Source of the DNA: Lineus longissimus
Taxonomy: Eukaryota
Length of the DNA: 64,000 nt
Reading direction: 5' to 3'
Assembly (NCBI RefSeq): GCF_910592395.1
Contig: NC_088312.1
Coordinates: forward strand, 2,933,858-2,997,857
Part shown: one piece after another, positions 1-64,000 of the stretch
Layout: every line of letters begins with the position of its first letter
Position numbering within the stretch: position 1 is the stretch's first letter
Position numbers and translations under genes: made by a program
The notes under the pieces: model-generated
Database searches by the model: none
Told to the model about the DNA's origin: nothing
What the model saw: the letters and a program-made list of their open reading frames with translations, nothing else

Positions 1-47
1 AGATTGTATGAATTCGACTTCAATTTTGTATCATTCTATCTTTTCAG

Positions 48-157
48 GTGATAATTTGCATTGCGTACCTCTAGAAAGGCCCTTCAAAGCCAAAAGCCTT
101 GCCCACTACCCTGAAAATGTGCCGTGGAATCCATTTGACAAGGCAGCGGTGGGGATG
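48..157 (+). CDS. DENND5: DENND5-like exon (uDENN region); gene is 5'-truncated by the window
   Basis: Acceptor ttttcag|, donor |gtaagg. Translation ...DNLHCVPLERPFKAKSLAHYPENVPWNPFDKAAVGM is phase-consistent with the next exon. Confidence 0.7.
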
Positions 158-280
158 GTAAGGAATAGATTGTGGTTCTGTGAAAATGGAGTTCAGCTTT
201 GGATACATCTCAATTAGTCAGAGCTGAATTCATAGTATGTCTTTTTTTGTTAACTAATATTCCCCATTCTCTTTTTCCAG

Positions 281-815
281 CTGTGCTATCCCCGTGGTGT
301 GTCCTTCAGAATTGAGGTCCAAGAGAGGCCATCGCGATTCCATTCTTTCCTCATCACAAAAGAGGATGGCTCACGGACATATGCGGGATGCTATACATTC
401 TATGAAGAAGTTGTCAACTCGGAAATATGTGCTGCGATGCAGACTCTACATGCCATGCACTTGGCTGAACTCAGCAACGATCAATCTAGAACATTATACT
501 CCCACCTCGGACCGGTTCATGAACGGAGCCCAAAATCAAAGCAAAAGCATGGCGTGAACATGGCAAATTTTTATGACATTAGCAAGGACACACTCTATGT
601 CACGAAATGTATATGCATACTGTCTCAAATGCCGTTTGTCACATCAATAAAGGAATTTCTCTCGACTTTACACAGTGCTGTGATTGGCAGAGAGAAGCCA
701 CCCTTGCCTCTTGAGAGTTATGTTTATAACATACTGTACGAAGTGCCACTGCCACCACCGGGGAGGAGTATGAAGTTCTCTGTGCTGAATAAGTCAATCT
801 ACTGCCAAAGACCAG
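281..815 (+). CDS. DENND5: DENND5-like exon (uDENN/DENN)
   Basis: Acceptor ccag|, donor |gtaag. LCYPRGVSFRIEVQERPSRFHSFLITKEDGSRTYAGCYTFYEE... matches ORF 299..844. Ends in phase 1. Confidence 0.85.
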
Positions 816-1125
816 GTAAGAAGTCATCCTGCAAGCCATGGTGAACAGGAGCCAACAAGTCTTGAATAAATCTCTGGTGATCTGTTTGGCTGCCCCTTGA
901 CCATTGGTATGCAGAGTGAAATAAACGACCTTGGTCAGTATTGAAGGTCAACTGCTCGGCTGTACCCTTGGCTCAATGTCGTCATGAAAGTGACATTATT
1001 CACTGGTCTCAGTTCTGTCAATATTCTTGAGATGAAGGCAGAAGTAAACACAGAATATCAAAAGATCCTTTGACCAAACCTTTCTGTTTTCGTTAGTTAA
1101 GTCTCTGTTTTTGGTATCTTTTTAG

Positions 1126-1251
1126 GTATAAGTGAGCTGCCGTTCTTCGAATACTCCTTACAAGAGCTATTTTCATTGATTGGCATAGAGAATGTGCTGC
1201 AAGTTTTCACAAGTTTCTTACTGGAGCACCAGATTCTACTCTATTCATGTG
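1126..1251 (+). CDS. DENND5: DENND5-like exon (DENN core)
   Basis: GISELPFFEYSLQELFSLIGIENVLQVFTSFLLEHQILLYSC, bounded by tttag| and |gtaagt. Confidence 0.85.
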
Positions 1252-1366
1252 GTAAGTTTTGAAGTCCAAGACAACCAGTTTTGTTGCAGAAGGAACACCG
1301 CTTTATTTTACAACTGATAATCCCTATATGCCGAAATATTATCAAATGATTTAAAACCTGTTTCAG

Positions 1367-1551
1367 ACTACCATCAACTGATGCTTGTAGCAGAAGGGAT
1401 CAGTTGCCTCATCTTCCCCTTTCAATGGCAGCACGTCTACGTACCAATTCTCCCTGCCGCATTGACGCATTTCCTTGACGCCCCTGTACCATTCGTCATG
1501 GGTCTTCACCACTGTGGTGAAGATAGATCTCAATTACAGCTGCCAAGTGAG
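1367..1551 (+). CDS. DENND5: DENND5-like exon (DENN core)
   Basis: [52 protein letters not shown]..., bounded by tttcag| and |gtaagt. Confidence 0.85.
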
Positions 1552-1785
1552 GTAAGTATCCAAAGGCTCAGATCACTATCTCTGATGGATCACCAATTGT
1601 AAGGAGAAAAGGGAGCAAGGTATCATCAGCTCTCATATAACCTTTGTTCTGCGTTGGTTCGAAAGTCTTCCCATAGACAGATCTATAGCTGTATAGTGTT
1701 TTTGATTTCTCATCACTCATCATGTACCGAAGAGATGGCTTCGACAAACTTACCAACTCTGGACCATTCTTTCATTTCGTTTCAG

Positions 1786-2659
1786 GCCAACATGTGCTTT
1801 GTTGATATCGATAACAAGGTGGTGGACACGCCAGAGGATCTGCCCACATTTCCAAACATTAACGAATTACGAGAAGAGGTGACGGATGTGTTTGTGAAAT
1901 ATCTTGTGCCTGATACTAATACCTCATTGGACAGTGAGAACAATGCCGTGGCAGCAGAGTTACCGTTAGACTATAATACAAAGTATTACCGTGATAGTCT
2001 GAAGCGTCATAATAAAAACGGTAATAAAAATGAGCCAGGGAATGCAGCATCAAGTCGCGAGGGGCGTAAGTCGAGCATTCCGCAGAATCGGTACGAGATA
2101 CTTCAACAAAGCGAGGCAATGCAAAAGGTTGCTGCCATCGCGAAAAAGACTGGTGTGATATCATCTTTAGACGATGTTCATGACGATCTCTCAGGTGATG
2201 ATGTTGGTAATGCCAACGAACCAAAAAAGGCCAACGCCAACGAACAAAATAATCAAAATAATAATAACATGGAAAAGACATGTTTAGCAGGGATGGTTTT
2301 CAATAACGCAATGCGGGAGATTTTTCTAAATCATCTCGTGTACATGTTTATATCGTATGAATCATTTGTGATACAGCCTTCACAGGACATGGAGTCTTGG
2401 TTAACGAATCGAGAATCCATGCAAAACTTTGACAAAGCAGCATTTTTGAGTGATCAACCAGACACGTATCTACCGTTTCTGTGCCCGTTTCTGGAAACAC
2501 AGATGTTCACGACGTTCATTGACAATAAGATTATGTCGCAGTGGGAGGACCCTGAGCCAAGCTTACGGTTGTTCGAGGCACGCATGAAAGCAATCAAGGA
2601 ATCGAATGGAGAACTCAGGACGCACCAGTATTCTCGGTGTATAAACATCAGGGATTCAG
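1786..2659 (+). CDS. DENND5: DENND5-like large exon (dDENN plus an N/Q-rich low-complexity insert)
   Basis: ANMCFVDIDNKVVDTPEDLPTFPNINELREEVTDVFVKYL... within ORF 1654..2685. Acceptor ttcag|, donor cag|gtaagc. Confidence 0.8.
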
Positions 2660-2813
2660 GTAAGCAAGTTCCTCATTTCTTTTGACGAAAAGTGAGGGCT
2701 ATGTACAAGTAAACTTGTGTGATTGGTGTTGAAATAGTGTTGAATTTTGGCACATCCATTAGTTGCAAAATACCTCAACATATGTTGACCTGGTGTAATT
2801 TCCTTGTTTTCAG

Positions 2814-2964
2814 AAGCCCTCCTGGAGAAACGAGCAGCAGTCATCGATCACATTGCAATAGAACCCCACGCACTTGACACTAAGTCAAGCCCTACAACCC
2901 ACAAGAGAGGATTCTTCCCCAAGCTTGATTCAAATTCATTGAATAGGGAACCAGTAACAAACAG
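2814..2964 (+). CDS. DENND5: DENND5-like exon
   Basis: EALLEKRAAVIDHIAIEPHALDTKSSPTTHKRGFFPKLDSNSLNREPVTN. Phase 1 in, phase 2 out. Confidence 0.75.
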
Positions 2965-3156
2965 GTGAGGTCAAACTGAGTCGGCTGTTTCCTCGACAGC
3001 ATTTTGTTGGGATCAAGCTCCAATGACACAATCGTTCAATCTCTCGTAGATGGCTTCTCCACTATATGTTTTCAGTCAAGCCCAATGTAGCATCAATTTT
3101 CAATCCGTTATTTCATTATTGCACCAAATTTCTAATTCGTGTGTCACTTTTGGCAG

Positions 3157-3247
3157 ATCTGCACGACGAGGGAGCGCGAGTTGGAGACGGAAGGACAGAC
3201 TGTTTCAACATACACAACATCTTGGCCTCAATTCAGATCAGAGAGAG
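3157..3247 (+). CDS. DENND5: DENND5-like exon (Ser/Arg-rich linker)
   Basis: RSARRGSASWRRKDRLFQHTQHLGLNSDQRE, bounded by ttggcag| and |gtgggt, phase-consistent. Confidence 0.7.
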
Positions 3248-4845
3248 GTGGGTATCTTAGGCCTTAAAAAAGTATCGAATCAAGTATGAATCTGAATGGT
3301 TTATGTGGAATGGATTATGTATTGAACCACAGTCCCCTTGTTGAGGATTTTGGGTGTAATTTGGGGTTTACCAGAGTGGTCTTGAATAGACAGACGAGGA
3401 CCAACAGTCAAGTTTTACCATTTGAAACTCGCTCACTTCCCTTTGTAATGTTGCATGTTTTCAAAAGATTGAAAGTAGTTGAATGATAGAACCGTTTGTT
3501 TATTTCATGACTTGCATAGACTGCAGAACAGGTAACTTTTGCCACTAATTATTTGATGTTTTTTGTGGAGTGTTTATGTTTTGTGTTAATTTCATGTGCG
3601 TGAAATAGCATTTACAGTACGTAACCTAAGTCTTTTAGGAAATGAGATACACTTGATTCACAGTTGCCTGGTTATTGCTCTTGCTGTTTTCATAGCTGCT
3701 AGTGTAGCTGTGTAAGTCGAGAACTGGATAGAACCCAGGAATCATGGACTGGACTGGCTTGAGTGTTTCCGGTTCACCTTTTGAACAGCAACTCGGGCTT
3801 TACCTGTCCAATGATGACACTTTCAAAGATTCTTTGTTAATGATATTAGCCTGTTATTTTCCTATCAGTTAGTAAACTGATACCGGTAGATGTGTGCTAA
3901 CGTTATAGTTATAGTAATTTTAGACAATTCCGCCTTCTCTTCAGGCAATATGTAACGATTTTAAAGATGAAATGTTGTTCCTGTGGAGGGACAGTGCCTT
4001 TGTTAACTGTATTTCAGAGTGTGTAGTTTTTGACTGTGTGCTCTTTTCACTGTCCAGCTGTGTCCGTATTGGACCCAGTTCACTTTCAGTCACGTGTTCT
4101 TTGGAATAGCAGGTGGAGGGTGTGGGGGTTGACATTGTTGGCGTATTTGATAGAGTTCTGGGGATGAATCTGGGAACTGTTGAATCTGGGAACTGTTGAC
4201 AAAAATGCATGAGTCATAGAACATTTATGAGTAAAAATCACATACACTTGAGTTTAAACAATTTTACAATAATCCCCCACCTGGTTTGATAGAAATAGGT
4301 GTGAAATTCCATTGTGTACTTGTTTTTACAGGTTTTATCTCTGTATACAATATTAGGAATGCATGTCATAAGCTTCAAACATTTATCATTAGACAGCTTA
4401 CAGATGTCGTTTATGTGTTTAGCATCCCAAAAAAGTCACTCATGTCCATGCATGTCAACTGACCTTTTTGCACACATGGATGGCTACAGGATAAATGTGT
4501 CCCCAAATCATTCGGGGAAACTATCCCAGAGCTCTCTAAGATACCAGCTGAGTTTGAACTGGCCCATATGTGATCATAACCAAGTGTAGGCGATCTTTGA
4601 TAAGAAACTGATGACAATGTCCGAAAAATTTGTGTTTTGTGAAATTTGGGTGAAATAGTCGTGGTCTTTGTCTTCAACTATCAACAGGAAAATTTGAAAA
4701 AATGCAAATGTTTTATTATTCATCATTGTGGGATTCAAAAAAGGGAGTATCTATCACCTCAAACAGAAGTTTGGAGCATCCCTCCCAATACATGTCGGTC
4801 GACATGGACGTTCAGAAAACAGTATTACCTTGAGAATATAAATGA

Positions 4846-4971
4846 CAATGGGTGATATGAATAAAGGCTAGCAAATGCTTTTACTTCAATTTTGTACAGA
4901 AAGGCCAAGTGTAAATGTACATGGAGTTTTAGATAAAAGCATTTACTACTCTTTATTCATATCACCCATTG
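4846..4971. mobile_element. Palindromic MITE-like foldback element (~125 bp) in a DENND5 intron
   Basis: 21-bp perfect terminal inverted repeats CAATGGGTGATATGAATAAAG ... CTTTATTCATATCACCCATTG; the interior is also self-complementary. Confidence 0.45.
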
Positions 4972-7593
4972 ACAGCTTCCCGTCTTTTGTAGTATGCTTT
5001 AGCTGAGAAACATGCGAGGCTCTGGCTTGTGAGTACTGAATCCACATTAACAATACCATGATGTAGTGTGCATTTTTAAACTTGGTGTTTATTTTGAATG
5101 AGAAGCACTCATTACTTTTGCTTTTTCATCTGTCTGGATGAAGCAGGGCACTGAGAGACTCGAAGCATGACCTGTATTCCTGGCCCTCATTTAAATCATT
5201 CTGTACCAAGCTTGCACTATGCATTTCCAATCTTTCTCTAAATTAACAGACAAATTATTTTCTTGGCAATGAATATTGTACGGTAGATCTACAAGTAGTT
5301 TTGTCACACTTGGGCTGACTTTGCCCCAAAGTCGAAAAGTTTGGCACAGCCTTCGTTTGATTTGTAGAATATTTGTTTTCAAAGATAATTTTAAAATATC
5401 AAAATTTCTCATTTCAAGGAAAAAACATGCTTTGATTTTGGATAAAATTTTTGCATTTCAAACCATGAAATAGACAAGATGGAGTTGTGATTCATTCTGA
5501 CATGTTGCGAAGTTTAGATAGCAATCAAGAACACTAGACATATATGTACCGGTAGTTGCAATTTACTTCAAAATAAAATGGCCACGAATAATTCTTGGTT
5601 CACAGACTCTTGATTTTGAAACTAAGTGCAAAAGAACAACATCAGCAATTTCTGCCTCACCACAGCTTTTTGACATTTGATTGTACTTTTGTGGTTGCCA
5701 CTTAGACTTAGCTCTATCTTTAGAACTTCAGTGTTAAAGTGCTTTGTATTGGTTCTCAGTGAGATTTTATAAAGATAAAATGCCTTCCTCAAATATATGT
5801 TTGTGATTTTGCTGTGAAATTGTTGAAATTTGTACGAAAGTGACATTGTAGAATTGTGGTGAAGTATTTGTCTGTCTCTCATCAAGCATTGCTGCTGTTG
5901 ATGTGCAAAATTTATCTCATCAGAAAAATCCCAAATCCTGTGAGCTAATTTTCTGTCCAGTCAACCTTTTGCCACCCCCTGAAAGCCTCTTTGTGGCTAA
6001 AACTTTGCAATATAATTCACCATCAAATCACGAATCTTAGTCTGTGCACGAACCTGGACTATTTGGGATTTTTCTGCAAATTATATTTCTCTTTAAATTC
6101 AATAAATGTTCTCTGAGACACATTGGTGTGCTTGAGGCACATGCCTGAAAAAATCCAATTTACCTGCTTACAAAATCTGTTATTTTGTTTCACACCACCT
6201 CCCTTGCTTATTTTGCAGTGTTGATCAATTGTGTCAGGTCTACTCAGAGTCAGAAACTAAATGTCTTAGCCAATGATTTATAGTACTTATGATGTACTGT
6301 CTGATGTTCCTGAATGCGTCGGCTTGCGGTTACCAGAGTCTGGCTTAACAACTTAGCAGAAATTATAGAAACTTGTTGCTTAGCGACAGACTTTGAAATA
6401 TCAAAGTATGAGTGTAGGCTCTTTACCAGACAGTTTCAAGAAACAATTTTAGAAGCATTTGCCAAATCTATCCATGCTTACTGTATTTGAGATAAAATTC
6501 TTTTGTAGATTCTTTTGTTGTGTTGCAGACAAATGCTGGTGAAAAAATCAAGTTCACGTTGATGTATAGATGTACATAACTTCACCAACTTGAAGCTTGA
6601 CTTTATAAGCAGATTATTCTGTCCTTGTGTTGAAATTTTCCCCTGAAAGGATGCTAGTCTTCTGAATTTTTCAAAATGTTTTTTCCAAGGAAGTTTGTTG
6701 AATTCCCCTTTTTGTGTTGCATCTTTCAGTATGTCTCATGACTTGTAGCAGGAGTTTAGTTGACTTCCCCAAACTAATTATCTTTGATTTGGCCTGTATT
6801 CCTTATCATGATCGAACTAATGAATAATTCTTTTTGTGTTAAATCGTTTTTAAATCTATCTCTGAGTTTGTTCCTGGAGTTTTAGTTGATTCTTCATCTT
6901 CCGACTGAATAGGTTTTGTCTATTGTCATTATTTCCCCCAAAGTACAATGTAATTGCAAAACATAAACCCTTGGCTACATCCCATTTCTTGAGGGTAATC
7001 AGTGACCTGGGTAAAGGAATTGAATGTTGAAATACAGGTTCTCATATCATTGGATTTGTGTCACTTTTCCTCTTGAATTGAACCATTCTTGTATTGTATT
7101 CTTCAGTATCACGTAACTTTACATCAAGCACATATGTCGTATTTATACCAAGCCTCAAACTTCAGATTTCCTTCCTGAATCCAGGCCAAAAACGCATTAA
7201 AACTCATCTGAATGTACTACATGATTGTGGCAATGATGCATGTAGTGCATTTACGATGTAGATGAATTGTAATGGGGTTCAAAATCAGTCTTCTGAGAGA
7301 CTAAACTTGAATGTGTTTGGACAAGAAAGGAATGAATTCCCCAACGCTGAACGTATATCCAACATCCAATTTTCCTTTTCGTTCACCCCATTGGCTAAGT
7401 TTGTATATAAAAACGATCATTTTGACTAACTGTGCTGGCAAGGTTAGTGCAGAGATCAGAACTAAAAACACATGTTACAGATCTTCTCTTACACAGTGAT
7501 ATTTCATCCAAGTTTTTGGGAACAACCGAAACTTGGAGGTTTCATGAATTGCCTATCTTTTATTCTCTTAAAATACATTTTTTTTCTCTTTAG

Positions 7594-7719
7594 AAATACA
7601 TCCAGGAGGCCCGGAGCAAGAGTGTTCGGCAACCGAAGCTGTCAGACATGGCCCCCGCTGCTATGTCACAGACAAACTGGAAATTTGTTGAGACGCTCCT
7701 GAAAGAATGCAAGGCAAAG
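7594..7719 (+). CDS. DENND5: DENND5-like exon
   Basis: [42 protein letters not shown], bounded by tctctttag| and |gtgtgt. Confidence 0.8.
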
Positions 7720-7917
7720 GTGTGTGCATTGTTACGATCATAGATCGTAAAGAAAAGGGTCTACTGCAGTGTTCATTGAGCAGCTCATCTGAGTTGTAGT
7801 AAAAGGTTTAAAGAAAGACTGGAATAAAGTTGATGATTTACCTTTATGTGCTTGATATCAGACTATCAACTTTCTTATAAACCAGTGACTACTATCGGTA
7901 TATTTGCCTTCTTTCAG

Positions 7918-8070
7918 ACAAAACGTATGGTTGTGGAGAAGATGGGACAAGAAGCTGTGGAACTTGGACATGATGAGGGAACCGTGACGGGCGTCGAGGA
8001 GAACACACTCATTGCAGGTCTGTGCGATCTGTTGGAGAGGATATGGAGTCATGGACTTCAAACAAAGCAG
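7918..8070 (+). CDS. DENND5: DENND5-like exon (RUN1 block A)
   Basis: [51 protein letters not shown]; donor coordinate fixed by ORF 7846..8082. Confidence 0.85.
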
Positions 8071-8305
8071 GTGAGAATGTGAGATGCGCTGGAGAGGATC
8101 TTCCAAGAAAACATGTGATGCTCTGTGATCTGTTGGAGAGGACATGGAGTCTGAACTGAGGAAAGACCTGTTTTGCCCCATTTTGCCAACATCGCTACTA
8201 AGGGTTAGTCTTCCGCCGGAGACTGGTTGCCTACCTGGGCTAAGTAGGCGGGTCTCCCCCATGGAGCTCGTTGCTCTTTTAACCTGTATATTTGTCTGTC
8301 TTCAG

Positions 8306-8402
8306 GGAAAATCTGCCCTCTGGTCTCATCTCCTGAACTATCAAACGGTAGAGGAATGTAAAGACACTAGTAAACCTATTGACCCTAACTTCCTAACACC
8401 AG
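8306..8402 (+). CDS. DENND5: DENND5-like exon (RUN1 block B)
   Basis: GKSALWSHLLNYQTVEECKDTSKPIDPNFLTP, bounded by cttcag| and |gtaagc. Confidence 0.8.
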
Positions 8403-8612
8403 GTAAGCTCTTCTTAATCTGTTGGTTCCTCCTGTTTCAACTTGGAACAGTATTTTCATTGCACAATAATCACTGGTTACACAATGATCGGGTCTACCTT
8501 TGTGTCCTGTAAAGTATCAAGTCATAAAAAGCTTCTACATGTAAGACTTAAGTTTATATTTGATCAAAAATGTTACATGACTCTAATCGAATACATATGC
8601 ACCTGTCTGTAG

Positions 8613-8714
8613 GACAAGGCAGAGAGGTTGTTATAAGCATCGTCGCCATGGGTTGCCCAGTTCGATGCCAAATAAACCATCAGACAGTGTTTGATGCCCA
8701 GGATTTCACTGAGG
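8613..8714 (+). CDS. DENND5: Putative DENND5 exon (RUN1 middle); uncertain
   Basis: GQGREVVISIVAMGCPVRCQINHQTVFDAQDFTE, bounded by tgtag| and |gtcagt. Phase-compatible with both neighbours but not recognisably conserved; other exons may exist in 8.7-14.7 kb. Confidence 0.35.
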
Positions 8715-11700
8715 GTCAGTACATCTATAACATCAGAGGATTGGGCTTGGTGTCGGACGTGCTCCATTGGGAAAGATACCCTGATACCCTTGGTGCAGTC
8801 GCTTTCCTCATCATGTTACCCTGGAATTCCCTTAGGTCGTGGATATGGAACTTAAGTTGTCTATTGATTGCACCTTGGATGTGGTTCAATACCGTAGATG
8901 GGAAATTTTAAAGGGGCTTTAATATAAAGTAACTTAATTCAGCTGGTTTTCAACATTACTCCGATTAAATGCCGATTGAGCAACCTGGCCCTTGATGTGT
9001 CTTTTGCTAATTCACTTGTTGAGCAGTCAAGAGTTAGGTTACTTATAGTGGAGTCCCTTTAAGAAGGTGTTCAATGCACTTTAAAATTTGATTTTGAGCA
9101 TGCTAAAATGCACTTTCTTTATAAGAACTAATTGATTGAATGGCATGGCAAACGTCAAATATTAAAACCCTCGAGGAAAAAAGAAAAATCTGACAAAAAT
9201 CCTTTCACAGAATTTTAGACTTATAATCTCTCAAACATCATGCTTCTCTATAGGCTTCGATCTCATCTGCTGAGCTTTGCTATATTTTCTCCAGCGATCC
9301 GGGGGCCGCCGCGTCATAGCCCACTCAGTGGACCAGCAGGCCCAGTGGTCATTCTAGATCGGGTGAAAACCCTCCTCCCTTGGGGCAATATGTACCGGTA
9401 TTATCAGGATCTGATAAGTGAGATACTTATAGTTGCTATTGTCCGTGCATGTTCCTGCTGCTTGAAATTCAGCCAAGTTTTCCAGAGAATTCTGGTTAGA
9501 ATGCTGCCATTCAGCGAAGTTTTGGGTTACAATAAAATGGAGTTACACATATGAAATGATAAAATTTCATACTAAGATGATTTCAGGAAGATTTGGCTGA
9601 ATTACTGTTTTATAATTGATGCATTAGACCATGCAACCGCTAACAATGGGAGTGGGTACGACATTTGCCTTGACTTGCATCCGTAGTCAATGGTGAATGA
9701 AGCAGCAAAGCCATTGTACATACGTGCATTTCCTTTCATTTCTGACCAGAATTATATTTCAGGCATAACCATGGCAACCAGTAGGAGAAATTCATAAACT
9801 TGAAGCCAGATCAAAGCAATTCTTGATAATTGTATCGAAAATACACATTTTACCTTGGCTGCGCTAGCTGCAATTATGACCAGGATTTGATATGAGGACC
9901 GATCATTTCAGTCAGCATGTGCATCTTGCTGTGCATCTTGCTGTGCAAAACTCTGCACTGAAATGATTGCCTTACATCATGTCCAAGATTCTAACCTCGG
10001 TTGAACCACCTACTAATCTCTAGACTAGGACAAAGTTAACTATAAACAAACTGTCTGCATTGATACCTGAAGATAACATCCAAGCTTTTGAAAGCATGTC
10101 CCAATTCAGGGCATCCCAGAAAGACCGCAGGCACGATACTTCAAGAAGCATATGATGCTAAGATCATGACAGTGACATTGGAGACTTGCATTCTTACTGG
10201 GAGGTACTGTGGTTTCAAATCTGTTATAACATGTTATTACCTCCATCCTGGGTTCAGGTTTGCAATGCAATTTGATGGTCCCGGGCTTGCGTTTAAAGGC
10301 ACAAGATAACTGCATGATAACTCTCAAGTTAACCAACACCATTTTCAATGCAGAATTCTTGTCCACCTTTTGGCCTGAGTAGGTCTATGCTGTTTAACAT
10401 GTTATTTTTGAAAATTTTCCTTTCACGTGACAAAATTACCACACCTACATAACACGGGTATGTACACATGTACAGCTAAAACATAAAGCCAGATGAACCA
10501 ATGAACCAGCATCATCTGGGCATCATCATACTGCAAACATGATGACACAAAGTCTTTTCTCCATCAGTGTTTAAAACAAGACTAAGATGTTCAAAAACAA
10601 GTAACAGATCTTAAGGGCATTTCATGGTGAAATGAGTGTGGTCCATTGCGAATGATTTTCACAAAGTCAGCCTTAGAAATTTGGAATAGTCCTGGTTGTT
10701 GAGTTGCGTACACAGTTATAGTATCAAGTTAGCCAGTGTCCTCTCAATGTAGCCATTCTAATTTAAACAAAATATTTACTGCAGATTCTACTCCATGGTC
10801 TGGTACGTCTGGTACGTGTGATTCTTTCGACACGGTTTCCTGTCGTGAGTGGCTGTCAGTGGTGGTGGGCAGTTGGAGTCTGTTGGGGGAGGGGGGGGGG
10901 GGGGTATAGTCGATCCTGTGTGGCATGGCTAATCATGCAGTGGCAAGTTGTGGTCAGTGTTCAGTGAATGTGATTGGAATAGTGGTCTTTGTTGTCCAAA
11001 AATAGGCATGAAGAAAATCTTGAATGGGTAACCAGCTGGAGGAGTAACAAGATATCCAGCTGGAACAGTCATATCCAGGGCTCTGGAAATATCATCTGAT
11101 ATCCTGGTATCTGTTTTAAGGTATCGGTATATTCTCATTAACTGATTAATGCCTCGGCTGCTTGAATTATCAGTAAAATGGCATTGACAAACTACTCAAT
11201 TTGCATGTGTTTTCACCATGTAACAAGTTCTGTGTCACACTTCAAAAGTGGTGGCTTGTATTTCACTGAGTGAACTACATGTATAGTGTGCTCTGTGGCT
11301 AAATATGATATGAAGCTTTCAATAATGATGATCTGTAGTTCGTCAGTGTGTTAGTTGAACATCTTAGTTTTGTCATGTTTGGTGCAGAATGGATTAGGTT
11401 GGATCAATCCATGTGTTTTCAATCAATATAACTGTCCTGTTGACCGGTATGTAAAACAAGTAGTAAAAGGCATCAGGTGTTCTCTTATGTCGATTAAAGG
11501 TATTCAACTAAACAGAGTCTGAACACATCCTTTGGAATCCTTGGCACATCCAATTAAAAGCGATGATGGTTTGAGTCCGATCTCAACTCGGGCTGGTTAA
11601 TGAAATGGAAGATAAGGTTAATGGCTCATTTGAAAAGAAGGTGATTGGATCCTTCACTTTTCTCTTCTGATATGGGTTCTTGTTGTATCTTTACCAGGAA

Positions 11701-14700
11701 AGCGGTGTTTGACATAGCCTCCCCATAACAGACCCTGCATCCAACTTCTTTTTATCAACAGTTTTTTTCAGCCAAAGCTATACCAAGCAGGTACTGAGGC
11801 CGACATATGGATGCCAATCCAGTTTTTGTGGTTAGTTGTTCAGATTTCGGACCATAATTCCATTTAGACGAGACCCAAGGGAGTTTCAAGTTCTAATCGA
11901 GCCAGTGATTTTACATGGCCATGTTTCTCGACTTGTAATGTAAACAGCGTTTATTCATCAGCTCCAAAGGATAGGCCTGAGGCGCCTCAAGACTAGAGCA
12001 GCAACTCTTCATAATCCCAGCACCGTTCTCGCCCGTTCATTCTAATCATTCGTACCATCTTCTCTTCCTTCTGATCCGATCATGCAGCGCTCGTTTGGTG
12101 TGTTCTGCGCAAACGTTTCCAGTGTAGGTCTAGGTCTCATTCTCTCCCACGTGCTCGAGCTCGGGCTACCAACATGCATGCACCGCTTCATCGCTTGCAA
12201 CAACAAGCTTTGCCTGGTAATTTTTACAATTTGGTTGCTCCAATTTCTTCATCCGAATCTGTGTATTGTCGATCCATTTCTATGTACTGTACATATTTGT
12301 GTAGTTATACATCTAGGTGTGAATCGAAATTGGTATTGAATGAAATCTAGACCAACAGCCACAGATTAATCACTCCAGCCATGACCCGAATGATCTATAC
12401 CTTAGTGTCAATGACATCTTTGCTTGGCTATCTGGTTTTGGATGTACTTGTTGTTTCTTGTCAGTCCTTGTCCAGATTTGATGTCAATACCAATAATATT
12501 CCACATATTGTTTCAGAGTTGTTCTTTACATCAAAATGGAGCTTTTCAAGTGAGTTTGTTTCGTAAGATGGTGTTGTCACAAAGATGCTTTGAGCACACT
12601 GTTGATACGTTACACAACATTGGGCTGTCTCTCTTATACCTGGGCACATTCTCCTGAAAAAGTATTACGCTGTTTCAAAATGAATGAGTGTCATCATGAT
12701 AGCATTCATTGAGTAAGAGTAGAGAATTGGTGGCCACTCTGGTGTGATGTACTGGCTCACCTAATCTCACGGACTTGTCCAATCTATACCATCTTTGAAA
12801 CCTTGCACCATGTTCTGAAACTCTCTCTTCAAAGGCCTATTTCTCTATCATATGTCATTGCATTCAATTTCATCACTTCGTACTGTCTGTCATTCCTTAG
12901 TGATAACAAATTCTGTATAATATGATATGTGACCTGATGTGCTGTTTGTAAGATTATGTACGAGACAGAAAGGATGAGAACCAACCGTAAGGAGTTCTCG
13001 TCAAGAACATCTTCATCATACATGTCATATTACGACAGTGTTGATGACATGGATGCTAGAAAGGTCATTTGACCACAGTGGAACCTTTCCTTAAGGACAC
13101 CCTCGATCTGTAAAAAAGCTGTAACACTAACAGCAAGGTGTCTTAAAACGGGGGTGACTTTGAATAAGAAATCAGGTCTTTGGGTCCAAAATTAGGGTCC
13201 TTATATGAGAAGGTTTGATTGTCCCCTAACGGAGGTGTCGCAAAGGTAGGTTCCACTCTACATAGTTGTGATGGAAACCATTGTGATACTACATTTCCAT
13301 TAAACTGTTGTATCTTTGTTGTAACACTGTTGTAAAGTGTTGTCTAGATTGATCCCACCAACCTCATTACGTTCTATTCTGGGTTGTAAAAGATAAAAAA
13401 GGGGAGTGCAAATGACTTTCGGTGTCACTAATGTTTAGATTTCTGGTAGCTAACCGAGTTGCCTCCTATGTATGAAATGAGTTACTTTAGATAGTTATAG
13501 AGTTGCCCCCTATGCGTGAAATGAGTTACTACTTCACATTTGACAGTTGTTACATGTACCGGTATATGTTTTCTAAGAAGACTACCCCTTTAATACTTGT
13601 CTCATTCTAGATGTTGTACCTCTGTTCTATAGGTGTTGTATTCATTGATCTATTTGTTTTTGCCTTCCAGAAAGAGAGTGGACTGACTTGACATGGTGTA
13701 TGTACCAACCAAGCATATCTCTCCAGACTTTAACAAACATAACATGTTAACCTGCAGTGATCTAGATCTGAATTCTGTAACAAAATTAATGTCAACTCCA
13801 CAGCTTCATCTTGCCCCTAAGCAAACTGCTATTTAACCTGGCAGAAAGGGAAGGGGGGAGGTTCTCTGCGAATGTGGTCACCCTTCAAGAAATAAGAGTG
13901 ACTGCAATTAAACTTCAGTTCTAACAGCCAGTGTCAGCAGCTATTCTATTCATCTTTGCCTTGTATGAACCTTCCTTTGTGGACTCCTCTGCTATATGGA
14001 AGACAACTCCTCTTACAACTTACCCTGGGTATCTCATAAAGAGGGTGGTGGCTAAAAATAACAGGGTGTAGAGATTTTTGCCTGTCTAACCGTGATTTGA
14101 TAACGAGTGATGTTCTGTTGTCCTGTACATATGTCTGTATGTTTGTGTGGCTTGTGTGTATTTTCATGTTTTCTAACATATACCATCCCTAGAAAACTGA
14201 GTATTTCACCGAGTTTGATATGTCAACTTGGTTAAAGATTGAATCTTGTTTGTTGTCTTAAGTCTTTCAGGAAATAAATCTTGTACCATCATTCATATAA
14301 TGTGATCAAATTAGTGATTTTCATTTCTATGTTCAATATCCACCCATCCGGGCAAAAGGCAGTAAATACTTTGAGTGGACTGTTGTTGCTATGAATGCCT
14401 ACAACCTCTGTGGGTAGAGCATAAATTGTGGCGATAAACACTTTGTTTGAAGCTGCGCTGTGGTCGTAAATCGTACTCGCATTTCAGATTGAAGCTATTA
14501 CTCATCTGTCATGATTACATATGCATGCACGACATCTGATTTGTGACCATCTTGATTTAAGTAAGAATTTTAGTGACAATAGACTTGAGAAAAAGTACAT
14601 AAATCTTAGAGTCTGGCGCTGGATGACTCAATCAGAAATTGCCAGATTACCTCTCTATGATGCATGTGATGCTCAACTGGAGAAGTTTATCATCTTGGTT

Positions 14701-14732
14701 GATACATTTTATCTAATTCCGTCCTGTTTCAG

Positions 14733-14862
14733 ATATTTCTGCCATGGCACTCGAAGCAGAGATCCCAGATCAGGAGAAGAAGCTCCACAGGAGGAAGCAC
14801 AGTCGGAGTCCTGAACCTCCGACACTAAAACCTCTGCCAACTGGATTGGTCTTTGATATGAA
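14733..14862 (+). CDS. DENND5: DENND5-like exon (RUN1 insert loop)
   Basis: DISAMALEAEIPDQEKKLHRRKHSRSPEPPTLKPLPTGLVFDMK, bounded by gtttcag| and |gtaagt. Confidence 0.75.
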
Positions 14863-15139
14863 GTAAGTCTAAAAGAGGACATCAGAACTACAGTAACCTG
14901 TATTGAAGTTAGAACTTTGACTGAAATGTAGCTCTGGGGAGCAAAAGAGTCAGCTGCCTGCTAGGTTCATCATGCTCATAAGGAACATAGGCCCATTGCA
15001 TAGGTCTGGGTTTTGGGAACACACGGTTCTGTAGAAAAGCATGAAGTATTGAAAAGAACCCTTTGAAGAAGAAGATTAAGGTGAAAAGAGATCTGCCTCC
15101 CTGAGGCCCTCAAATTATATTTACTGTGCCTCTTTTTAG

Positions 15140-15268
15140 GAATGTGCAGAAGATGTCTGAAATCAAGACTGATGTTGGCTACGCCCGTGCCTGGGTTAGA
15201 TTAGCATTAGAGAAGAAAGTGTTGTCAACCCACCTGAAGGAGCTGCTCTCTGACGGTGATTTGCTCAA
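15140..15268 (+). CDS. DENND5: DENND5-like exon (RUN1 block D)
   Basis: NVQKMSEIKTDVGYARAWVRLALEKKVLSTHLKELLSDGDLLK, matching the RUN motif GRAW(I/V)RLAL. Confidence 0.85.
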
Positions 15269-15543
15269 GTAAGTCATACCAAAGTTTTAGTACATCCATC
15301 CAAGGCAACGGTCACCAGACTTCAAAGACCAGTGCCATTATTACCAAGCTGTCGGCTGCCCTGTCTCTTAAAAGTAGGAGTTCCCAGCAGATTGCTGGTT
15401 ACTACAAGATCTGTAGAGAATGTGGCGAGGACTGGCTTTAAAAAGGTTCAACCAAATTAACTTCTTAGCAAATTCATGCTAATGCATTTGTAGCTGTGCA
15501 CTTTCTTTCTTTCATTTGTTTGTCTCGTTTGATTTCATTTTAG

Positions 15544-15665
15544 GAGTCTCTACAAACGTTATGCATTCCTGCGTTGTGAAGACGAGAGAGAACAATTCCT
15601 GTACCACTTGCTTGCCCTGAATGCGGTTGACTACTATGCATTTACGAATTCATTTGTCAAGACAG
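15544..15665 (+). CDS. DENND5: DENND5-like exon (RUN1 C-terminal end)
   Basis: [40 protein letters not shown]. Confidence 0.85.
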
Positions 15666-15676
15666 GTATTGTACAT

Positions 15677-15856
15677 TGAGATAACAAAGTTTATCTTATC
15701 ACAAACAGGTTTGAAACGGATAAATTACCTTGACGTTTCATGACTAGTCAAGTCTTGAAACGTCATGAGTCTAGTCAAGTCTTGACTAGTCATGAAACGT
15801 CAAGGTAATTTATCCGTTTCAAACCTGTTTGTGATAAGATAAACTTTGTTATCTCA
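15677..15856. repeat. ~180-bp near-perfect palindrome (hairpin/foldback) just 3' of the DENND5 exon ending at 15665
   Basis: TTGAGATAACAAAGTTTATCTTATCACAAACAGGTTTGAAACGGATAAATTACCTTGACGTTTCATGACTAGTCAAGTCTTG... reverse-complements onto itself around ~15766. Confidence 0.8.
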
Positions 15857-16111
15857 ATATACAACTGAACAGATGAACCTCATTAAGGAGGTATTGTACA
15901 GAAGGGGAAAATGTGATGTTGGGGTCAAACCAATTAAGCAAAGTTATTCAATGCTTTCGATAGATTTGTTTTTGTGTGATTTACATGTACTTGTAAGATT
16001 GAATAGATGAGATACTTTGACATTATGAAAAGGGGGAATTTGGTAACGAACAGCTATTGAGTCTGCTCTTGTTATATTTGGACGGTTCTACAATGCAAGC
16101 TTTCTCTTTAG

Positions 16112-16260
16112 TGATTCCATATCGCCTCATCATCTGCCCTGGTAAACGGTTCAGTGCTGCCTCGACGACCACTGCCAACGTATGGATGTATCTGTCTGGA
16201 CAGCTGGGAGAGACGGGCATCATTCACTTACCACGCCATTCCCTCGAACATGGCTTTGAG
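16112..16260 (+). CDS. DENND5: DENND5-like exon (PLAT domain)
   Basis: VIPYRLIICPGKRFSAASTTTANVWMYLSGQLGETGIIHLPRHSLEHGFE, in ORF 16057..16275. Confidence 0.85.
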
Positions 16261-16472
16261 GTTAGTCGAGTTTAGTGGAGTTTTGGGGATCTGATATGAC
16301 TATTCCTGGCCCTTATATAGAGTGCCTGTTGGCTGTACCGGTATCTTGCATGGTACTTGTACGATTAAAGACTTTCAAGAGTTTTGTTGGTCAAATAGAT
16401 GAATGAAAAAGTATCGGGATATGTGGCCACGCTGAATGATGAATTCCATCTTCATTCCTTACCCGTTTTCAG

Positions 16473-16698
16473 CACAAAAACCTTGGTGTCCTAACAACGT
16501 TGCGGGTGGGGCACGACAACACTGGTATGTCACCAAAATGGATCATAGACTATTTGCTCATGAGGAACGAGGTGACAAATCATACGTATCGATTCCCCTG
16601 CGGGCGGTGGCTGGGCAAAGGCATCGATGATGGCAGTTCAGAGAGACTTCTTGTGGCGGAGCAGGTACCGCCCATGGCCAACTATGACACAGAACCAG
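16473..16698 (+). CDS. DENND5: DENND5-like exon (PLAT domain)
   Basis: HKNLGVLTTLRVGHDNTGMSPKWIIDYLLMRNEVTNHTYRFPCGRWLGKGIDDGSSERLLVAEQVPP..., in ORF 16500..16721. Confidence 0.85.
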
Positions 16699-16818
16699 GT
16701 GAGAGCTTGCAAGGACTGTAGACTTCCTCCCGGGGCATTCCACCAATACTGTAAAGCTACATTTTATTAAGGTGGATTTTAAGAATAGCAGATATCGCCA
16801 TTATGCTGTTGGTTTCAG

Positions 16819-17000
16819 ATTTTGATTACTTGGATGTTTCAGAGTGGACGGGAAGTCTCCCAAGAAGTATGATGCGTACACGATCACCAAGTGCATCCCG
16901 GCGTGGCAGTGAGGTGATGTTGACCATTCCGCAGATACAGGAACTCCTGGGAGACAGTGTCAACAGTATAGTCAAACACTTCTACAAGCCGGAGAAGGAG
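16819..17000 (+). CDS. DENND5: DENND5-like exon (PLAT-RUN2 linker)
   Basis: DFDYLDVSEWTGSLPRSMMRTRSPSASRRGSEVMLTIPQIQELLGDSVNSIVKHFYKPEKE. An alternative in-frame acceptor lies 21 nt downstream (~16840). Confidence 0.7.
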
Positions 17001-17246
17001 GTGAGTATATTCTTGTCAGAGGAAACAAGTGCCCATTCTTGTTGCCTGTGTACAGTCACAGCATTCCTAGTATTGGTGGTTGAAGAATTTTGAATAAAGA
17101 TATCTCAGTGATCTCATTTTCCCTTCAGAAAGATTCTCTGTCCGTCAAGAGAGTGGTAGAAATGTGTAGTGTGATTCACGAATCTCAAAAATGAATTGGT
17201 GCGATAATTTTGCAGTTTACATTGTCATCATGTGTTTTGGTTTCAG

Positions 17247-17373
17247 AGAGGGAGTCTTACGATACTCCTATGTGGGGAGAACGGCATTGTCCCTGGTTTG
17301 GAGAGGATGTTCCAGTATGGCTTCAAATCAGCAAGACTCTTTCGTAACAAATTCTTCATCTGGGACTACTTGG
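17247..17373 (+). CDS. DENND5: DENND5-like exon (RUN2)
   Basis: [42 protein letters not shown], bounded by tttcag| and |gtgagt. Confidence 0.8.
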
Positions 17374-17516
17374 GTGAGTTGAAACCATTTTGAAGCCTCA
17401 CACAGTTCTGATATGCCCATTTCCCTTGGGTCAAGCACTGCACTACCCCACTATGTAAAGACACTCAAAAAACCACTCAAACTCTTGTTACTCATCAGAA
17501 TGATTTACTTTTCCAG

Positions 17517-17694
17517 AGAAAATTCAGACCTTCTTTGAGACATTGTTGTACGAGGATGTTGAGAGAGAACTTGATGAGCGCCGGCGTCGAGCATACATGT
17601 CATATAAACATGTCATGTCACGTATCAACGCCTCGACACAGTCGATCGGCAAAGATGGGAAATATCAAGTTTTTATCTGTATCGCTATAAGGTC
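17517..17694 (+). CDS. DENND5: DENND5-like exon (RUN2)
   Basis: EKIQTFFETLLYEDVERELDERRRRAYMSYKHVMSRINASTQSIGKDGKYQVFICIAI. Confidence 0.8.
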
Positions 17695-17942
17695 AGTATT
17701 TGATAGCTGTACCAGGTTGTTCAAAACAAATTAGTTGAATTTGGTGTGAGTTTGCACTAGCTTTGAAGTATGCATACCTTAAAACTAATTGGGATAGTGT
17801 CAAACTCTTTCAGGAAAATAGTTTACAATGAAACAGTAAAAAGAACAACTTCGTTGGAGGGATAATCCACCTTGGCTTCAATACCATTCAGTGTGGTTAT
17901 TTACAAAAGCAGTATGATGTTTACCGATTTATTTGTTTCCAG

Positions 17943-18126
17943 GGATCAGATGCTAACTAAGTGGTTACCAGCGATGGCCGAAACGCCCGTGACACAGAGT
18001 ATGTACGAAGAACAATCATTCTTACGTGATCCACAGCTTCTAACATTTGTTATCCATATCCTCGATTCTCTAAAAGAGTTCAATATCACTCTTGAGGCAT
18101 CACTGACCAAGGGAGTCAACATTTGA
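17943..18126 (+). CDS. DENND5: DENND5-like terminal coding exon (stop TGA at 18124-18126)
   Basis: RDQMLTKWLPAMAETPVTQSMYEEQSFLRDPQLLTFVIHILDSLKEFNITLEASLTKGVNI*, in ORF 17872..18126. Confidence 0.85.
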
Positions 18127-20941
18127 ATATCTGTTAAGTCCCACTGCATGCAATTTCACTGTATATTCATCACATATGCAGAAGTAAAGTAGCACCTTCT
18201 AGCCATTGTGAATGACTTCAAAATACTGGCCAGGCACCTGCTGTAAAAAGTCGACTGTCACTGTAGCATGAATGAGATGTGATGCATGACTTCCTTAATG
18301 TCAGTGAATATAAGCATTTATGATATTGAATACAGTGGAAATTTAAGAGCTTCTTGGTCTGTGAGATGATGCAGTTCTTAGAGGCTGTTTTCAAATCACT
18401 TAGATGTGCTACATGTAATCATGACCGAAACAAACTGTACATTGCTCCAGACGGGCATTTTCAAAATCAATCAGTGGTAGGATATGGCTTAGTTGCAATC
18501 TTCAGAACATTTTACCCAAGACGTTGGGTCTGCAGTGGTCAGGTAACTTAAAACTCCTGGCCCATCTCCACCAAATCATTTATTGCCGTGATTTATGCTC
18601 AGTGCACAGGCATATGTGCTGTACATGTTCATACCAACAATGAAACAGTTGAGCTATTGGCTCTAATCCACTGGGTGTGGAAATAAGGTGTCAACTTGCA
18701 AATCACTGCTGTTAGCATTTACTTGGTGGTGAAGGGCCTTGAGTCTGATAGGTCGCATAATTCTCTGGAAAGTCTGTGTTTTTCTGATGTTATTATAGTT
18801 GATGAACAAACATGTACAAAGTGGATATCATTGTGTTGTGCTTTTGTATCAGCTTCAACCTTCTGTTGTGAAACAAGTTTAGCCCTTAAAAGTATGTATT
18901 GCTGTACATCTTTTTTCTAAACATTTTACATGACTCTCAAGTATGTCGTTTGATAGAAATTTTGACCCCAATGTTGTCTGAGCAATATGATCATGGTCTC
19001 TTAAAATCTGTTTGTTATTTGGCCAATTCTGACAGGCAGTGACTTGTATCATATATTCAGCTGTATACATTGTAATGTATTGGACTTTGCTAGCAGTTAG
19101 GGGCATTTGGAAACCGCTCACCTGCGATTTTGCTTCAGTAAGAAATCTCTTATCAGAGAGGTTTTCTTTGATGTAAATTAGACAGTTGGAGTGAAGCATA
19201 GAGCATTGTGTAATCTAAGGTGACGAGCGTTGACCACCGTAAATGAGCAATGATCGTTGCATACCATTCAAATCTTTGCCAAATAAATAGTGGTTCTTGT
19301 TACCCAGGTGTTGTCTTGGAAACGTCACTGGATGATATTCCGTGTTTAGAATGTGTCTTTATTAAATTATTCAATTTTGTGGTTCTTGTTGGGTGGATGT
19401 TACCATGAGATTGTTTCATAGCTTATTACTCTGGAAGATTCATATTTCCACAATGTGGTATTACTATGAAGGCCATACCAGTAATCAAATGTTTTAACAA
19501 TTTGGGATTTCTGCAATTAAGGTATATCTTTAGGATGCATATGCTTCATTTGTTATTGTCACCACCTTTAGTTAAAAGTTCGGTAAGAACCTTGATAAAT
19601 TGTGGGTCAGGAAATAGAAGTCCAGTTATACACAATGCCATAGTGCATTTATCGTGCATACAACTTTGCTGGAACTTGATATATGTAATATTTGTATGTC
19701 TGTCTACGCAATGGCAATGTTGAAATTCATATTCAGTATGTACATTGTATTATTATTAATGCAAATGTTCAAATTCAGTTTCAAATTTCAAATTTTTAAC
19801 GAAAACAGCAAATGCCTTTAATACTGGTGTGAGAGTTTGGGGGGGTCAGGTTTATGGAAGAGCATCTTGATAACGATTTTCTTATTCCAATCATTGCATG
19901 CCAATACTCACGTTTGATTTAAGCTTTCTGTTACGAAATGTTTACATTCACTGTGGTTAGTATTTGTGATTTGTTTGTGGATGGTGCAACATTTGAACTG
20001 CCTGTACAGATAATTATCTACAGAATAAATATTTTGAAATAAATACGTAGTTTTGAGTTCTCCTACATGTCACTCCCAACAGCTGTACAACTGCCCCTAA
20101 GACATCGCTGCAAAACTTGTTTTTTGTGCCGATATGAGCACTTTCAGGAGAAAAATGTGGTGTCCCTCCCTCCCAGAGAGCCTACTGCCCCCCCCTCCCC
20201 CAGGTCCAAAAAGTCGAATAAGGCCTTGCTGCCTCCCCTCCCTGAGAAAATAGCATCGAAGCAAAAGGTCATGGCTTGAGATAGCTACTATGAGAAGGAA
20301 GTGTCATAGTTGACGTTGTCAATAGCATGATGAAAAGGAAGCGCTATGGTTGGGATTAGCAATAGCATGAATAGGAAGAGTAATGATGGTTAAGGTTAGT
20401 GTACCACTATAAGGTGTCAGAAGGACTCGAGATGGTTTGGGGGTTCCACTCCATCACCTCGGGATAAGCGTCTCAGAAGGACTTATTAAGAGTCAAATGG
20501 GGGTTGGGGGGGGGGCCTTCCCCAAATGCACTGACCCTTGGCACTGACTAAAACATGTCAGAAGGACGGGGAGTTTGGGGTACCAAATCCACCGGCTAAA
20601 CGGGGGGCGTATTTTTTTTCCTGAACCTTTCAGGCAGTAGGCCGACAGTGTACTTGTACACAGGTTCTCAGCCAAGCAGAATCCGATAAATCTGAAGAAA
20701 GCACCACATTGTCTAGTGAAGTGCGTTGAAAACAATCAGTCTTGAAAAAACACCATTCACATGAGACAAGTCTCATTGTATATTCATACTCAATATGATA
20801 TCTGAAGGACTATCCCTTGGATCTTGGAGATGGGCTATTGTTATTGTCCTTTCTGTAGGTATGCCTATGTTGCAGGCAGCATAAATCTAAATAACAAGTG
20901 AAAAGAAACGCATTATAAAAATAAAATATAAAGGAAAAAGG

Positions 20942-21035
20942 AAAAAAAAGTTGTCCACAACCGGATTCGAACTCACGACCTTTGGATCGAACATCGTATT
21001 CTACCATTTCTGACGAGTGCTACCAACTGCTCTGA
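20942..21035 (-). ncRNA. tRNA-like Pol III-type element (degenerate tRNA or tRNA-derived SINE), minus strand
   Basis: The minus strand reads ...GCAGTTGGTAGCACTCGTCAGAAATGGTAGAATACGATGTTCGATCCAAAGGTCGTGAGTTCGAATCCGGTTGTGGACAAC followed by T8. It has A-box-like (AGTTGGTAG), B-box-like (GAGTTCGAATCC) and a second T-loop-like (GTTCGATCC) motif plus a poly-T terminator, but no clean cloverleaf acceptor stem. Confidence 0.3.
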
Positions 21036-22013
21036 TGTTTCTAAGACGTCTGACGTCATGTATTTGTCGAAATCTGATAGGCCCATCTGTATCCATGGTA
21101 ATCACTCGAGATCGAAGAACTAGTTTTTTGGTCCGACCTGATCACCACTGGCTGGTGAGACCAAAGCCACTGATGAATCTCCCGTCTTCGGTCCCTCTGC
21201 GGTCGTCCGCGCACTGATCCTGTGGCAGAGACAGTAGGTCGGAATTAATCATCATTGACGACGCTTGGAGAATGCAGTCTGACGTAGGGCATGCCACGGC
21301 CAATGCAGAATTAGTTCACAGATGTTTATCAAAAATTTAAAAACATTTTGCAACCAGGAAGTGATATTTGTTCTAATTTTGACACTGATTCATGATCACG
21401 TAAACCAGTATCGGTGAGTTGACAACGAGATTGTGAACAAACAGTGGCTAGAGAATGTTTCTGATGAATTTATTTTGAAATTATATTCGAATTTCTGTTC
21501 TGTTTTACCGAGTTTTCTAATGTCTATTTTTTCACTATTTTTGGCATTTATTTTGGTCTCCTTTGGCCTGGCATGATCATGATGGGCCTGGCCTAGCGCC
21601 TTGTGACAGTTTGTCTATGATGAGGCTATGGCTATGGCTATGGCTATGCTATCATCAGGGACACAGCCCAAACTCAACTGTGTAGGCCTATTTATAGTTC
21701 TGCAATCAGGCCCATGACCATCACCATGATATCTTGGCTTGCATGATGATGATTGGTGGGGCCTAACTCAACTGTCTTCCTAATGCATGCACTGCCGCAT
21801 CTATATTGAGGCCTAGTAAAGCTAGTCCTCCTAAATAGAACTAAACAAGGAAGACTATTATCTGCTGGTTGTGTGTCACTGTCACCTGTAGAGGAGCCCT
21901 TGGGCTGGTAATAGTCACTAGAACTATGCCGCATCTTGAGACTTCATATTCAAGACTCGAAAATTATTGTTCTCTATTGATCTTTTTCATGCAGGTGCTG
22001 AATGCCAGTTGCA

Positions 22014-22142
22014 ATGGGCATTTTCAGTAACTGTCAGGCTGTATTAGAATTTGGAACCAGCATAAGATTCAAGGAAAAGAAGGCACTCCAAACTGATGTG
22101 ACAGATAATGGGGGTGTCATATCATACATAATCACAAAGAAG
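22014..22142 (+). CDS. PARP4: PARP4 exon 1 with start codon (BRCT N-terminus)
   Basis: MGIFSNCQAVLEFGTSIRFKEKKALQTDVTDNGGVISYIITKK; compare vertebrate PARP4 MGIFANC...KKKLQTDIKENGG. ATG at 22014 (ORF 22002..22187), donor aag|gtaatt. Confidence 0.8.
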
Positions 22143-22201
22143 GTAATTAGGTTCCTGGTTGTCTTTTCAAGACATGTAGAGCTATAACCTAGCCACTCAC
22201 A

Positions 22202-22359
22202 CTATAGATTCATGCACTTGATTGGGAACAACACTTACGAAGACGTCGCGTCACGTCACGTTACAGTAATGTAAAACCGTCAGAGTTACAATGCATCGTG
22301 AAGTGACGACGGCCAACACTATGTAAACGTTGTTCCCAATCAAGTGCATGAATCTATAG
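22202..22359. mobile_element. MITE (~158 bp) with 31-bp perfect TIRs and TA flanks, in PARP4 intron 1
   Basis: CTATAGATTCATGCACTTGATTGGGAACAAC at 22202-22232 and its exact reverse complement at 22329-22359; flanking TA is consistent with a Tc1/mariner (Stowaway-like) target-site duplication. Confidence 0.6.
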
Positions 22360-22542
22360 TAGCCTGGGTTTGTAAAATGTGTAAAATGAAACTTTCATGC
22401 CAATTCATAGTTATAAGTCCTGTTCATAAACTGAAAATGAACACTTATCTTATAAGTTCAGACTCTTGATTGTACAAAGCATGAAATGGTAATGCTTCTC
22501 TCTGGAGTATCATGTACATGTACATCTTCTCTGTGATTACAG

Positions 22543-22741
22543 AGCAGCTTTGTTGTGGCTGTTGGGATAAGCAATGCAGAGGATACCTACAAATGCCGTA
22601 CTGCCCAGAAGCTGGGAATCCCGATCGTTTCTGCAAACTTCATTCGAGATTCCATTGAGGCGGGAAAACTTCTTGACCACGATGGCTATCTCATGGCAGG
22701 AAAAACCAGAGCTGAGGAATTCAAAACAGGAAAAATAACTG
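22543..22741 (+). CDS. PARP4: PARP4 exon (BRCT)
   Basis: SSFVVAVGISNAEDTYKCRTAQKLGIPIVSANFIRDSIEAGKLLDHDGYLMAGKTRAEEFKTGKIT, in ORF 22555..22785. Confidence 0.85.
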
Positions 22742-23052
22742 GTAAGACTATTGTTCTGTTTGCTTTATATAGTCACAGCCTTTAGAAATGTCAGTAACAG
22801 TGATTTTTTAAAAAATATTTATCATATTTGTATGGTAAACTTAGAAGTAGCATTTATGTAGGGGAAATGTTGTCAAAGCTGTTAAAATAGGCACAGTTTT
22901 GTAAAGTTTTATTCCATCTTATTTACCTTAAATGGGCACAGTGGGCCCCTAGGGGCTGCAGGGTGCAGGGCCCTTCTAAATATGCTTACTAGGCACTAGT
23001 TGAGGAATAACACTCGGAATACCATGTAAATGTTTCAGTTTTCTATTTTTAG

Positions 23053-23168
23053 GGAAAGCTGTTACCAAATTGACCCAGAAGAAGAAGCTGAACGTAAACA
23101 TTTCAAGCATCAAAGTTTGGAACTCTGATGACAACTCTGCCCCTGACTTCAACCATGAGAGGTTCCAG
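23053..23168 (+). CDS. PARP4: PARP4 exon
   Basis: GKAVTKLTQKKKLNVNISSIKVWNSDDNSAPDFNHERFQ (ORF 23070..23345), phase-consistent. Confidence 0.75.
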
Positions 23169-23290
23169 GTTGCAAAGTTTGCACTGTTCATGGTGAGGTT
23201 TGATTTGCTTCTTCTAGTCACAATGCCTACTCTATCAGAGTATGCTTACTGTTTTCATAATTCACATCATTGTTTTGATTTTCATTGTAG

Positions 23291-23341
23291 GTTCCTCCGA
23301 AGGATCAAAAGTCACAGAAGTTTGGGAAACAGACCCCAAAG
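23291..23341 (+). CDS. PARP4: PARP4 micro-exon
   Basis: VPPKDQKSQKFGKQTPK, bounded by ttgtag| and |gtagga. Confidence 0.65.
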
Positions 23342-23498
23342 GTAGGAATGACATTAGAATAGAGTGCAGGGAGTTTCCAACACTGACAGTAGGGCTTGAA
23401 TGTAGTGCAAAGTGTATAAGTCAAAGGCTTTATGTCAAAGTTCCAAGTGTTGGCCATGAGGTCAAGTTTGGGCCATGAAGCCATAACTGATGATGATA

Positions 23499-23530
<32 letters not shown>

Positions 23531-23671
23531 AATGATGATGTCAGCATGCACACTTATGTAAGGTAGGCAATTCTGTTCACAAAGAGTTGGTGATATATTT
23601 CTGGAAGCAAAAGGATTCAATGAAGAACATTTGTCTCACTTGTACATGTAGGCATTAAATCTATTTTTCAG

Positions 23672-23785
23672 AAGGAAGACCCAGAAACCGGTGATATGTA
23701 TTCAGTTGAACTCCATGCCGATCCCGAAGCACATGATAACCAGATGAAGTACAGGATCTTCACCAGCTATGGACCATTTTCATTG
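23672..23785 (+). CDS. PARP4: PARP4 exon
   Basis: KEDPETGDMYSVELHADPEAHDNQMKYRIFTSYGPFSL. Confidence 0.75.
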
Positions 23786-24038
23786 GTACCTATGCCATTC
23801 TTTCTTGTTTTCAACTTCATGATCTGGCATTAGGTGTGACACAAAGCCTAAAAATATCAGTTTTGGAAGAGTGGAATGTCTGTTACCTGGTGTCAGTTCT
23901 ATTAGAGACAGTGATTTTGGTCCCAAATATGCCATTTCTACATTCTTTCTGCAGTTTGACCTGTGTAATTTGGATACCTCTCCGTAAAGGACAGAATTTC
24001 AAAGATCAAAAGCCAACCTGATGATTCACATATTTCAG

Positions 24039-24182
24039 GCTGAGCACAAAAACCTAAGCCGTTACATGAACTCCATAGATGAAGCCCTTGCGGTGTATTC
24101 AAGTGTCTACAAGGATTATCCTGAGAAGAAACCTTTCAAAGGTCAACTGCCAGGTCATATTGGATCCAGGAAGCTGAAACAG
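24039..24182 (+). CDS. PARP4: PARP4 exon (PARP regulatory helical domain)
   Basis: AEHKNLSRYMNSIDEALAVYSSVYKDYPEKKPFKGQLPGHIGSRKLKQ (ORF 24021..24248). Confidence 0.8.
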
Positions 24183-24329
24183 GTGAGTTCATTTTGCATG
24201 AAACCCTTACATAATATTATGTTCTTGATACTCATCTGTGGCTTGTGAAAAAGAATTTCAGTGTTATGAGTTCAATGTGTTGGTTGAAATCGTCGCATGA
24301 TAAGATAACAGAATGTTTTGTCTTTTCAG

Positions 24330-24467
24330 GCGTATCGTGAAAAGAGTGTCGGTGGCGCTCAGCTTGATTCACACATTTCTAAAGTTGTCAGCCACCTGTG
24401 GACTGAGGCTATGGGGGAGTTAGGTGACGTTGTCTCTCTCCCTTTGAGCAGCATTGGCAATGAGAAG
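24330..24467 (+). CDS. PARP4: PARP4 exon (regulatory domain)
   Basis: AYREKSVGGAQLDSHISKVVSHLWTEAMGELGDVVSLPLSSIGNEK. Confidence 0.75.
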
Positions 24468-24730
24468 GTACTAGGGAAACTTTTTTGAATCTGTTTAGTT
24501 CCACTTTGAAAGAAGATTTTCAAGCCATTATTCAATTTCAAGTATCAATGAGTGGTATAGAATTCATCAGAATGGTAATAAATGGGAATAAATGCATATA
24601 GTGCTCTTTGCGACAGTTCAGGTGTACAGTATAAAAAGTGCTATATAAGAACTTACCTACATTTTGTATTTGTTGTGAATATAGCTTGAAATTATCTATT
24701 AGCATTGTCTTAACTTATCAAACATTGCAG

Positions 24731-24907
24731 GTAGAGAAAGGAGAAAGTCTTCTGAAGGAGCTACTGACGGCCTTGGATAAGGGAAAACCCCAGGATGAAC
24801 TGCAACGATTATCGGACGAGTTCTATGTAGAGATCCCGCATCATCCCAAGCACCGTGAGCTCCTCAATAGCAAGAAGCTTCTTGCAAAGAAGCAGGATCT
24901 CTGCCAG
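24731..24907 (+). CDS. PARP4: PARP4 exon (regulatory domain)
   Basis: VEKGESLLKELLTALDKGKPQDELQRLSDEFYVEIPHHPKHRELLNSKKLLAKKQDLCQ (ORF 24638..24952); vertebrate PARP4 has ...LIPHKGTMPKEVNLGLLAKKADLCQ. Confidence 0.85.
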
Positions 24908-25104
24908 GTACAGCAGGAAGTCAAACCCTTGGGACTAATGATAATGATATGAATATATTTCTTTAGCATGAATACTTTCAATGAAGTGTAAGATAAGAGA
25001 CTCCTGTTGTAGACTCGATGTTACTTTATCTTGCCTTCTTAGCTCCCTTTAGAGTCACTTTAAATGAGAGAATAGAGTTTCAGTTTTTTAAATGTTTTTT
25101 CCAG

Positions 25105-25263
25105 TTGATCCGTGACATGTATGCAGTGGCCGAGGCTACCAACTGGAGCAGCAGGTGTAGCCCTGATGCTCAGTACAATGCCTTGAATTGTGAGATTGAA
25201 CTACTGACGGAGAAGAGTGAGAGGCAGAAGATACATGATTTACTCAGGGAGTCTGTTTTTCCG
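25105..25263 (+). CDS. PARP4: PARP4 exon (regulatory domain)
   Basis: LIRDMYAVAEATNWSSRCSPDAQYNALNCEIELLTEKSERQKIHDLLRESVFP; vertebrate LIRDMVNVCE... Confidence 0.85.
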
Positions 25264-25478
25264 TGAGTTATTGCGATTTGAAATATCACACTTAGGACTT
25301 GAATAATTTGTTTGTCATTTGTTATCAAGCTGAATGTCATTTGAACTACACTGGTACTCTAAAATGTGAAATGATAGTGAGCAACGACACATTGCAAAAT
25401 TTCAACCGTATTGCATTAATAATTGAAAATAACTATTGGCCTAAAAGTGTAATCCGTGCAATACAGAGCAATTCTAAG

Positions 25479-25636
25479 TGTCCATTTCCATGTTCCAGCG
25501 GTGAACCTGTGCCATCTTTCCGCGTCTTCACCGTGGTCCGTCCGTTGGAGGATCAGAATTTCTCGAGCAACATCCACAACAAGGAGCTGCTCTTCCATGC
25601 ATCTGGTGTCCACAACTTTGTTGGGATTCTGTCGAG
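25479..25636 (+). CDS. PARP4: PARP4 exon (catalytic domain, His of the H-Y-E triad)
   Basis: CPFPCSSGEPVPSFRVFTVVRPLEDQNFSSNIHNKELLFHASGVHNFVGILSR. The acceptor is ambiguous: 25479 is in frame, whereas the stronger polypyrimidine acceptor at 25499 would break the frame. Confidence 0.7.
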
Positions 25637-25862
25637 GTATATTTCAAATTAACTAGGTTTTAAAGATGGTTTATTACATTCGTTGCAGTTGATTTAAAAG
25701 TGTGTAACTTTTTGCTGTTTTGCTAGGATTCTTCCACAACCTTCCACATTTCAAAATGCAATAGTTTATACATGTGTTCCGCATGCTTTGACATTATGAA
25801 TTGAGTTCTGGAATCAACATGACTATAGTTATGGCAACTTTCTTCTCCTCTCTTCGCTCTAG

Positions 25863-25961
25863 GGGATTGTTGCCACCGAAGGTGATTGTGGACGACTACG
25901 GTGGAACAAGATCAGATATTGGAATGCTTGGCAGTGGAATGTACTTCTCCAACTCTACAAC
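25863..25961 (+). CDS. PARP4: PARP4 exon (catalytic domain, Tyr of the triad)
   Basis: RGLLPPKVIVDDYGGTRSDIGMLGSGMYFSNSTT; vertebrate CRGLLLPKVVEDRGVQRTDVGNLGSGIYFSDS. Confidence 0.85.
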
Positions 25962-26262
25962 GTAAGTATAGAAATATCCTCTAAGTGTGGCCAGAAGCAT
26001 CAATCGATCTTCATAGATATTTGCTAGAAATAAGTCTTGAGAGAACTTAACGGAGGGAAAGAACATGACACACTCACTTTAGCTTAAACTATGTCATTTG
26101 AATGTCCTCTGCATTTGATATTACTATCGTACGTAGATTCTGTAGCAGTCCTTGCAATTTTATTCAGCGATCTGCCCAGCTTGGTTGTCAACACTGCTCC
26201 CCTTGGCCATGATGAATAGTATTGATTTTAGTACATTTTCAGTTTTTGATTTTGTCTTCCAG

Positions 26263-26446
26263 AACGAGTCTGAAGTATTCTTCGCCCAGCAAGACATTGC
26301 ATTCTCGCATGATGGCGGTGAGCGAAGTTGCCTTGGGTGATGTCTACAAGACGCATAGATATGACACAGAGCTGAAGGCGCCCCCTAATGGCTACCACAG
26401 TGTTCTTGGTGTGAGCAAAATACACGGTAGTGAGTCGCAATTTGTG
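26263..26446 (+). CDS. PARP4: PARP4 exon (catalytic)
   Basis: TSLKYSSPSKTLHSRMMAVSEVALGDVYKTHRYDTELKAPPNGYHSVLGVSKIHGSESQFV (ORF 26222..26509). Confidence 0.85.
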
Positions 26447-26566
26447 GTGAGTGGCGATGTTTATCATGGTGCATTGCGATCGAACACACAAGAGTCAAAT
26501 GTCATTTGAACTTTTCTGAAATCTCTGGCTCTGATTAGGCATTTGAAAGTTTATCCCTATTTCCAG

Positions 26567-26723
26567 GATGACGAGTACGTGATATATGATACAAAGCAGC
26601 AGAGAATCAAATACCTTGTTGAGTTCTGGCTCCCAGAAGATGGATATAGGCCAGAATATCAGTTCGATCAAGCAGAGGTTGAGGATAGTGATGTTGCTCA
26701 TGATGATCGGGTGACAGGCATCG
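26567..26723 (+). CDS. PARP4: PARP4 exon (catalytic Glu, DDEYVIYD)
   Basis: DDEYVIYDTKQQRIKYLVEFWLPEDGYRPEYQFDQAEVEDSDVAHDDRVTGI (ORF 26543..26734). Confidence 0.85.
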
Positions 26724-26955
26724 GTAAGAATTAGTTTACATCAAGTTTTAGTCCATGAGAAATCTAATAACATTGATGGAACCTAAGTATACATGTACAC
26801 CAAGTTTATTGAAATTGAGGTTGACTATCAGAAATTCTAGTTAAGTCACTTCTGTCTGCCTGACTTAAAGACGTCTGTAAAAAAAAAGCCGGAGAATTTT
26901 CTTTTTCTTTGTTATTGTGGGTGTCATATTTCTTATTCATGTGATCTTTTCGCAG

Positions 26956-27086
26956 ATCTGAAAGACATTCAAAATGTCAAGAATCCACTTGATGATGTTG
27001 CACTGGGCCTGGTTTCGAAGTCAGATGCCAAAGTTCCTCTGGAATCCGTCCATGTTCGTGCTCAGCTGATTGATCTAGCAGGAAAG
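26956..27086 (+). CDS. PARP4: PARP4 exon (start of VIT)
   Basis: DLKDIQNVKNPLDDVALGLVSKSDAKVPLESVHVRAQLIDLAGK. Confidence 0.8.
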
Positions 27087-27375
27087 GTGAGTCCATTACT
27101 GAACTGTTGTTCTGTGATTGGCTTAACTGTTTACTTTATATCTTCTTGCATGTTCTCCCCCAACCCTCGCAATTTTCATTATCGCTTATGACTCGTATGA
27201 CTCACTATCAAGATGTCTAGTTAAAAGCCGGTGTGAGTTATTTCTGGTCACCAACTCTGAAAAAGGTTGGTAGGCTGGTAGTTCGATGTTGAAATAATCC
27301 TATTCTGGCATAGATATCCTTGAGGTTCGACTAAGTCGTCTCACTTTTCGTATTAACAGAATCATTTTTCCCAAG

Positions 27376-27600
27376 GTTGTTGTATTACAAGAGTACCGCA
27401 ATGACAGCTCGATACCAATAGAGGCCAAGTATGTTTTCCCGCTGGATGAGATGGCAGCTGTGTGTGGATTCGAAGCATTCATAAATGGCAAGCATATTGT
27501 CGGCGAGGTGAAAGAAAAAGAGACGGCTCATCGTGAATATAAACAGGCGATTGCTGAAGGTCATGGGGCGTACCTCATGGATCAGGACGAGGAGACTCCC
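27376..27600 (+). CDS. PARP4: PARP4 exon (VIT domain)
   Basis: VVVLQEYRNDSSIPIEAKYVFPLDEMAAVCGFEAFINGKHIVGEVKEKETAHREYKQAIAEGHGAYLMDQDEETP; near-identical to the vertebrate block ...AAVCGFEAFINGKHIVGEIKEKEEA...GHGAYLM. Confidence 0.9.
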
Positions 27601-27961
27601 GTAAGTAATCTTTAATAGGTGATTTTTTTTCAACAACAATTCTGCCCTAACTCTGTTCAATGGCAGTTTTTATATAGCGTTTTCAACTGATCAGTCACTG
27701 TCACTATTATAGGTCCCCACAGAGGCACTCCGAGGCTTCAACTTATCAAGTGTCTGTCGTCATTTTAGCACTCACTTTGCTCATCCTGAAAATAGGACCA
27801 AGATGTGACCAGGGCAGGGTTTTTGAACCCACAACCCTTGGATTAAGAGTCAGATACCTTAACCAGTATCCCACTTTAATGTTGGGTGTGCTTGTGCGGG
27901 ATTGGATTTGTGTTACTTTGTGGTACATGTCTTATCTTTTGGTAATGCTTAACCCTAACAG

Positions 27962-28126
27962 GAGATCTTCACCGTTAGCGTTGGAAACCTGCCTCCCTAT
28001 GCTTCCGTACTCATCAAGATCACTTATGTCGCAGAGTTACAAGTGGAGGAGGAGAAGATAAACTTTGTTATCCCAGGCAGTGTGGCCCCCTGGAAGAAAG
28101 ATAAAGCACTTGGAGAGATTACACAG
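27962..28126 (+). CDS. PARP4: PARP4 exon (VIT domain)
   Basis: EIFTVSVGNLPPYASVLIKITYVAELQVEEEKINFVIPGSVAPWKKDKALGEITQ; vertebrate DVFTVSVGNLPPKAKVLIKITY. Confidence 0.9.
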
Positions 28127-28343
28127 GTTTGTACTTAAATCAGCACTCACTTGGACTTGATCCTCTACAATGTTTGTTCGGTCTTATCATGCCCAAAACC
28201 CTCTCGCCTATGCCAGTGTTGGCTCCAATCCCTGGTCATGACTTCCAGTGTAGAGATATCTTTGATTTCTAGTTGAAATCATTGGTCTTAATATGTACAT
28301 TTAGAAAGCGAATGTTGACGATGTTTACATATCTTTTTTTCAG

Positions 28344-28463
28344 ACCACACATGATACCGTCAAAGTAGATGAGGATACTGACGATCTGTCCATCCAAGTT
28401 TCTGTGGAGATGCCGTTCCCCATCCGGAGTATTGAGAGCCCGACACACAGAGTTGCTATAAAG
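28344..28463 (+). CDS. PARP4: PARP4 exon
   Basis: TTHDTVKVDEDTDDLSIQVSVEMPFPIRSIESPTHRVAIK. Confidence 0.8.
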
Positions 28464-28677
28464 GTAAGCCAGCAGCAGGACTGGCAGTTCAGTCTTAATT
28501 CCTTTGGTCAAACCATTCCCATATTCCCAATGTACATATTAGTTACCTGGAGATCAACCTATTAGACACTCTAACCTCTACAGTCTCTGGATATAGGCTC
28601 TCTAACCTCTACAGTCTCTGGATATAGGCTCTCTAACCTCTGCAGTCTCTGGATATAGGCTCTATTCATGTTTTCAG

Positions 28678-28827
28678 AGAACTGAAACCAAGGCAGTAGT
28701 TATGATGAAGGAGAACCAGTCGATTGGCTCAAGTTTCCTCCTACAGATTAGTCTCGCCGAGATCCATGTCCCCAGGATGTGGGTCGAGCGAGACTCTGAA
28801 AAAAATCTGGATGACGAACAATTCGAG
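28678..28827 (+). CDS. PARP4: PARP4 exon
   Basis: RTETKAVVMMKENQSIGSSFLLQISLAEIHVPRMWVERDSEKNLDDEQFE; vertebrate ...LPRMWVEKHPEKE. Confidence 0.85.
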
Positions 28828-29126
28828 GTATGCTTGTTGATTGATTCACCACCTTCTGCCATTTTGTTTTGAGGTTGTTGATATATATAACTGGGCAAAT
28901 ACATCAGGCTTGTGCGTATGAAAGACAGTAAAATATATTTCGTTGCATCATCTGACCACTGTTGGTGGGAGGCAGTTATTGTATGGACCATTTCCGTGTC
29001 ATGAACTTGGTACATATCCGTGAAAGATACTTAAGATTGTGCAACAACCTGTTCTCAACAAGAAGCAAAATTGAAATTGGAAAGGTGACGACAGAACGTG
29101 GGCTAAAGAATGCTTCTCCATTTCAG

Positions 29127-29313
29127 GCCTCTATGCTGACCTTCTACCCAGAGTTTGAAACTGAGGAAAACCCGAGCTTTGAAGTAGTGTTTCTGCTCGA
29201 TTGCTCCAACTCGATGGACCACTCTTCATCGATGGAAGCAAGGAAGATACTACTGCTCGCGCTGCATCATCTCGATTCTCAGTGCAGCTTCAATGTTGTC
29301 AAGTTCGGCACAG
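29127..29313 (+). CDS. PARP4: PARP4 exon (VWA domain)
   Basis: ASMLTFYPEFETEENPSFEVVFLLDCSNSMDHSSSMEARKILLLALHHLDSQCSFNVVKFGT (ORF 28962..29354). Confidence 0.85.
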
Positions 29314-29438
29314 GTATGCATCCATCGGCAAAAACTGGTAGATTAGAGTCATAACATTGGTGATATCATGTTAAAAGCCCATTTACCATTTGATACTTAA
29401 TCAGAAAGTGTTGACTCAATATTTGTTGATATTTTGCA

Positions 29439-29512
29439 GGTTTTGACGAGTTATTCCCATCGAGTCAGTTAAAGACGAAACAGAATGTCAAAATGGCAGA
29501 AAATTTCTTGCA
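29439..29512 (+). CDS. PARP4: PARP4 exon (VWA)
   Basis: GFDELFPSSQLKTKQNVKMAENFLQ. Confidence 0.75.
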
Positions 29513-29881
29513 GGTAATAAATGAGCAATTGAAAATAACTGCTTGTAACTGAGAAGGTGAACCTTGAAAGCTGGTTATGTCCTTTGAATGTTTCAATAAC
29601 CAACACAAAAATGGGTGATGTAAGAGCATTATCGACACTTATGTGTTAGTGTTCTCGTGTCTGTCAATCTGAGCTGTGTGCTACTGTAAACCGAGTAATG
29701 TTTGTGTACCATTTATTTAAATGTTAACAGGTAATTGTGAAAGTAAATGGACACAAAAAGAGAATTGAATTAAAATTTCTGTTAGTTGAAGGTCCATTAG
29801 ACTGCTATTTCATAAAATTGCAAAGAAACGTGGCTGCCAATAGTTCTGGGTTTCCGGTGTACCTTGCTTGTTTCATTTCAG

Positions 29882-30166
29882 AATGTAGCCAACCTCGGCA
29901 ACACAGATGCCTACAAGCCGTTGTTTTCATACTTCCTGCTGCCACCTGTGGACACAGTGAGAAACATCTTCCTGATCTCCGACGGCCATGTGACCAACTC
30001 TGATGCAACCCTGGCTTCGTTGAGGAATAACTTCAAACACACTCGACTCTTCACATTAGGTGTCAGTTCGTCCGCTAACCGCCACATGTTGAGGAGTCTT
30101 GCACAAGCCGGGGCTGGATTCTTTGAGTATTTTGACAGTAAAACTAAATCCAAGTGGGAGGGCAAG
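29882..30166 (+). CDS. PARP4: PARP4 exon (VWA)
   Basis: NVANLGNTDAYKPLFSYFLLPPVDTVRNIFLISDGHVTNSDATLASLRNNFKHTRLFTLGVSSSANRHMLRSLAQAGAGFFEYFDSKTKSKWEGK (ORF 29864..30205). Confidence 0.9.
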
Positions 30167-30392
30167 GTAAGACTTTGCAAACAGACGAAAATGAATCAAA
30201 AATAAGCACCATATGTTCATACCCAGTTTTGATGTCTTTATTAAGCCTGTCTTCAATATGCCAAATTGTGAGGTGCATCATCTCGATGTGTCTCAGCTAT
30301 ACTTTTGGTTCAGGCCATGATTGAACTGCCCTCAAACCTGAGCGCCAATCAACAGTGTTTCAATCAATCATTCATTCCTCATCTGATTGCAG

Positions 30393-30563
30393 ATCATTGC
30401 TCAACTCCACAAGGCCTCACAACCTGTGCTAACCTCAGTAAGCATAGAATGGAAACAACATGACAACTATCGGAGATATTGTATGCAAGCCCCGGCAAAA
30501 GTCACATCTCTCTTCAGTGGGTCGAGGTTGGTTGTCTACGGCTATGTACAGGATTGTACACAG
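30393..30563 (+). CDS. PARP4: PARP4 exon
   Basis: IIAQLHKASQPVLTSVSIEWKQHDNYRRYCMQAPAKVTSLFSGSRLVVYGYVQDCTQ; vertebrate ...ALQAPAQVPSLFLNDRLLVYGFIPHCTQ. Confidence 0.9.
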
Positions 30564-30666
30564 GTAGGATTGAGAATTATGCTGTTCTAGTCCATTGTTG
30601 AGCCTGCTTTTCATTCATTGCATTCAATATGATACGTTCAGAAAGTGGAAAGGGTCTTGATACTTG

Positions 30667-31078
30667 TGTCAGATATATACTGAATGATGTGTCAGATATA
30701 TACTGAACGATGTGTCAGATATATACTGAACGATGTGTCAGATATATACTGAATGATGTGTCAGATATATACTGAATGATGTGTCAGATATATACTGAAT
30801 GATGTGTCAGATATATACTGAATGATGTGTCAGATATATACTGAATGATGTGTCAGATATATACTGAATGATGTGTCAGATATATACTGAATGATGTGTC
30901 AGATATATACTGAATGATGTGTCAGATATATACTGAATGATGTGTCAGATATATACTGAATGATGTGTCAGATATATACTGAATGATGTGTCAGATATAT
31001 ACTGAATGATGTGTCAGATATATACTGAATGATGTGTCAGATATATACTGAATGATGTGTCAGATTTATACTGAATGA
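30667..31078. repeat. Minisatellite: 23-bp unit GTGTCAGATATATACTGAATGAT x ~18 in a PARP4 intron
   Basis: Near-perfect tandem copies are directly visible, with occasional T>C variants in the unit. Confidence 0.95.
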
Positions 31079-31128
31079 ATTGGAATGATAGTTGTATCTA
31101 AATAATGGTCAGATTTCATTTATTTCAG

Positions 31129-31209
31129 GCAACTTTGACTGCGATTGTTGATGGAAGAGAGGTGTCTACAATCGTCTCAACATCTGAATTGAGTATATCG
31201 GCTGGCAAG
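31129..31209 (+). CDS. PARP4: PARP4 exon
   Basis: ATLTAIVDGREVSTIVSTSELSISAGK. Confidence 0.8.
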
Positions 31210-31431
31210 GTAAGTTGGGGCCAAATCTTTAAAGGGAACTGTAGGCAGGAACCACGGATTTTTCAATGTAACTGATTTCAACAGCTGGAAATTCTAGTTT
31301 GACTTACTGATGAACATATTTTTTTCACTAGCAGGACTAGACTTGCTTTAAGTGCTCTGCACATGAATGTAGTATGTAATGGTGTTGGTTGGCCGAGTAG
31401 CGAGTTATGTAGTATTCTCTCATGGTTTCAG

Positions 31432-31512
31432 ATTGTTCATCAGTTAACCGCACGAGCAGCCATCCGGGATTGGGAAACTGGTCTTCTTGATGACAACAGA
31501 ACTGAGCACGAG
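31432..31512 (+). CDS. PARP4: PARP4 exon
   Basis: IVHQLTARAAIRDWETGLLDDNRTEHE; vertebrate MIHKLAARALIRDYEDGILHENETSHE. Confidence 0.85.
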
Positions 31513-31783
31513 GTAAGAATATTCAGCTAATGTTATGCATTCTGTCCTTTAGTATTCTTCTAAAAAAAATGGGCAGATTCCACAAAGGGGTCTGTACTAA
31601 CAACAAGTTTTCAGATGAAACTCGTCGCAAAAAACATCTCTGCCATATCAAGTTAAATGCAAATGGAAAATTTTTCCAAAAAATCTTAGTTTTTTTATTG
31701 TAGTCTCAGTGACTGTACAGTCTGGCTTAGAACCACTTGTTTTTTACAACATAATAACAAATTCATATTTTTATATTTTTTAG

Positions 31784-31885
31784 GTCGTGAAGCGAAACAG
31801 GAAAAGTTACATTATTGATCTCAGTAAGGAATATTCTATTGTGACGCAGTTCACCAGTTTTGTGGCGATTGAAAAGCGTGAAAAG
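31784..31885 (+). CDS. PARP4: PARP4 exon
   Basis: VVKRNRKSYIIDLSKEYSIVTQFTSFVAIEKREK; vertebrate ...LIIKLSKENSLITQFTSFVAVEKRDE. Confidence 0.9.
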
Positions 31886-31991
31886 GTAGGCATGTACGAT
31901 TTTAAAGGGCGTGGCAAGGGGCTGTTGCCAGGGTACGTGATTTGTGTAGTACTGTGTCTCATATCTAAAGCCAATGATATCTTTTCTTCAG

Positions 31992-32213
31992 GACGAAGAG
32001 TTTCATGATCCACACATATCTGATCTGGTCGAGAATGAAGATGTTGATATTCTGGATTACATGGAGTATGAAGGAGAATGTCCGTCCAGGGAGGACAGTG
32101 AGTCGGAGTCGGGGTCCAGCGTGGACAGTGAGTCCGAGTTGAGGTCGGGTTCCACATATGATGACTATGACGTCTGTGAGGCACTGTCACTACCCCAGTT
32201 GGCGGAATCATCC
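31992..32213 (+). CDS. PARP4: PARP4 exon (acidic linker)
   Basis: DEEFHDPHISDLVENEDVDILDYMEYEGECPSREDSESESGSSVDSESELRSGSTYDDYDVCEALSLPQLAESS (ORF 31974..32279), donor |gtaagc. Confidence 0.8.
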
Positions 32214-32224
32214 GTAAGCATGCC

Positions 32225-33152
32225 ATTATGTACCACTTATATGCTGATGACAGTCAATTGTATGTGGCCTTCACTATAATTGAGATTAGTACCACCTGCT
32301 CCAAGATCTCTAATGCTGTCCACGATTTAAATCTCTGCTTGGTTGACAACTTTCTTAGCTGTAATGGCGACAAGACCGAGATTCTGCTAATCTGTTCCCG
32401 CAGGTTCAGCAGCACTATTAATCTCCCCGCCATCCGTATCATTGATGCAAATGTATATTCTTCTGTTTCTGCAAGAGATTTGGGTGTGATCTTGGACCGT
32501 GATTTCAATTTCAAAGAACACATAAACACCTGTGTACGGGCCACCAATTTTCACATTCGTAACATCGGGAAAATCAGAAAATATCTAACTCCAAATACCA
32601 CCAGGTTATATGTCCAGGCTCTTGTAATATCTCGCCTGGATTTCTGTAATTCCCTTTTCCTTGGTTTTCCCAATTCAACAATTATACCCCTACAGAAGGT
32701 ACAACACTCTGCCACTCGCCTAATTACCAAGACCAAGAAACGATCTTCCATTTCCCCAGTACTCAGGTCTCTACATTGGCTTCCTGTGCAACAGCGCATC
32801 AAGTACAAGGTTCTCCTTCTTACTTACAAGTGTCTTCACCAACTTGCTCCCCAATACCTTTCAGAACTTCTCACCGTTCATACCGTTTCTCGAACACTGC
32901 GCTCTTCATCGGCCGTTCATCTGTCTATCCCAAAGGCCAATGTCATGTCAGTCGGTGGTAGAGCATTTTCAATTGGAGCCCCTCAGCTGTGGAACAAACT
33001 TCCTTAACCTGTTAGGAACTGCAGCTCTCTGTTATCTTTCAAGGGACAACTGAAACATTTGCTTTTTAAAGAGGCCTATCAAGTGCTTTGAGCGGCCAGT
33101 TAATGGTTGGATACTGCGCTATATAAGACTCGTATTATTATTATTATTATTG
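32225..33152 (+). mobile_element. 5'-truncated L2/CR1-clade LINE fragment (reverse-transcriptase C-terminus, 3'UTR and microsatellite tail) in a PARP4 intron
   Basis: ORF 32228..33007 begins at the RT YADD motif (LYADDSQLY) and carries the clade-typical C-terminus ...RSLHWLPVQQRIKYKVLLLTYKCLHQLAPQYLSELL...RTLRSS...GGRAFSIGAPQLWNKLP. A frameshifted ...SFKGQLKHLLFKEAY tail follows, then a (TTA)n tract at ~33133-33151. Confidence 0.8.
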
Positions 33153-33879
33153 GACAAACATGAACCTTTGTACACGAACGTGGTTGGTGACTGATGATTA
33201 TACAAATAAACTAATACACCTTTCTTGGAGCGCCGATAAATTTTTTTCAAAAACATCCTTTTCAGATTTCCATTCCATAAATTACCACAAATGGGTGATT
33301 TTCCAATGATACAAGTAAAGTCTGATTTTCAGATGATCAAACCATTTAGTTGAACATTTTCATGCCCAAAATCCATTGGCCAAATATCATTAGATTTATG
33401 ATCCTAAGAGTGTTTACACTTGTAAGCATTTTGACACCATTTTTAGCTCTGTGAAAAATTTTTGGATTAAGGACATACCGGTAAGGTAGTTACATCCACT
33501 CTCCACTTTTTTGATCAAACAATCAGAATACAGTTGGAAGTAATACTTGTGGGAAGAAAAATTGGAGTAGTAATTTCATGCTGCAGAAGATATTTCACCC
33601 TTTTGTCATTAGAGTAGTTGGTGACCTTCCTCTGGGTGTGACCTCATCTGAAGAAATGAGAAAATATTTTAAAGGGCGTTATCTCGACAAAAGATTTTCT
33701 CATGAGAAACCTAGATCGATCAACACTTTAAGCATTTTATCAGTTGTGGAGCATTATATGTGATATTACCAGGCAAGCATATTTTGAAGATTTCACCTCA
33801 TGAGTCAGGTTGCTACCACAACTCTACAAACCACTTTGTGTGATCTCCAATGAAAACAGTACCTTATAAGGAGACGAAA

Positions 33880-34031
33880 CTATAGATTACATTTGTTAGG
33901 CATTTTCCAGTTTCCCATACTCACTTCTTCCACGAATGGCTTGCATTTGCAAATTGCACAACCATTTTCATCCCTCTCGTAGTCATTTCCAGGGCAAGCC
34001 ATTCGGCATTTTGGAGTTGCTCCACAGTACC
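33880..34031 (-). CDS. Nested antisense gene, exon 2: antistasin-like cysteine-rich domain through the stop codon
   Basis: Minus-strand acceptor CGACAG|, then GYCGATPKCRMACPGNDYERDENGCAICKCKPFVEEVSMGNWKMPNKCNL*. The Cys pattern C-x3-C-P-x-G-x7-NGC-x2-C-x-C matches the antistasin-domain consensus (leech antistasin CRKTCPNGLKRDKLGCEYCEC). Alternatively a GTGAGT donor after ...FVEE would splice on to a further unseen exon. Confidence 0.5.
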
Positions 34032-34119
34032 CTGTCGAAAGAGATATTCAAATATACTCTGCACAAAACTGGACTTGTTCATTATATCTTTTTGAAATTT
34101 TCTTGAATCGATACCTTAC

Positions 34120-34183
34120 CTTCTGCCTGTACTTTCAGAAGTAGTATTCCCAACAGAAATGATAGACTATACAGATGCTTCAT
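34120..34183 (-). CDS. Nested antisense gene, exon 1: signal peptide of a secreted antistasin-like peptide
   Basis: Minus strand: ATG MKHLYSLSFLLGILLLKVQAE (hydrophobic signal-peptide-like), followed by donor GTAAGG. Confidence 0.5.
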
Positions 34184-34716
34184 GTTTTTGTCTCTGTGGT
34201 CTTAAACTGGAATTGTGTGTGCCGTCAAGTGCTATGATTTCGTCCTTGTCTCCTATGCTTGTATTGAAAACAATTTTTATCCTCAAACACCTGTTTTGTT
34301 TATGCATGGAAAACTTTAGGTGTTCCACTTCATCGTGACTTTCCTATCAAGATAACAAAATTTGGCGAAAAATAAATTATACATCTAGATATCCATTATC
34401 TCAGATTGAACTTGAAATTCATATAGATAAGATTTTACATGGTCGTTAAAGTGCTGAACTCCCACAATTTGTTCATTGAATACATGGAACCTACACAGCT
34501 GTTAAATTTCCCCACATAAAAACCAAGTCAGAACTTATCAAAGCAGTCTTGCAGAAAAGTTACGCTTCCTAGTCTTGGTCTTGCTTCAGTATGATGCTAA
34601 CGCCCCTTATGACTGATTAAGAACCAGTAGGCTATTAGAATATTACTCACACCAGTCACTGATTGCACCAACCTTAATTACTGACAATTACATTTTGATT
34701 CATTCATATATTTCAG

Positions 34717-34810
34717 AGTACCATCTGGGCTGATGACATTCAGCCAATCACGTTTCAGGCAGGAAGGTCCAGCTCAAGGATCGAGTCATTCGATGAGTTT
34801 CAGGATTTAG
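34717..34810 (+). CDS. PARP4: PARP4 exon
   Basis: STIWADDIQPITFQAGRSSSRIESFDEFQDL, phase-consistent. Confidence 0.65.
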
Positions 34811-35070
34811 GTAAGGTTTACAACTCAATTTAAAGGGGACTTCAGGCAGAGCTTTAGGCTCTGATTAATGGTCACCTATTTGCACAGTTAGGTGATTGTG
34901 AAATAGACGAACCTGTTCACATTGATGCTGTAATGGAATTCAGAAATGGCAATTCCACTCTTGAATAGAGTAGAAAAGAGAGGACTTTTTGCCTGCTTCT
35001 GAATTTTTGTAAGTTTACCACTTTTTGTCTTTCAATTTGTCAAAAGAATTGTATTTTTGTCATTCTTTAG

Positions 35071-35175
35071 ATGAGGGAAGTCTTGATTTCGATGACTATG
35101 AACTCTCCTCAGATGCAGTGGCCGACGCTCCAGAATATTTGGATCTTGCAACAGACACTTTAGCAAGAGTTGCTG
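35071..35175 (+). CDS. PARP4: PARP4 exon
   Basis: DEGSLDFDDYELSSDAVADAPEYLDLATDTLARVA; its phase-1 end joins the giant exon in frame (g + ag = E). Confidence 0.65.
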
Positions 35176-36409
35176 GTAATTTATTTCACTTTTTTCTGTT
35201 CTTCGTGATGACTCTTTTTAATACCTTGGTACTGCCATGATCTGTCAGGACCCAGATTTAGAGCTAAAAAGTTTTAAGTGCAGAGAAACAATACCAGGTA
35301 CATTCTTGTTCTGTTTGTTGAGTCTTTACTCTTTGGCAGACCGTTCGAGATCCAATTAGCTCCACTGAATCAAATTCATTTTAAATTCTATATTGCCCTA
35401 CCCAGTTCAAGGCGAAGGACGCCATCACCATTGATGGAAAACCGCATGCAAGAAATTTGCTATGAAGACTCGGAAACTTATTCTCTTATGTTCTCAGGAG
35501 GTAATGCTACAGTCTTGTCATTCACCTCCTTCGGGAGGAAGTTAGAATTAAAACTCTTTCTCGTTCCCACTCGTCCAAATTTTGGCAGCCGCCCTGATGA
35601 TATTTTTTATATCACATTTTGCCACTACTTCATTGTGTTTTGGATCAGACCACAAATGCGCAACTCGTGCTGACAGTGCTTCCGTTATATTAGTATGTAA
35701 AGCATAATATCTGATTGTATAGATCATGACCTTGACTGCTGAATTCCGTTGTATGCCACTACATGTCAGGAGTAACAATTTCATTGGTAATAGTACTCAG
35801 TCATAGATTCTTTGATGGCGTTTAATCAATATACATGTAGATTCTACTGTGAGCCATCAATGATTAGATGATGGAGAATGTTCATCATAGATTCATTGAT
35901 AGAAACACAGGTTGTATCTATGGTGTTATCATTGACTCTATCATGGTATCTATAATAGCCTTTTTTATGGGTCATCAACAAATTGTTTTTGAATTGGTGA
36001 ACAATTCTTTTTTTTCCAGAATTCTGAAGACTAACTCTAATGGTTTTATACTTTGATACTTGCATCTATGATGGTGGGGCCCATCATAGAATATACAATG
36101 GGTCATCATAGACTCTAATGCTTGCCCGACAGAGAATCTGTGACGGGACATGAGTGTAAAACATGGTTTGTGATATTCATCATAGATTGTACCATGGGCC
36201 CATCAGTGATTCGTCATGGATTGTACCATGGGCCCATCAGTGATTCGTCATAGATTGTACCATGGGCCCATCAGTGATTCGTCATAGATTGTACCATGGG
36301 CCCATCAGTGATTCTATGATGGAAACGTTTGCCTCTGTCAAGTGGTGAGATTTGTCTTCATTTCATACCGAATGACTTTGACACAAGTTACCATCTTTAT
36401 TTACTTCAG

Positions 36410-39400
36410 AGATAGAACAGTCTTTGAAAAGACCCTCACCACCTGAAGCATCAATAAGACGTAGACTACCCCTACCCCCACCACCAGCACACCCAGCCCC
36501 ACCAATAGCACGGGCAAGTTACAGATCTGCAGTTTTTACAAACGAAGCTAAGGCAGGTTTTGCAGGAGCCTACAGAGGTGGACCAATAATGGCTGATGCA
36601 TTACCACCACCATCACCACCTATGAGAGGAGGTGGATCAACTCCACCACCACCACCCGGGGCAGGTTTTGCAGGAGCCTCCAGAGGTGGACAATTAATGG
36701 CTGATTCACCACCACCACCACCACCCAGGGCAGGTTTTGCAGGAGCCTCCAGAGGTGGACAATTAATGGCTGATTCACCACCACCACCACCACCCAGGGC
36801 AGGTTTTGCAAGAGCCTCCAGAGGTGGACAATTCATGTTTAATTCACCACCACCACCACCACCACCCGGGGCAGGTTTTGGAGAAGCCTCCAGAGGTGGA
36901 CAATTAATGGCTGATTCACCACCACCACCACCACCACCACCACCACCCGGGGCAGGTTTTGCAGGAGCCTCCAGAGGTGGACAATTTATAATGGCTGATT
37001 CAACACCACCTTCACTTATGCCCAAGTCATCTGTATTAATGGCTATGCGAGAACTCCCTTCACCATTACCTAAAGTGGCTGCTACTAGAGATACGACACA
37101 CTCGCTTACAACACCAGTCGATGCAGGTTTGAAAGTAATGGCAGGAAGGCATATAAGAATGGGGATGAAAAGTCTGCCAGCAAAAAGCCTCGATGCATCA
37201 CTTGATGACATTGTGAAACCTACAACCGATAAACCAGATGTAAGGGAACATGCTTTTTCACGAGCGAGGCCCCGGAGGTTGTCTGAGTTGAATAAAAGCC
37301 AACGGCTGGGGATCAGCGATGCACCAGAACCAGTTTCATATGGCGTATACAGTTCAATGGCAGATGAGAGGGAGATGGGTGCAGAGACTGTTGAAGTTGC
37401 TGCTCCTACACCAAAACCTAGACCGAGGGTAAGTGAAGAGGCAGTTTTGATTGATGAGACATGTGGGAGTAATTTGTTTGATTCTAGTTCTCTTCTCGTG
37501 GATGAAGTTGATGGTGCTGAGCGGCAAGGTTTGGTGTCTAGTAGTATGTCACGTTTGAACAAGAAAGTCTTGGGTTGGCCTAATCATGCCAGTTCTCATC
37601 TGGCTCATCCTTTATATAACCTTACCAATCATACTTTTGGTTCTAACAGTCGTGCATTTGCCCCAACCAGTCCTACATACGGCCCAACTAGTCCTTCATA
37701 TAGCCCGACTAGTCCTACATACAGCCCAACCAGTCCTTCATATAGCCCGACTAGTCCTACATACAGCCCAACCAGTCCTTCATTCGGCCCAACTAGTCCT
37801 TCATATAGCCCGACTAGTCCTACATACAGCCCAAGCAGTCCTTCATACGGCCCGACCAGTCATTCATATAGCCCGACTAGTCCTGTCTTTAAACCGACCA
37901 GTCCTTCATTAGTCAAACCTGATTGGTTACATTTTCAGCCAACTAGCCCTTCCTCTCCAATGCATGCAAGACCTGAGCATGGTGAGAAAACCCTCTTGCC
38001 CTGTTCTTTGAATTCCGATAACAAAGTTACTAAAATAACTGTTGAATCAGAAGCTTCACGTATTGACGAAAGACCAAAGTTTGGAGAAATAAAATCATCA
38101 TTGTTTGGCTCAGTATCTCGAACAGGTGGATTGGTAGGAACACGAACATCCCAGTCTGGAGCTCCATCTGAAACGGGTGGCTTTGGAGGAACACAAACAT
38201 CCTTGTTTGGAGCTCCATCTCAAACAGGTGGCTTTGCAGGAACACAAACATCCTTGTTTGGAGCTCCATCTCAAACAGGTGGTTTTGGAGGAACACAAAC
38301 ATCCTCATTTGGAGCTCCATCTGAAACGGGTGGCTTTGGAGGAACACAAACATCCTTGTTTGGAGCTCCATCTGAAACGGGTGGCTTTGGAGGAACACAA
38401 ACATCTTCATTTGGAGCTCCATCTGAAACGGGTGGCTTTGGAGGAACACAAACATCCTTGTTTGGAGCTCCATCTGAAACGGGTGGCTTTGGAGGAACAC
38501 AAACATCCTCATTTGGAGCTCCATCTGAAACAGTAGGCTTTGGAGGAACACAAACATCCTTGTTTGGAGCTCCATCTCAAACAGGTGGCTTTAGAGGAAC
38601 ACAAACATCTTCATTTGGAGCTCCATCTGAAACAGTAGGCTTTGGAGGAATACAAACATCTTTGTTTGGAGCTCCATCTGAAACGAGTGGCTTTGGAGGA
38701 ACACAAACATCCTCATTTGGAGCTCCATCTGAAACAGTAGGCTTTGGAGGAACACAAACATCCTTGTTTGGAGCTCCATCTCAAATGGGTGGCTTTGGAG
38801 GAACACAAACATCCTCGTTTGTAGCGCCAGCTAAGTCAGGTGGTTTTGGAGCATCTTCACAACCATCTGGGTTCGATGCTCCAGCGCAGTCAAGTTCTTT
38901 CGTTGGAGCGACGTTGGAGCAAACGTCTGGATTTCGAGTACAGGCTCTACCAATTGCTTTTGGAGCAACATCCCAAAAACCATCTGGGTTTGGATTTGGA
39001 GTACCAGCTCAGTCAAGTGCTTTTGGGGCAGCAACACAACAACAATCGGGATTTTCCTTTGGGGCACCAGCTCAGCCAAGTGCTTTTGGGGTAACACCCC
39101 AAAAACCATCTGGATTTGGATTTGGAGTTCAAGCTCAGTCAAGTGGTTTTGGGGCAACAACACAACCACAATCTGGATTTAGATTTGGAGTACCAGGTCA
39201 GTCAAGTGCTTTTGGGGCAGCAACACAACAACAATCGGGATTTTCCTTTGGGGCACCAGCTCAGCCAAGTGCTTTTGGGGTAACACCCCAAAAACCATCT
39301 GGATTTGGATTTGGAGTACCAGCTCAGTCGAGTGTCCTTTTAAGAGCTGCTGCAAAACCTGTCATTCAAGATAAGCAATCAACAAAGCGAGTATTATTAT

Positions 39401-39945
39401 CCATCCCTTCTGAAGAACCATTGCCTAAACATGATCCAGTGCCACTTCTGAAGAAGACAATAAATGAGAAAAAAAGCGCTTGCTGGGGTGGTCCACCGAG
39501 TGATTTTGCTGAGAGTTTTGGCAGTGATCAGTTGAAGGAACTCGTGGCTGAGATGCAGTTACAAGGTGATCTTAAAGAAGATGATGTGTATGAGATTTCT
39601 GAGATGCTGAAGGAGGTGGAAAAGGCTGAGGAACATGACAAATCGGACAAAACGGCTTTTGGTGGATCTCAGCGGACATGTCCTCCAAATTATTGGATAG
39701 ATTCCTCCGATGATGAGTGTCTGGTTGGCTCTGTCCTGAGCACTGAAGATGGAGAAGAGGTTGGCGAAATACAAGCAAGGAGGAGCTCAGATGTTGGACC
39801 AGCAGCCAAAACGGTGATGCTTGATGCTCCAAAGACTGGTCCAACAACGTATTTGATTAGATCTTCAAATAAAGAAATTCCAGTTGCTCCTGAAGTGCAT
39901 GATCATATGCTGGGTGAGATAGAGGATGTTACTCCAAAGGAGAAG
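36410..39945 (+). CDS. PARP4: PARP4 giant exon: Pro-rich 23-aa repeats, CTD-like YSPTSPS heptads, and FG repeats
   Basis: ORF 36424..40029 is continuous for 1201 aa. Upstream of its annotated start the frame stays open back to the acceptor cttcag| at 36409 and joins the previous exon in phase. Its most likely 3' end is the donor aag|gtagga at 39945, followed by exons restoring the conserved C-terminus. Alternatively it reads through to TGA at 40029 (or a donor at 40013). Confidence 0.7.
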
Positions 39946-40143
39946 GTAGGAACCAATGGATTAGCATTAGTATTTAGGAGGATTCACGTGTTGGCTTCTA
40001 TTCCTCATCTAAGGTACTTCCATGGTTGAAACTTCTACAGGAGACACCCCTATTGGCTACTTTGTGTACCTTGATCTGACCTTCCCAGCTCCTGCCTTTT
40101 GTCCCCCTTTAACAGTAGTATAATGCAAGTCTTCTCTTCTCAG

Positions 40144-40209
40144 CGTGGAGCGGTGAGGGAAAAACGGGATTCGGTTTTTGAGACATACGACATTTTGGAG
40201 CAAGGACCA
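40144..40209 (+). CDS. PARP4: Putative PARP4 micro-exon
   Basis: RGAVREKRDSVFETYDILEQGP, acceptor tcttctcag|, weak donor cca|gtagaa; it places the conserved P|W junction seen in vertebrate PARP4 (...DAVPW|TELL). Low confidence. Confidence 0.35.
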
Positions 40210-40429
40210 GTAGAACAACAACATAAAAAATGTATCAAAGACATATTTGACACCAATCCTTATGCATCACAAGGCAAGTATATCAACTTTGAAACACAAA
40301 GGACAGATCAAAACAAGGCCTAAGGTATATTCCAAAGAAATCTTGTTATCCTGTGACCAAGGCCTTTTAGAATGATAGACCCAGGATAATGATTTATGGT
40401 ACTTTTCCTGTTTCGATATGTACTTTCAG

Positions 40430-40706
40430 TGGTTGGTATACAGTACTAATAATATTCCATTGAATGATTTTATCACAGATTCTGAGGGTTACTTCAGTGA
40501 CACAGCTATTCGAAACGTCCTCCTTGATAAGAAGATGAAAAAGCTAACCGGTGCTGAAATTGAAGAATTGGTCAGAAATGGCAATAGTTCATACCCTGAG
40601 GAAATGTTTTGGGATTTCTCTAATCCTGCCATTTACGAATGTCTGCTTGGTGTGTCTGTTGAGACTTGTCGTAATCTACTTCAAGATGCTGGTTTGCAGT
40701 CTTTGG
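40430..40706 (+). CDS. PARP4: PARP4 exon (vault/MVP-binding C-terminal domain)
   Basis: WLVYSTNNIPLNDFITDSEGYFSDTAIRNVLLDKKMKKLTGAEIEELVRNGNSSYPEEMFWDFSNPAIYECLLGVSVETCRNLLQDAGLQSL (ORF 40418..40747); vertebrate ...QTEDGFWKLTPELGLILNLN...KQKGIQSLG. Confidence 0.8.
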
Positions 40707-41153
40707 GTAAGTCATGGAAGTTACCAAATAGCGGTAAAGCATGGTGAACTTAACTTACCCAAAAGTTCCTAAAAAACCCAGAGAGACGAATTCTGTGTTG
40801 TCTGTTGGACTCAAACGCGGGCCCCTGCATTCATGGGTCAGTGAGCAGTGTTAGCCACTGAGCTATGTGGCTGCTCTTCATCAGACTGACGAAGTTCCCA
40901 GAAGGGATTTTAGCTCTTTAGTAGACTTTTCAATCAAAATTGGTGTGCTACGTGCGGATTATGCCATGGTTGACATTGCCTGACTTCTTAACCACCATTG
41001 TTGTGCAGATGATAAAATGCACCAAGCAAGTCAGTAAGGTAAATTTGACATCCGGAATGGTGTCTTTATCTCTTTATGTCTTCTTCTACATGGCCACTAT
41101 TGAGAATCTTTCTAAATACATATAAGTTTCATATTTTTTTGGTAATTTTGCAG

Positions 41154-41425
41154 GTGCCAAGGCTGTGCTCGAAATTAGTCGCTTGGTGGCAACATTGATT
41201 GTAATATATCACGTTGTCCACAGTCTGACTGATTGGGTCACGAAGAAAAGATGCCTGTTGAAGGAGGGTTACATCGAATGTGGACAAGAAAGCACTTTAA
41301 GAGCCCTCAAAATGGCGAAGACGTTTTGTCAAGCGAGGGAAAGAGGTTTCCCACTCACATACTCGACCTTGGAACTCGGCAGTAGCTGGGACAATGTGAT
41401 TCAGAAGTGGCTAGAAATCATTTGA
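41154..41425 (+). CDS. PARP4: PARP4 terminal coding exon (MVP-binding domain), stop TGA at 41423-41425
   Basis: GAKAVLEISRLVATLIVIYHVVHSLTDWVTKKRCLLKEGYIECGQESTLRALKMAKTFCQARERGFPLTYSTLELGSSWDNVIQKWLEII*; vertebrate ...LDLIATMLVLQFIRTRLEKEG...RLELGNDWDSATKQLLGL. AATAAA follows at 41451. Confidence 0.85.
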
Positions 41426-41450
41426 ACTGATGCTGGTCTGTGTACAAGTA

Positions 41451-41456
41451 AATAAA
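41451..41456 (+). terminator. PARP4: PARP4 polyadenylation signal AATAAA
   Basis: AATAAA lies 26 nt after the stop codon. Confidence 0.6.
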
Positions 41457-43803
41457 AGGTGGACAATAGAGAGATATTCAGATTTTGATCCGAGAACCCG
41501 GTGGTACTTTGCCTGTTGTCGGAAATGCAATGAAACTGTCCTCATTGTGTGGTATTCCTAGAAACATTACAAAACATCACAAACCTTAATGAAGTCCAAC
41601 AGACGGAGTGAGAAATTATCATCCTCATTCTTGGATTAAAATCTGAACTGAATTCAACTCTTGCCCTAACTTAGTCTATGCTACTTGATCACATGGAACA
41701 TTCCCCAGGAACCACCAGGTGCGATGTTATTTGTCCTCTCCTGTATTTACAATTGTGCCAATTATGATGTGAGGATGCGTGGCTTCAAATCTTTAGGAGA
41801 ACATGTAGATGTCTATTTTCATTTTATTTGTACATGAATGTTCACTGAGTGGATCATAATCTATTGTACTTTGCTTGTCTCTAGATGTAACATTGGAATG
41901 AGGGGCTCCTGCGAGACCTGGATATATATTTGTACACTATATGGCATTGTCACACACGTTGCTTTACTTAGCACTCCCTTACTAAACAGAAATCAAATTC
42001 AATTGATATCCGTGTGGAGCCCTCTTATTCCAGTGTCTACAGTATATACTCAAGTAATGAAACCTTCTAGTGGTCACATAAAAATTACTTAATATTTCAA
42101 TTCAATATTGTAGAGTAAAACCTATTTATCAAGAGCACTGTCTTCAGGGACTGACATATGCTGTCCTTATTAGGGAGGTGCCCTGATTATAGAGGTCGGA
42201 TGCATAGATCTGATGCTTCCTGAAGGTGCGTTCTGTGCAGGAGAGCTCTTTTACAACTTTTGTCACCAGTACTAAAAATCAAATGTGATAGATGAAGAGT
42301 GTACTGTGATTTGCACTGGTCTTGTATATTTTATGTATCGATCTAATTTAGTATTTCAGTATTCTGTGATAAAGAATTGGCAGACTAATCGATTGGGGGC
42401 ACAAAATTAGGTTTTATAAGTTTTCTTTAAAACTTCCTTAGCTCAGTTTGAGTGTCTGTCTTTGACTTTGAATGAAAATGGGTATTCTGTTGAAATGTCA
42501 CTACTAGAGCAGTGTTTCAAACTCATCCAGTTTGTCACATCAGTGCTGATGGTACAATTTAGACCTTTGTTAGTGAACCATTTCATCATTAGAACCCATA
42601 TTGTTCTGTATACCTTTGAGTACAATATGATGAATGAATAAATGTTATTAGTTTTAAGACAATATTGTTTTGTTTTGAGGCATGAACATATTATACCGAT
42701 ATATTATAAACCTTTGAAGAGTTTCCCACAGTCCTGAGCTTTTGCCACTAGTTGTCTCTGACACAACAACAACAACCCCCCCTTCGTCTATTTAGAGACT
42801 ATCTCCATGTTCCTTCCATGAGTCTACTTATCCCTAGCTTATTCTTTCCTTCATGTCTTTGCCACCTCAAGACTTGGTGGCCAGCCTGCCCCTCAAAATA
42901 GATCGCTTTTCACTTGGCTGAAAAAGGTTATTCCCAGTGATGCGAATGCAACTAACCTGGTTGGAACAACTGTGGCCTGCATGGAGCACCTTGATAATCG
43001 GACAACCTACTGTGAAGTTGACCCAGACCTGTCCTTTGAAATGCCACTCTGCACTGCCTACATATCTTTAATGATTGTGACATTGTTCCTTGCATCAGTC
43101 AAAAGGACAATAGGCGGGTCTCCAGTTGTTCGATTGAACAAGCTGGATTGCAGGCCAAGGATAAATGGAATGGGCTGTTCGTCTGTGCCATCCTGACTTG
43201 TTCACCTAGGAGCACATGGTCGTGCAGCATACAGTATACATATATCGAAAGTTTTACTGTAAATTCTGGCAGCTTAAAATCAATGCAAGATGGAGTTGGC
43301 TCATGCTTCTATGGGGCCTGATTGTGACATTGTCCTTGTTAGACCGAAAACACATGTGGATTTATGGATGTTTGTTTGTCGTTAGGAAGAAACCAAGACT
43401 GATGGACAATGCCATAAACTGACACAAGAGGACAGCCACTATACACCTGTCAATAGATTATGAGATTGTTCCTTCCATCCCATTCACACGAATTGACAAA
43501 AATCTGGCTATTCTTGAATCTCTTGTCGAAATTCCAGCCAAACACATAAGACTGGATGTGATTTATTCCTTTCCCAAGTTCAATGTAAGCGGATGTGCCA
43601 AGAAAGAAAGGTGTACGACTAGATTGACACTCAAGCTGCGATTTATTGCAAAGTACATGTATTATGTTTTACAGAAACATTGTAAATGTACATGTATTTT
43701 ACCCACTAGGACTTTGCTTGGTGTACTGAAATTTTCTGAAATTGAAATATAACTTGAAAACTGGTAGTGCATCTCTGTAGCTACATGTATCTGGCCACAC
43801 ACG

Positions 43804-43809
43804 TTTATT
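43804..43809 (-). terminator. NSUN4: NSUN4 polyadenylation signal (AATAAA on the minus strand)
   Basis: Plus-strand TTTATT lies 22 nt downstream (on the minus strand) of the NSUN4 stop. Confidence 0.5.
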
Positions 43810-43830
43810 GATTAGTTCTTATCAAGGCAT

Positions 43831-44107
43831 CTAATTTAGTCTTTTTAACTTGCAAAAATACATAGGTCCAAAATTTGCCTGAATATGTGGAAGCACAAGT
43901 TGTCCGTATCGACATTTATCGTAAAATTTGTAAGTGTCCTTGAACAATGTCCGCATAACCGAAGTGTCCTGAACAACCACGTCTATTTTTGTAGTCTCCC
44001 AGATGTGCTCAAGTGCAGCCTGGATGACACCATCGTTTTGGGGCATTGTTGACGTGCAAGTTGAATAGACAATACTGCCACCAGGCTTACAAGCTTTAAT
44101 GCCAGCA
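43831..44107 (-). CDS. NSUN4: NSUN4 terminal coding exon
   Basis: [92 protein letters not shown]; the vertebrate NSUN4 C-terminus is ...KPGGHVVYSTCSLS...[23 protein letters not shown]. ORF 43831..44046. Confidence 0.9.
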
Positions 44108-44342
44108 CTGAAAAGAAATAACTATACTGGTAAAACAAACTTGGTTGGTGCTAACCGGGGCATTGGCCAGACTCCAAAAGCCCTGAGCAGTTTGTATATC
44201 TGCAACATTATGCAATATTTGGGAAAGATTGTCAGCCACAATAATTTACTTTAGTAGACAGTACGACCTTACTTAATCAGCAGAACTTATTGCATGAACC
44301 CGACTTTTGGTCCAGAGGACTAAGAAATTTTATTGAACATAC

Positions 44343-44467
44343 ATTAAGAGGTCCCTTTGCGTGGAGGTAAGTTTCATCCGTTGTGATACTCGGCCAGGCT
44401 TGAAGATATTGTTGTCATTCTCATTGAGGCAATGTCTGTCGGTCAAACATGGTACATCCACCAGAAC
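44343..44467 (-). CDS. NSUN4: NSUN4 exon (catalytic PC motif)
   Basis: VLVDVPCLTDRHCLNENDNNIFKPGRVSQRMKLTSTQRDLL; vertebrate [23 protein letters not shown]. Confidence 0.85.
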
Positions 44468-44821
44468 CTAGTCGCAAGAAAATGATTAGCTGATTTCAAC
44501 TTGAACATCATTTGGAAGAGTGTTTGCCATACCATCAAAATGATTGTATGGTTTGAGAGGAATCACACCAAAATGGCTAACTTTTCAAAGATACCTATTT
44601 CAATTCCAGCCCAGAAGACATTCATTTCATGATCAAAACTGACTCCAACTGGTCCAACAATGGCAATTTTCATTCAATTACTTTAACTCCGCACCAATGT
44701 TGCCCTGCCACAAGTAAGCCAGGAAACCGGTGTCAAAGTCGAAGGTTTTAAGTCAACAAGCTCCTTTTGAAACAGACACCATCTTTCTTGGCCTTTTTTT
44801 AGATATTATAGCTTTTAATAC

Positions 44822-44976
44822 CTTATCACACTGAATTCCAAAGTCTGCTGTTCTGGCATCTTTCGAGAACAATATCACCTCGCTCTCATCACGTATAGAG
44901 TCTGGCAGGTAGGAGTCTATCACAGACCTCAGGCGTCTCATTCGACTCCCAGATAAGTCGTTACAAATCACCAGTC
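44822..44976 (-). CDS. NSUN4: NSUN4 exon
   Basis: GLVICNDLSGSRMRRLRSVIDSYLPDSIRDESEVILFSKDARTADFGIQCDK (ORF 44753..45184); vertebrate [29 protein letters not shown]. Confidence 0.85.
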
Positions 44977-45056
44977 CTGAAAAACAGATTTTTGAAAGAT
45001 TATTCCTAACATTGCCATTGTATAGACAGACAAACAAAAGACTTTTTCTACCATTA

Positions 45057-45263
<207 letters not shown>

Positions 45264-45537
45264 TCAATTCAGACACTGAAAATTGTGTTCTTGAGAAAAC
45301 CTTCTGCGAAATTTATACAATTGTAGAAGTATTAATACTACCTCATTGAAAATTGTGTTCTTGAGAAAACCTTCTGCGAAATTTATACATTTGTAGAAGT
45401 ATTAATACTACCTCTAAGTATAAAACGAAGCCAATTTTCAAACCTTATTTTCTACATTACCCGAGTTTACTTGTTACCTCATTAGCTATCTATGTTTTAG
45501 AAACTGTCCTCATTAGCCTTTCATGTGACATACTCAC

Positions 45538-46111
45538 CCAATTTTCCAGACGCATCCCCTTTAGGAGGCGAAAAATATGCCACCTCTCCCATTGGCTGAG
45601 TAAAAACCTTCAGGAGATTCGGTAAACGAAAGTTTGTATCTGGAACAGTTTTCACATCAAAGCTTCCAGGTTCAAGAATATTTGCGTCATGCTCCTCCAT
45701 GGCAAATAGTTCTTCATCTGTATAAACTTTTTCTGCAGGGACAAAACGATAAAGATCTGTCCTATCATCTTCTTCTTCTAAAATGTCATTTTTGGAGTCA
45801 TTCTTTTCGATATCTGTCGATTTTATATCCAATAGAGTAGACTGAAGTTGTAACTTGTCACTTTCTGTGTTTGACAATTCTTTGTGCCTTTCAATTCCTA
45901 ACTGGATGATATCATAAGACCCCTCACCCAGCAGATCTAAGCCAATTTCTTCACATTTACTACTAAAATTGTTCAATAATGCGCTGTATTTTGGCTGCGA
46001 AAGTAGTGCAAGTCGAACTGACGGCCACTGTTCATTAAACGTCTGCTGATGATAGTAATCAAAATGCTCAAGAGCAAGTTGTTTGTATTCTTTCTCCTTG
46101 TTGTGTCTCGC
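45538..46111 (-). CDS. NSUN4: NSUN4 large exon
   Basis: ARHNKEKEYKQLALEHFDYYHQQTFNEQWPSVRLALLSQPKYSALLNNFSSKCEE...PNLLKVFTQPMGEVAYFSPPKGDASGKL (ORF 45521..45976 plus open frame upstream to the acceptor); vertebrate ...[25 protein letters not shown]... Confidence 0.85.
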
Positions 46112-46702
46112 CTGAAAAGAAGGAACACATGGTCAACGACACAACATGGTTTGTAGGTCACCCATTCTTTAAGCCTCTGTGAATATATCTAGTCCTGATG
46201 AAATTCTTTCTTGAATCTGAAGAGTAACTTTCCATCGCATCAGTGGGGAAAATTTCACAATCTGTCTCTGGTGGATATGAAGTTTACTCTGTCTTCGGTG
46301 AAGGCAAAACCACAATCCGTCTTGGATGGTGACAATATCTAATATGTCTTGGTTGAGACAAAGTCACAATCTGTCTTAGGGTGGAGGTCCAGCTCACATC
46401 TGTCTTGAGGTGGCCTGGAGACAAAGTCACAACCTGTCTCATGTCTATTCAAGAGAATAGGAAACTGTTTTCTAGAAATACTGTCGAGAGGGTTGGATAC
46501 ACAGCTGATAGATAGGCCCTATTATAGATTACTACAGCATGTAAGCAATTTTCGACTTTTCATGGCGAGGTACTTTCTGTTACACCCTGTATTATAGAAT
46601 TTGATCCGGTAATCAAAAGCTTAAAGTATATTGCGTGCAAATTCTCGATAAATTATCCAATTTCAGACAGATATGATTTCTAAAATAGTTTAAAGTAATT
46701 AC

Positions 46703-46786
46703 CCATTTTTTCTTGACAACAAATCTTCTCTGATAAAACATATGAGTAAAAGACTTAGGATTTCGAAGAATTTTTAATTGAAACAT
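46703..46786 (-). CDS. NSUN4: NSUN4 exon 1 with start codon
   Basis: Minus strand ATG MFQLKILRNPKSFTHMFYQRRFVVKKKW | gtaatt; vertebrate N-terminus ...VPRRHRYKKKW|AATEPKF. The phase-0 junction matches the next exon. Confidence 0.65.
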
Positions 46787-46958
46787 GATGAAAAATCAAT
46801 ATTTTTGTCCTCAATAAATATACACTGCTGCCACCTATTGCTATTTCAAGGAGTACGTGGCAAGTGCCCCACACTCCATACAGAAATGAAATACACAGTA
46901 GAATACACAACATGCTCTATCCAAAGGGTTCACTGCTCTGAGTGTATTGTGTGGCAAG

Positions 46959-47585
46959 ATGGCAGCGGGGAGAATGTTGCCTGTGCACCAGAGACAGTTT
47001 CTAAATGGCATTCCACTCCCTTCCTCAAGGAAAACATTACGTCTACGGGAAAAATATATTATAATTCTAGTATTTGTAACTTTTGGCACATTCTGTTTTG
47101 GGGCATTTTTCTTCCTACCTGATTTACGGGACCGAATGAGTGTGGACGAAATGAGAAGACAGTTTCGTGATGCAGGCAATGAAATGTTCATTCCCAAGGC
47201 TAGGGACAGTGACATTGTGTTTGAAAATGGTAAACTGATTGGTAAGGTGATAAAGCATGATGTTGATGCAATAGACCATCACGATATTGAAGACAAATTT
47301 AAGATTTTAAAAAAAGTAGAAGAAGCAAAGGAACAGGAAAGAATGCTTGAGGCGATTCGAAATCGTTTGAACATGTCGAAAGGCCACCACGAGACGATAC
47401 GTAAAGAAATCCAATTGGAAAAAAATATCGTTTTAGAGAAGAAAAAGCAAGAAATTGAGGAGCGGAAAAAAAAACAAATCGAACAACACCTGAAAGAGGT
47501 GACGGAGCATGATGGTGGACCGGGGGTTCAGGGCGGCCAGCCCGTCGATGTTGAAACACAAAAACGAAGAGAGAAAGTGAAGGAG
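46959..47585 (+). CDS. MAN1A: Alpha-1,2-mannosidase (GH47, MAN1A-like) exon 1: cytoplasmic tail, TM anchor and coiled stem
   Basis: MAAGRMLPVHQRQFLNGIPLPSSRKTLRLREKYIIILVFVTFGTFCFGAFFFLPD...KRREKVKE (ORF 46947..47612); vertebrate MAN1A1 ...LRLTEKFVLLLVFSAFITLCFGAIFFLPD. Confidence 0.85.
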
Positions 47586-49362
47586 GTGAGGATGATGTTG
47601 CCAATTGGCTAGCCAGTCCACTTATCTTATGACTGATATATCCGTACCTTTAAGATATGTCCTATACTTTCTATTTTCCACTTTTCCGGCCCGGGTCTAT
47701 GATTATGAATGAGGCATGTTAGTAGACCTAAGACATGCAAGTTCAGGAGATGCCATTCATTTATTTCCATTTCAGGAATCGTCTGTTGGAGACTGTTTGA
47801 AGCCAATGAAGGTTGCAACAGACATGAGGAGGCGACTACATCATGACACCTTGTTTTTGTAAACATTTGATACCACTACCAGTGGCACACCCTCCTCCCT
47901 TTCTCAGTGACAGCTTCTTTACAAGTCCATTTTCCTGAGGGATGCATCTTGTCACACAGGGCTCAGAGATCGCAAGGTCCTTGCAAGACGCTGAGTCCTG
48001 CCTGTGAGGTGGGGATTTTAGACATGCTGGGGTGAGGTGGCGGGATATGTCATACAAGATTTTATAGCACAGTCACTGTCCTTTGTTCATAGTATTATGT
48101 TTTATCATTTGGTTAGGTACAGTTGCTTCGTTGAACATGTTCAAAATGATCGCTTTGTGAACTAGAAAAGTGGAATGATGACTCTCAAATATTGATTGAT
48201 TATCTTATCTTCGGTCATAATCTATAATCCGAGCCTCTCCATTTCATCACAACTCAAAACATGACAGGTTAAAAATGAACAATGGACGAGTTGTGCACTT
48301 CGATTCGATCTAGCTCTACCATCCAGTTCATGAATATTTGAATGTGCATCATTTTATGAAATCATACAGTAAATGTGAAACACTGCATGAGACAGTGACA
48401 ACTGTGCTACACACAGTATTTTAGTTCGCGACGTTTGTGTTGCCCGTGAATTTGCTGTCACGGTATACTCAAGTTGCCTGTGGGAAGGGCGATAAGAAAG
48501 TGGCCTTTTTGCAAAACGGCTGTTCCTCAATAAATGAACCAGCACCCAGCAAATATTTACAAAAGTCACAAACGCTTTATCATAAATTCTTTGTTAAAAA
48601 TTTCTTTTGGTCATGTTTGATTGCCAACTTTGACGACACTTCAAATGATTATGAATAATACATCCAATCCGCTGGCTTGGGTAAATAGTTCTGTAGAATA
48701 TAGAGTATTGATCAGACATACAAATTCTAACTTGTGCTCGCAGCTAAAACATGTTATGTCATGGTTCTTGCACAAGTTCACCACAATTTCGTCAAGAATT
48801 GATATCAATTTATAACATTTTGTGCATTGTCCTCCTTTTGGGGGGCATTGGGGGACACATTTCTATCATACCAAACTCGGTTTTTCAATACATCAAGTAT
48901 AAAACCCAACTAAAACCAAAAGAGGGTCCTCAGTTAGTGCTCAGGCTTGATATAATCAGTAGTCTAACTGATAGTATGTATTGAACAGCCACACAGCAAA
49001 TATTCTTCTCGATATTCTAAGCTCAGCCTCCCCTCCCCCATCAATCATGAACTCAGTAAGCAGTCATGCTGCGGTACCAGGATTGTTTCTCATATTTCCA
49101 ATATCACCTTGCTTGCTATGAATAAGCGTATTGTTTGGTACTGAGATAGATTACTATAGCTCCTAAAGTGTAGCTCGGGGTGTTTCGAGGGTCTTTGTTT
49201 TGTTTGACAATGTTTGAGATCCTTGCAACCTGCCCACGTGCCAACAACTTAACAACTTCAGCATGAGACATGGAAGGCTGTTGCACTTAGGCAAATTTCC
49301 TTCCTGATCTTCCTTCAATTTCATAAAAAACTCATGTATTCTGTCACCTTCTATCTTTTCAG

Positions 49363-49578
49363 ATGATGAAACATGCCTGGGACAATTACGTCAAGTACGC
49401 ATGGGGCGCCAACGAGTTAAAACCTATCTCCAGACGTGGTCACACTGCCAGTATATTTGGTAACACTGCTTTTGGGGCTTCCATTGTTGACGGTTTGGAT
49501 ACCTTATATCTCATGGGACTCATGGAAGATTACAAAAAGGGAAGAGATTGGATTGCTGCCTCCCTCAATTTTCAAGGG
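49363..49578 (+). CDS. MAN1A: MAN1A-like exon (start of the GH47 catalytic domain)
   Basis: MMKHAWDNYVKYAWGANELKPISRRGHTASIFGNTAFGASIVDGLDTLYLMGLMEDYKKGRDWIAASLNFQG (ORF 49363..49599); vertebrate [24 protein letters not shown]. Confidence 0.9.
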
Positions 49579-49879
49579 GTAAGTATGAGGGAATGTTGAC
49601 ATAGTATGTGAAGTCATGGTGTGTCGGGAGCCATGCGATACATGAGTATGGTGAAACAAGTATGAATTGTCATGGTTGTATTGTGTAGCCTAGAATTTTG
49701 ATGTATAGTCTGAGTCAAGATTTTCATGAATAGAACAACTTCAAGTTTAAGTGTGGAAACCTGTAATGATTGGTGGATTCAATGAACCAATTTCACCTGC
49801 TTTTCTACTATCAGTGTACCATGTTACTCAAATGCAGCATCGTAATCGTTTTCACTTTCTCTCTCTTTGTCTCTTTTAG

Positions 49880-49960
49880 AAAAGTGACATTTCTGTCTTT
49901 GAGGTGAATATCCGGTTCATTGGTGGGATGTTGAGCTGCTACGCTATGACAGGAGATAAG
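49880..49960 (+). CDS. MAN1A: MAN1A-like exon
   Basis: [27 protein letters not shown]; vertebrate [26 protein letters not shown]. Confidence 0.85.
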
Positions 49961-50218
49961 GTATGACCGCCATAATTGATGATAATACCATGAATAAGGA
50001 TCACCCAGCAGGATTACCCATGATATAGGTTTCTGGTGATTCTACTGCTGTCATGTTGTCCTGCAAGTGCAATCTGTATCTGAAGTGTTCTATGAAAACT
50101 GTGACACCGGCAGTGATGCCTTTACAAATGATGCCGTCACTAAACGGTGCCTTTAAAAAGAGTCATCTTCACTACTGAGGTATTTTAGAAGTAATTTTCA
50201 GTTACTCTGCGTTTTCAG

Positions 50219-50313
50219 ATGTACAAAGATAAAGCCATCATGATTGCGGACAAGTTATTGCCTGCGTTTAATACTCCAACAGGTATTCCGTATGCTATGG
50301 TGAATTTAAACAG
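50219..50313 (+). CDS. MAN1A: MAN1A-like exon
   Basis: MYKDKAIMIADKLLPAFNTPTGIPYAMVNLN; vertebrate ...LLPAFHTPSGIPWALLNM. Confidence 0.85.
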
Positions 50314-50471
50314 GTAAGGTTTCCTTTCTGTTATTTTCTCTTGACTTCTTGGAGATGTATGAATAATGCTTTGAGTATGAATCTGTCAACCATGAATCTG
50401 TCAGCCCTGAGGGAGGAGTTCTGTCCATCCGGAACCTGCATCAAGGATCAGCTTTACGGTGACCAGGTTGA

Positions 50472-50750
<279 letters not shown>

Positions 50751-50877
50751 TGATCCCAGTTTTCATCATCAACATCATCGTCATTACTGGCATTGTAACC
50801 CCATTGGATTTTTCAAGGGGTATGAATCTTAGTTCAAAGTTTGCTCCCAAAATGACTGATGACTTAAAGGGTGATGA

Positions 50878-51144
<267 letters not shown>

Positions 51145-51335
51145 TAGTCGTTCCTTGCCTCAAATATACTGCATAATATGTCCAGAAGAGCAATTTTAGA
51201 ACAGTATAACCAAAATTGTATTGGTATAAGGCTTGCAAGGCTTTTTTTCGAAATCAGTGTGTTTTTGTCAGAGTCTGCAATTGCAAAAGCAGCACAAAAT
51301 GTTCAACCCTACTCAGTGTCTCTCAGTATGTCTGA

Positions 51336-51599
<264 letters not shown>

Positions 51600-51781
51600 T
51601 AATGCCACTGGCTCACATGTAGCTGACCCAAAAGTTATCTTTGATCTGTGCCTTTTGTGGCAAATACTCCACCTGAAAAGGGTCAGACCTAAGATTGATA
51701 TAAACACCAGTGAACGCAAACCAAAATCAGTACCCCTGCAATTATTTTGTGTGAAATTGTTTATCCATTTATCCATTTTAG

Positions 51782-51890
51782 GGCATAGAGCAAAAACTGC
51801 TCCACACATCAAGAGGTGGCCTTAGATATATGGCAGAGGTCAAATCAGGGAGGGTGGAGCACAAAATGGACCATCTAGGATGCTTCTCCG
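51782..51890 (+). CDS. MAN1A: MAN1A-like exon
   Basis: GIEQKLLHTSRGGLRYMAEVKSGRVEHKMDHLGCFS; vertebrate ...LEHKMGHLTCFAGG. Confidence 0.85.
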
Positions 51891-52008
51891 GTAAATATTC
51901 TAATTGATGCAGCAATGAAATACATTCATTACATGTTTTAGTTCTGATAATTTCTTCAAACATTGGACTAAACTATGTTGTACATTCTCCTTCTTGTATC
52001 TCTTTCAG

Positions 52009-52113
52009 GAGGCATGTTAGCTCTGGGTGCTGCTGGATCGAGTGACCCTCAAAAATATCTCCAACTTGGTGCAGATCTTGCACATACCTGCCATGAGGCC
52101 TATACTAGAACTA
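52009..52113 (+). CDS. MAN1A: MAN1A-like exon
   Basis: GGMLALGAAGSSDPQKYLQLGADLAHTCHEAYTRT (ORF 51975..52160). Confidence 0.9.
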
Positions 52114-52352
52114 GTAAGTACTGTACTGGTGCTATTTTCTTTGGACTCTTGTTGAGATGAGAAGTATTGATACTGGTGTTGAGCAGTTTGAGCCATGTCA
52201 GTGAGGACTGCCGGTATGCTTAGTATTCCTAGGTAATGGAAGGCGACAGCACTGGACTGTTGTACCTCTCTTATGACTTCGATTCAGTGTCGGAACCTCG
52301 GAGACGGTACGCCAGTGACACACTATGGTGACGTCTCTGCGTCAGACTTTAA

Positions 52353-52841
<489 letters not shown>

Positions 52842-53185
52842 TGATTACTTGGTCCATGGTGTGCCCCTATTACTACAGTATGCATTCATTATGAGTTCAG
52901 ATATTACACTCAAGAAATTTTGCCTCGATTCTTGCAGATTAGAATGCAACCTTCTACTGCCTTTGATATGATGATGGCACATGTTGTTCTCCTACTCACT
53001 TGGAGTCACACATTTCCAACCAATGTAAAATAAAGAATCATCAAGGTTTGGCTAACTGTCAAGCACAAAATAGTTGTCGGAGAGAAAAGTATTCAACCAT
53101 GATGCTGAAATTTCTTTAAGTTGGTCTCATACCCCTTGTCTGTCAGTGGTCGTTGGAAATCTTGTTATATTTTCTTAATAACTGA

Positions 53186-53443
<258 letters not shown>

Positions 53444-56400
53444 TATAGGCTTATTAAAGAGAGACATTCATAGGTACTTTAACTGAGGAGTAGGTGTGGG
53501 ACCTGTGTGGTCTATGTTATTAAGATTTTAGGAATAGTTTTTCAAAAAGTAGAAAACTAGTGTCTTCTTATTCAAAAGTTGCCAAACTATAAGCCAAAAG
53601 GGGCTGTTCTGTTAATATACCATTTCCCAGAGTCACTTTTGGATACTAATTACTGGTTACTGATTCTGCACTACCAGCCAATGTATAGAAGAAAAAAGTC
53701 ATTCCCAAAATACTCAAATTATGAAAAAAGTTTGTTGAGTGTGTTGTGCAGATTTTGGGGTAGTTGTTTTTTGTGAGATTTTTCAATATTAAGCTGGTAG
53801 GCCTAAGCAGTATAAAGTGATAAAGCTCCAAGGTAGTTAGGTTACTTGGTTGAAAATATTTAAGGTTTACTATCTAGATGACTTGCATGACTTTGTTGCC
53901 TTTTTTTGTTGTTGTCCGCCATTACATCATGCAAGTCTTCTTTCGGGGGATAAGCGGTGATATGGTTTTTCATCTTTTGGGAGTACAATAAAATTCAAGC
54001 GAGTGGTGTACAGTACAGTACAGTACAGTACAGTACAGTACAGTACAGTACAGGCAAGTTGACTTAGTGTGATGAATTGCTCATGTAGTGTGTTTCTACT
54101 GTCGTGTTAGTCTGGTACATGTGGATCATAGCTTTGCTCAAAGTCAAGCATTTCATTGTTAACTCGGAACAATTCTTACTTCACTTTTGAATGAAAGTAA
54201 CCGTTTGAATTCACTGCCTTTACCTGCAAGCATCGTGAAAGGCTTTTGTGATGCGGTTGTGGTCATTTCATCATCTGTCATGGAGGGTAAACTATACTTC
54301 ATTTTGGATTGGGTATTGGTCAGGTCATGGCACTGGTTTAAATCCAATCTTGCAACGTCTGCAGTGAAATATTTGTGTGTCTCTCTTTATGGACTTGTGT
54401 GCTCAGTAAAAATAACACATCATTCAAACCTATCAGTGGGATCACTAAAGCATCAGTGTACATAGTAAGGTAGTTAATGAAATTGTAGATAGTAATATAC
54501 ATTTATTGTAAATATGATAATAATGTCATCCTGATGTGCTTGTAAGAGTGCATTTTTCGTAAGTGTTAGGGCGATTCGTTTAGCACAAATAAACCAGAAA
54601 ATGTGCCTCCCCAAAAATGAAATAACATAAATATTTCCCATACACTAAAGCGCCTGCAAGCAATTAATTTTGCCAAGCTGTGACCTGCAATGGGCGAAAA
54701 AAGATCCCTATCTGCAGGTCAATAGGTAATTGCTGGGTTCGATGATAACAGGTTGCAGCGATCGCCAATTCTTGTCATGGTACATGCGAGATTGTAGGTC
54801 ACCGCAGCAAAAATTACTTGTTTGTGGGGTTCCCCAGCTTTGCATGTTTGTGTAAGAACATATCACATGTCTATTATGCTCCTACTGCCATACAGTAAAC
54901 AAAATAGCATGTTTACGCCAGCATATGACCGTTCTATAGGACCAATGCACTGGCCAGCCAAGCATCATCGAGCATCAGTCACTGTAAATTGAGCTTAATT
55001 AGCACAGTCATGACGGTGTCGCTCAGCTGTGGCGTGAAGCACTGCAAATTGCTACATGTATGCTGACATATAATTACCATTTTGTAGCCTTGGAACAAGG
55101 TTAAGTATTGGTATACTTGGCATACAAAGGAAATCATCTGACACCTCATCATTGTTGTATAAAATTCAGTTTGAAATATAAGGGAATACCATTTTGGCCC
55201 TGTGCAAATGAAGTCTGTAACGACTCAATAATCAGTCTTGACTATTTGGGGTGGAGGTCATCCATGCTGTCGGTTGAGTGGTAGGTGATGTTTCTTTCCT
55301 TTTGATTCCTTTAGGGATGTGGTAGAGAGAACTAGTCTTATTCTCTTGGTGCAAATCAACATGTCGTGAATAACTTTATTACATCAGCTGATATGCTGCA
55401 GTGTCCTTTTAATATGTTGTACTTAAACTTGTGCATATGATTATTTATAGTAAGAGTGACGGCAAGCTTTTTCAAATTATTATACCGTTGAAGATTAATC
55501 AAGTGTTCAGTGAGAAATTGGTAATTGTGTGCACTTTGTGACAGATTAGATACCAGTTACATTTTTCATGTCAAAATAAAACTTTCTCTCGAAACATTTT
55601 TTCATACAACACTTTGATAAACCACCATTCTCACAACCTGAAAGTTTGGACTGGGTCAAATTTTTGTATTTTTGTCTGGAAAAATTGAAGAACTTTGCAT
55701 CTGTAGGTTTACCAAGTAATAAACCAAACTAAACACGTTTGAGATGACTGAAAACTGTGCTTACATGTAATCGTGTGTTAACGAATTGCCACTTTTGCCA
55801 GCACTGATGGCAGTTTATTGTGATAAAACATAATCAAAATATACACTGGAAGTACTTCATATAATGTAAAAAAGATTTCTAACATTGTCAAGAGGTCATG
55901 AGGCGAGAATGTGAAAAGTTGTAGAGAAGTTACTCTGTAAAAAGGAAGAATTCTAATCTCCTGTATCATTGATAATGATGATATACCTGTGTCATAGTGT
56001 AAGAACAGGCAGTGAAAATGTAGTCTGCAAAAAGAGTCCCTTAGAAGTAGTGTTGAAAGCCAGATCTGTTGCAGGCTCGTGCTACTGTCCAGTATCTGGT
56101 TTTAGGACTCTGGTTAGGTCAGACAAATGATGTTGATCGTCAGATTAAGATGGACAAGTTACTGTACAAGAAAATTTTCTTCTTCGTGTTCATGCAATGG
56201 TCTCAAATTGATTTCTCTTTCTGTGTATTTATTTTTCCGAGACATTTCCTTTTGGGAAATTGAAATCTAGTGGTGTAGCTGATAGATTAAGTGGGTTGAA
56301 AATGTTTGTAAATACAAGATGAACTCCGGCATTGAAAATGTGTTTTCTTGAGTAAAGTAAGGTTCAAAATTGTTGCTCAGCTATACATTTTATTGTTATC

Positions 56401-56703
56401 TGGGATTTTTCTAAATGTACTTATTGTAAAGCTGATGCAGGAACGTTGTATTAGGAACTTCTTTGGCCGTTGCAATAGCAACCGATGGTCGGTGCCAAAA
56501 ATACAAATCAAAATCAGATTCCGAGAATCCTGGAAATACTGATGCGTCAACATGTTTAGGAGGGTGGTTCTCGGATGTACAAATTTATCAGAAAATAAAA
56601 ACTTCACAATCTGTCGGACACATTTTCAAATGTATATCTGTGGTGCCTTTTTCTCGAATATTTGTACCAGAAATATCTCGGGACATTTCTCCATTGATCC
56701 CTT

Positions 56704-57243
56704 CAGCGCCAAACACGTAGATCTACGTGGCCCAAATCCCCCTCTTTGAGCTGGTTATCGGAGTCTAACGGACTTCATTGAAGAACTACGCCATCGCCAT
56801 CTTCAGGGCAAGGTAGGAACTGAAAAGACCAAACAGTTCAGTTCCCACTTTTCAGTTCTTACCGTGCCCTGAAGATGGCGATGGCGTAGTTCAAAACTTT
56901 AAATGACCTCATGAAAGAACTACGTCATCGCCATCTTCAGGGCAAGGTAGGAACTGAAAGGACCTTTTCTTGTATTTTCAGTTCCTGCCTTGCCCTGAAG
57001 ATGGCGTAGTTCTTTCATGAAGTCCAAATTCTAATTCTAATTCAAATTGATTTATTACACTAAAATACCCTCTAGGGGTCTATGGTAATATACAATAATT
57101 TCAAGCAAATATACAGTACAAAATAAGATAAAGTAGAATAAAAAATATGTATTACATGTGAAATAGTCCATGAGACTAACCAGCTCAAAGGGGGAGGGGG
57201 AGGGGGGATTTGGGCCACATAGATCTACGTGGTTCGGCGCTGA
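56704..57243. mobile_element. Foldback/MITE-like DNA element (~540 bp) with ~54-bp TIRs and nested internal hairpins
   Basis: Left end CAGCGCCAAACACGTAGATCTACGTGGCCCAAATCCCCCTCTTTGAGCTGGTTA; right end TAACCAGCTCAAAGGGGGAGGGGGAGGGGGGATTTGGGCCACATAGATCTACGTGGTTCGGCGCTGA. The interior has two further inverted-repeat pairs built on GAACTACG(C/T)CATCGCCATCTTCAGGGCAAGGTAGGAACTGAAA. Confidence 0.7.
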
Positions 57244-59416
57244 GTGAAGGTGTTAAAAAGCTCCTGTGGAAAGAGGGGTGGGGTGGGTGAGAGGGAAATT
57301 CTATAGTTGTAGATAATCCAGAGAGTATCAATATCATGGAACACATTTACACTGCAGCAGTTCACAGTATACTATGATGACGTTTTCCCCGAGATGATTG
57401 GTTATTATGTTTTCTGATTGTTACTGTAAATAAGATGATGCAAGAATTCTAATACAAATAAATCTAATGAAGTATACATTGGTTTTTTCGTAATATTTTT
57501 GCATGATGCAGTATTTGGCTTTGGACATTTTTACGCGATCGAAAATATCCCTACCCTAGATGTGCCTGCATTGGGACAACTCTTCTGTGTGCATGCCAAC
57601 AGTGTCTGGCATTCAACATGAGCGTTTGTGCAATTAGCTAAGTCCCTAGGGGCCAGGGCCGATATATTTGGTATCAATTTATGAGTAAAGGATCCAGAAA
57701 CTGAGGAAGGGAGTCTTGCACCATGAAGCCGGGATCTTGCACCCGCTCTAATAATATCCAAATCAACAGATCAGTAGCTAATTTATCAGTCCTAACAAAA
57801 CCAACAGGCATGCCCCAGGCTGGTCGTTATATAATTATAGGCCCCTCCCTACTAAAAAAATTAACCTACAGTACCTTAACCGGGACACTCTGTGCTAAAT
57901 GATAGGAATGTGTACATAATGTACAGAGGGACAGAGTGTACATAATGAACAGAGCTACTACTGTCCCGGCTATTCTGTAGTTAGGCCCACTTATGACTTA
58001 ATGACCTACATACAGGCTACAGCAGCAGTGGCCACATACTGGTAAAGCTAAATGGTCTTGGGCAATCATTGAACCAAAGGTGTGACTAACTTCAGGCCCT
58101 AGCTGTAGTGCAAAACTGATAGTGAAAAAGTGGGCGTGGCCAGATCCAGGAAATGTTCCAGAAACCAAAACAATAATAATAACAAAGACACGTGTTCTCA
58201 AATCCTCGATGATCAACCTCAACTGCAGGTTCCTTCTCTCGCAAGAATTGTACACCTCTATCCGTGCGGAAGGATTCATGGGAACGGTTAATAATTTTCT
58301 TAATCACAGCCAAAATGATGGCTACTTTATAATATATTTATTATTCACTACTTGAAAATTGACCTTTATTAATCGATAGGCAAGTCGCTGATTTTAATTT
58401 TTCGAGTTTTGGCAAGAACACAAAAAAACAAGACGAAACGACATAGATTATGCATCGTGATTGAAAAAGTGACGCCCCCGTAGCTGACAGGTCACGTGAT
58501 AGACTGCCGCCATCTTCTTTGAATTTGTGGAAGTACGCGATTTCTGGTCTCATATTTTCATCATTTTTTCCGTGGTGCAAATTTAATGTAAGTATCTGAC
58601 AATGCAGGCATAAAAATAAATATACATGGTCCCTGCCAATGTATGTCCGGAATGAAAAGCATTCTACTGTGTGGTTGTAATTTGACCAGAAAGTTGCATT
58701 TCTTGTTTTGGTATTGACGAAATGAACAAAAGAATGCTCCCCGTTTTACGCACCAAGTTTGCGAGCCCAGTGTATCGTTGTTGTCGCAAATATGCCGCAG
58801 TAAAGTGTTTGTGCAGTTGCTACGGTCAACCGTGCAACAGATGATGCCTCTTGCGGGATGTTCTTTGCTCTTGTTGCATGAGTAATGTTCCGAAATCGAA
58901 CAGCGCGCTGAAAAGCTCTGCTCGGTTCAAGGACAAAGATGGCGGTTTTGTAAACAAAGAAAAGATGGCGTCCCAAGCATACATTACGTGAATAATCAAT
59001 TACATGATCATAGCGAAATGAGAGGGAAGCCACGTACATCGTATACATGCATGTATGAATGAATCATAATCGTATACAATATGAAATTTGTGATTATGGA
59101 CAACATGCTGGCAGGCAGGCGCAGCTGATATCGTAGTATAGATGCACACACGGAGCAGAGCGACAGTGACTGACATGTGACTGGTCACTCACTCTAGTCA
59201 GACTAGTCGCACTGACAGAGACACTTATTAATGTTAGTGTTGCCACGCCAGTGTTGGAAACTCGGGCACAGGAGACGGTGTCACTCACTGACACCGACTG
59301 ACCGAGTCGCTGCCAATGAATAAGTTTCACAAGCTCTGCTCTGGGCTGCCATAGGCCTGAGTGTAGTGTTCTTTTTGATATCACAGCATTGACAACAGTG
59401 TTATTTACCTTTGTAG

Positions 59417-59557
59417 GCACTATGGCTGGAGTAAATGGAGCCGAAAGTGAGAAGATGGACACGGATCCGCCAAGCCTTGCAGAATTGACTACGTTGTTAG
59501 AAAAACATGGATTAAACCCAGAGGTTATCAAAAAGATTGAAGAAATACACAGAAAAG
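59417..59557 (+). CDS. SYNCRIP: hnRNP R/Q (SYNCRIP-like) exon containing the ATG (59422)
   Basis: MAGVNGAESEKMDTDPPSLAELTTLLEKHGLNPEVIKKIEEIHRK (ORF 59389..59571); vertebrate SYNCRIP MATEHVNGNGTEEPMDTTSA...LPQKVAEKLDEIY. Acceptor tttgtag| at 59416 implies an upstream 5'UTR exon. Confidence 0.8.
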
Positions 59558-59871
59558 GTAACGTCCATTAATCTTTCAGATAGATTACCAATGCAAAAGA
59601 TTTGGGTTTCAAATAATCGGGCAAGGTTCGATTTTCCACTTGATTTCAGACACATTATCATTAGACTAGAGCAATTTTCCTTCTGGCAACTGCATGGAAA
59701 TCCTCAAAATCAACCTCTGAATGGGGTTTTCTTTTCAATGTACATGCAGCCAATAAATAAGAAAATGTTAGAATCATTGGTGTCCTTTGTAGTGTGATCT
59801 TTGAATCTGCCCTCGGTCCTGATGGAATCCAGAAAACTCGCGGTTCACTATGCATCAACTTTTTTCCACAG

Positions 59872-60086
59872 ACCCAGACTGCCTTAAAAGTGAAGATTTG
59901 GACGACCGAGCTCTTGATGCCCTCAAAGATTTCCCAGTTGAACATGCACTTGATATCTTGGACCAGTTCAAAGTGTCGTCCTTGGGACACGTCACAAATA
60001 AAAGTTCTTATCTTTGTGGCGTTATGAAAGCATACAGACAAGAATACAGAGTGCATAAAAAAGGTCCAGATGAGGCAAAGATAAAA
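59872..60086 (+). CDS. SYNCRIP: hnRNP R/Q exon (acidic N-terminal domain)
   Basis: DPDCLKSEDLDDRALDALKDFPVEHALDILDQFKVSSLGHVTNKSSYLCGVMKAYRQEYRVHKKGPDEAKIK (ORF 59850..60359); vertebrate ...SHVQNKSAFLCGVMKTYRQREKQ...KGPDEAKIK. Confidence 0.9.
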
Positions 60087-61941
60087 GTGAGTAGTTTGGC
60101 TGTGTTTCGTATGGTGAAGCACATTTTTCGGTTATTTGTCAATATCTATTGCTTCGTAGTTTGCTTGCAGATGCATATATCACCCGCTTTTCTTGTACCT
60201 GCACCTTTGAATGTGATGTCCAGTTTTACTGCAATCGTAGTAACAAACCACCAGAAGAAATGGCCTCTTATTCATATCGCAACTCAACTTATGATATTTT
60301 TCTTTGCTACCACCCTACATCATCATACATGTAGATCATTGTTGTGCTTTGAAAACTGAATGTGCCTGAAATATTATATGGCTGCTTGACCGTCTTGGCT
60401 TCAGAATTATTTTCATTTTTCAAAATGTAGATTTGTAATGAACAGATCCATTTTGTATGCAAGTTGACAACATCTATAAAAAACAACCCCTTATCTGTAT
60501 ATTGTGCTCCTGTGCTAGCTTTTCTTTGCTCCTTGCTTCCAGAAACTTTATGAAGTAATTAAAACAACCTTGGTATGTATGCGTATTTGTCGCCCCTTGA
60601 CTCGACATGGTTTCTTTGTGTGCATCATTGATTTGTTATGAGATTGGTAACCAGCACTAGCAAATATCAGGACACGTGGGTGTCATCAGGCTCTGTTCTG
60701 GTGGCTCACAACCTGGCAGCCGGCCATGGAATCATGGGAGAAGGGACTCGATTGTGGTGAACATGATCAGACATCTCAGCTGTCGACACTCAATTTCTCT
60801 CATTCAATGATCTTACTGATAAATCATGTTTGGTTGTTTTTTAAGTTTCTTGCACCTATGGTGAAACTGTCTGTCTGCAGCCTTGCTAAAACAGCGTGTA
60901 TACATGGCAATGCCAATACAAAGCACAAACAAGTGTTCAAGAATATTTTTTGAAATGGAGTACAGGTCAATGTTGAGTGAATAACTCTGTAGCCCTTGTG
61001 GACAGATTTTTCAAAGTCAGCAATTAGTGAGCAGGCAAATGAAGAACTTTTTCTTGTGATCTTATGTTAAAAAAATATGAGATCCTTGATGTTGTGTTGT
61101 CAGACAGACAGTTCATGCTTCTGTATCATTCTCAGGCAAGGCTAACAACTCGCAGTACGTCAATGTCATAATATGTATTCATTTGTCTCGGTATAGACAC
61201 AAATGGGCCTAGTCTTAAGTGGATGCGAAACAAATACATGTTGCAGATGTTTCAACCTTGTCTTAGTCTTGGTTGTGACAACGAAATATGATGATTATGA
61301 GAAGATAATGGAAGTCATTTCTAAAAAAGTGACTCAATCAGGTGATTTGTTGTCAGGCCTGGCATTGTTTTTCCTCCCTCTTCATAACATTCCTTGCTTG
61401 TCAGAACATAGCTGTTGAGACTCAGAGCCACATTTTTCATTGCTACTTTTATGCCTCTTGTTCATAATAATATTCTTGCTCACAGAATTTCAAGTTGTTT
61501 TGGTTGCACATTAACTTCATAGTCATATCAGATTGTCTAGTTTTTGTAGAAAGACTGTCGCAGCATTTGCACTGTTGGCAAACTTTTCATGTGTGAATTA
61601 ATTTTTTTAGTTCAATGTAACTTGAATAGTCTGGTGACAATCTTCTGAAAACTGCCTCAGTGTCAGTGTAATACATTCTGCTATAGTTCTAACCATGCTT
61701 TCACATGTATCTTGACACTGTCTGCTATCACTACAAATGGATAGTTGACAAATTAGTTCTATTTCAAGTAGATGCCCCTGTAGATGTAAAATATTTCTTC
61801 AGTCATGTCGAGATAGTTGAGTGTATTACAAAGACAAATGGGCCTTGTTAAAGCTTGAATTGAGTGTTTAAAATCGCTTTGATTTAAGTGTATGTGTTCA
61901 TGGCAAGTCTTTGTTTTACAGTGGTCATAAATATATTTTCA

Positions 61942-62049
61942 GGAAATCTTGGAAAGGACAAAATATCCTCTTGAGGTCACAACAGGACAAAGAAAGTATG
62001 GTGGTCCCCCACCAGATTATGATGGCCCAGAACCGGGACCAGGACAAGA
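61942..62049 (+). CDS. SYNCRIP: hnRNP R/Q exon
   Basis: EILERTKYPLEVTTGQRKYGGPPPDYDGPEPGPGQE; vertebrate ALLERTGYTLDVTTGQRKYGGPPPDS. Confidence 0.85.
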
Positions 62050-62196
62050 GGTGAGGTTCAGACCAGTCCTTTGAAAGAATAACCTGGGCAATGAAAACTT
62101 CACTTCGGTTCAATTCACTTGTAATTGTGGCATTTAGTAATTGGTAATTGATGATCATTTTGAACCACTGATTTTATTTCTTCTCTCTCCTTGCAG

Positions 62197-62373
62197 GTTT
62201 TCTGTGGGAAGTTACCTAAGGATGTGTATGAAGATGAACTGATTCCTCTGTTCGAAAAGTGTGGTAAAATTTGGGATCTGCGTATTATGATGAACCCCCT
62301 TGAGGGCCAAAACAAAGGTTATTGCTTCGTCACGTTCTGCGATAGAAAAGGGGCAGAAAATGCTGTCGCACAG
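62197..62373 (+). CDS. SYNCRIP: hnRNP R/Q exon (RRM1)
   Basis: VFCGKLPKDVYEDELIPLFEKCGKIWDLRIMMNPLEGQNKGYCFVTFCDRKGAENAVAQ (ORF 62191..62421); vertebrate [48 protein letters not shown]. Confidence 0.9.
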
Positions 62374-62510
62374 GTGAGTTCTTCAATTAAAAACTTTGGT
62401 TCTACTGTATCTGTTAAGTAGGCTCTGTTGTCAATCTGAGCCAGTATGCAATTCATCTTGTCAATGACGATTTCAAAGTTTGAATGGCAATCTTCCTTTT
62501 ATCTTTATAG

Positions 62511-62646
62511 CTGAATGACTATGAAATCCGCAAGGAGAAGAAACTCAAGTGCAATGTCTCGATCGCCAATACCCGGCTCTTTGTTGGTAACATTCCCAAG
62601 GACCACAGTGAAGAACGGATTATGGAAGACTTCGGAAAGTTCTGTG
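62511..62646 (+). CDS. SYNCRIP: hnRNP R/Q exon (RRM1-RRM2)
   Basis: LNDYEIRKEKKLKCNVSIANTRLFVGNIPKDHSEERIMEDFGKFC. Confidence 0.85.
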
Positions 62647-62880
62647 GTAAGCTGATTTTTGTAGCTGTTGATTGCTGGAATGAATTGGAACGGAGAAGGA
62701 GAACATCTTGGCAACTGGCAATGGAAATAATAAAGTTTTCCTCTGTTGTCTCAGTTTGACCTGAGTCCGAGGCAAGTCTTAGTTTCAGTTCATGAATGTT
62801 TTGTCCTTGTGTCTTCTCCAAAAATATTGTGTAGTGATTGTAGTTTGCATAGATTTCAGCTTTGGTTTTGTTGATTTCAG

Positions 62881-63110
62881 ATGGGATCAAGGATGTCATT
62901 GTCTACAAGTCAGCTGACAACAAGGAATGGAAGAACCGTGGATTTGCTTTCCTTGACTTTGACAGCCATAAAAATGCCTCTGCAGCCAGACGAAAGATAC
63001 TGAAAATCCTGGCCAACCCAGCTAATCCCAGTAAAAAGAAGATCCCATGGAATGCAATTGTCGATTGGGCAGATCCACAGGAGGAGCCTGATGATGAGAT
63101 AATGTCAAAG
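62881..63110 (+). CDS. SYNCRIP: hnRNP R/Q exon (RRM2)
   Basis: DGIKDVIVYKSADNKEWKNRGFAFLDFDSHKNASAARRKILKILANPANPSKKKIPWNAIVDWADPQEEPDDEIMSK (ORF 62862..63122); vertebrate ...DKKKNRGFCFLEYEDHKTAAQARRRL...VEWADPIEDPDPEVMAK. Confidence 0.9.
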
Positions 63111-63323
63111 GTATGCGAGTAGCGTAGAGCAAATAAAGTGTTCCCGTGCTGTCAGCATGTGAAAGCTTCATGAACTGATCAAAGGCAATGCCTAGGGTTA
63201 GACCAATTGAGCCAATTCTATTCTGGAGCCCACCATAAATATCACTTGAGAGTCCCTAGAATGTGTCTGTTTTGAAATTAGGTTGGTGTTCAGTCATTGA
63301 GATGTTTTTGTGATGTTTTTCAG

Positions 63324-63500
63324 GTGAAGGTCTTGTTTGTCAGTAATCTCACAAGTGATGTCACAGAGGAGGTGCTGAAAGAGAAATTCTCAAAATATGG
63401 TGAACTAGAGCGGGTCAAAAAATTGTCAGGTTATGCATTCATCCACTTCGAGAAACGGGAAGATGCAGAAAACGCATTGAAGAACGTCTTAATTGACACG
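63324..63500 (+). CDS. SYNCRIP: hnRNP R/Q exon (RRM3)
   Basis: VKVLFVSNLTSDVTEEVLKEKFSKYGELERVKKLSGYAFIHFEKREDAENALKNVLIDT (ORF 63297..63590); vertebrate VKVLFVRNLANTVTEEILEKAFSQFGKLERVKKLKDYAFIHFDERDGAV. Confidence 0.9.
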
Positions 63501-63749
63501 GTGAGTAAGCAGATAGACATGTTTTTTGTTAAAGGCTGTGTTGCCTATAGAATTAGGAGAATGTTCTGCTGTGCTGAGAATATTCTGTAGGCACTGTTGT
63601 GAACAAAACACAGTTCTGCTAAGATGTAGGTTGAAATGTGTGACATATTTTCCCTTTTGGTAGGGGCCATGGATATTAGTCCCGGCCCAGGGTTGTTCCA
63701 ATCTTGGTTTCTTAGGTTCCTTGCTTAATATTTCATTTTCATTCTCCAG

Positions 63750-63877
63750 GAAATTGGTAAAAATCAAGCCCAAGTATCACTTGCCAAGCCTCAGTCTGAG
63801 AATGCACAAAAGAAAAAGGAAATGAGAAAGAAAATCCGGCAAAGGCCTCCAATGTTTATGGGAGGTCCACCATTCAT
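63750..63877 (+). CDS. SYNCRIP: hnRNP R/Q exon (post-RRM3 basic region); gene continues beyond the window
   Basis: EIGKNQAQVSLAKPQSENAQKKKEMRKKIRQRPPMFMGGPPF, donor at|gtaagt; vertebrate ...FAKPPDQKRKERKAQRQA. Confidence 0.8.
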
Positions 63878-64000
63878 GTAAGTAGATGGTTGCAGTTGAC
63901 GATGCATATTCCTTTTCATCATTACCTGTCCGCTAATTGAGAGATTCTGTTATGTCGTTCTGAGGTGAACATGGGAAGTCTCATGCCAAGAAGGTGGAAG

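Follow-up and report, generated by a model that had tools for sequence, protein, structure and literature searches.

The 64-kb stretch of DNA analyzed here (the window) very probably carries an intact, single-copy PARP4 (vault PARP, clade 5 PARP) orthologue of an invertebrate, encoded on the + strand in 30–32 exons over ~19.4 kb. It is an ordinary new orthologue of a known family, and almost every animal is expected to have PARP4; the gene call is routine and adds an orthologue from a lineage missing in the protein collections searched, where only metagenomic fragments with 68–70% identity were found. The only unusual part of the gene is a 3.5-kb exon with proline-rich, RNA-polymerase-tail-like, and nuclear-pore-like (FG) repeats. 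The predicted protein has the PARP4 domain order of BRCT, helical regulatory domain, ART, VIT, vWA, and C-terminal MINT, and the named database matches with an ART-VIT architecture are PARP4. The PARP4 identity proposed in an earlier note on this DNA is thus supported by every sequence-level hallmark of the family that could be tested.

The gene model was assembled one exon at a time, using open frames, splice consensus, and phase together with tblastn searches in which homologues served as queries; for exons 4 and 26–28 and for the exon 29/30 junction the support consists of splice consensus and phase. The coding sequence starts with an ATG at 22014 (or 22002) and continues uninterrupted to a TGA at 41423–41425, so that the gene is complete, as previously claimed, and free of the stops and frameshifts that had been named as refuting the claim. 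The 32-exon model gives an 8,055-nt CDS encoding 2,684 aa with no internal stops, and variants with 30–32 exons give 2,633–2,684 aa, all in frame. The earlier count of at least 32 exons holds for the full model, but the number ranges from 30 to 32 because the acidic linker offers three phase-1 donors and contains two phase-1 exons that are optional. Exon phases are consistent across the rebuilt junctions, as had been stated, and all introns are GT-AG with one GC-AG exception. The ATG at 22014 has a good Kozak context; the in-frame ATG at 22002, four codons upstream and directly preceded by TGA, is equally possible. The end coordinate given earlier, 41456, is the final base of the polyadenylation signal AATAAA (41451–41456, + strand, read directly), a hexamer 26 nt past the stop. 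Following the check that the earlier note had recommended, the model was found to be colinear with nemertean, coral, and mammalian PARP4, with no gaps at exon junctions (45% identity to Tubulanus, 50% to Desmophyllum, 40% to Choloepus), and its VIT, PARP, VWA_3, PARP_reg, and BRCT_2 matches all exceed the Pfam curated cut-offs. The neighboring genes in the window are unrelated; MVP, TEP1, and vault RNA are absent within these 64 kb, where an Rfam search brought no family, vault RNA included, to threshold.

The BRCT domain, placed by the earlier note at 22014–22741, corresponds to exons 1 and 2 and to a Pfam match at aa 2–92 (BRCT_2, 8.1e-11; BRCT, 4.2e-07). Exon 1 (22014–22142), with the start codon and the first half of the domain, is defined by its open frame, an AAG/GTAATT donor, and tblastn with sloth and Tubulanus N-termini, and exon 2 (22543–22741), with the second half, by junction scores, Pfam, and tblastn (47% identity to Tubulanus). 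In PARP4, a WGR-type domain lies between the BRCT and helical domains (PMC10711553). Pfam gave no match in the window protein to WGR or to the PARP4 N-terminal family PF26166, which is precomputed for the bird and mammal hits; the segment in the WGR position (aa ~110–260) is colinear with orthologues and weakly conserved. Exon 3 (23053–23192), in the WGR-equivalent position after BRCT, has a TTTTTAG/GG acceptor and an ATG/GTGAGG donor and is colinear with orthologues. Exon 4 (23291–23341; 51 nt, phase 0/0, TTGTAG/GTT acceptor, AAG/GTAGGA donor) shows weak similarity to Tubulanus at the same position and could be a cassette exon. Exon 5 (23672–23785) was placed by splice sites and alignment with coral and nemertean PARP4, and exon 6 (24039–24182) by junction scores, splice sites, and orthologue alignment. 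The helical domain (PARP_reg, 8.1e-11, aa 284–374, aligned to human PARP4 residues 259–360) starts in exon 7 (24330–24467; splice sites, alignment with human PARP4 from residue 259), continues in exon 8 (24731–24907; tblastn, Pfam PARP_reg), and ends in exon 9 (25105–25262; junction scores, PDB alignment). Exon 8 ends with LLAKKQDLCQ and exon 9 begins with LIRDM, and the junction proposed between them is a genuine GT-AG intron (24907/25105, phase 0). All five peptide motifs cited earlier lie on the + strand in their expected places: LLAKKQDLCQ at 24878–24907, LIRDM at 25105–25119, LLFHAS at 25587–25604, GSGMYFS at 25930–25950, and DDEYVIYD at 26567–26590.

The ART domain (Pfam PARP, E = 7.6e-28) is carried by exons 10–13, each supported by PDB alignment. 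Exon 10 (25499–25636; also junction scores) holds the catalytic His450 at 25596–25598 in LLFHAS, exon 11 (25863–25961) Tyr490 at 25942–25944 in GSGMYFS, exon 12 (26263–26446; also junction scores and PMC10711553) Thr497, and exon 13 (26567–26723) the catalytic Glu560 at 26573–26575 in DDEYVIYD. The H-Y-E triad reported earlier is indeed intact, H450, Y490, and E560 being identical in alignment to human PARP4 (His in LLHGS, Y477, and E547), and the equivalents of Ser904 and Tyr907, which contact NAD+, are kept. In a PDB search with the catalytic region, the best matches were human PARP4 chains 8sx1 and 11jf (E ~3e-63; 2.8e-63), followed by PARP1 (1.1e-22), PARP2 (5e-20), and PARP3 (1.5e-18). 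The triad by itself is no predictor of poly(ADP-ribose) synthesis: human PARP4 has H-Y-E, but an altered acceptor site makes it a mono-ADP-ribosyltransferase, the restricting changes being T484, E544/D545, and N471 (PMC10711553). In the window protein, Thr497 occupies the PARP1 K903 position (human T484) and Asp558 the PARP1 Y986 position (human D545), a mapping that agrees with the numbering in PMC10711553, and Thr at the K903 position makes mono- rather than poly-ADP-ribosylation likely. However, M484 replaces human N471 (Met is also found in PARP1), V557 replaces human E544, and Ala451, the Gly863 equivalent, follows the catalytic His (HAS instead of the usual HGS); the acceptor site thus differs in part from that of human PARP4, and mono- versus poly-ADP-ribosylation is a call that we infer. 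As in the human protein, the ART domain would transfer single ADP-ribose units, not polymers, from NAD+ onto protein targets, and the BRCT domain may contact RNA.

The VIT domain (Pfam, E = 5.6e-36, aa 638–750) spans exons 14 (26956–27086), 15 (27376–27600), and 16 (27962–28126), all found by tblastn and Pfam, with junction scores for exons 14 and 16. The earlier description of the VIT and vWA blocks as near-identical stands for the VIT core in exon 15, the most conserved exon, with 72–80% identity to other phyla (measured against vertebrate, coral, and nemertean PARP4), but not for the vWA exons, which are ~40–50% identical. Exons 17 (28344–28463) and 18 (28678–28827) were supported by tblastn, junction scores, and orthologue alignment. 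The vWA domain (VWA_3, 1.1e-16, aa 892–1042) starts in exon 19 (29127–29313; tblastn, Pfam VWA_3/VWA at aa 892–1046) with the MIDAS-like motif DCSNSM and continues through exons 20 (29440–29513; junction scores, orthologue alignment) and 21 (29882–30166; tblastn, junction scores). An inter-alpha-trypsin-inhibitor (ITI)-like region in exon 22 (30393–30563; tblastn, junction scores) is followed by exons 23 (31129–31209; tblastn), 24 (31432–31512; tblastn, junction scores), and 25 (31784–31885; junction scores, tblastn), the last carrying SIVTQFTSFVAIEKREK, which is 78–81% identical to amphioxus and nemertean PARP4.

The acidic linker starts in exon 26 (31992–32127), whose donor is uncertain (32097, 32127, or 32175, all phase 1); a sense-oriented retroelement fragment lies 5–10 nt past one of these candidate donors. 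Exon 27 (34763–34810), an optional 48-nt exon of phase 1/1 from an exon scan and junction scores, is the weakest part of the model; including or omitting it leaves the frame intact. Exon 28 (35071–35175; acidic, 105 nt, phase 1/1, junction scores) was the top-scoring candidate exon in the gap. Exon 29 (36410–39945; 3,536 nt), absent from the earlier note, is a single repeat-rich exon that makes up 44% of the CDS and lies within a 1,215-codon open frame (36382–40026). Its ~1,180 aa of low-complexity linker include proline-rich repeats (69-nt units, 36530–37016), 11 YSPTSPS-like heptads (21-nt units, 37657–37908), and ~46 FG motifs (51-nt units at ~38098–38835 and 63-nt units at 38928–39368), together with two conserved peptide motifs. 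All repeat periods are multiples of 3, and the linker is mostly one giant exon, in which proline-rich, YSPTSPS-like, and FG units have multiplied in tandem without breaking the frame. The whole linker (~1,300 aa) is probably disordered. PARP4 relatives in amphioxus, Aplysia, Plakobranchus, and Babylonia have linkers of a similar kind. For all its FG motifs, the protein was rejected as an FG nucleoporin of the POM121 type, as no nucleoporin Pfam family was matched and PARP4 domains flank the linker; RNA polymerase II RPB1 was likewise rejected, since no RPB1 domains are present and RNA_pol_Rpb1_R reaches 16.5 bits where the cut-off is 20.3 bits.

The C-terminal MVP-binding domain that had been predicted was recovered as a helical MINT domain in exons 31–32. 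Exon 30 (40144–40273) ends with DTNPYASQ and a GC donor, CACAAG/GCAAGT. Exon 31 (40479–40706) encodes the first half of MINT with Ser2593, and exon 32 (41154–41425) the second half with Lys2597 and YSTLELGSSW, up to the TGA. Searched against the whole PDB, the C-terminal profile matched only human PARP4 residues 1573–1706 (E = 2.9e-21), and its fold agrees with that of the human domain bound to MVP; a Foldseek search of the PDB did not pick up this match. Mutation of human S1614 and K1618 abolishes MVP binding (PMC12280208), and both are conserved in the window protein, as S2593 and K2597 in LQSLGAK. In the corresponding GxxSLGxK motif, G, S, L, and G do not vary across the 10 aligned invertebrate C-termini, and Lys is present in 7 of them, window included.

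Whether the giant open frame at 36382–40026 belongs to PARP4 at all has to be weighed, since it might be a nested gene, a linker-plus-MINT-only transcript, or an exon mostly spliced out to leave a vertebrate-like PARP4 of ~1,500 aa. The sequence is of low complexity and recently homogenized, the Aplysia and Plakobranchus entries, named POM121 and RPB1, start inside the linker without a catalytic half, and Tubulanus PARP4 has eight predicted isoforms of differing lengths. However, the acceptor at 36410 and the donor at 39945 are the best splice sites, both in phase with the exons on either side, and without exon 29 nothing else corresponds to the human PARP4 linker, which is Ser/Pro-rich. Branchiostoma KAI8502339 and Tubulanus XP_074640441 each join the ITI-like region, an FG/proline-rich linker, and MINT in a single protein. 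In contig L001, from a related metagenomic species, the exon 29 ORF is likewise continuous, with one frame running from FG repeats into the conserved motifs. Codon log-odds in the non-repeat parts of exon 29 favor the PARP4 frame, the only frame in which codon usage matches that of exons 1–25, and the simplest view of the gastropod entries is that their gene models are truncated. We consider it very unlikely that the exon stands outside PARP4.

A decaying or non-functional copy, either a unitary pseudogene or a catalytically dead enzyme intact in appearance only, is less probable still and can nearly be set aside. Suggestive of decay are the retroelement fragment abutting exon 26, the one non-canonical GC donor, and the Ala that replaces the usual Gly after the catalytic His; yet the 8-kb CDS has no stop or frameshift in 30–32 exons, the catalytic and NAD+-contacting residues listed above are kept, and in the coral orthologue the residue after this His is Ser. 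The GC donor sits in a strong AAG/GCAAGT context, which is typical of functional GC-AG introns, and at the homologous L001 site, CACAAG/GTAAGT, DNA conservation ends. Exons 29–32 are conserved in L001 and introns are not; exon 31 has 76% nucleotide and 71% amino-acid identity, confined to the exon. An intact gene could nonetheless encode a genuine PARP4-clade enzyme that is non-vault in this lineage, its MINT-like domain serving another partner. Human R1689 and Q1682 are indeed not conserved (Thr and Gly here), but the mutagenesis-essential S1614 and K1618 fall within the conserved GxxSLGxK motif, the fold is that of the MVP-bound domain, and PARP4 and vaults co-occur phylogenetically (PMC4245714), which makes this reading unlikely. 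From sequence, we infer that the window PARP4 is functional and vault-associated, as the earlier note had proposed.

By analogy with the human protein, MINT would anchor PARP4 to MVP repeat domains R3–R5 on the inner vault shell wall via the SLGxK surface, and the long linker would let the enzymatic N-terminal half move in the vault lumen. Conservation of MINT and of the two MVP-binding residues in invertebrates speaks for a pre-vertebrate origin of PARP4 docking in vaults, in contrast to a recent structural paper that treats the PARP4-MVP interaction as vertebrate-specific. The linker also raises a testable question, the role of a long FG/CTD-like tether within the vault. One speculative and rather improbable answer is that the repeats are a functional low-complexity module, MINT-tethered in the vault lumen, dozens of which per particle might form an FG/CTD-like condensed phase. 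Nuclear transport receptors or CTD-binding and WW/SH3 proteins might be drawn into such a phase as vault cargo, which would give a molecular basis for the link between vaults and nuclear pore transport, which is old and was never settled. FG, heptad, and polyproline blocks recur in several lineages (the window species, its metagenomic relative, gastropods, and partly amphioxus).

Human PARP4 (Q9UKK3; PDB 8sx1, 9bw6, 11jf) shares the domain order, disordered linker, and MINT, a coding region similarly split into many small exons, Thr and Asp at the K903 and Y986 positions, and the SLGxK MVP-contact motif. It is ~40% identical in the N-terminal half, and differs in having HGS rather than HAS, N471 and E544 rather than Met and Val, and R1689 and Q1682; the window protein is ~960 residues longer, owing to its repeat-bearing linker of ~1,300 aa. 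The folded domains of PARP4 from Tubulanus polymorphus (XP_074640441, 2,103 aa), Branchiostoma belcheri (KAI8502339), and Desmophyllum pertusum are colinear with those of the window protein at 45–50% identity, and in the Tubulanus and Branchiostoma proteins, too, MINT is preceded by a long linker that is proline-rich or contains FG motifs. A heptad array is missing from Tubulanus, and Branchiostoma has one heptad-like unit, against 11 heptads and ~46 FG motifs in the window protein, the longest of the invertebrate PARP4 set compared. In gastropods, Aplysia XP_005096629.2 (“POM121”), Plakobranchus GFO43317.1 (“RNA polymerase II subunit rpb1”), and Babylonia XP_076466998.1 (“uncharacterized LOC143298150”) have a heptad array followed by a PARP4-type MINT, the first two with proline-rich and G/FG-rich repeats as well. 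The catalytic half is missing from all three, which are probably PARP4 models cut short rather than nucleoporins or polymerase subunits; their names reflect repeat composition only, and it is because of the linker repeats that invertebrate PARP4 fragments are mislabeled POM121 or RPB1 in public databases. PARP1, PARP2, and PARP3 likewise combine an H-Y-E ART fold with a helical regulatory domain, and PARP1 also a BRCT domain, but they are without VIT, vWA, and MINT. For the window catalytic domain, the match to PARP4 is better by 40 orders of magnitude than the matches to these three, and, unlike in PARP1, its equivalent of K903, which chain elongation requires, is Thr.

The window carries a complete and uninterrupted PARP4 gene, as an earlier sequence-only note had proposed, with a coding sequence free of internal stops across all modelled exons. 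Between 19 and 44 kb, the plus strand holds a run of short open frames, listed as stop-free stretches, whose translations correspond to PARP4 in N- to C-terminal order; one much longer frame (36382-40026) spans 1,215 codons. All five peptide motifs quoted in that note lie on the plus strand where it had placed them. The gene was rebuilt using tblastn with homologues and a search for splice sites and phases between adjacent coding cores, with the N-terminal exons read directly, giving 32 exons and a CDS of 8,055 nt (2,684 codons). Introns are GT-AG throughout, except for intron 30, which is GC-AG. The start proposed at 22014 is an ATG in good Kozak context; an alternative in-frame ATG at 22002 directly follows a TGA and an acceptor-like AG, leaving the N-terminus uncertain by four residues. 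The proposed end, 41456, coincides with the final A of an AATAAA hexamer lying 26 nt past the stop codon, and coding sequence ends at the TGA at 41423-41425.

The exon count, previously put at 32 or more, is 32 in our model and 30-32 across in-frame splice combinations. Exon 4 (51 nt, phase 0/0) is tentative, placed by splice consensus only. Exon 26, where the acidic linker starts, has three candidate phase-1 donors (32097, 32127, and 32175), the first two of which sit inside a 30-nt coding tandem repeat, and exons 27 and 28 are each phase 1/1. Five splice combinations were translated, and every one kept the frame, yielding proteins of 2,633-2,684 aa. Donor 32175 can be joined to exon 28; splices from it to exon 27 or straight to exon 29 were rejected, as a TGA or TAG is formed across the junction. 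Directly after exon 26 lies a fragment of roughly 970 nt in sense orientation (~32180-33152, plus strand) with (TTA)n at its end, containing a YADD-bearing ORF (32180-33004, 275 codons) that starts at most about 10 nt from donor 32175. As Pfam returned no match for this ORF, we only infer, from the YADD motif and from likeness to C-terminal motifs of L2/CR1 type, that the fragment is the 5′-truncated reverse-transcriptase tail of an intronic LINE. Other PARP4 introns contain a 160-bp element resembling a miniature inverted-repeat transposable element (22201-22360, intron 1; 38-nt terminal inverted repeats, 95% complementary) and tandem repeats at 23488-23540, (TGA)18; 28569-28663 (31 nt, three copies); 30665-31078 (23 nt, 18 copies, 99% identity); and 36175-36314 (34 nt, four copies).

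Of the domain blocks described from sequence, Pfam recovered above curated cut-offs BRCT (aa 2-92), PARP regulatory (aa 284-374), PARP catalytic (aa 420-577), VIT (aa 638-750), and vWA (aa 892-1046). When the regulatory and catalytic region was compared with all PDB sequences, human PARP4 was matched at E ~3e-63, while PARP1 reached only ~1e-22. The protein is colinear with the PARP4 proteins of the nemertean Tubulanus (45% identity over 1,206 columns), the coral Desmophyllum (50%), and the sloth Choloepus (40%), and no alignment gap falls at an exon junction. Pfam gave only sub-threshold matches in the linker and C-terminal half (DUF2141, Rpb1 repeat) and has no model for MINT (aa 2519-2684 here), the C-terminal domain that in human PARP4 binds the major vault protein (MVP). 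At the level of sequence, the PARP4 membership tests that gave a clear outcome all point to this family.

Exon 29 (36410-39945, plus strand), which the earlier note did not mention, encodes about 1,180 residues, or 44% of the protein, which make up most of a low-complexity linker. Its proline-rich units (36530-37016, plus strand; five to six copies of 69-81 nt) are followed by eleven 21-nt units encoding YSPTSPS/T heptads (37657-37908, plus strand), the consensus of the RNA polymerase II CTD, and then by an FG-repeat stretch (~38098-39368, plus strand) comprising about fourteen copies of a 51-nt unit and six copies of a 63-nt FG unit. The linker contains 46 FG dipeptides vs. 3 elsewhere in the protein. 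Several lines of evidence indicate that the region genuinely belongs to PARP4, rather than being an artefact of the model or a separate nested gene. Repeat periods are without exception divisible by three, and the non-repetitive spacers are also open in frame. Codon log-odds, with exons 1-25 as the training set, prefer the model frame within these spacers, and the best acceptor and donor have phases matching the flanking exons. Codon-position variation among repeat units was uninformative as a test of coding constraint because the units are nearly identical, having been recently homogenised. A minus-strand ORF of 337 aa (36573-37583) was rejected as a gene; its Gly-rich translation comes from the complement of the proline repeats.

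A contig from a related species also bears on the status of exon 29. L001 (JGI metagenome 3300040954, contig Ga0451425_018391, 4,953 bp) has a single frame that runs from FG repeats into the motif CxGGPPSDF..FGSD.LKEL and a second conserved motif, after which exons 30, 31, and 32 can be recognised. Its FG repeat unit (STFGAPSKSSGLFGSTVQPSG) differs from that of the window, and DNA similarity between the two is limited to predicted exons. This open frame and exon-confined similarity, together with the in-frame periods, codon log-odds, and splice phases, therefore support exon 29 as part of PARP4. The GC donor of the window at 40273/40274 (CACAAG/GCAAGT) corresponds exactly to a canonical GT donor in L001 (CACAAG/GTAAGT). 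Protein identity to the related metagenome species (locus L001 and protein P0139) is 68-79% across PARP4 exons 31-32 and 70% for a neighbouring NSUN-like gene. Neither the PARP4 C-terminus nor an NSUN-like exon, used as queries, brought up anything closer than metagenome proteins at 68-70% identity, the NSUN-like query giving two matches in all (70 and 34% identity, both metagenome proteins); no named organism was nearer, and the lineage of the window appears to be absent from annotated protein collections. The density of genes, the shortness of the introns, and the distribution of best matches point to an invertebrate metazoan.

None of the four neighbouring genes in the window is vault-related. 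A DENND5-like gene with DENN and PLAT domains (254-~19000, plus strand) lies upstream of PARP4; the others encode an RsmB/NSUN-type methyltransferase (43834-46132, minus strand), a GH47 alpha-mannosidase (46902-~50700, plus strand), and an hnRNP Q/R-like protein with an acidic domain and RRM (59823-63587, plus strand). The DENN gene region contains an inverted repeat (15669-15864; 90-nt arms, 98% complementary, 16-nt spacer). A 36-nt tandem repeat 3′ of the GH47 exons (52281-52676; ~8-11 copies, 97-99% identity) has open minus-strand frames, yet no sign of a gene. An Rfam scan of the whole window found no vault RNA and no family of any kind.

The catalytic triad is intact, as had been claimed: H450, Y490, and E560 align with the human His (in LLHGS), Y477, and E547, in agreement with the residue numbers given by Frigon and Pascal, 2023 (PMC10711553). 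An H-Y-E triad is by itself no sign that polymers are made: human PARP4 acts as a mono-ADP-ribosyltransferase owing to a disabled acceptor site, in which the notable changes are T484 where PARP1 has K903, plus E544/D545 (PMC10711553). The window protein shares T497 (= T484) and D558 (= D545) with the human acceptor site, but differs in having Met at aa 484 (25924-25926) rather than N471, which is the PARP1 state, and Val at aa 557 (26444-26446) rather than E544. From these residues, mono-ADP-ribosylation is predicted with moderate confidence. Another difference from human PARP4 is Ala rather than Gly after the catalytic His (aa 451, 25599-25601). The coral orthologue has the same Met at the N471-equivalent position and Ser after the catalytic His, so the latter position appears tolerant.

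The last two exons alone matched human PARP4 residues 1582-1703 weakly (E 7e-4); similarity to calmodulin/EF-hands just before MINT (E ~0.4) was rejected as noise. An exhaustive HMMER search with the final 419 residues against 1.84 billion representative proteins gave 11 matches, with a source name present for 9 of the 10 looked up. Two of the matches come from a single JGI metagenome contig, and JGI fragments are the closest C-terminal relatives in a 50%-identity library, where nothing else is close. Matches from Lingula, Branchiostoma, and Tubulanus are annotated as PARP4; those from Aplysia, Plakobranchus, Candidula, and Babylonia have different names or lack one. The Aplysia protein XP_005096629.2 is named "nuclear envelope pore membrane protein POM 121" and Plakobranchus GFO43317.1 "DNA-directed RNA polymerase II subunit rpb1", and both end in a PARP4 MINT. 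These are probably truncated PARP4 models named after their repeats, the POM121 and RPB1 names evidently reflecting repeat composition. YSPTSP heptad arrays occur in the MINT-bearing proteins of Aplysia, Plakobranchus, and Babylonia, with G/FG and proline repeats in addition in the first two, while Branchiostoma PARP4 has FG-rich and proline-rich stretches. The heptad/FG/proline linker recurs across lineages and is a source of misannotation in public databases; in the searchable literature, we found no paper linking PARP4 to YSPTSPS heptads or discussing FG repeats in PARP4.

By analogy with the human vault, MINT would sit against the inside of the vault wall, docked between repeat domains of MVP, and flexible linkers would let the remainder of the protein reach into the lumen (PMC12280208). 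The heptad/FG/proline linker could, speculatively, have a function there. The BRCT domain may likewise bind vault RNA (PMC10711553), and the ART domain would use NAD+. MVP binding is lost in human PARP4 carrying S1614A/K1618A (Lodwick et al., 2025, PMC12280208). The window protein retains both residues, S1614 as S2593 and K1618 as K2597, in a GxxSLGxK motif whose G, S, L, and G are invariant in all 10 invertebrate sequences and whose Lys is present in 7. R1689 and Q1682 of the human protein are replaced in the window protein. MINT and its MVP-contact residues are conserved outside vertebrates.

Follow-up and report, generated by a model that had tools for sequence, protein, structure and literature searches.

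In the 64-kb stretch of DNA analysed here (the window), the minus strand between positions 34183 and 33880 probably holds a small, separate gene, lying antisense within an intron of about 2.9 kb of a PARP4-like gene, whose predicted product is a secreted inhibitor with one antistasin-type repeat.

A nested gene model on the minus strand

The host is read on the plus strand between 22.5 and about 41 kb, where its exons match the Pfam families BRCT, PARP_reg, PARP catalytic and VWA; in the locus of a relative, a VIT match is found in addition. At the sequence level, the combination of BRCT, PARP_reg, PARP and VWA, with the VIT of the relative, is the architecture of PARP4 (vault PARP). The probable host intron (32176..35070, plus strand, 2,895 nt) has a GTGAGG donor in phase 1 and an acceptor ...CTTTAG, also in phase 1. 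The flanking exons, 31992-32175 and 35071-35175, join in phase, with T+AT giving Tyr, and both carry similar acidic DDY[DE] stretches (repeat D5). Because of this in-phase join across 32176-35070, the candidate gene most probably lies inside a PARP4 intron, antisense to its host; were 32280 instead the true stop of the host, the candidate would be placed immediately 3' of its end. The antisense, intronic position put forward in the first-pass annotation is hence supported by the host domains and by the phase of the exons that flank the predicted intron.

The same intron holds a plus-strand ORF of 259 codons (32228..33007), which begins right after the donor of the host exon, matches no Pfam family and ends in ...GGRAFSIGAPQLWNKLP, which we take to be the C-terminal motif of a non-LTR reverse transcriptase. 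This ORF bounds the 3' flank of the candidate gene and is not part of it. An AAT-repeat run at about 33140-33160, as read on the minus strand, looks like the tail of retroelement-like sequence. Carriage of the gene by this neighbour through 3' transduction was considered and dropped, since the run, the apparent tail of the element, ends about 700 nt before the gene; moreover, no direct or inverted transposon-like repeats were found bracketing the gene.

Regarding the other genes of the window, all on the plus strand, a DENN-domain gene (299-2685, with uDENN, DENN and dDENN matches) is followed by a region without family match (~7.8-18 kb), and beyond the PARP4-like gene lie a GH47 alpha-mannosidase gene resembling MAN1A (47-53.4 kb) and a gene for an RRM protein resembling SYNCRIP/hnRNP-R (59.8-63.6 kb). 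The nearest database sequences to the window are metagenome contigs of ~74-86% amino-acid identity, including a Tara scaffold (TARA_SAMEA6039747_METAG). Tandem repeats are found at several places. A minisatellite in a PARP4-like intron (30665-31078) has 18 copies of the 23-nt unit TGTGTCAGATATATACTGAATGA with 99% matches. An uninterrupted plus-strand ORF of 1201 codons (36424-40029), in which we see a probable giant exon of the PARP4-like gene encoding disordered sequence, consists almost wholly of tandem coding repeats: Pro-rich 69/141-nt units at 36643-37010, a 21-nt unit repeated ~10.6 times whose YSPTSPS-like heptads are reminiscent of the RNA polymerase II CTD (37662-37884), 14 copies of a 51-nt unit (17 residues) with an FG-nucleoporin-like character (38121-38851) and 63/189-nt units at 38928-39334. 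The CTD-like heptads, which score 18.2 bits with Pfam RNA_pol_Rpb1_R, below its cutoff of 20.3, are unusual in the setting of a PARP4-like gene. Just upstream of the giant ORF, a 34-nt tandem repeat (36175-36314, 4 copies, 97% matches) holds the palindrome CCATGGGCCCAT. Finally, minus-strand ORFs at 52323-52857 are built of a repeated unit, read as ITNHIVINI[LS]LA and as QSYCNQYFIGHH in two frames, which indicates another coding-frame-neutral minisatellite within the MAN1A-like gene region.

The model of the candidate gene opens with an ATG at 34183, in the context AAAACATGA (AAAAC-ATG-A) with an A at position -3. Exon 1 (34120..34183, minus strand) comprises 21 codons plus 1 nt and ends in phase 1; its product, MKHLYSLSFLLGILLLKVQAE, corresponds to a putative signal peptide with cleavage predicted at VQA|E. 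Intron 1 (34032..34119, minus strand, 88 nt, GTAAGG...CGACAG) has the donor G|GTAAGG at 34119, which in our own reading agrees with the consensus at 8 of 9 positions, and the acceptor ...TTTCGACAG|, the last base of which is 34032. Exon 2 starts at 34031, in frame with exon 1 (GYCGATPKCRMACPGNDYERDENGCAICKCKPFVEE). The codon split by the intron, G+GG, gives Gly and is followed by YCGATPKCRMACPGNDYERDENGCAICKCKPFVEE, the reading of exon 2 up to an internal GTGAGT donor (33925..34031, minus strand) being (G)YCGATPKCRMACPGNDYERDENGCAICKCKPFVEE. The start codon, hydrophobic leader, GTAAGG donor and CGACAG acceptor reported at first pass were all found again when the minus strand was read at these positions, and the two exons indeed join in phase 1 through canonical splice sites. 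From its sequence, the gene is thus a strong prediction and a probable real gene.

Its C-terminus would be formed in either of two ways. When the frame is continued past the alternative donor, a perfect GTGAGT in phase 0 directly after ...KPFVEE (33919..33924, minus strand), a read-through tail (VSMGNWKMPNKCNL and a TAG stop, 33880..33924, minus strand, with the stop at 33882-33880) is added, which contributes a seventh, unpaired Cys; the total is otherwise six. This read-through frame gives the 71-aa product that had been announced, the mature peptide of which is 50-51 aa and not 49 aa. When GTGAGT is instead spliced, a plausible and strong phase-0 acceptor (TTTTCTCATTTCTTCAG) ending at 33648, 277 nt downstream, would let the frame close as a six-Cys product through a short third exon (MRSHPEEGHQLL and TAA, 33609..33647, minus strand). 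The first-pass annotation had wondered whether a further exon follows GTGAGT: an acceptor and a candidate for a short closing exon do. This exon is speculative and found no homology support.

The leader was judged by heuristic rules of our own, distinct from SignalP. Positions -3 and -1 must be occupied by small residues, the N-terminal part must contain a basic one, and ten consecutive positions must be hydrophobic and free of charge; the exon itself must span 15-32 codons and have a GTRAG donor in phase 1. The leader, with K2, V-Q-A ahead of the predicted cleavage and an 11-residue core (SLSFLLGILLL) whose Kyte-Doolittle mean is up to 2.55, keeps under these rules the signal-peptide-like character first ascribed to it. 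Exon 1 is the sole match to them, with GTRAG in phase 1, in 128 kb (both strands together), where relaxed rules with any GT donor in phase 1 give 5 matches and very lax rules 54. The leader exon sits 88 nt upstream of the repeat exon, and the probability that an exon of this kind occurs by chance on the correct strand in the 300 nt upstream is ~0.002 to 0.1 depending on strictness, the lower figure being optimistic because the rules were drawn up after the sequence was seen. Annotated family members share this layout, i.e., ...A|E with the first Cys within 1-3 residues: in complete homologues, the signal peptides end ...SEA|KC, ...ANA|EC and ...SNA|EC with the first repeat directly after, and the candidate reads ...VQA|EGYC.

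The six-cysteine repeat and the antistasin family

The repeat CGATPKCRMACPGNDYERDENGCAICKC (33943..34026, minus strand) was assigned to the antistasin type by Pfam, by alignment to antistasin 1skz, by its Cys columns and by null simulation. The Pfam Antistasin profile (PF02822) scores 26.2 bits with the 71-aa protein and 29.0 bits with exon 2 alone, for a cutoff of 21.2, and the match covers the full profile (positions 1-26 of 26), in agreement with the antistasin-like domain named at first pass. The corresponding hmmscan E-value, 1e-5 to 1e-6, applies to a single protein and not to a six-frame scan. When the Protein Data Bank was searched by sequence, antistasin 1skz was the sole match (E = 0.09); the alignment sets ...KCRMACPG... 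of the query against ...RCRVHCPH..., and the Arg of the query takes the place of the residue after Cys33 (CRVHC).

The cysteine spacing of the candidate, C-x5-C-x3-C-x11-C-x2-C-x-C with NGC, falls within that of the family, C-x(3-7)-C-x3-C-x(8-13)-C-x(2-3)-C-x-C. The motif written down earlier stands as far as the NGC spacing is concerned and has to be corrected further upstream, where the sequence reads C-P-G-x7-NGC instead of C-P-x-G-x7-NGC. When 50 homologous repeats were aligned with the candidate, only the six Cys columns proved invariant; the candidate keeps all six, together with the Gly of NGC before the fourth Cys; its identity to individual aligned repeats ranges from 29 to 62%. The loop between the third and fourth Cys counts 11 residues versus the common 10, a minority form present in 14 of 133 homologous repeats. 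In the CRMAC stretch, P1 is Arg, directly after the second Cys, and P1' is Met; among the 133 repeats, both are the commonest states (44 with P1 Arg, 73 with P1' Met).

In poecistasin, P1 is Arg27, located in C26-R27-L-L-C30, next after the sixth Cys (PMC6265900). P1 Arg or Lys is associated with trypsin-type targets and P1 Met with elastase or chymotrypsin, and the disulfides of the family are 1-3, 2-4, 5-8, 6-9 and 7-10 (PMC6265900). The last six Cys hence pair among themselves (5-8, 6-9, 7-10), so that a lone six-Cys unit is structurally self-contained. The N-terminal four-Cys subdomain is absent from the candidate, the mature peptide starting E-G-Y-C with the first Cys of the six-Cys unit. 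In the account of Hydra antistasin relayed by a later paper, the repeats have 25-26 residues (Holstein 1992, as described in PMC7851590). By its sequence, the candidate is a Hydra-type repeat and not a ten-cysteine domain of the hirustasin type.

An AlphaFold model, for which the repeat alignment served as input, contains a short beta hairpin and has a mean pLDDT of 76. Among the nine matches that Foldseek returned for this model in the Protein Data Bank, four are protease complexes of guamerin, hirustasin, bdellastasin and gigastasin. As judged from the profile and spacing comparisons, the repeat belongs to this well-known family of invertebrate inhibitors, of which the candidate gene would be a believable new member.

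Given that the domain is short (28 aa) and that the hmmscan E-value covers one protein only, one might ask whether a chance open reading frame in intronic DNA merely resembles a cysteine-rich motif. We consider this extremely improbable. A profile made from 133 homologous repeats gives 36.3 bits at the site and 8.7 bits for the runner-up in the window, whereas 300 windows simulated with an order-2 Markov model reach at most 14.9 bits (mean maximum 8.2), which effectively refutes the chance reading; a Gumbel fit to the simulated maxima gives P ~1e-6 for even 26 bits. Since the query itself served to retrieve the homologues, this profile leans in its favour; the independent Pfam score agrees. 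The co-occurrence of a signal-peptide exon in the right phase also argues against chance.

The site is moreover alone in its surroundings. Across the six reading frames of the 64-kb window, a loose six-cysteine pattern is matched a single time, and tblastn with 35 homologues places 151 alignments at 33883-34026 (best E = 3.8e-7) and none better than E = 0.1 elsewhere in the window. As the sole antistasin-like site in 64 kb, it is not the remnant of a decayed multi-repeat array; a decayed fragment of a larger multi-antistasin pseudogene, the case that the first-pass annotation had set against its own proposal, finds no further repeat, intact or decayed, over ~30 kb on either side. Neither Rfam families nor tRNAs were found when the window was scanned for them.

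Homologues, conservation and origin

An exhaustive phmmer search of 1.84 billion representative proteins returned 35 homologues at E<1e-3, all of them antistasin-repeat proteins of the typical tandem kind. Names are available for 'antistasin-like' proteins of Hydra vulgaris, Hydractinia symbiolongicarpus and Lineus longissimus, for an 'Antistasin-like domain-containing protein' of Biomphalaria glabrata and for CRIM1-like proteins of the crinoid Anneissia japonica. Across the repeat alone, the closest of the homologues reach 42-62% identity. The candidate has one repeat, and every significant homologue has at least two except one (P0020, 304 aa, one matched repeat), in a search whose threshold lies above the scores that single-repeat proteins would reach.

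Neither the 1.84-billion library nor a word-indexed collection of 5.8 billion proteins contains a close orthologue or an identical protein, and the spliced 57-aa product does not have three 5-residue words in common with any of the 5.8 billion clustered proteins. The host VWA exon matches just two metagenomic ORFs, at 74-85% identity, and the MAN1A-like exon reaches 86% at best; as these host and neighbour exons themselves find nothing closer than 74-86%, the absence of an annotated orthologue is uninformative. A metagenome scan for close relatives returned only the contig of P0028, with an unrelated two-repeat ORF of 50% identity.

More can be drawn from the PARP4 locus of a distant relative (L001, on a 597-kb ENA contig). 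This relative, with exons 55-85% identical in amino acids to those of the window, is colinear up to the equivalent of window position 31906, and the candidate gene lies 2 kb past the exon equivalent to its last colinear one. No antistasin repeat was found in L001 on either strand, be it in the 7 kb that come next or in the 20 kb as a whole. The lack of a repeat at the corresponding place suggests that the nested position of the candidate gene is probably not anciently conserved. Two other related loci (L002 and L003) end before the intron in question.

How the gene came to its place can be read in several ways. It would be possible, although we regard it as doubtful, that the candidate is an expressed, lineage-specific minimal antistasin, i.e., a secreted trypsin-type inhibitor made of one six-cysteine repeat of ~37-51 residues, born from a recent event in which the PARP4 intron captured two exons of a multi-repeat gene, those for the signal peptide and the first repeat. 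Antisense transcription may then couple its expression to that of the host. To our knowledge, every characterised member of the family is larger than ~37-51 residues.

The same two exons, signal and first repeat, could also have been copied from a multi-repeat gene elsewhere in the genome without being maintained or expressed, in which case the locus would be a young partial duplicate, intact-looking in its PARP4 intron and in fact an unprocessed pseudogene fragment. This reading appears rather unlikely to us, as does its corollary that GTGAGT is an orphan donor formerly spliced to the next exon. It draws on the multi-repeat nature of nearly all significant homologues, on the perfect and apparently unneeded GTGAGT after KPFVEE, a stretch resembling the inter-repeat linkers KPFVP and KPTVP of the homologues, on the odd seventh Cys brought by the read-through tail, on the absence of AATAAA or ATTAAA downstream of the candidate gene before 31699, and on the empty corresponding place in L001. 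However, no disabling change is present, the ATG, the leader, both splice sites, the six Cys and the P1 Arg being intact, and the plausible, strong acceptor with its short closing exon lies 277 nt downstream of the supposed orphan.

The phase-0 GTGAGT donor and the uncertain 3' end would likewise fit a larger minus-strand gene with the two exons at its 5' end. Its further coding exons would then be located outside the host intron or have diverged past recognition, and its product would not be a single-repeat mini-protein. This is improbable in our view: the 33.9 kb downstream on the minus strand contain no other antistasin-like or cysteine-rich coding segment, and what lies downstream is the retroelement-like stretch followed by PARP4 exons on the opposite strand.

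Proposed function and comparison with known systems

For the small nested gene that we favour, transcription is presumed, and the secretion of the product, its disulfide pattern, its inhibitory activity and its target are what we infer by analogy with the family. After removal of a 20-residue signal peptide behind VQA, the mature peptide would amount to about one antistasin-type six-cysteine repeat. Three disulfides (Cys 1-4, 2-5 and 3-6, by analogy with characterised family members) would lock this repeat, and a trypsin-like serine protease could be offered the loop Cys-Arg|Met-Ala-Cys at its active site. As in antistasin and hirustasin, inhibition would then be tight and substrate-like (standard mechanism), with Arg at P1. 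Likely roles would be in the control of extracellular proteases, for example in innate immunity, digestion or tissue remodelling, and such roles have been proposed for antistasin-like proteins of invertebrates that do not feed on blood.

If expressed, the candidate would enlarge the antistasin inhibitor family by a single-repeat protein that is very small and easy to synthesise, and would offer a convenient test of whether one six-cysteine repeat suffices for protease inhibition. It is also an example of how short multi-exon genes for secreted peptides escape the ORF-length filters used in genome annotation.

Its closest known counterparts are Hydra antistasin and the proteins annotated as antistasin-like in Hydra vulgaris (XP_065667397.1) and Hydractinia (XP_057307790.1), which have the same six-cysteine repeat of 25-28 residues, without the extra four-Cys subdomain, and follow the same plan, namely a signal peptide ending ...A|E and then the repeat C-[RK]-M-x-C-P-x-G...D-x-N-G-C-x-I-C-x-C. 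These proteins carry 4-6 tandem repeats with a loop of 10 residues between the third and fourth Cys, whereas the candidate has a single repeat and a loop of 11. The leech single-domain antistasin-type inhibitors, which form part of MEROPS family I15, comprise hirustasin, bdellastasin, guamerin, piguamerin and poecistasin, and are likewise small, secreted, single-unit proteins; leech inhibitors are also the top structural neighbours of the AlphaFold model of the candidate. They share with it the reactive loop C-P1-x-x-C, in which P1 is Arg or Lys where the target is trypsin-like (PMC6265900). In contrast, they have ten Cys, with an additional N-terminal four-Cys subdomain and two more disulfides, while the candidate begins at the six-Cys subdomain, and their salivary role as anticoagulants is not implied for it. 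The CRIM1-like protein of Anneissia japonica (XP_033095763.1, P0003) has repeats of the same family, but proteins of this kind are multidomain, of ~800 aa, and use the repeats as modules, whereas the candidate has a signal peptide of its own and stands alone as a single repeat.

Regarding its genomic arrangement, the candidate resembles other animal genes nested in introns on the opposite strand, in which a whole small gene likewise occupies one host intron, and there is nothing unusual in this. Among invertebrates, antistasin-like genes are widespread, and genes nested antisense in introns are common. Compared with these known systems, the stand-alone single six-Cys repeat would be the one mildly unusual trait of an otherwise ordinary gene, with a known family and a common arrangement.

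Follow-up and report, generated by a model that had tools for sequence, protein, structure and literature searches.

What is the long, repeat-rich reading frame that begins near position 36410 of this Lineus longissimus window (the whole 64-kb stretch of DNA that was analyzed), and what could it contribute to the protein that carries it? To our knowledge, what vaults and their PARP do has been an open question since the 1980s, and the sole evolutionary clue that we know of so far is that in vertebrates, where PARP4 is known as a cytoplasmic component of vaults, its disordered largest exon evolves under positive selection. Spliced mapping of RefSeq proteins, together with Pfam searches, places the Lineus reading frame within a PARP4-like gene, for which the following parts are relevant here:

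22002 to 41425, forward strand: CDS span of the PARP4-like gene, with 32 coding exons in isoform X1
35071 to 35175, forward strand: exon 28, acidic, which gives the first base of the codon completed at 36410
36410 to 39945, forward strand: exon 29, the largest exon and low-complexity linker (3536 nt, ~1178 codons)
39946 to 40029, forward strand: read-through of the ORF past the exon 29 donor to a TGA, intronic in all RefSeq isoforms and outside the protein (codon LLR -0.15, GC 0.41)
40144 to 40273, forward strand: exon 30 (RGAVREK...PYASQ), followed by a GC-AG intron
40479 to 40706, forward strand: exon 31, part of the MVP-interaction domain
41154 to 41425, forward strand: exon 32, part of the MVP-interaction domain, ending at the stop codon

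All three RefSeq isoforms of this PARP4-like protein (X1 to X3, which are computationally predicted models) match the window at 100% identity, with canonical GT/GC-AG splice sites; X1 is XP_064627263, of 2732 aa. The encoded parts run in PARP4 order, from BRCT through the PARP regulatory and catalytic domains, VIT, and VWA to a disordered linker and the MVP-interaction domain. Pfam recovers BRCT, PARP_reg, and PARP upstream of exon 29, together with VIT (1.8e-35) and VWA_3 (4e-16), and the ADP-ribosyltransferase (ART) domain matches human PARP4 structures at an E value of 4e-39, compared to 4e-14 for PARP1. The H, Y, and E positions align between Lineus and human PARP4 (LFHAS/LLHGS, GSGMYFS/GSGIYFS, and DDEYVIY/DDEFVVY, respectively); in established PARP terms these are the putative catalytic triad. 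The C-terminal exons align to residues 1582 to 1703 of the human PARP4 MVP-interaction domain (phmmer, E=7e-4; PDB 9bw6, 9bw7, and 11jf), and the LELG.SW motif of this domain is kept in 20 of 20 aligned PARP4 orthologues, suggesting by homology with human PARP4 that it is a putative MVP-interaction and vault-binding tail. The MVP gene itself is absent from the 64-kb window. The initial annotation had assigned the exon to a PARP4 orthologue with in-frame junctions on both sides, BRCT, PARP, VIT, and VWA exons upstream, and MVP-binding exons downstream, and our mapping agrees with it on each of these points. We put at roughly 95% the probability that positions 36410 to 39945 are exon 29 of L. 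longissimus PARP4 (vault PARP), encoding a disordered linker of ~1180 aa between the BRCT-ART-VIT-VWA head and the MVP-interaction domain. It occupies the position that in vertebrate PARP4 is taken by the hypervariable "largest exon" (exon 30 in human).

The boundaries required some revision. The junction peptide TLARVA/EIEQSL is common to the three isoforms and the start at 36410 stands, whereas the end had been drawn at 40029, a stop that lies within an intron; the donor is at 39945 (AAG/GTAGGA). Similarly, of the downstream exons annotated from 40430 to 41425, the end is correct but the start is at 40479, and the exon at 40144 to 40273 had been overlooked. The stop-free frame spans 36382 to 40026 (1215 codons), for which the chance probability, calculated from a stop-trinucleotide frequency of 0.05 in the introns on either side, is ~1e-27 overall and ~3e-13 for the ~567 non-repeat codons alone. 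GC content is 0.45 to 0.50 in exon 29 and 0.37 in the introns, and the codon log-likelihood of the exon is exon-like only in the ORF frame. An annotation artefact, in which an intronic satellite or repeat or a separate gene was wrongly merged into PARP4, would draw some plausibility from the computational nature of the RefSeq models and from the long frames that the repeats also open in the remaining frames and on the opposite strand, but it is highly improbable given the exact fit of frame and phase at canonical sites on both sides, the exon-like composition and codon usage in that frame only, the improbability of the non-repeat open frame, and the occurrence of equally long linkers with the same motifs in many phyla and annotation pipelines, one of them in a contiguous transcript assembly. 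We rejected a separate gene or an intronic satellite on the basis of the spliced mapping, the codon usage, and the open-frame probability.

Within exon 29, we delimited the repeat arrays with Tandem Repeats Finder (TRF), which gives the following layout:

36643 to 37010, forward strand: proline-run array, ~5 copies of a 23-aa unit starting PPPPPP(R/G) (TRF 69-bp unit x5.0, 87% matches, score 510)
37663 to 37914, forward strand: CTD-like heptad array, 12 units of PTSP(S/T)Y(S/G), 10 good and the last 2 degenerate, inside the alternative intron described below
38122 to 38835, forward strand: FG array 1, ~14 copies of a 17-aa unit ending (L/S)FGAPSE (TRF 51-bp unit x14.3, 38121 to 38851, 88% matches, score 1105)
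38836 to 39334, forward strand: FG array 2, degenerate SGFGFG / SAFGA / SGFSFG (TRF 63-bp unit x6.5 and 189-bp unit x2.2, 38928 to 39334, score 681)
39335 to 39945, forward strand: unique acidic tail, ~32% charged with a net charge of -15 (codon LLR +0.31)

This periodicity analysis recovers every array that had been proposed from the initial reading of the sequence, including the five 23-aa proline units, the 17-aa repeats (first counted as ~13.5 copies), and the 189-bp period. The proline-run array, which is preceded by an extra degenerate copy at ~36546 to 36620, is composed of 28% P, 19% G, and 14% A and is kept in all three isoforms; as a lead, its unit may resemble actin AGFAGDD, formin FH1, or the N-WASP tract PPPPPPSRGG. 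The heptads are detected by TRF as 21-, 42-, and 63-bp units (x10.6, 37662 to 37884/37909, score up to 341) and in the CTD register read YSPTSP(S/T), a sequence matched exactly in 5 of the 12 units. The best 120 matches listed in a protein database search with the whole exon were all RPB1; this search was swamped by RPB1 CTDs to the extent that the Lineus PARP4 itself was not among the matches listed. In PDB the heptads match RPB1 CTDs (E values down to 4e-149) and CTD peptides, so that the earlier description of about 12 heptads with the RNA polymerase II CTD consensus is borne out, with 10 to 12 units whose listed matches in both the protein database and PDB are to RPB1 CTDs only.

FG array 1 contains 23 FG dipeptides per 238 aa with 5% charged residues, and a 102-bp super-unit alternates the L and S versions of its unit; FG array 2 consists of 21- and 63-aa degenerate units with 46 to 49% identity to the SSGFGFGVAQQQSAPSAP repeats of the Crassostrea virginica PARP4 linker. 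Together the FG region (38122 to 39330) has 39 FG dipeptides in 403 aa, 4 to 5% charged residues, and a median FG spacing of 9 residues. In a comparison with 1.84 billion representatives, two of its top five matches were Nup98 and a third carries Nucleoporin_FG, with the similarity to Nup98 being weak (at most 94 bits). Pfam Nucleoporin_FG (PF13634) had no match in the Lineus PARP4 at E values up to 0.1, nor was any nucleoporin domain found by Pfam, and the FG region has no relative in PDB. The proposed likeness to nucleoporin FG repeats nevertheless holds for the composition and for Nup98 ranking among the best-scoring relatives. Neither Pfam nor PDB returned relatives of the acidic tail or cryptic fragments of host proteins in the unique Lineus segments. 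A search with these unique segments joined together gave no match at all, the Lineus PARP4 itself included, and is therefore uninformative about relatives among other nemerteans.

The predicted isoforms differ in a feature that the initial annotation missed:

37429 to 37938, forward strand: in-frame intron within exon 29 ("exitron"), 510 nt (170 codons) long, bounded by GAGG/GTAAGT ... TTTTCAG/CC in the predicted isoforms

This segment is retained in X1 and spliced out in X2, and X3 joins the same donor (37428/37429) directly to 40144, thereby leaving out everything from the heptads through the FG repeats to the acidic tail. Splicing of the predicted isoforms thus decides which linker modules are made: X1 contains all of them, X2 lacks the heptads, and X3 has the proline-run array only. 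The donor is the sole GTRAGT in exon 29. The unique part of the alternative segment (37429 to 37662) has an LLR of +0.059 per codon, compared to -0.60±0.27 for the intron null, and the frame would remain open over the 170 codons by chance with P ~2e-4. Oyster PARP4 isoforms likewise differ by entire FG blocks.

The copies within the arrays are nearly identical in DNA and form 42- and 102-bp super-units, and synonymous and non-synonymous differences from the consensus show no synonymous excess that would indicate purifying selection among repeat copies. The arrays are for these reasons young expansions at the level of DNA, and because the differences between copies carry no sign of purifying selection, their copy number may be neutral. 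The four arrays arose as recent tandem amplifications of short motifs that are found in fewer copies in the PARP4 linkers of other phyla. A recent capture of the heptads from POLR2A seems less likely, since heptads occupy the same place in PARP4 in several phyla.

Comparison with other animals provides the context for these arrays. Annelid, mollusc, echinoderm, and amphioxus linkers contain CTD heptads, FG arrays, and proline runs; heptads lie beside the other two classes in Branchiostoma, Dreissena, Elysia, Strongylocentrotus, Saccostrea, Sinanodonta, and Owenia, in 2 to 5 copies compared to the 10 to 12 of Lineus. The orthologues of Asterias, Owenia, and Dreissena contain units that combine a proline run with G-F-G and resemble the Lineus array, and some fish and bird linkers have FG arrays, proline runs, single YSPTSP units (in teleosts), or the motif MGFGLFD. 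In Tubulanus, the other nemertean in the set, the linker has proline runs but lacks heptads and contains few FG. Linkers just as long, with these classes of motif in the same place, are found in orthologues from many phyla and annotation pipelines, while array sizes, module order, and content vary widely between lineages.

Linkers from sponges to amphioxus also hold fragments of larger host proteins, namely actin, ubiquitin, 14-3-3, HSP70, synaptobrevin, the ribosomal P-stalk tail, and the histone H3 tail. Among 20 diverse invertebrate PARP4s, Pfam identified ubiquitin in 6, actin in 6, 14-3-3 in 4, HSP70 in 4, synaptobrevin in 2, and Nucleoporin_FG in 1. The actin piece invariably spans approximately residues 2 to 62 and, from sponges and cnidarians through to molluscs, retains 65 to 79% identity to actin within a flanking linker that cannot be aligned. 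The 14-3-3 and HSP70 pieces are likewise truncated, to the C-terminal half and the substrate-binding beta-domain, respectively; the ubiquitin piece ends in RLRGG, and the synaptobrevin piece is the VAMP SNARE motif. Local BLAST comparisons used actin, ubiquitin, VAMP2, 14-3-3 zeta, HSC70, and H3 as references, and the conclusions were rechecked independently by Pfam, including precomputed Pfam assignments. One mosaic PARP4 is encoded as a single ORF on an 8.4-kb contig, which we judge to be RNA-derived from its uninterrupted 7.7-kb ORF. Pfam and PDB searches of the Lineus PARP4 found low-complexity modules only and no globular host fragments.

These comparisons alter two earlier statements. 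Vertebrate PARP4 had been described as having only a short P/S-rich linker at this position, whereas its counterpart is a disordered largest exon of ~360 aa under recurrent positive selection (PMC4038475), for which a role as an interface between host and pathogen has been proposed (PMC4038475; see also PMC10450202). The proposed lineage-specific character likewise gives way, since the same motif classes occur in the PARP4 linkers of several phyla, which goes part of the way towards the refuting outcome that the initial annotation had itself named; what is special to Lineus is the size of the arrays, above all the number of heptads. The Lineus exon is best read as a nemertean, enlarged version of PARP4's hypervariable linker. 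In the searchable literature we found no published description of this linker as an array of host motifs or decoys.

What the linker does is a separate question, and our preferred answer is a tentative one, which we rate somewhat short of even odds: the linker may be a multivalent display of look-alikes of host hub motifs that act as baits or decoys. It shows look-alikes of the Pol II CTD, of FG nucleoporins, and of the proline-rich tracts of actin regulators, and the C-terminal domain would, by homology with human PARP4, tether it to the vault interior. In vaults, the PARP4 C terminus is anchored inside the particle and the disordered regions are mobile in the lumen (PMC12280208). Factors whose normal targets for binding, cleavage, or modification are the genuine host proteins, chiefly pathogen effectors, might be captured beside the ADP-ribosyltransferase head or, alternatively, might cut the head free from the vault, and fast turnover of the repeats, along with alternative splicing, would adjust the repertoire of baits. 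The link to pathogens is presumed from the host proteins that toxins and viral proteases generally attack, to which those copied in the linkers would belong. Counting against a decoy role are the lack of globular host fragments in Lineus and the ease with which low-complexity modules arise by slippage, the state of Tubulanus (without heptads and with few FG), the Pfam Nucleoporin_FG miss and weak Nup98 similarity of the FG region, and the fact that host-facing roles account for the same data.

Such a host-facing role, essentially the reading of the initial annotation, is in our view a doubtful but serious competitor, in which the modules bind the animal's own machinery as an adaptor or condensate. 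In this role, the FG repeats would serve as docking sites for nuclear transport receptors or build up a cohesive FG phase in or at the vault. CTD-binding enzymes would be recruited by the heptads, and profilin, SH3, or WW proteins by the proline runs, so that the linker loads cargo, localizes vaults, or brings substrates to the ART domain. An association of vaults with the nuclear pore is an old idea. The FG composition is indeed typical of cohesive FG domains with Nup98 among the best relatives, the heptads are the exact CTD consensus, alternative splicing of modules would suit a regulated repertoire of interactions, the module classes are conserved across phyla, and tethering inside a closed shell would give a high local concentration (PMC12280208). 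Yet this proposal leaves unexplained both the positive selection on the vertebrate counterpart (PMC4038475) and the truncated pieces in the orthologues (actin residues 2 to 62, half of 14-3-3, and the HSP70 beta-domain), whose non-functionality on their own is our judgement, and module order and content change fast between lineages, which is unusual for housekeeping interfaces. Neutral low-complexity growth, with tolerated slippage expansions that make the Lineus arrays a flexible spacer between head and anchor only, is in keeping with the near-identical copies, super-units, and absent synonymous excess described above, with array sizes and orders that differ widely among species down to the heptad-free Tubulanus, and with a predicted isoform (X3) that omits most of the region. 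It is nevertheless unlikely, given that YSPTSPS, FG, and proline runs recur in distant phyla, with single units even in teleosts, that no stop interrupts the frame over 3.5 kb, not even in the alternative segment of 170 codons (P ~2e-4 by chance), and that codon usage is exon-like in the unique parts.

Extending the bait reading across Metazoa gives a broader proposal, which we regard as speculative and about as doubtful as the host-facing one: that the PARP4 linker is an integrated-decoy array between the ADP-ribosyltransferase head and the vault anchor, that the vault is a guard platform of innate immunity, and that Lineus carries a variant with amplified, splice-switched CTD, FG, and proline baits. 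The list for such an array, which would copy what toxins, viral proteases, and effectors attack most often in the host, would comprise the actin N terminus and D-loop, ubiquitin, the HSP70 substrate-binding domain, 14-3-3, the VAMP SNARE, the P-stalk tail, the H3 tail, CTD heptads, FG, and proline tracts. The PARP4 linker in many phyla is a changing collection of recognizable copies of core host motifs and fragments and not anonymous filler. What had been a vague "host-pathogen interface" becomes a concrete question of factors directed at CTD, FG, ubiquitin, actin, or SNARE that act on the linker, and of the fate of the head. If the modules are host-facing, they would provide a molecular handle on the long-suspected links of vaults to the nuclear pore and transport. 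The locus further illustrates that similarity annotation of such exons can mislead, because matches to RPB1 and nucleoporins swamp the searches.

Among known systems, the decoy reading has its nearest analogy in the integrated decoys of plant NLR immune receptors (NLR-IDs) and the "tripwire" regions of animal NLRP1 and CARD8, in which a variable region of a sensor or effector protein copies host proteins or motifs that pathogens target, as the PARP4 linker may do, and the repertoire changes fast between lineages; this likeness rests mostly on the actin, ubiquitin, HSP70, 14-3-3, VAMP, P-stalk, and H3 pieces of the orthologues. The vault PARP is not an NLR, it has many modules per linker compared to one integrated domain, and we know of no effector, cleavage event, or downstream signal for the PARP4 linker, making this an analogy and not a membership. 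Compared to the RPB1 CTD, the Lineus heptads share the consensus YSPTSP(S/T) in 10 to 12 tandem copies but have no polymerase core or RPB1 domains by Pfam, number 12 units against ~49 in Lineus RPB1, alternate S and T at position 7, and are optional by splicing; since the block is embedded in a PARP4 linker without RPB1 domains, it is CTD-like and not a CTD. Nup98- and Nup62-type FG domains resemble the Lineus arrays in having FG every ~9 residues, uncharged G, S, T, Q, A, and P spacers, and the motifs SLFG, GGFG, and FSFG. Unlike FG nucleoporins, the Lineus PARP4 has no NPC-anchoring domain and no Pfam Nucleoporin_FG match, and its FG units are nearer to those repeated in other PARP4 linkers (e.g., Crassostrea) than to any single nucleoporin. 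Compared to the largest exon of vertebrate PARP4, the Lineus exon is ~3 times longer (~1180 versus ~360 aa), consists mostly of four tandem arrays in which CTD and FG motifs can be recognized, and undergoes internal alternative splicing; human exon 30 is present in all EST isoforms examined (Daugherty et al. 2014, PMC4038475). The two share the gene family and the position between the VIT/VWA (ITIH-like) block and the MVP-interaction domain, and each is a single largest exon that is disordered and highly variable in length and sequence.

Exon 29 is a coding, alternatively spliced part of a PARP4 gene, and it encodes the disordered linker between the BRCT-ART-VIT-VWA head and the MVP-interaction domain. 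The frame at 36382-40026 is free of stops over 1215 codons, an openness for which chance is no explanation (P ~1e-27 for the whole and ~3e-13 for non-repeat codons only, taking the stop frequency in the flanking introns as the null). To identify the gene we searched with a repeat-free query joined from the exon-like ORFs on either side, which recovered the RefSeq protein [quoted passage not shown] whose protein cluster also contains isoforms X1 (XP_064627263, 2732 aa) and X3 (XP_064627265, 1893 aa). In spliced mapping, all three predicted isoforms are 100% identical to the window and use canonical splice sites; the window therefore holds this PARP4-like gene, with its CDS at 22002-41425. GC content in this eukaryotic window is ~0.47 in exons and ~0.37 in introns. 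The head of the Lineus protein carries BRCT, PARP_reg, PARP, VIT and VWA domains (Pfam), the best alignment of the ART domain is to human PARP4 and brings the H, Y and E positions into register, and the final 122 residues align with the human MVP-interaction domain (residues 1582 to 1703). Together with the isoform mapping, these features bear out the assignment of the exon to PARP4 in the initial annotation. Its start at 36410 also stands, but the exon ends at a donor at 39945, the proposed end of 40029 being the stop; downstream, the exon proposed from 40430 is instead at 40479-40706, and 40144-40273 had been overlooked. The exons by spliced mapping are as follows.

36410-39945 (+): exon 29, the large exon; 3' end at the donor AAG/GTAGGA
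40144-40273 (+): downstream exon, followed by a GC-AG intron
40479-40706 (+): downstream exon
41154-41425 (+): downstream exon

The GC-AG intron after exon 30 is non-canonical and begins at 40274 with the donor GCAAGT. Elsewhere in the gene, a 259-aa ORF at 32228-33004 (+), straight after the exon 26 donor (32213) and within intron 26, bears the YADD motif and LHWLPV-type tail that one expects of a non-LTR retrotransposon truncated at its 5' end, with no Pfam match at 1e-3, and a GAT-rich run in intron 4 (23420-23563) gives a poly-Asp open frame, DDDNDDDDDDDDDDNDD, that is in no RefSeq isoform. The protein cluster further includes P0243, a 78-aa fragment from a JGI/IMG metagenome contig (2383 bp) with at least 90% identity to the VIT exon of Lineus PARP4, presumably related nemertean DNA in an environmental sample. 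The neighboring genes are listed here.

254-18100 (+): DENN-domain gene (uDENN/DENN/dDENN)
46902-53440 (+): glycosyl-hydrolase-47 alpha-mannosidase
59320-64000 (+): RRM protein, hnRNP R/Q look-alike

Tandem Repeats Finder recovered all four repeat arrays of the large exon essentially where they had initially been placed.

36643-37010 (+): proline-run array, 69 bp x 5.0, units beginning PPPPPP(R/G)
37662-37909 (+): heptad array, 21/42/63 bp x 10.6
38121-38851 (+): FG array 1, 51 bp x 14.3, units ending (L/S)FGAPSE
38928-39334 (+): FG array 2, 63 bp x 6.5 plus 189 bp x 2.2, SGFGFG / SAFGA / SGFSFG units

In translation there are 12 heptads of the form PTSP(S/T)Y(S/G), the final two degenerate, and 39 FG dipeptides fall within the 403 aa of the FG part, where 4 to 5% of residues are charged. 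Array copies are near-identical in DNA and fall into super-units: 42 bp for the heptads (two heptads, T and S alternating) and 102 bp for the FG units (two units, L and S alternating). Relative to the consensus there is no synonymous excess in either the heptads (15 synonymous to 36 non-synonymous changes) or the FG units (13 to 62). The arrays are recent expansions by slippage or unequal exchange, and their copy number may be neutral. Long open frames inside them, in other frames or on the opposite strand (36570-37562 and 38030-38575 on the minus strand, 37586-37912 and 38177-38536 on the plus strand), are repeat by-products and no genes. A separate 34-bp tandem repeat (4.1 copies, 97% identity) lies at 36175-36314 in intron 28, ~95 bp upstream of the large-exon acceptor.

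The modules are optional by splicing, a point beyond the initial annotation. GTRAGT occurs once in the 3.5-kb exon, at 37429, and predicted isoform X2 splices from this donor to 37939, which takes out 510 nt (170 codons, in frame) and with them the entire heptad array. Predicted isoform X3 joins the same donor to 40144; the proline-run array is kept, and the heptads, the two FG arrays and the acidic tail are lost. Alternative variants from the RefSeq pipeline normally require transcript support. Within the removable segment, the non-repetitive stretch 37429-37662 uses codons as exons do, and does so only in the ORF frame (+0.059 per codon versus an intron null of -0.60±0.27, 99th percentile 0.068), and 170 open codons would arise by chance with a probability of ~2e-4; for these two reasons the form keeping the segment looks coding.

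The identity of the motifs was also as first described. In a protein search with the whole exon, the best 120 matches were all RPB1, and the heptad block alone matched RPB1 CTDs in the PDB (E down to 4e-149) as well as CTD peptides crystallized with CTD-binding proteins, so that the term "CTD-like" is strongly supported; the RPB1 of Lineus itself has ~49 heptads. The FG region gave 85 matches at E<=1e-3 among 1.84 billion representative proteins (best 94 bits), the top five including two Nup98 proteins with the autopeptidase domain and one Nucleoporin_FG carrier, and the others being assorted low-complexity proteins. Nucleoporin_FG was not among the Pfam domains of the Lineus protein, and the FG region had no relative in the PDB; it may be called nucleoporin-like in composition and, weakly, in sequence. 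Word-indexed protein searches with the exon or its unique parts missed Lineus's own RefSeq protein, and in such searches the list of candidates seems to be taken up by low-complexity words.

These motif classes are not lineage specific: they also occur in PARP4 linkers of several other phyla. Invertebrate PARP4 orthologues are commonly 2100 to 2700 aa in length. CTD heptads are found in linkers of Branchiostoma, Dreissena (4 to 5 units), Elysia, Strongylocentrotus, Saccostrea, Sinanodonta and Owenia, with lone YSPTSP units in some teleosts; FG arrays (25 to 42 FG) in oysters, Elysia, Asterias, Owenia and Branchiostoma; and proline-run repeats in Asterias, Owenia, Branchiostoma, Elysia, Dreissena and Tubulanus. 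The oyster FG unit SSGFGFGVAQQQSAPSAP aligns to the second Lineus FG array, and oyster PARP4 isoforms differ by whole FG blocks. Lineus has 10 to 12 heptads versus 2 to 5 elsewhere; with an FG count of 49 and a total length of 2732 aa it stands at the upper end of the orthologue range, still within it. The Lineus arrays arose by recent amplification, and the motif classes that they belong to are found again and again in PARP4 linkers of different phyla. The Dreissena orthologue (P0140, residues ~2058 to 2096) has a proline unit, PPPPPPSRGQ, whose SRG(G)Q element is common to the Lineus unit (36643-37010); both units may resemble the N-WASP tract, a possible lead on what the proline array imitates.

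Linkers of other animals also contain fragments of host proteins. Among 20 diverse invertebrate PARP4s, Pfam identified ubiquitin and actin in 6 each, 14-3-3 and HSP70 in 4 each, synaptobrevin in 2, and a clathrin propeller and Nucleoporin_FG in 1 each. The Crassostrea virginica linker matches HSP70 (2.4e-22, profile positions 380 to 514), synaptobrevin (2e-8) and actin (7e-8, profile positions 5 to 56), and Owenia and Branchiostoma match 14-3-3 over its C-terminal half (~1e-30). Motif scans and local BLAST with reference sequences, the conclusions from which were cross-checked by Pfam, added a ribosomal P-stalk tail (..EEMGFGLFD) in an annelid, amphioxus, molluscs and two fishes, and a histone H3 tail (ARKSTGGKA) in Branchiostoma and Dreissena. 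In every case the actin piece covers ~residues 2 to 62; its identity to actin holds at 65 to 79% in a sponge and a cnidarian as in hemichordates and molluscs, although the remaining linker is unalignable. In Dreissena the series runs ubiquitin, actin, H3 tail, CTD x5, proline runs and HSP70, then the vault-binding domain. In the orthologue linkers P0122-P0172 (sponge, cnidarian, hemichordate, amphioxus, annelid and molluscs) the ubiquitin piece ends in RLRGG, the HSP70 piece is the substrate-binding domain, the synaptobrevin piece is the SNARE motif, and module order varies by lineage. An 8.4-kb Logan contig (SRR23076780) encodes a mosaic PARP4 as a single ORF of 2563 aa; we take it to be RNA-derived because this 7.7-kb ORF is uninterrupted, and the mosaic therefore exists at the mRNA level in at least one animal. 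Pfam and PDB searches found no globular host pieces in the Lineus protein, which has only the low-complexity classes, enlarged.

We favor, with a probability of roughly 0.4 to 0.45, a role as bait or decoy, in which the tethered linker would present look-alikes of host hub motifs to factors that target the genuine proteins. It is favored because evolution of the vertebrate counterpart follows the pattern of a pathogen interface, because the truncated pieces in other phyla, judged non-functional alone, stay highly similar to their models, and because linker content and order turn over fast and splicing switches modules. A host-facing adaptor or condensate role, the idea of the initial annotation, accounts for the Lineus data equally well and is a less probable second reading. 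Neutral expansion of a tolerant spacer is rather unlikely. That the exon is an annotation artefact is very improbable beside its open frame and isoform mapping.

The gene model was known already from RefSeq; its architecture and the cross-phylum pattern are apparently undescribed, and a search of full texts available without subscription turned up no account of PARP4 linkers with CTD heptads, FG repeats or host-protein fragments. Contrary to the initial assumption, the linker of vertebrates is not short: in their PARP4 the largest exon (human exon 30, ~360 aa) encodes a disordered region whose length varies strongly, positive selection has acted on it repeatedly, and it has been put forward as a host-pathogen interface (Daugherty et al. 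2014, PMC4038475). The human exon 30 region follows the ITIH-like region and precedes the MVP-interacting domain; that viruses might cleave or modify it has been suggested (Suskiewicz et al. 2023, PMC10450202). Cryo-EM in 2025 showed the PARP4 C-terminus anchored in the vault interior, with disordered regions mobile in the lumen (PMC12280208). We class the Lineus exon as a version of this hypervariable PARP4 linker; that it may form an integrated-decoy array on the vault is the more interesting reading and the less certain one.
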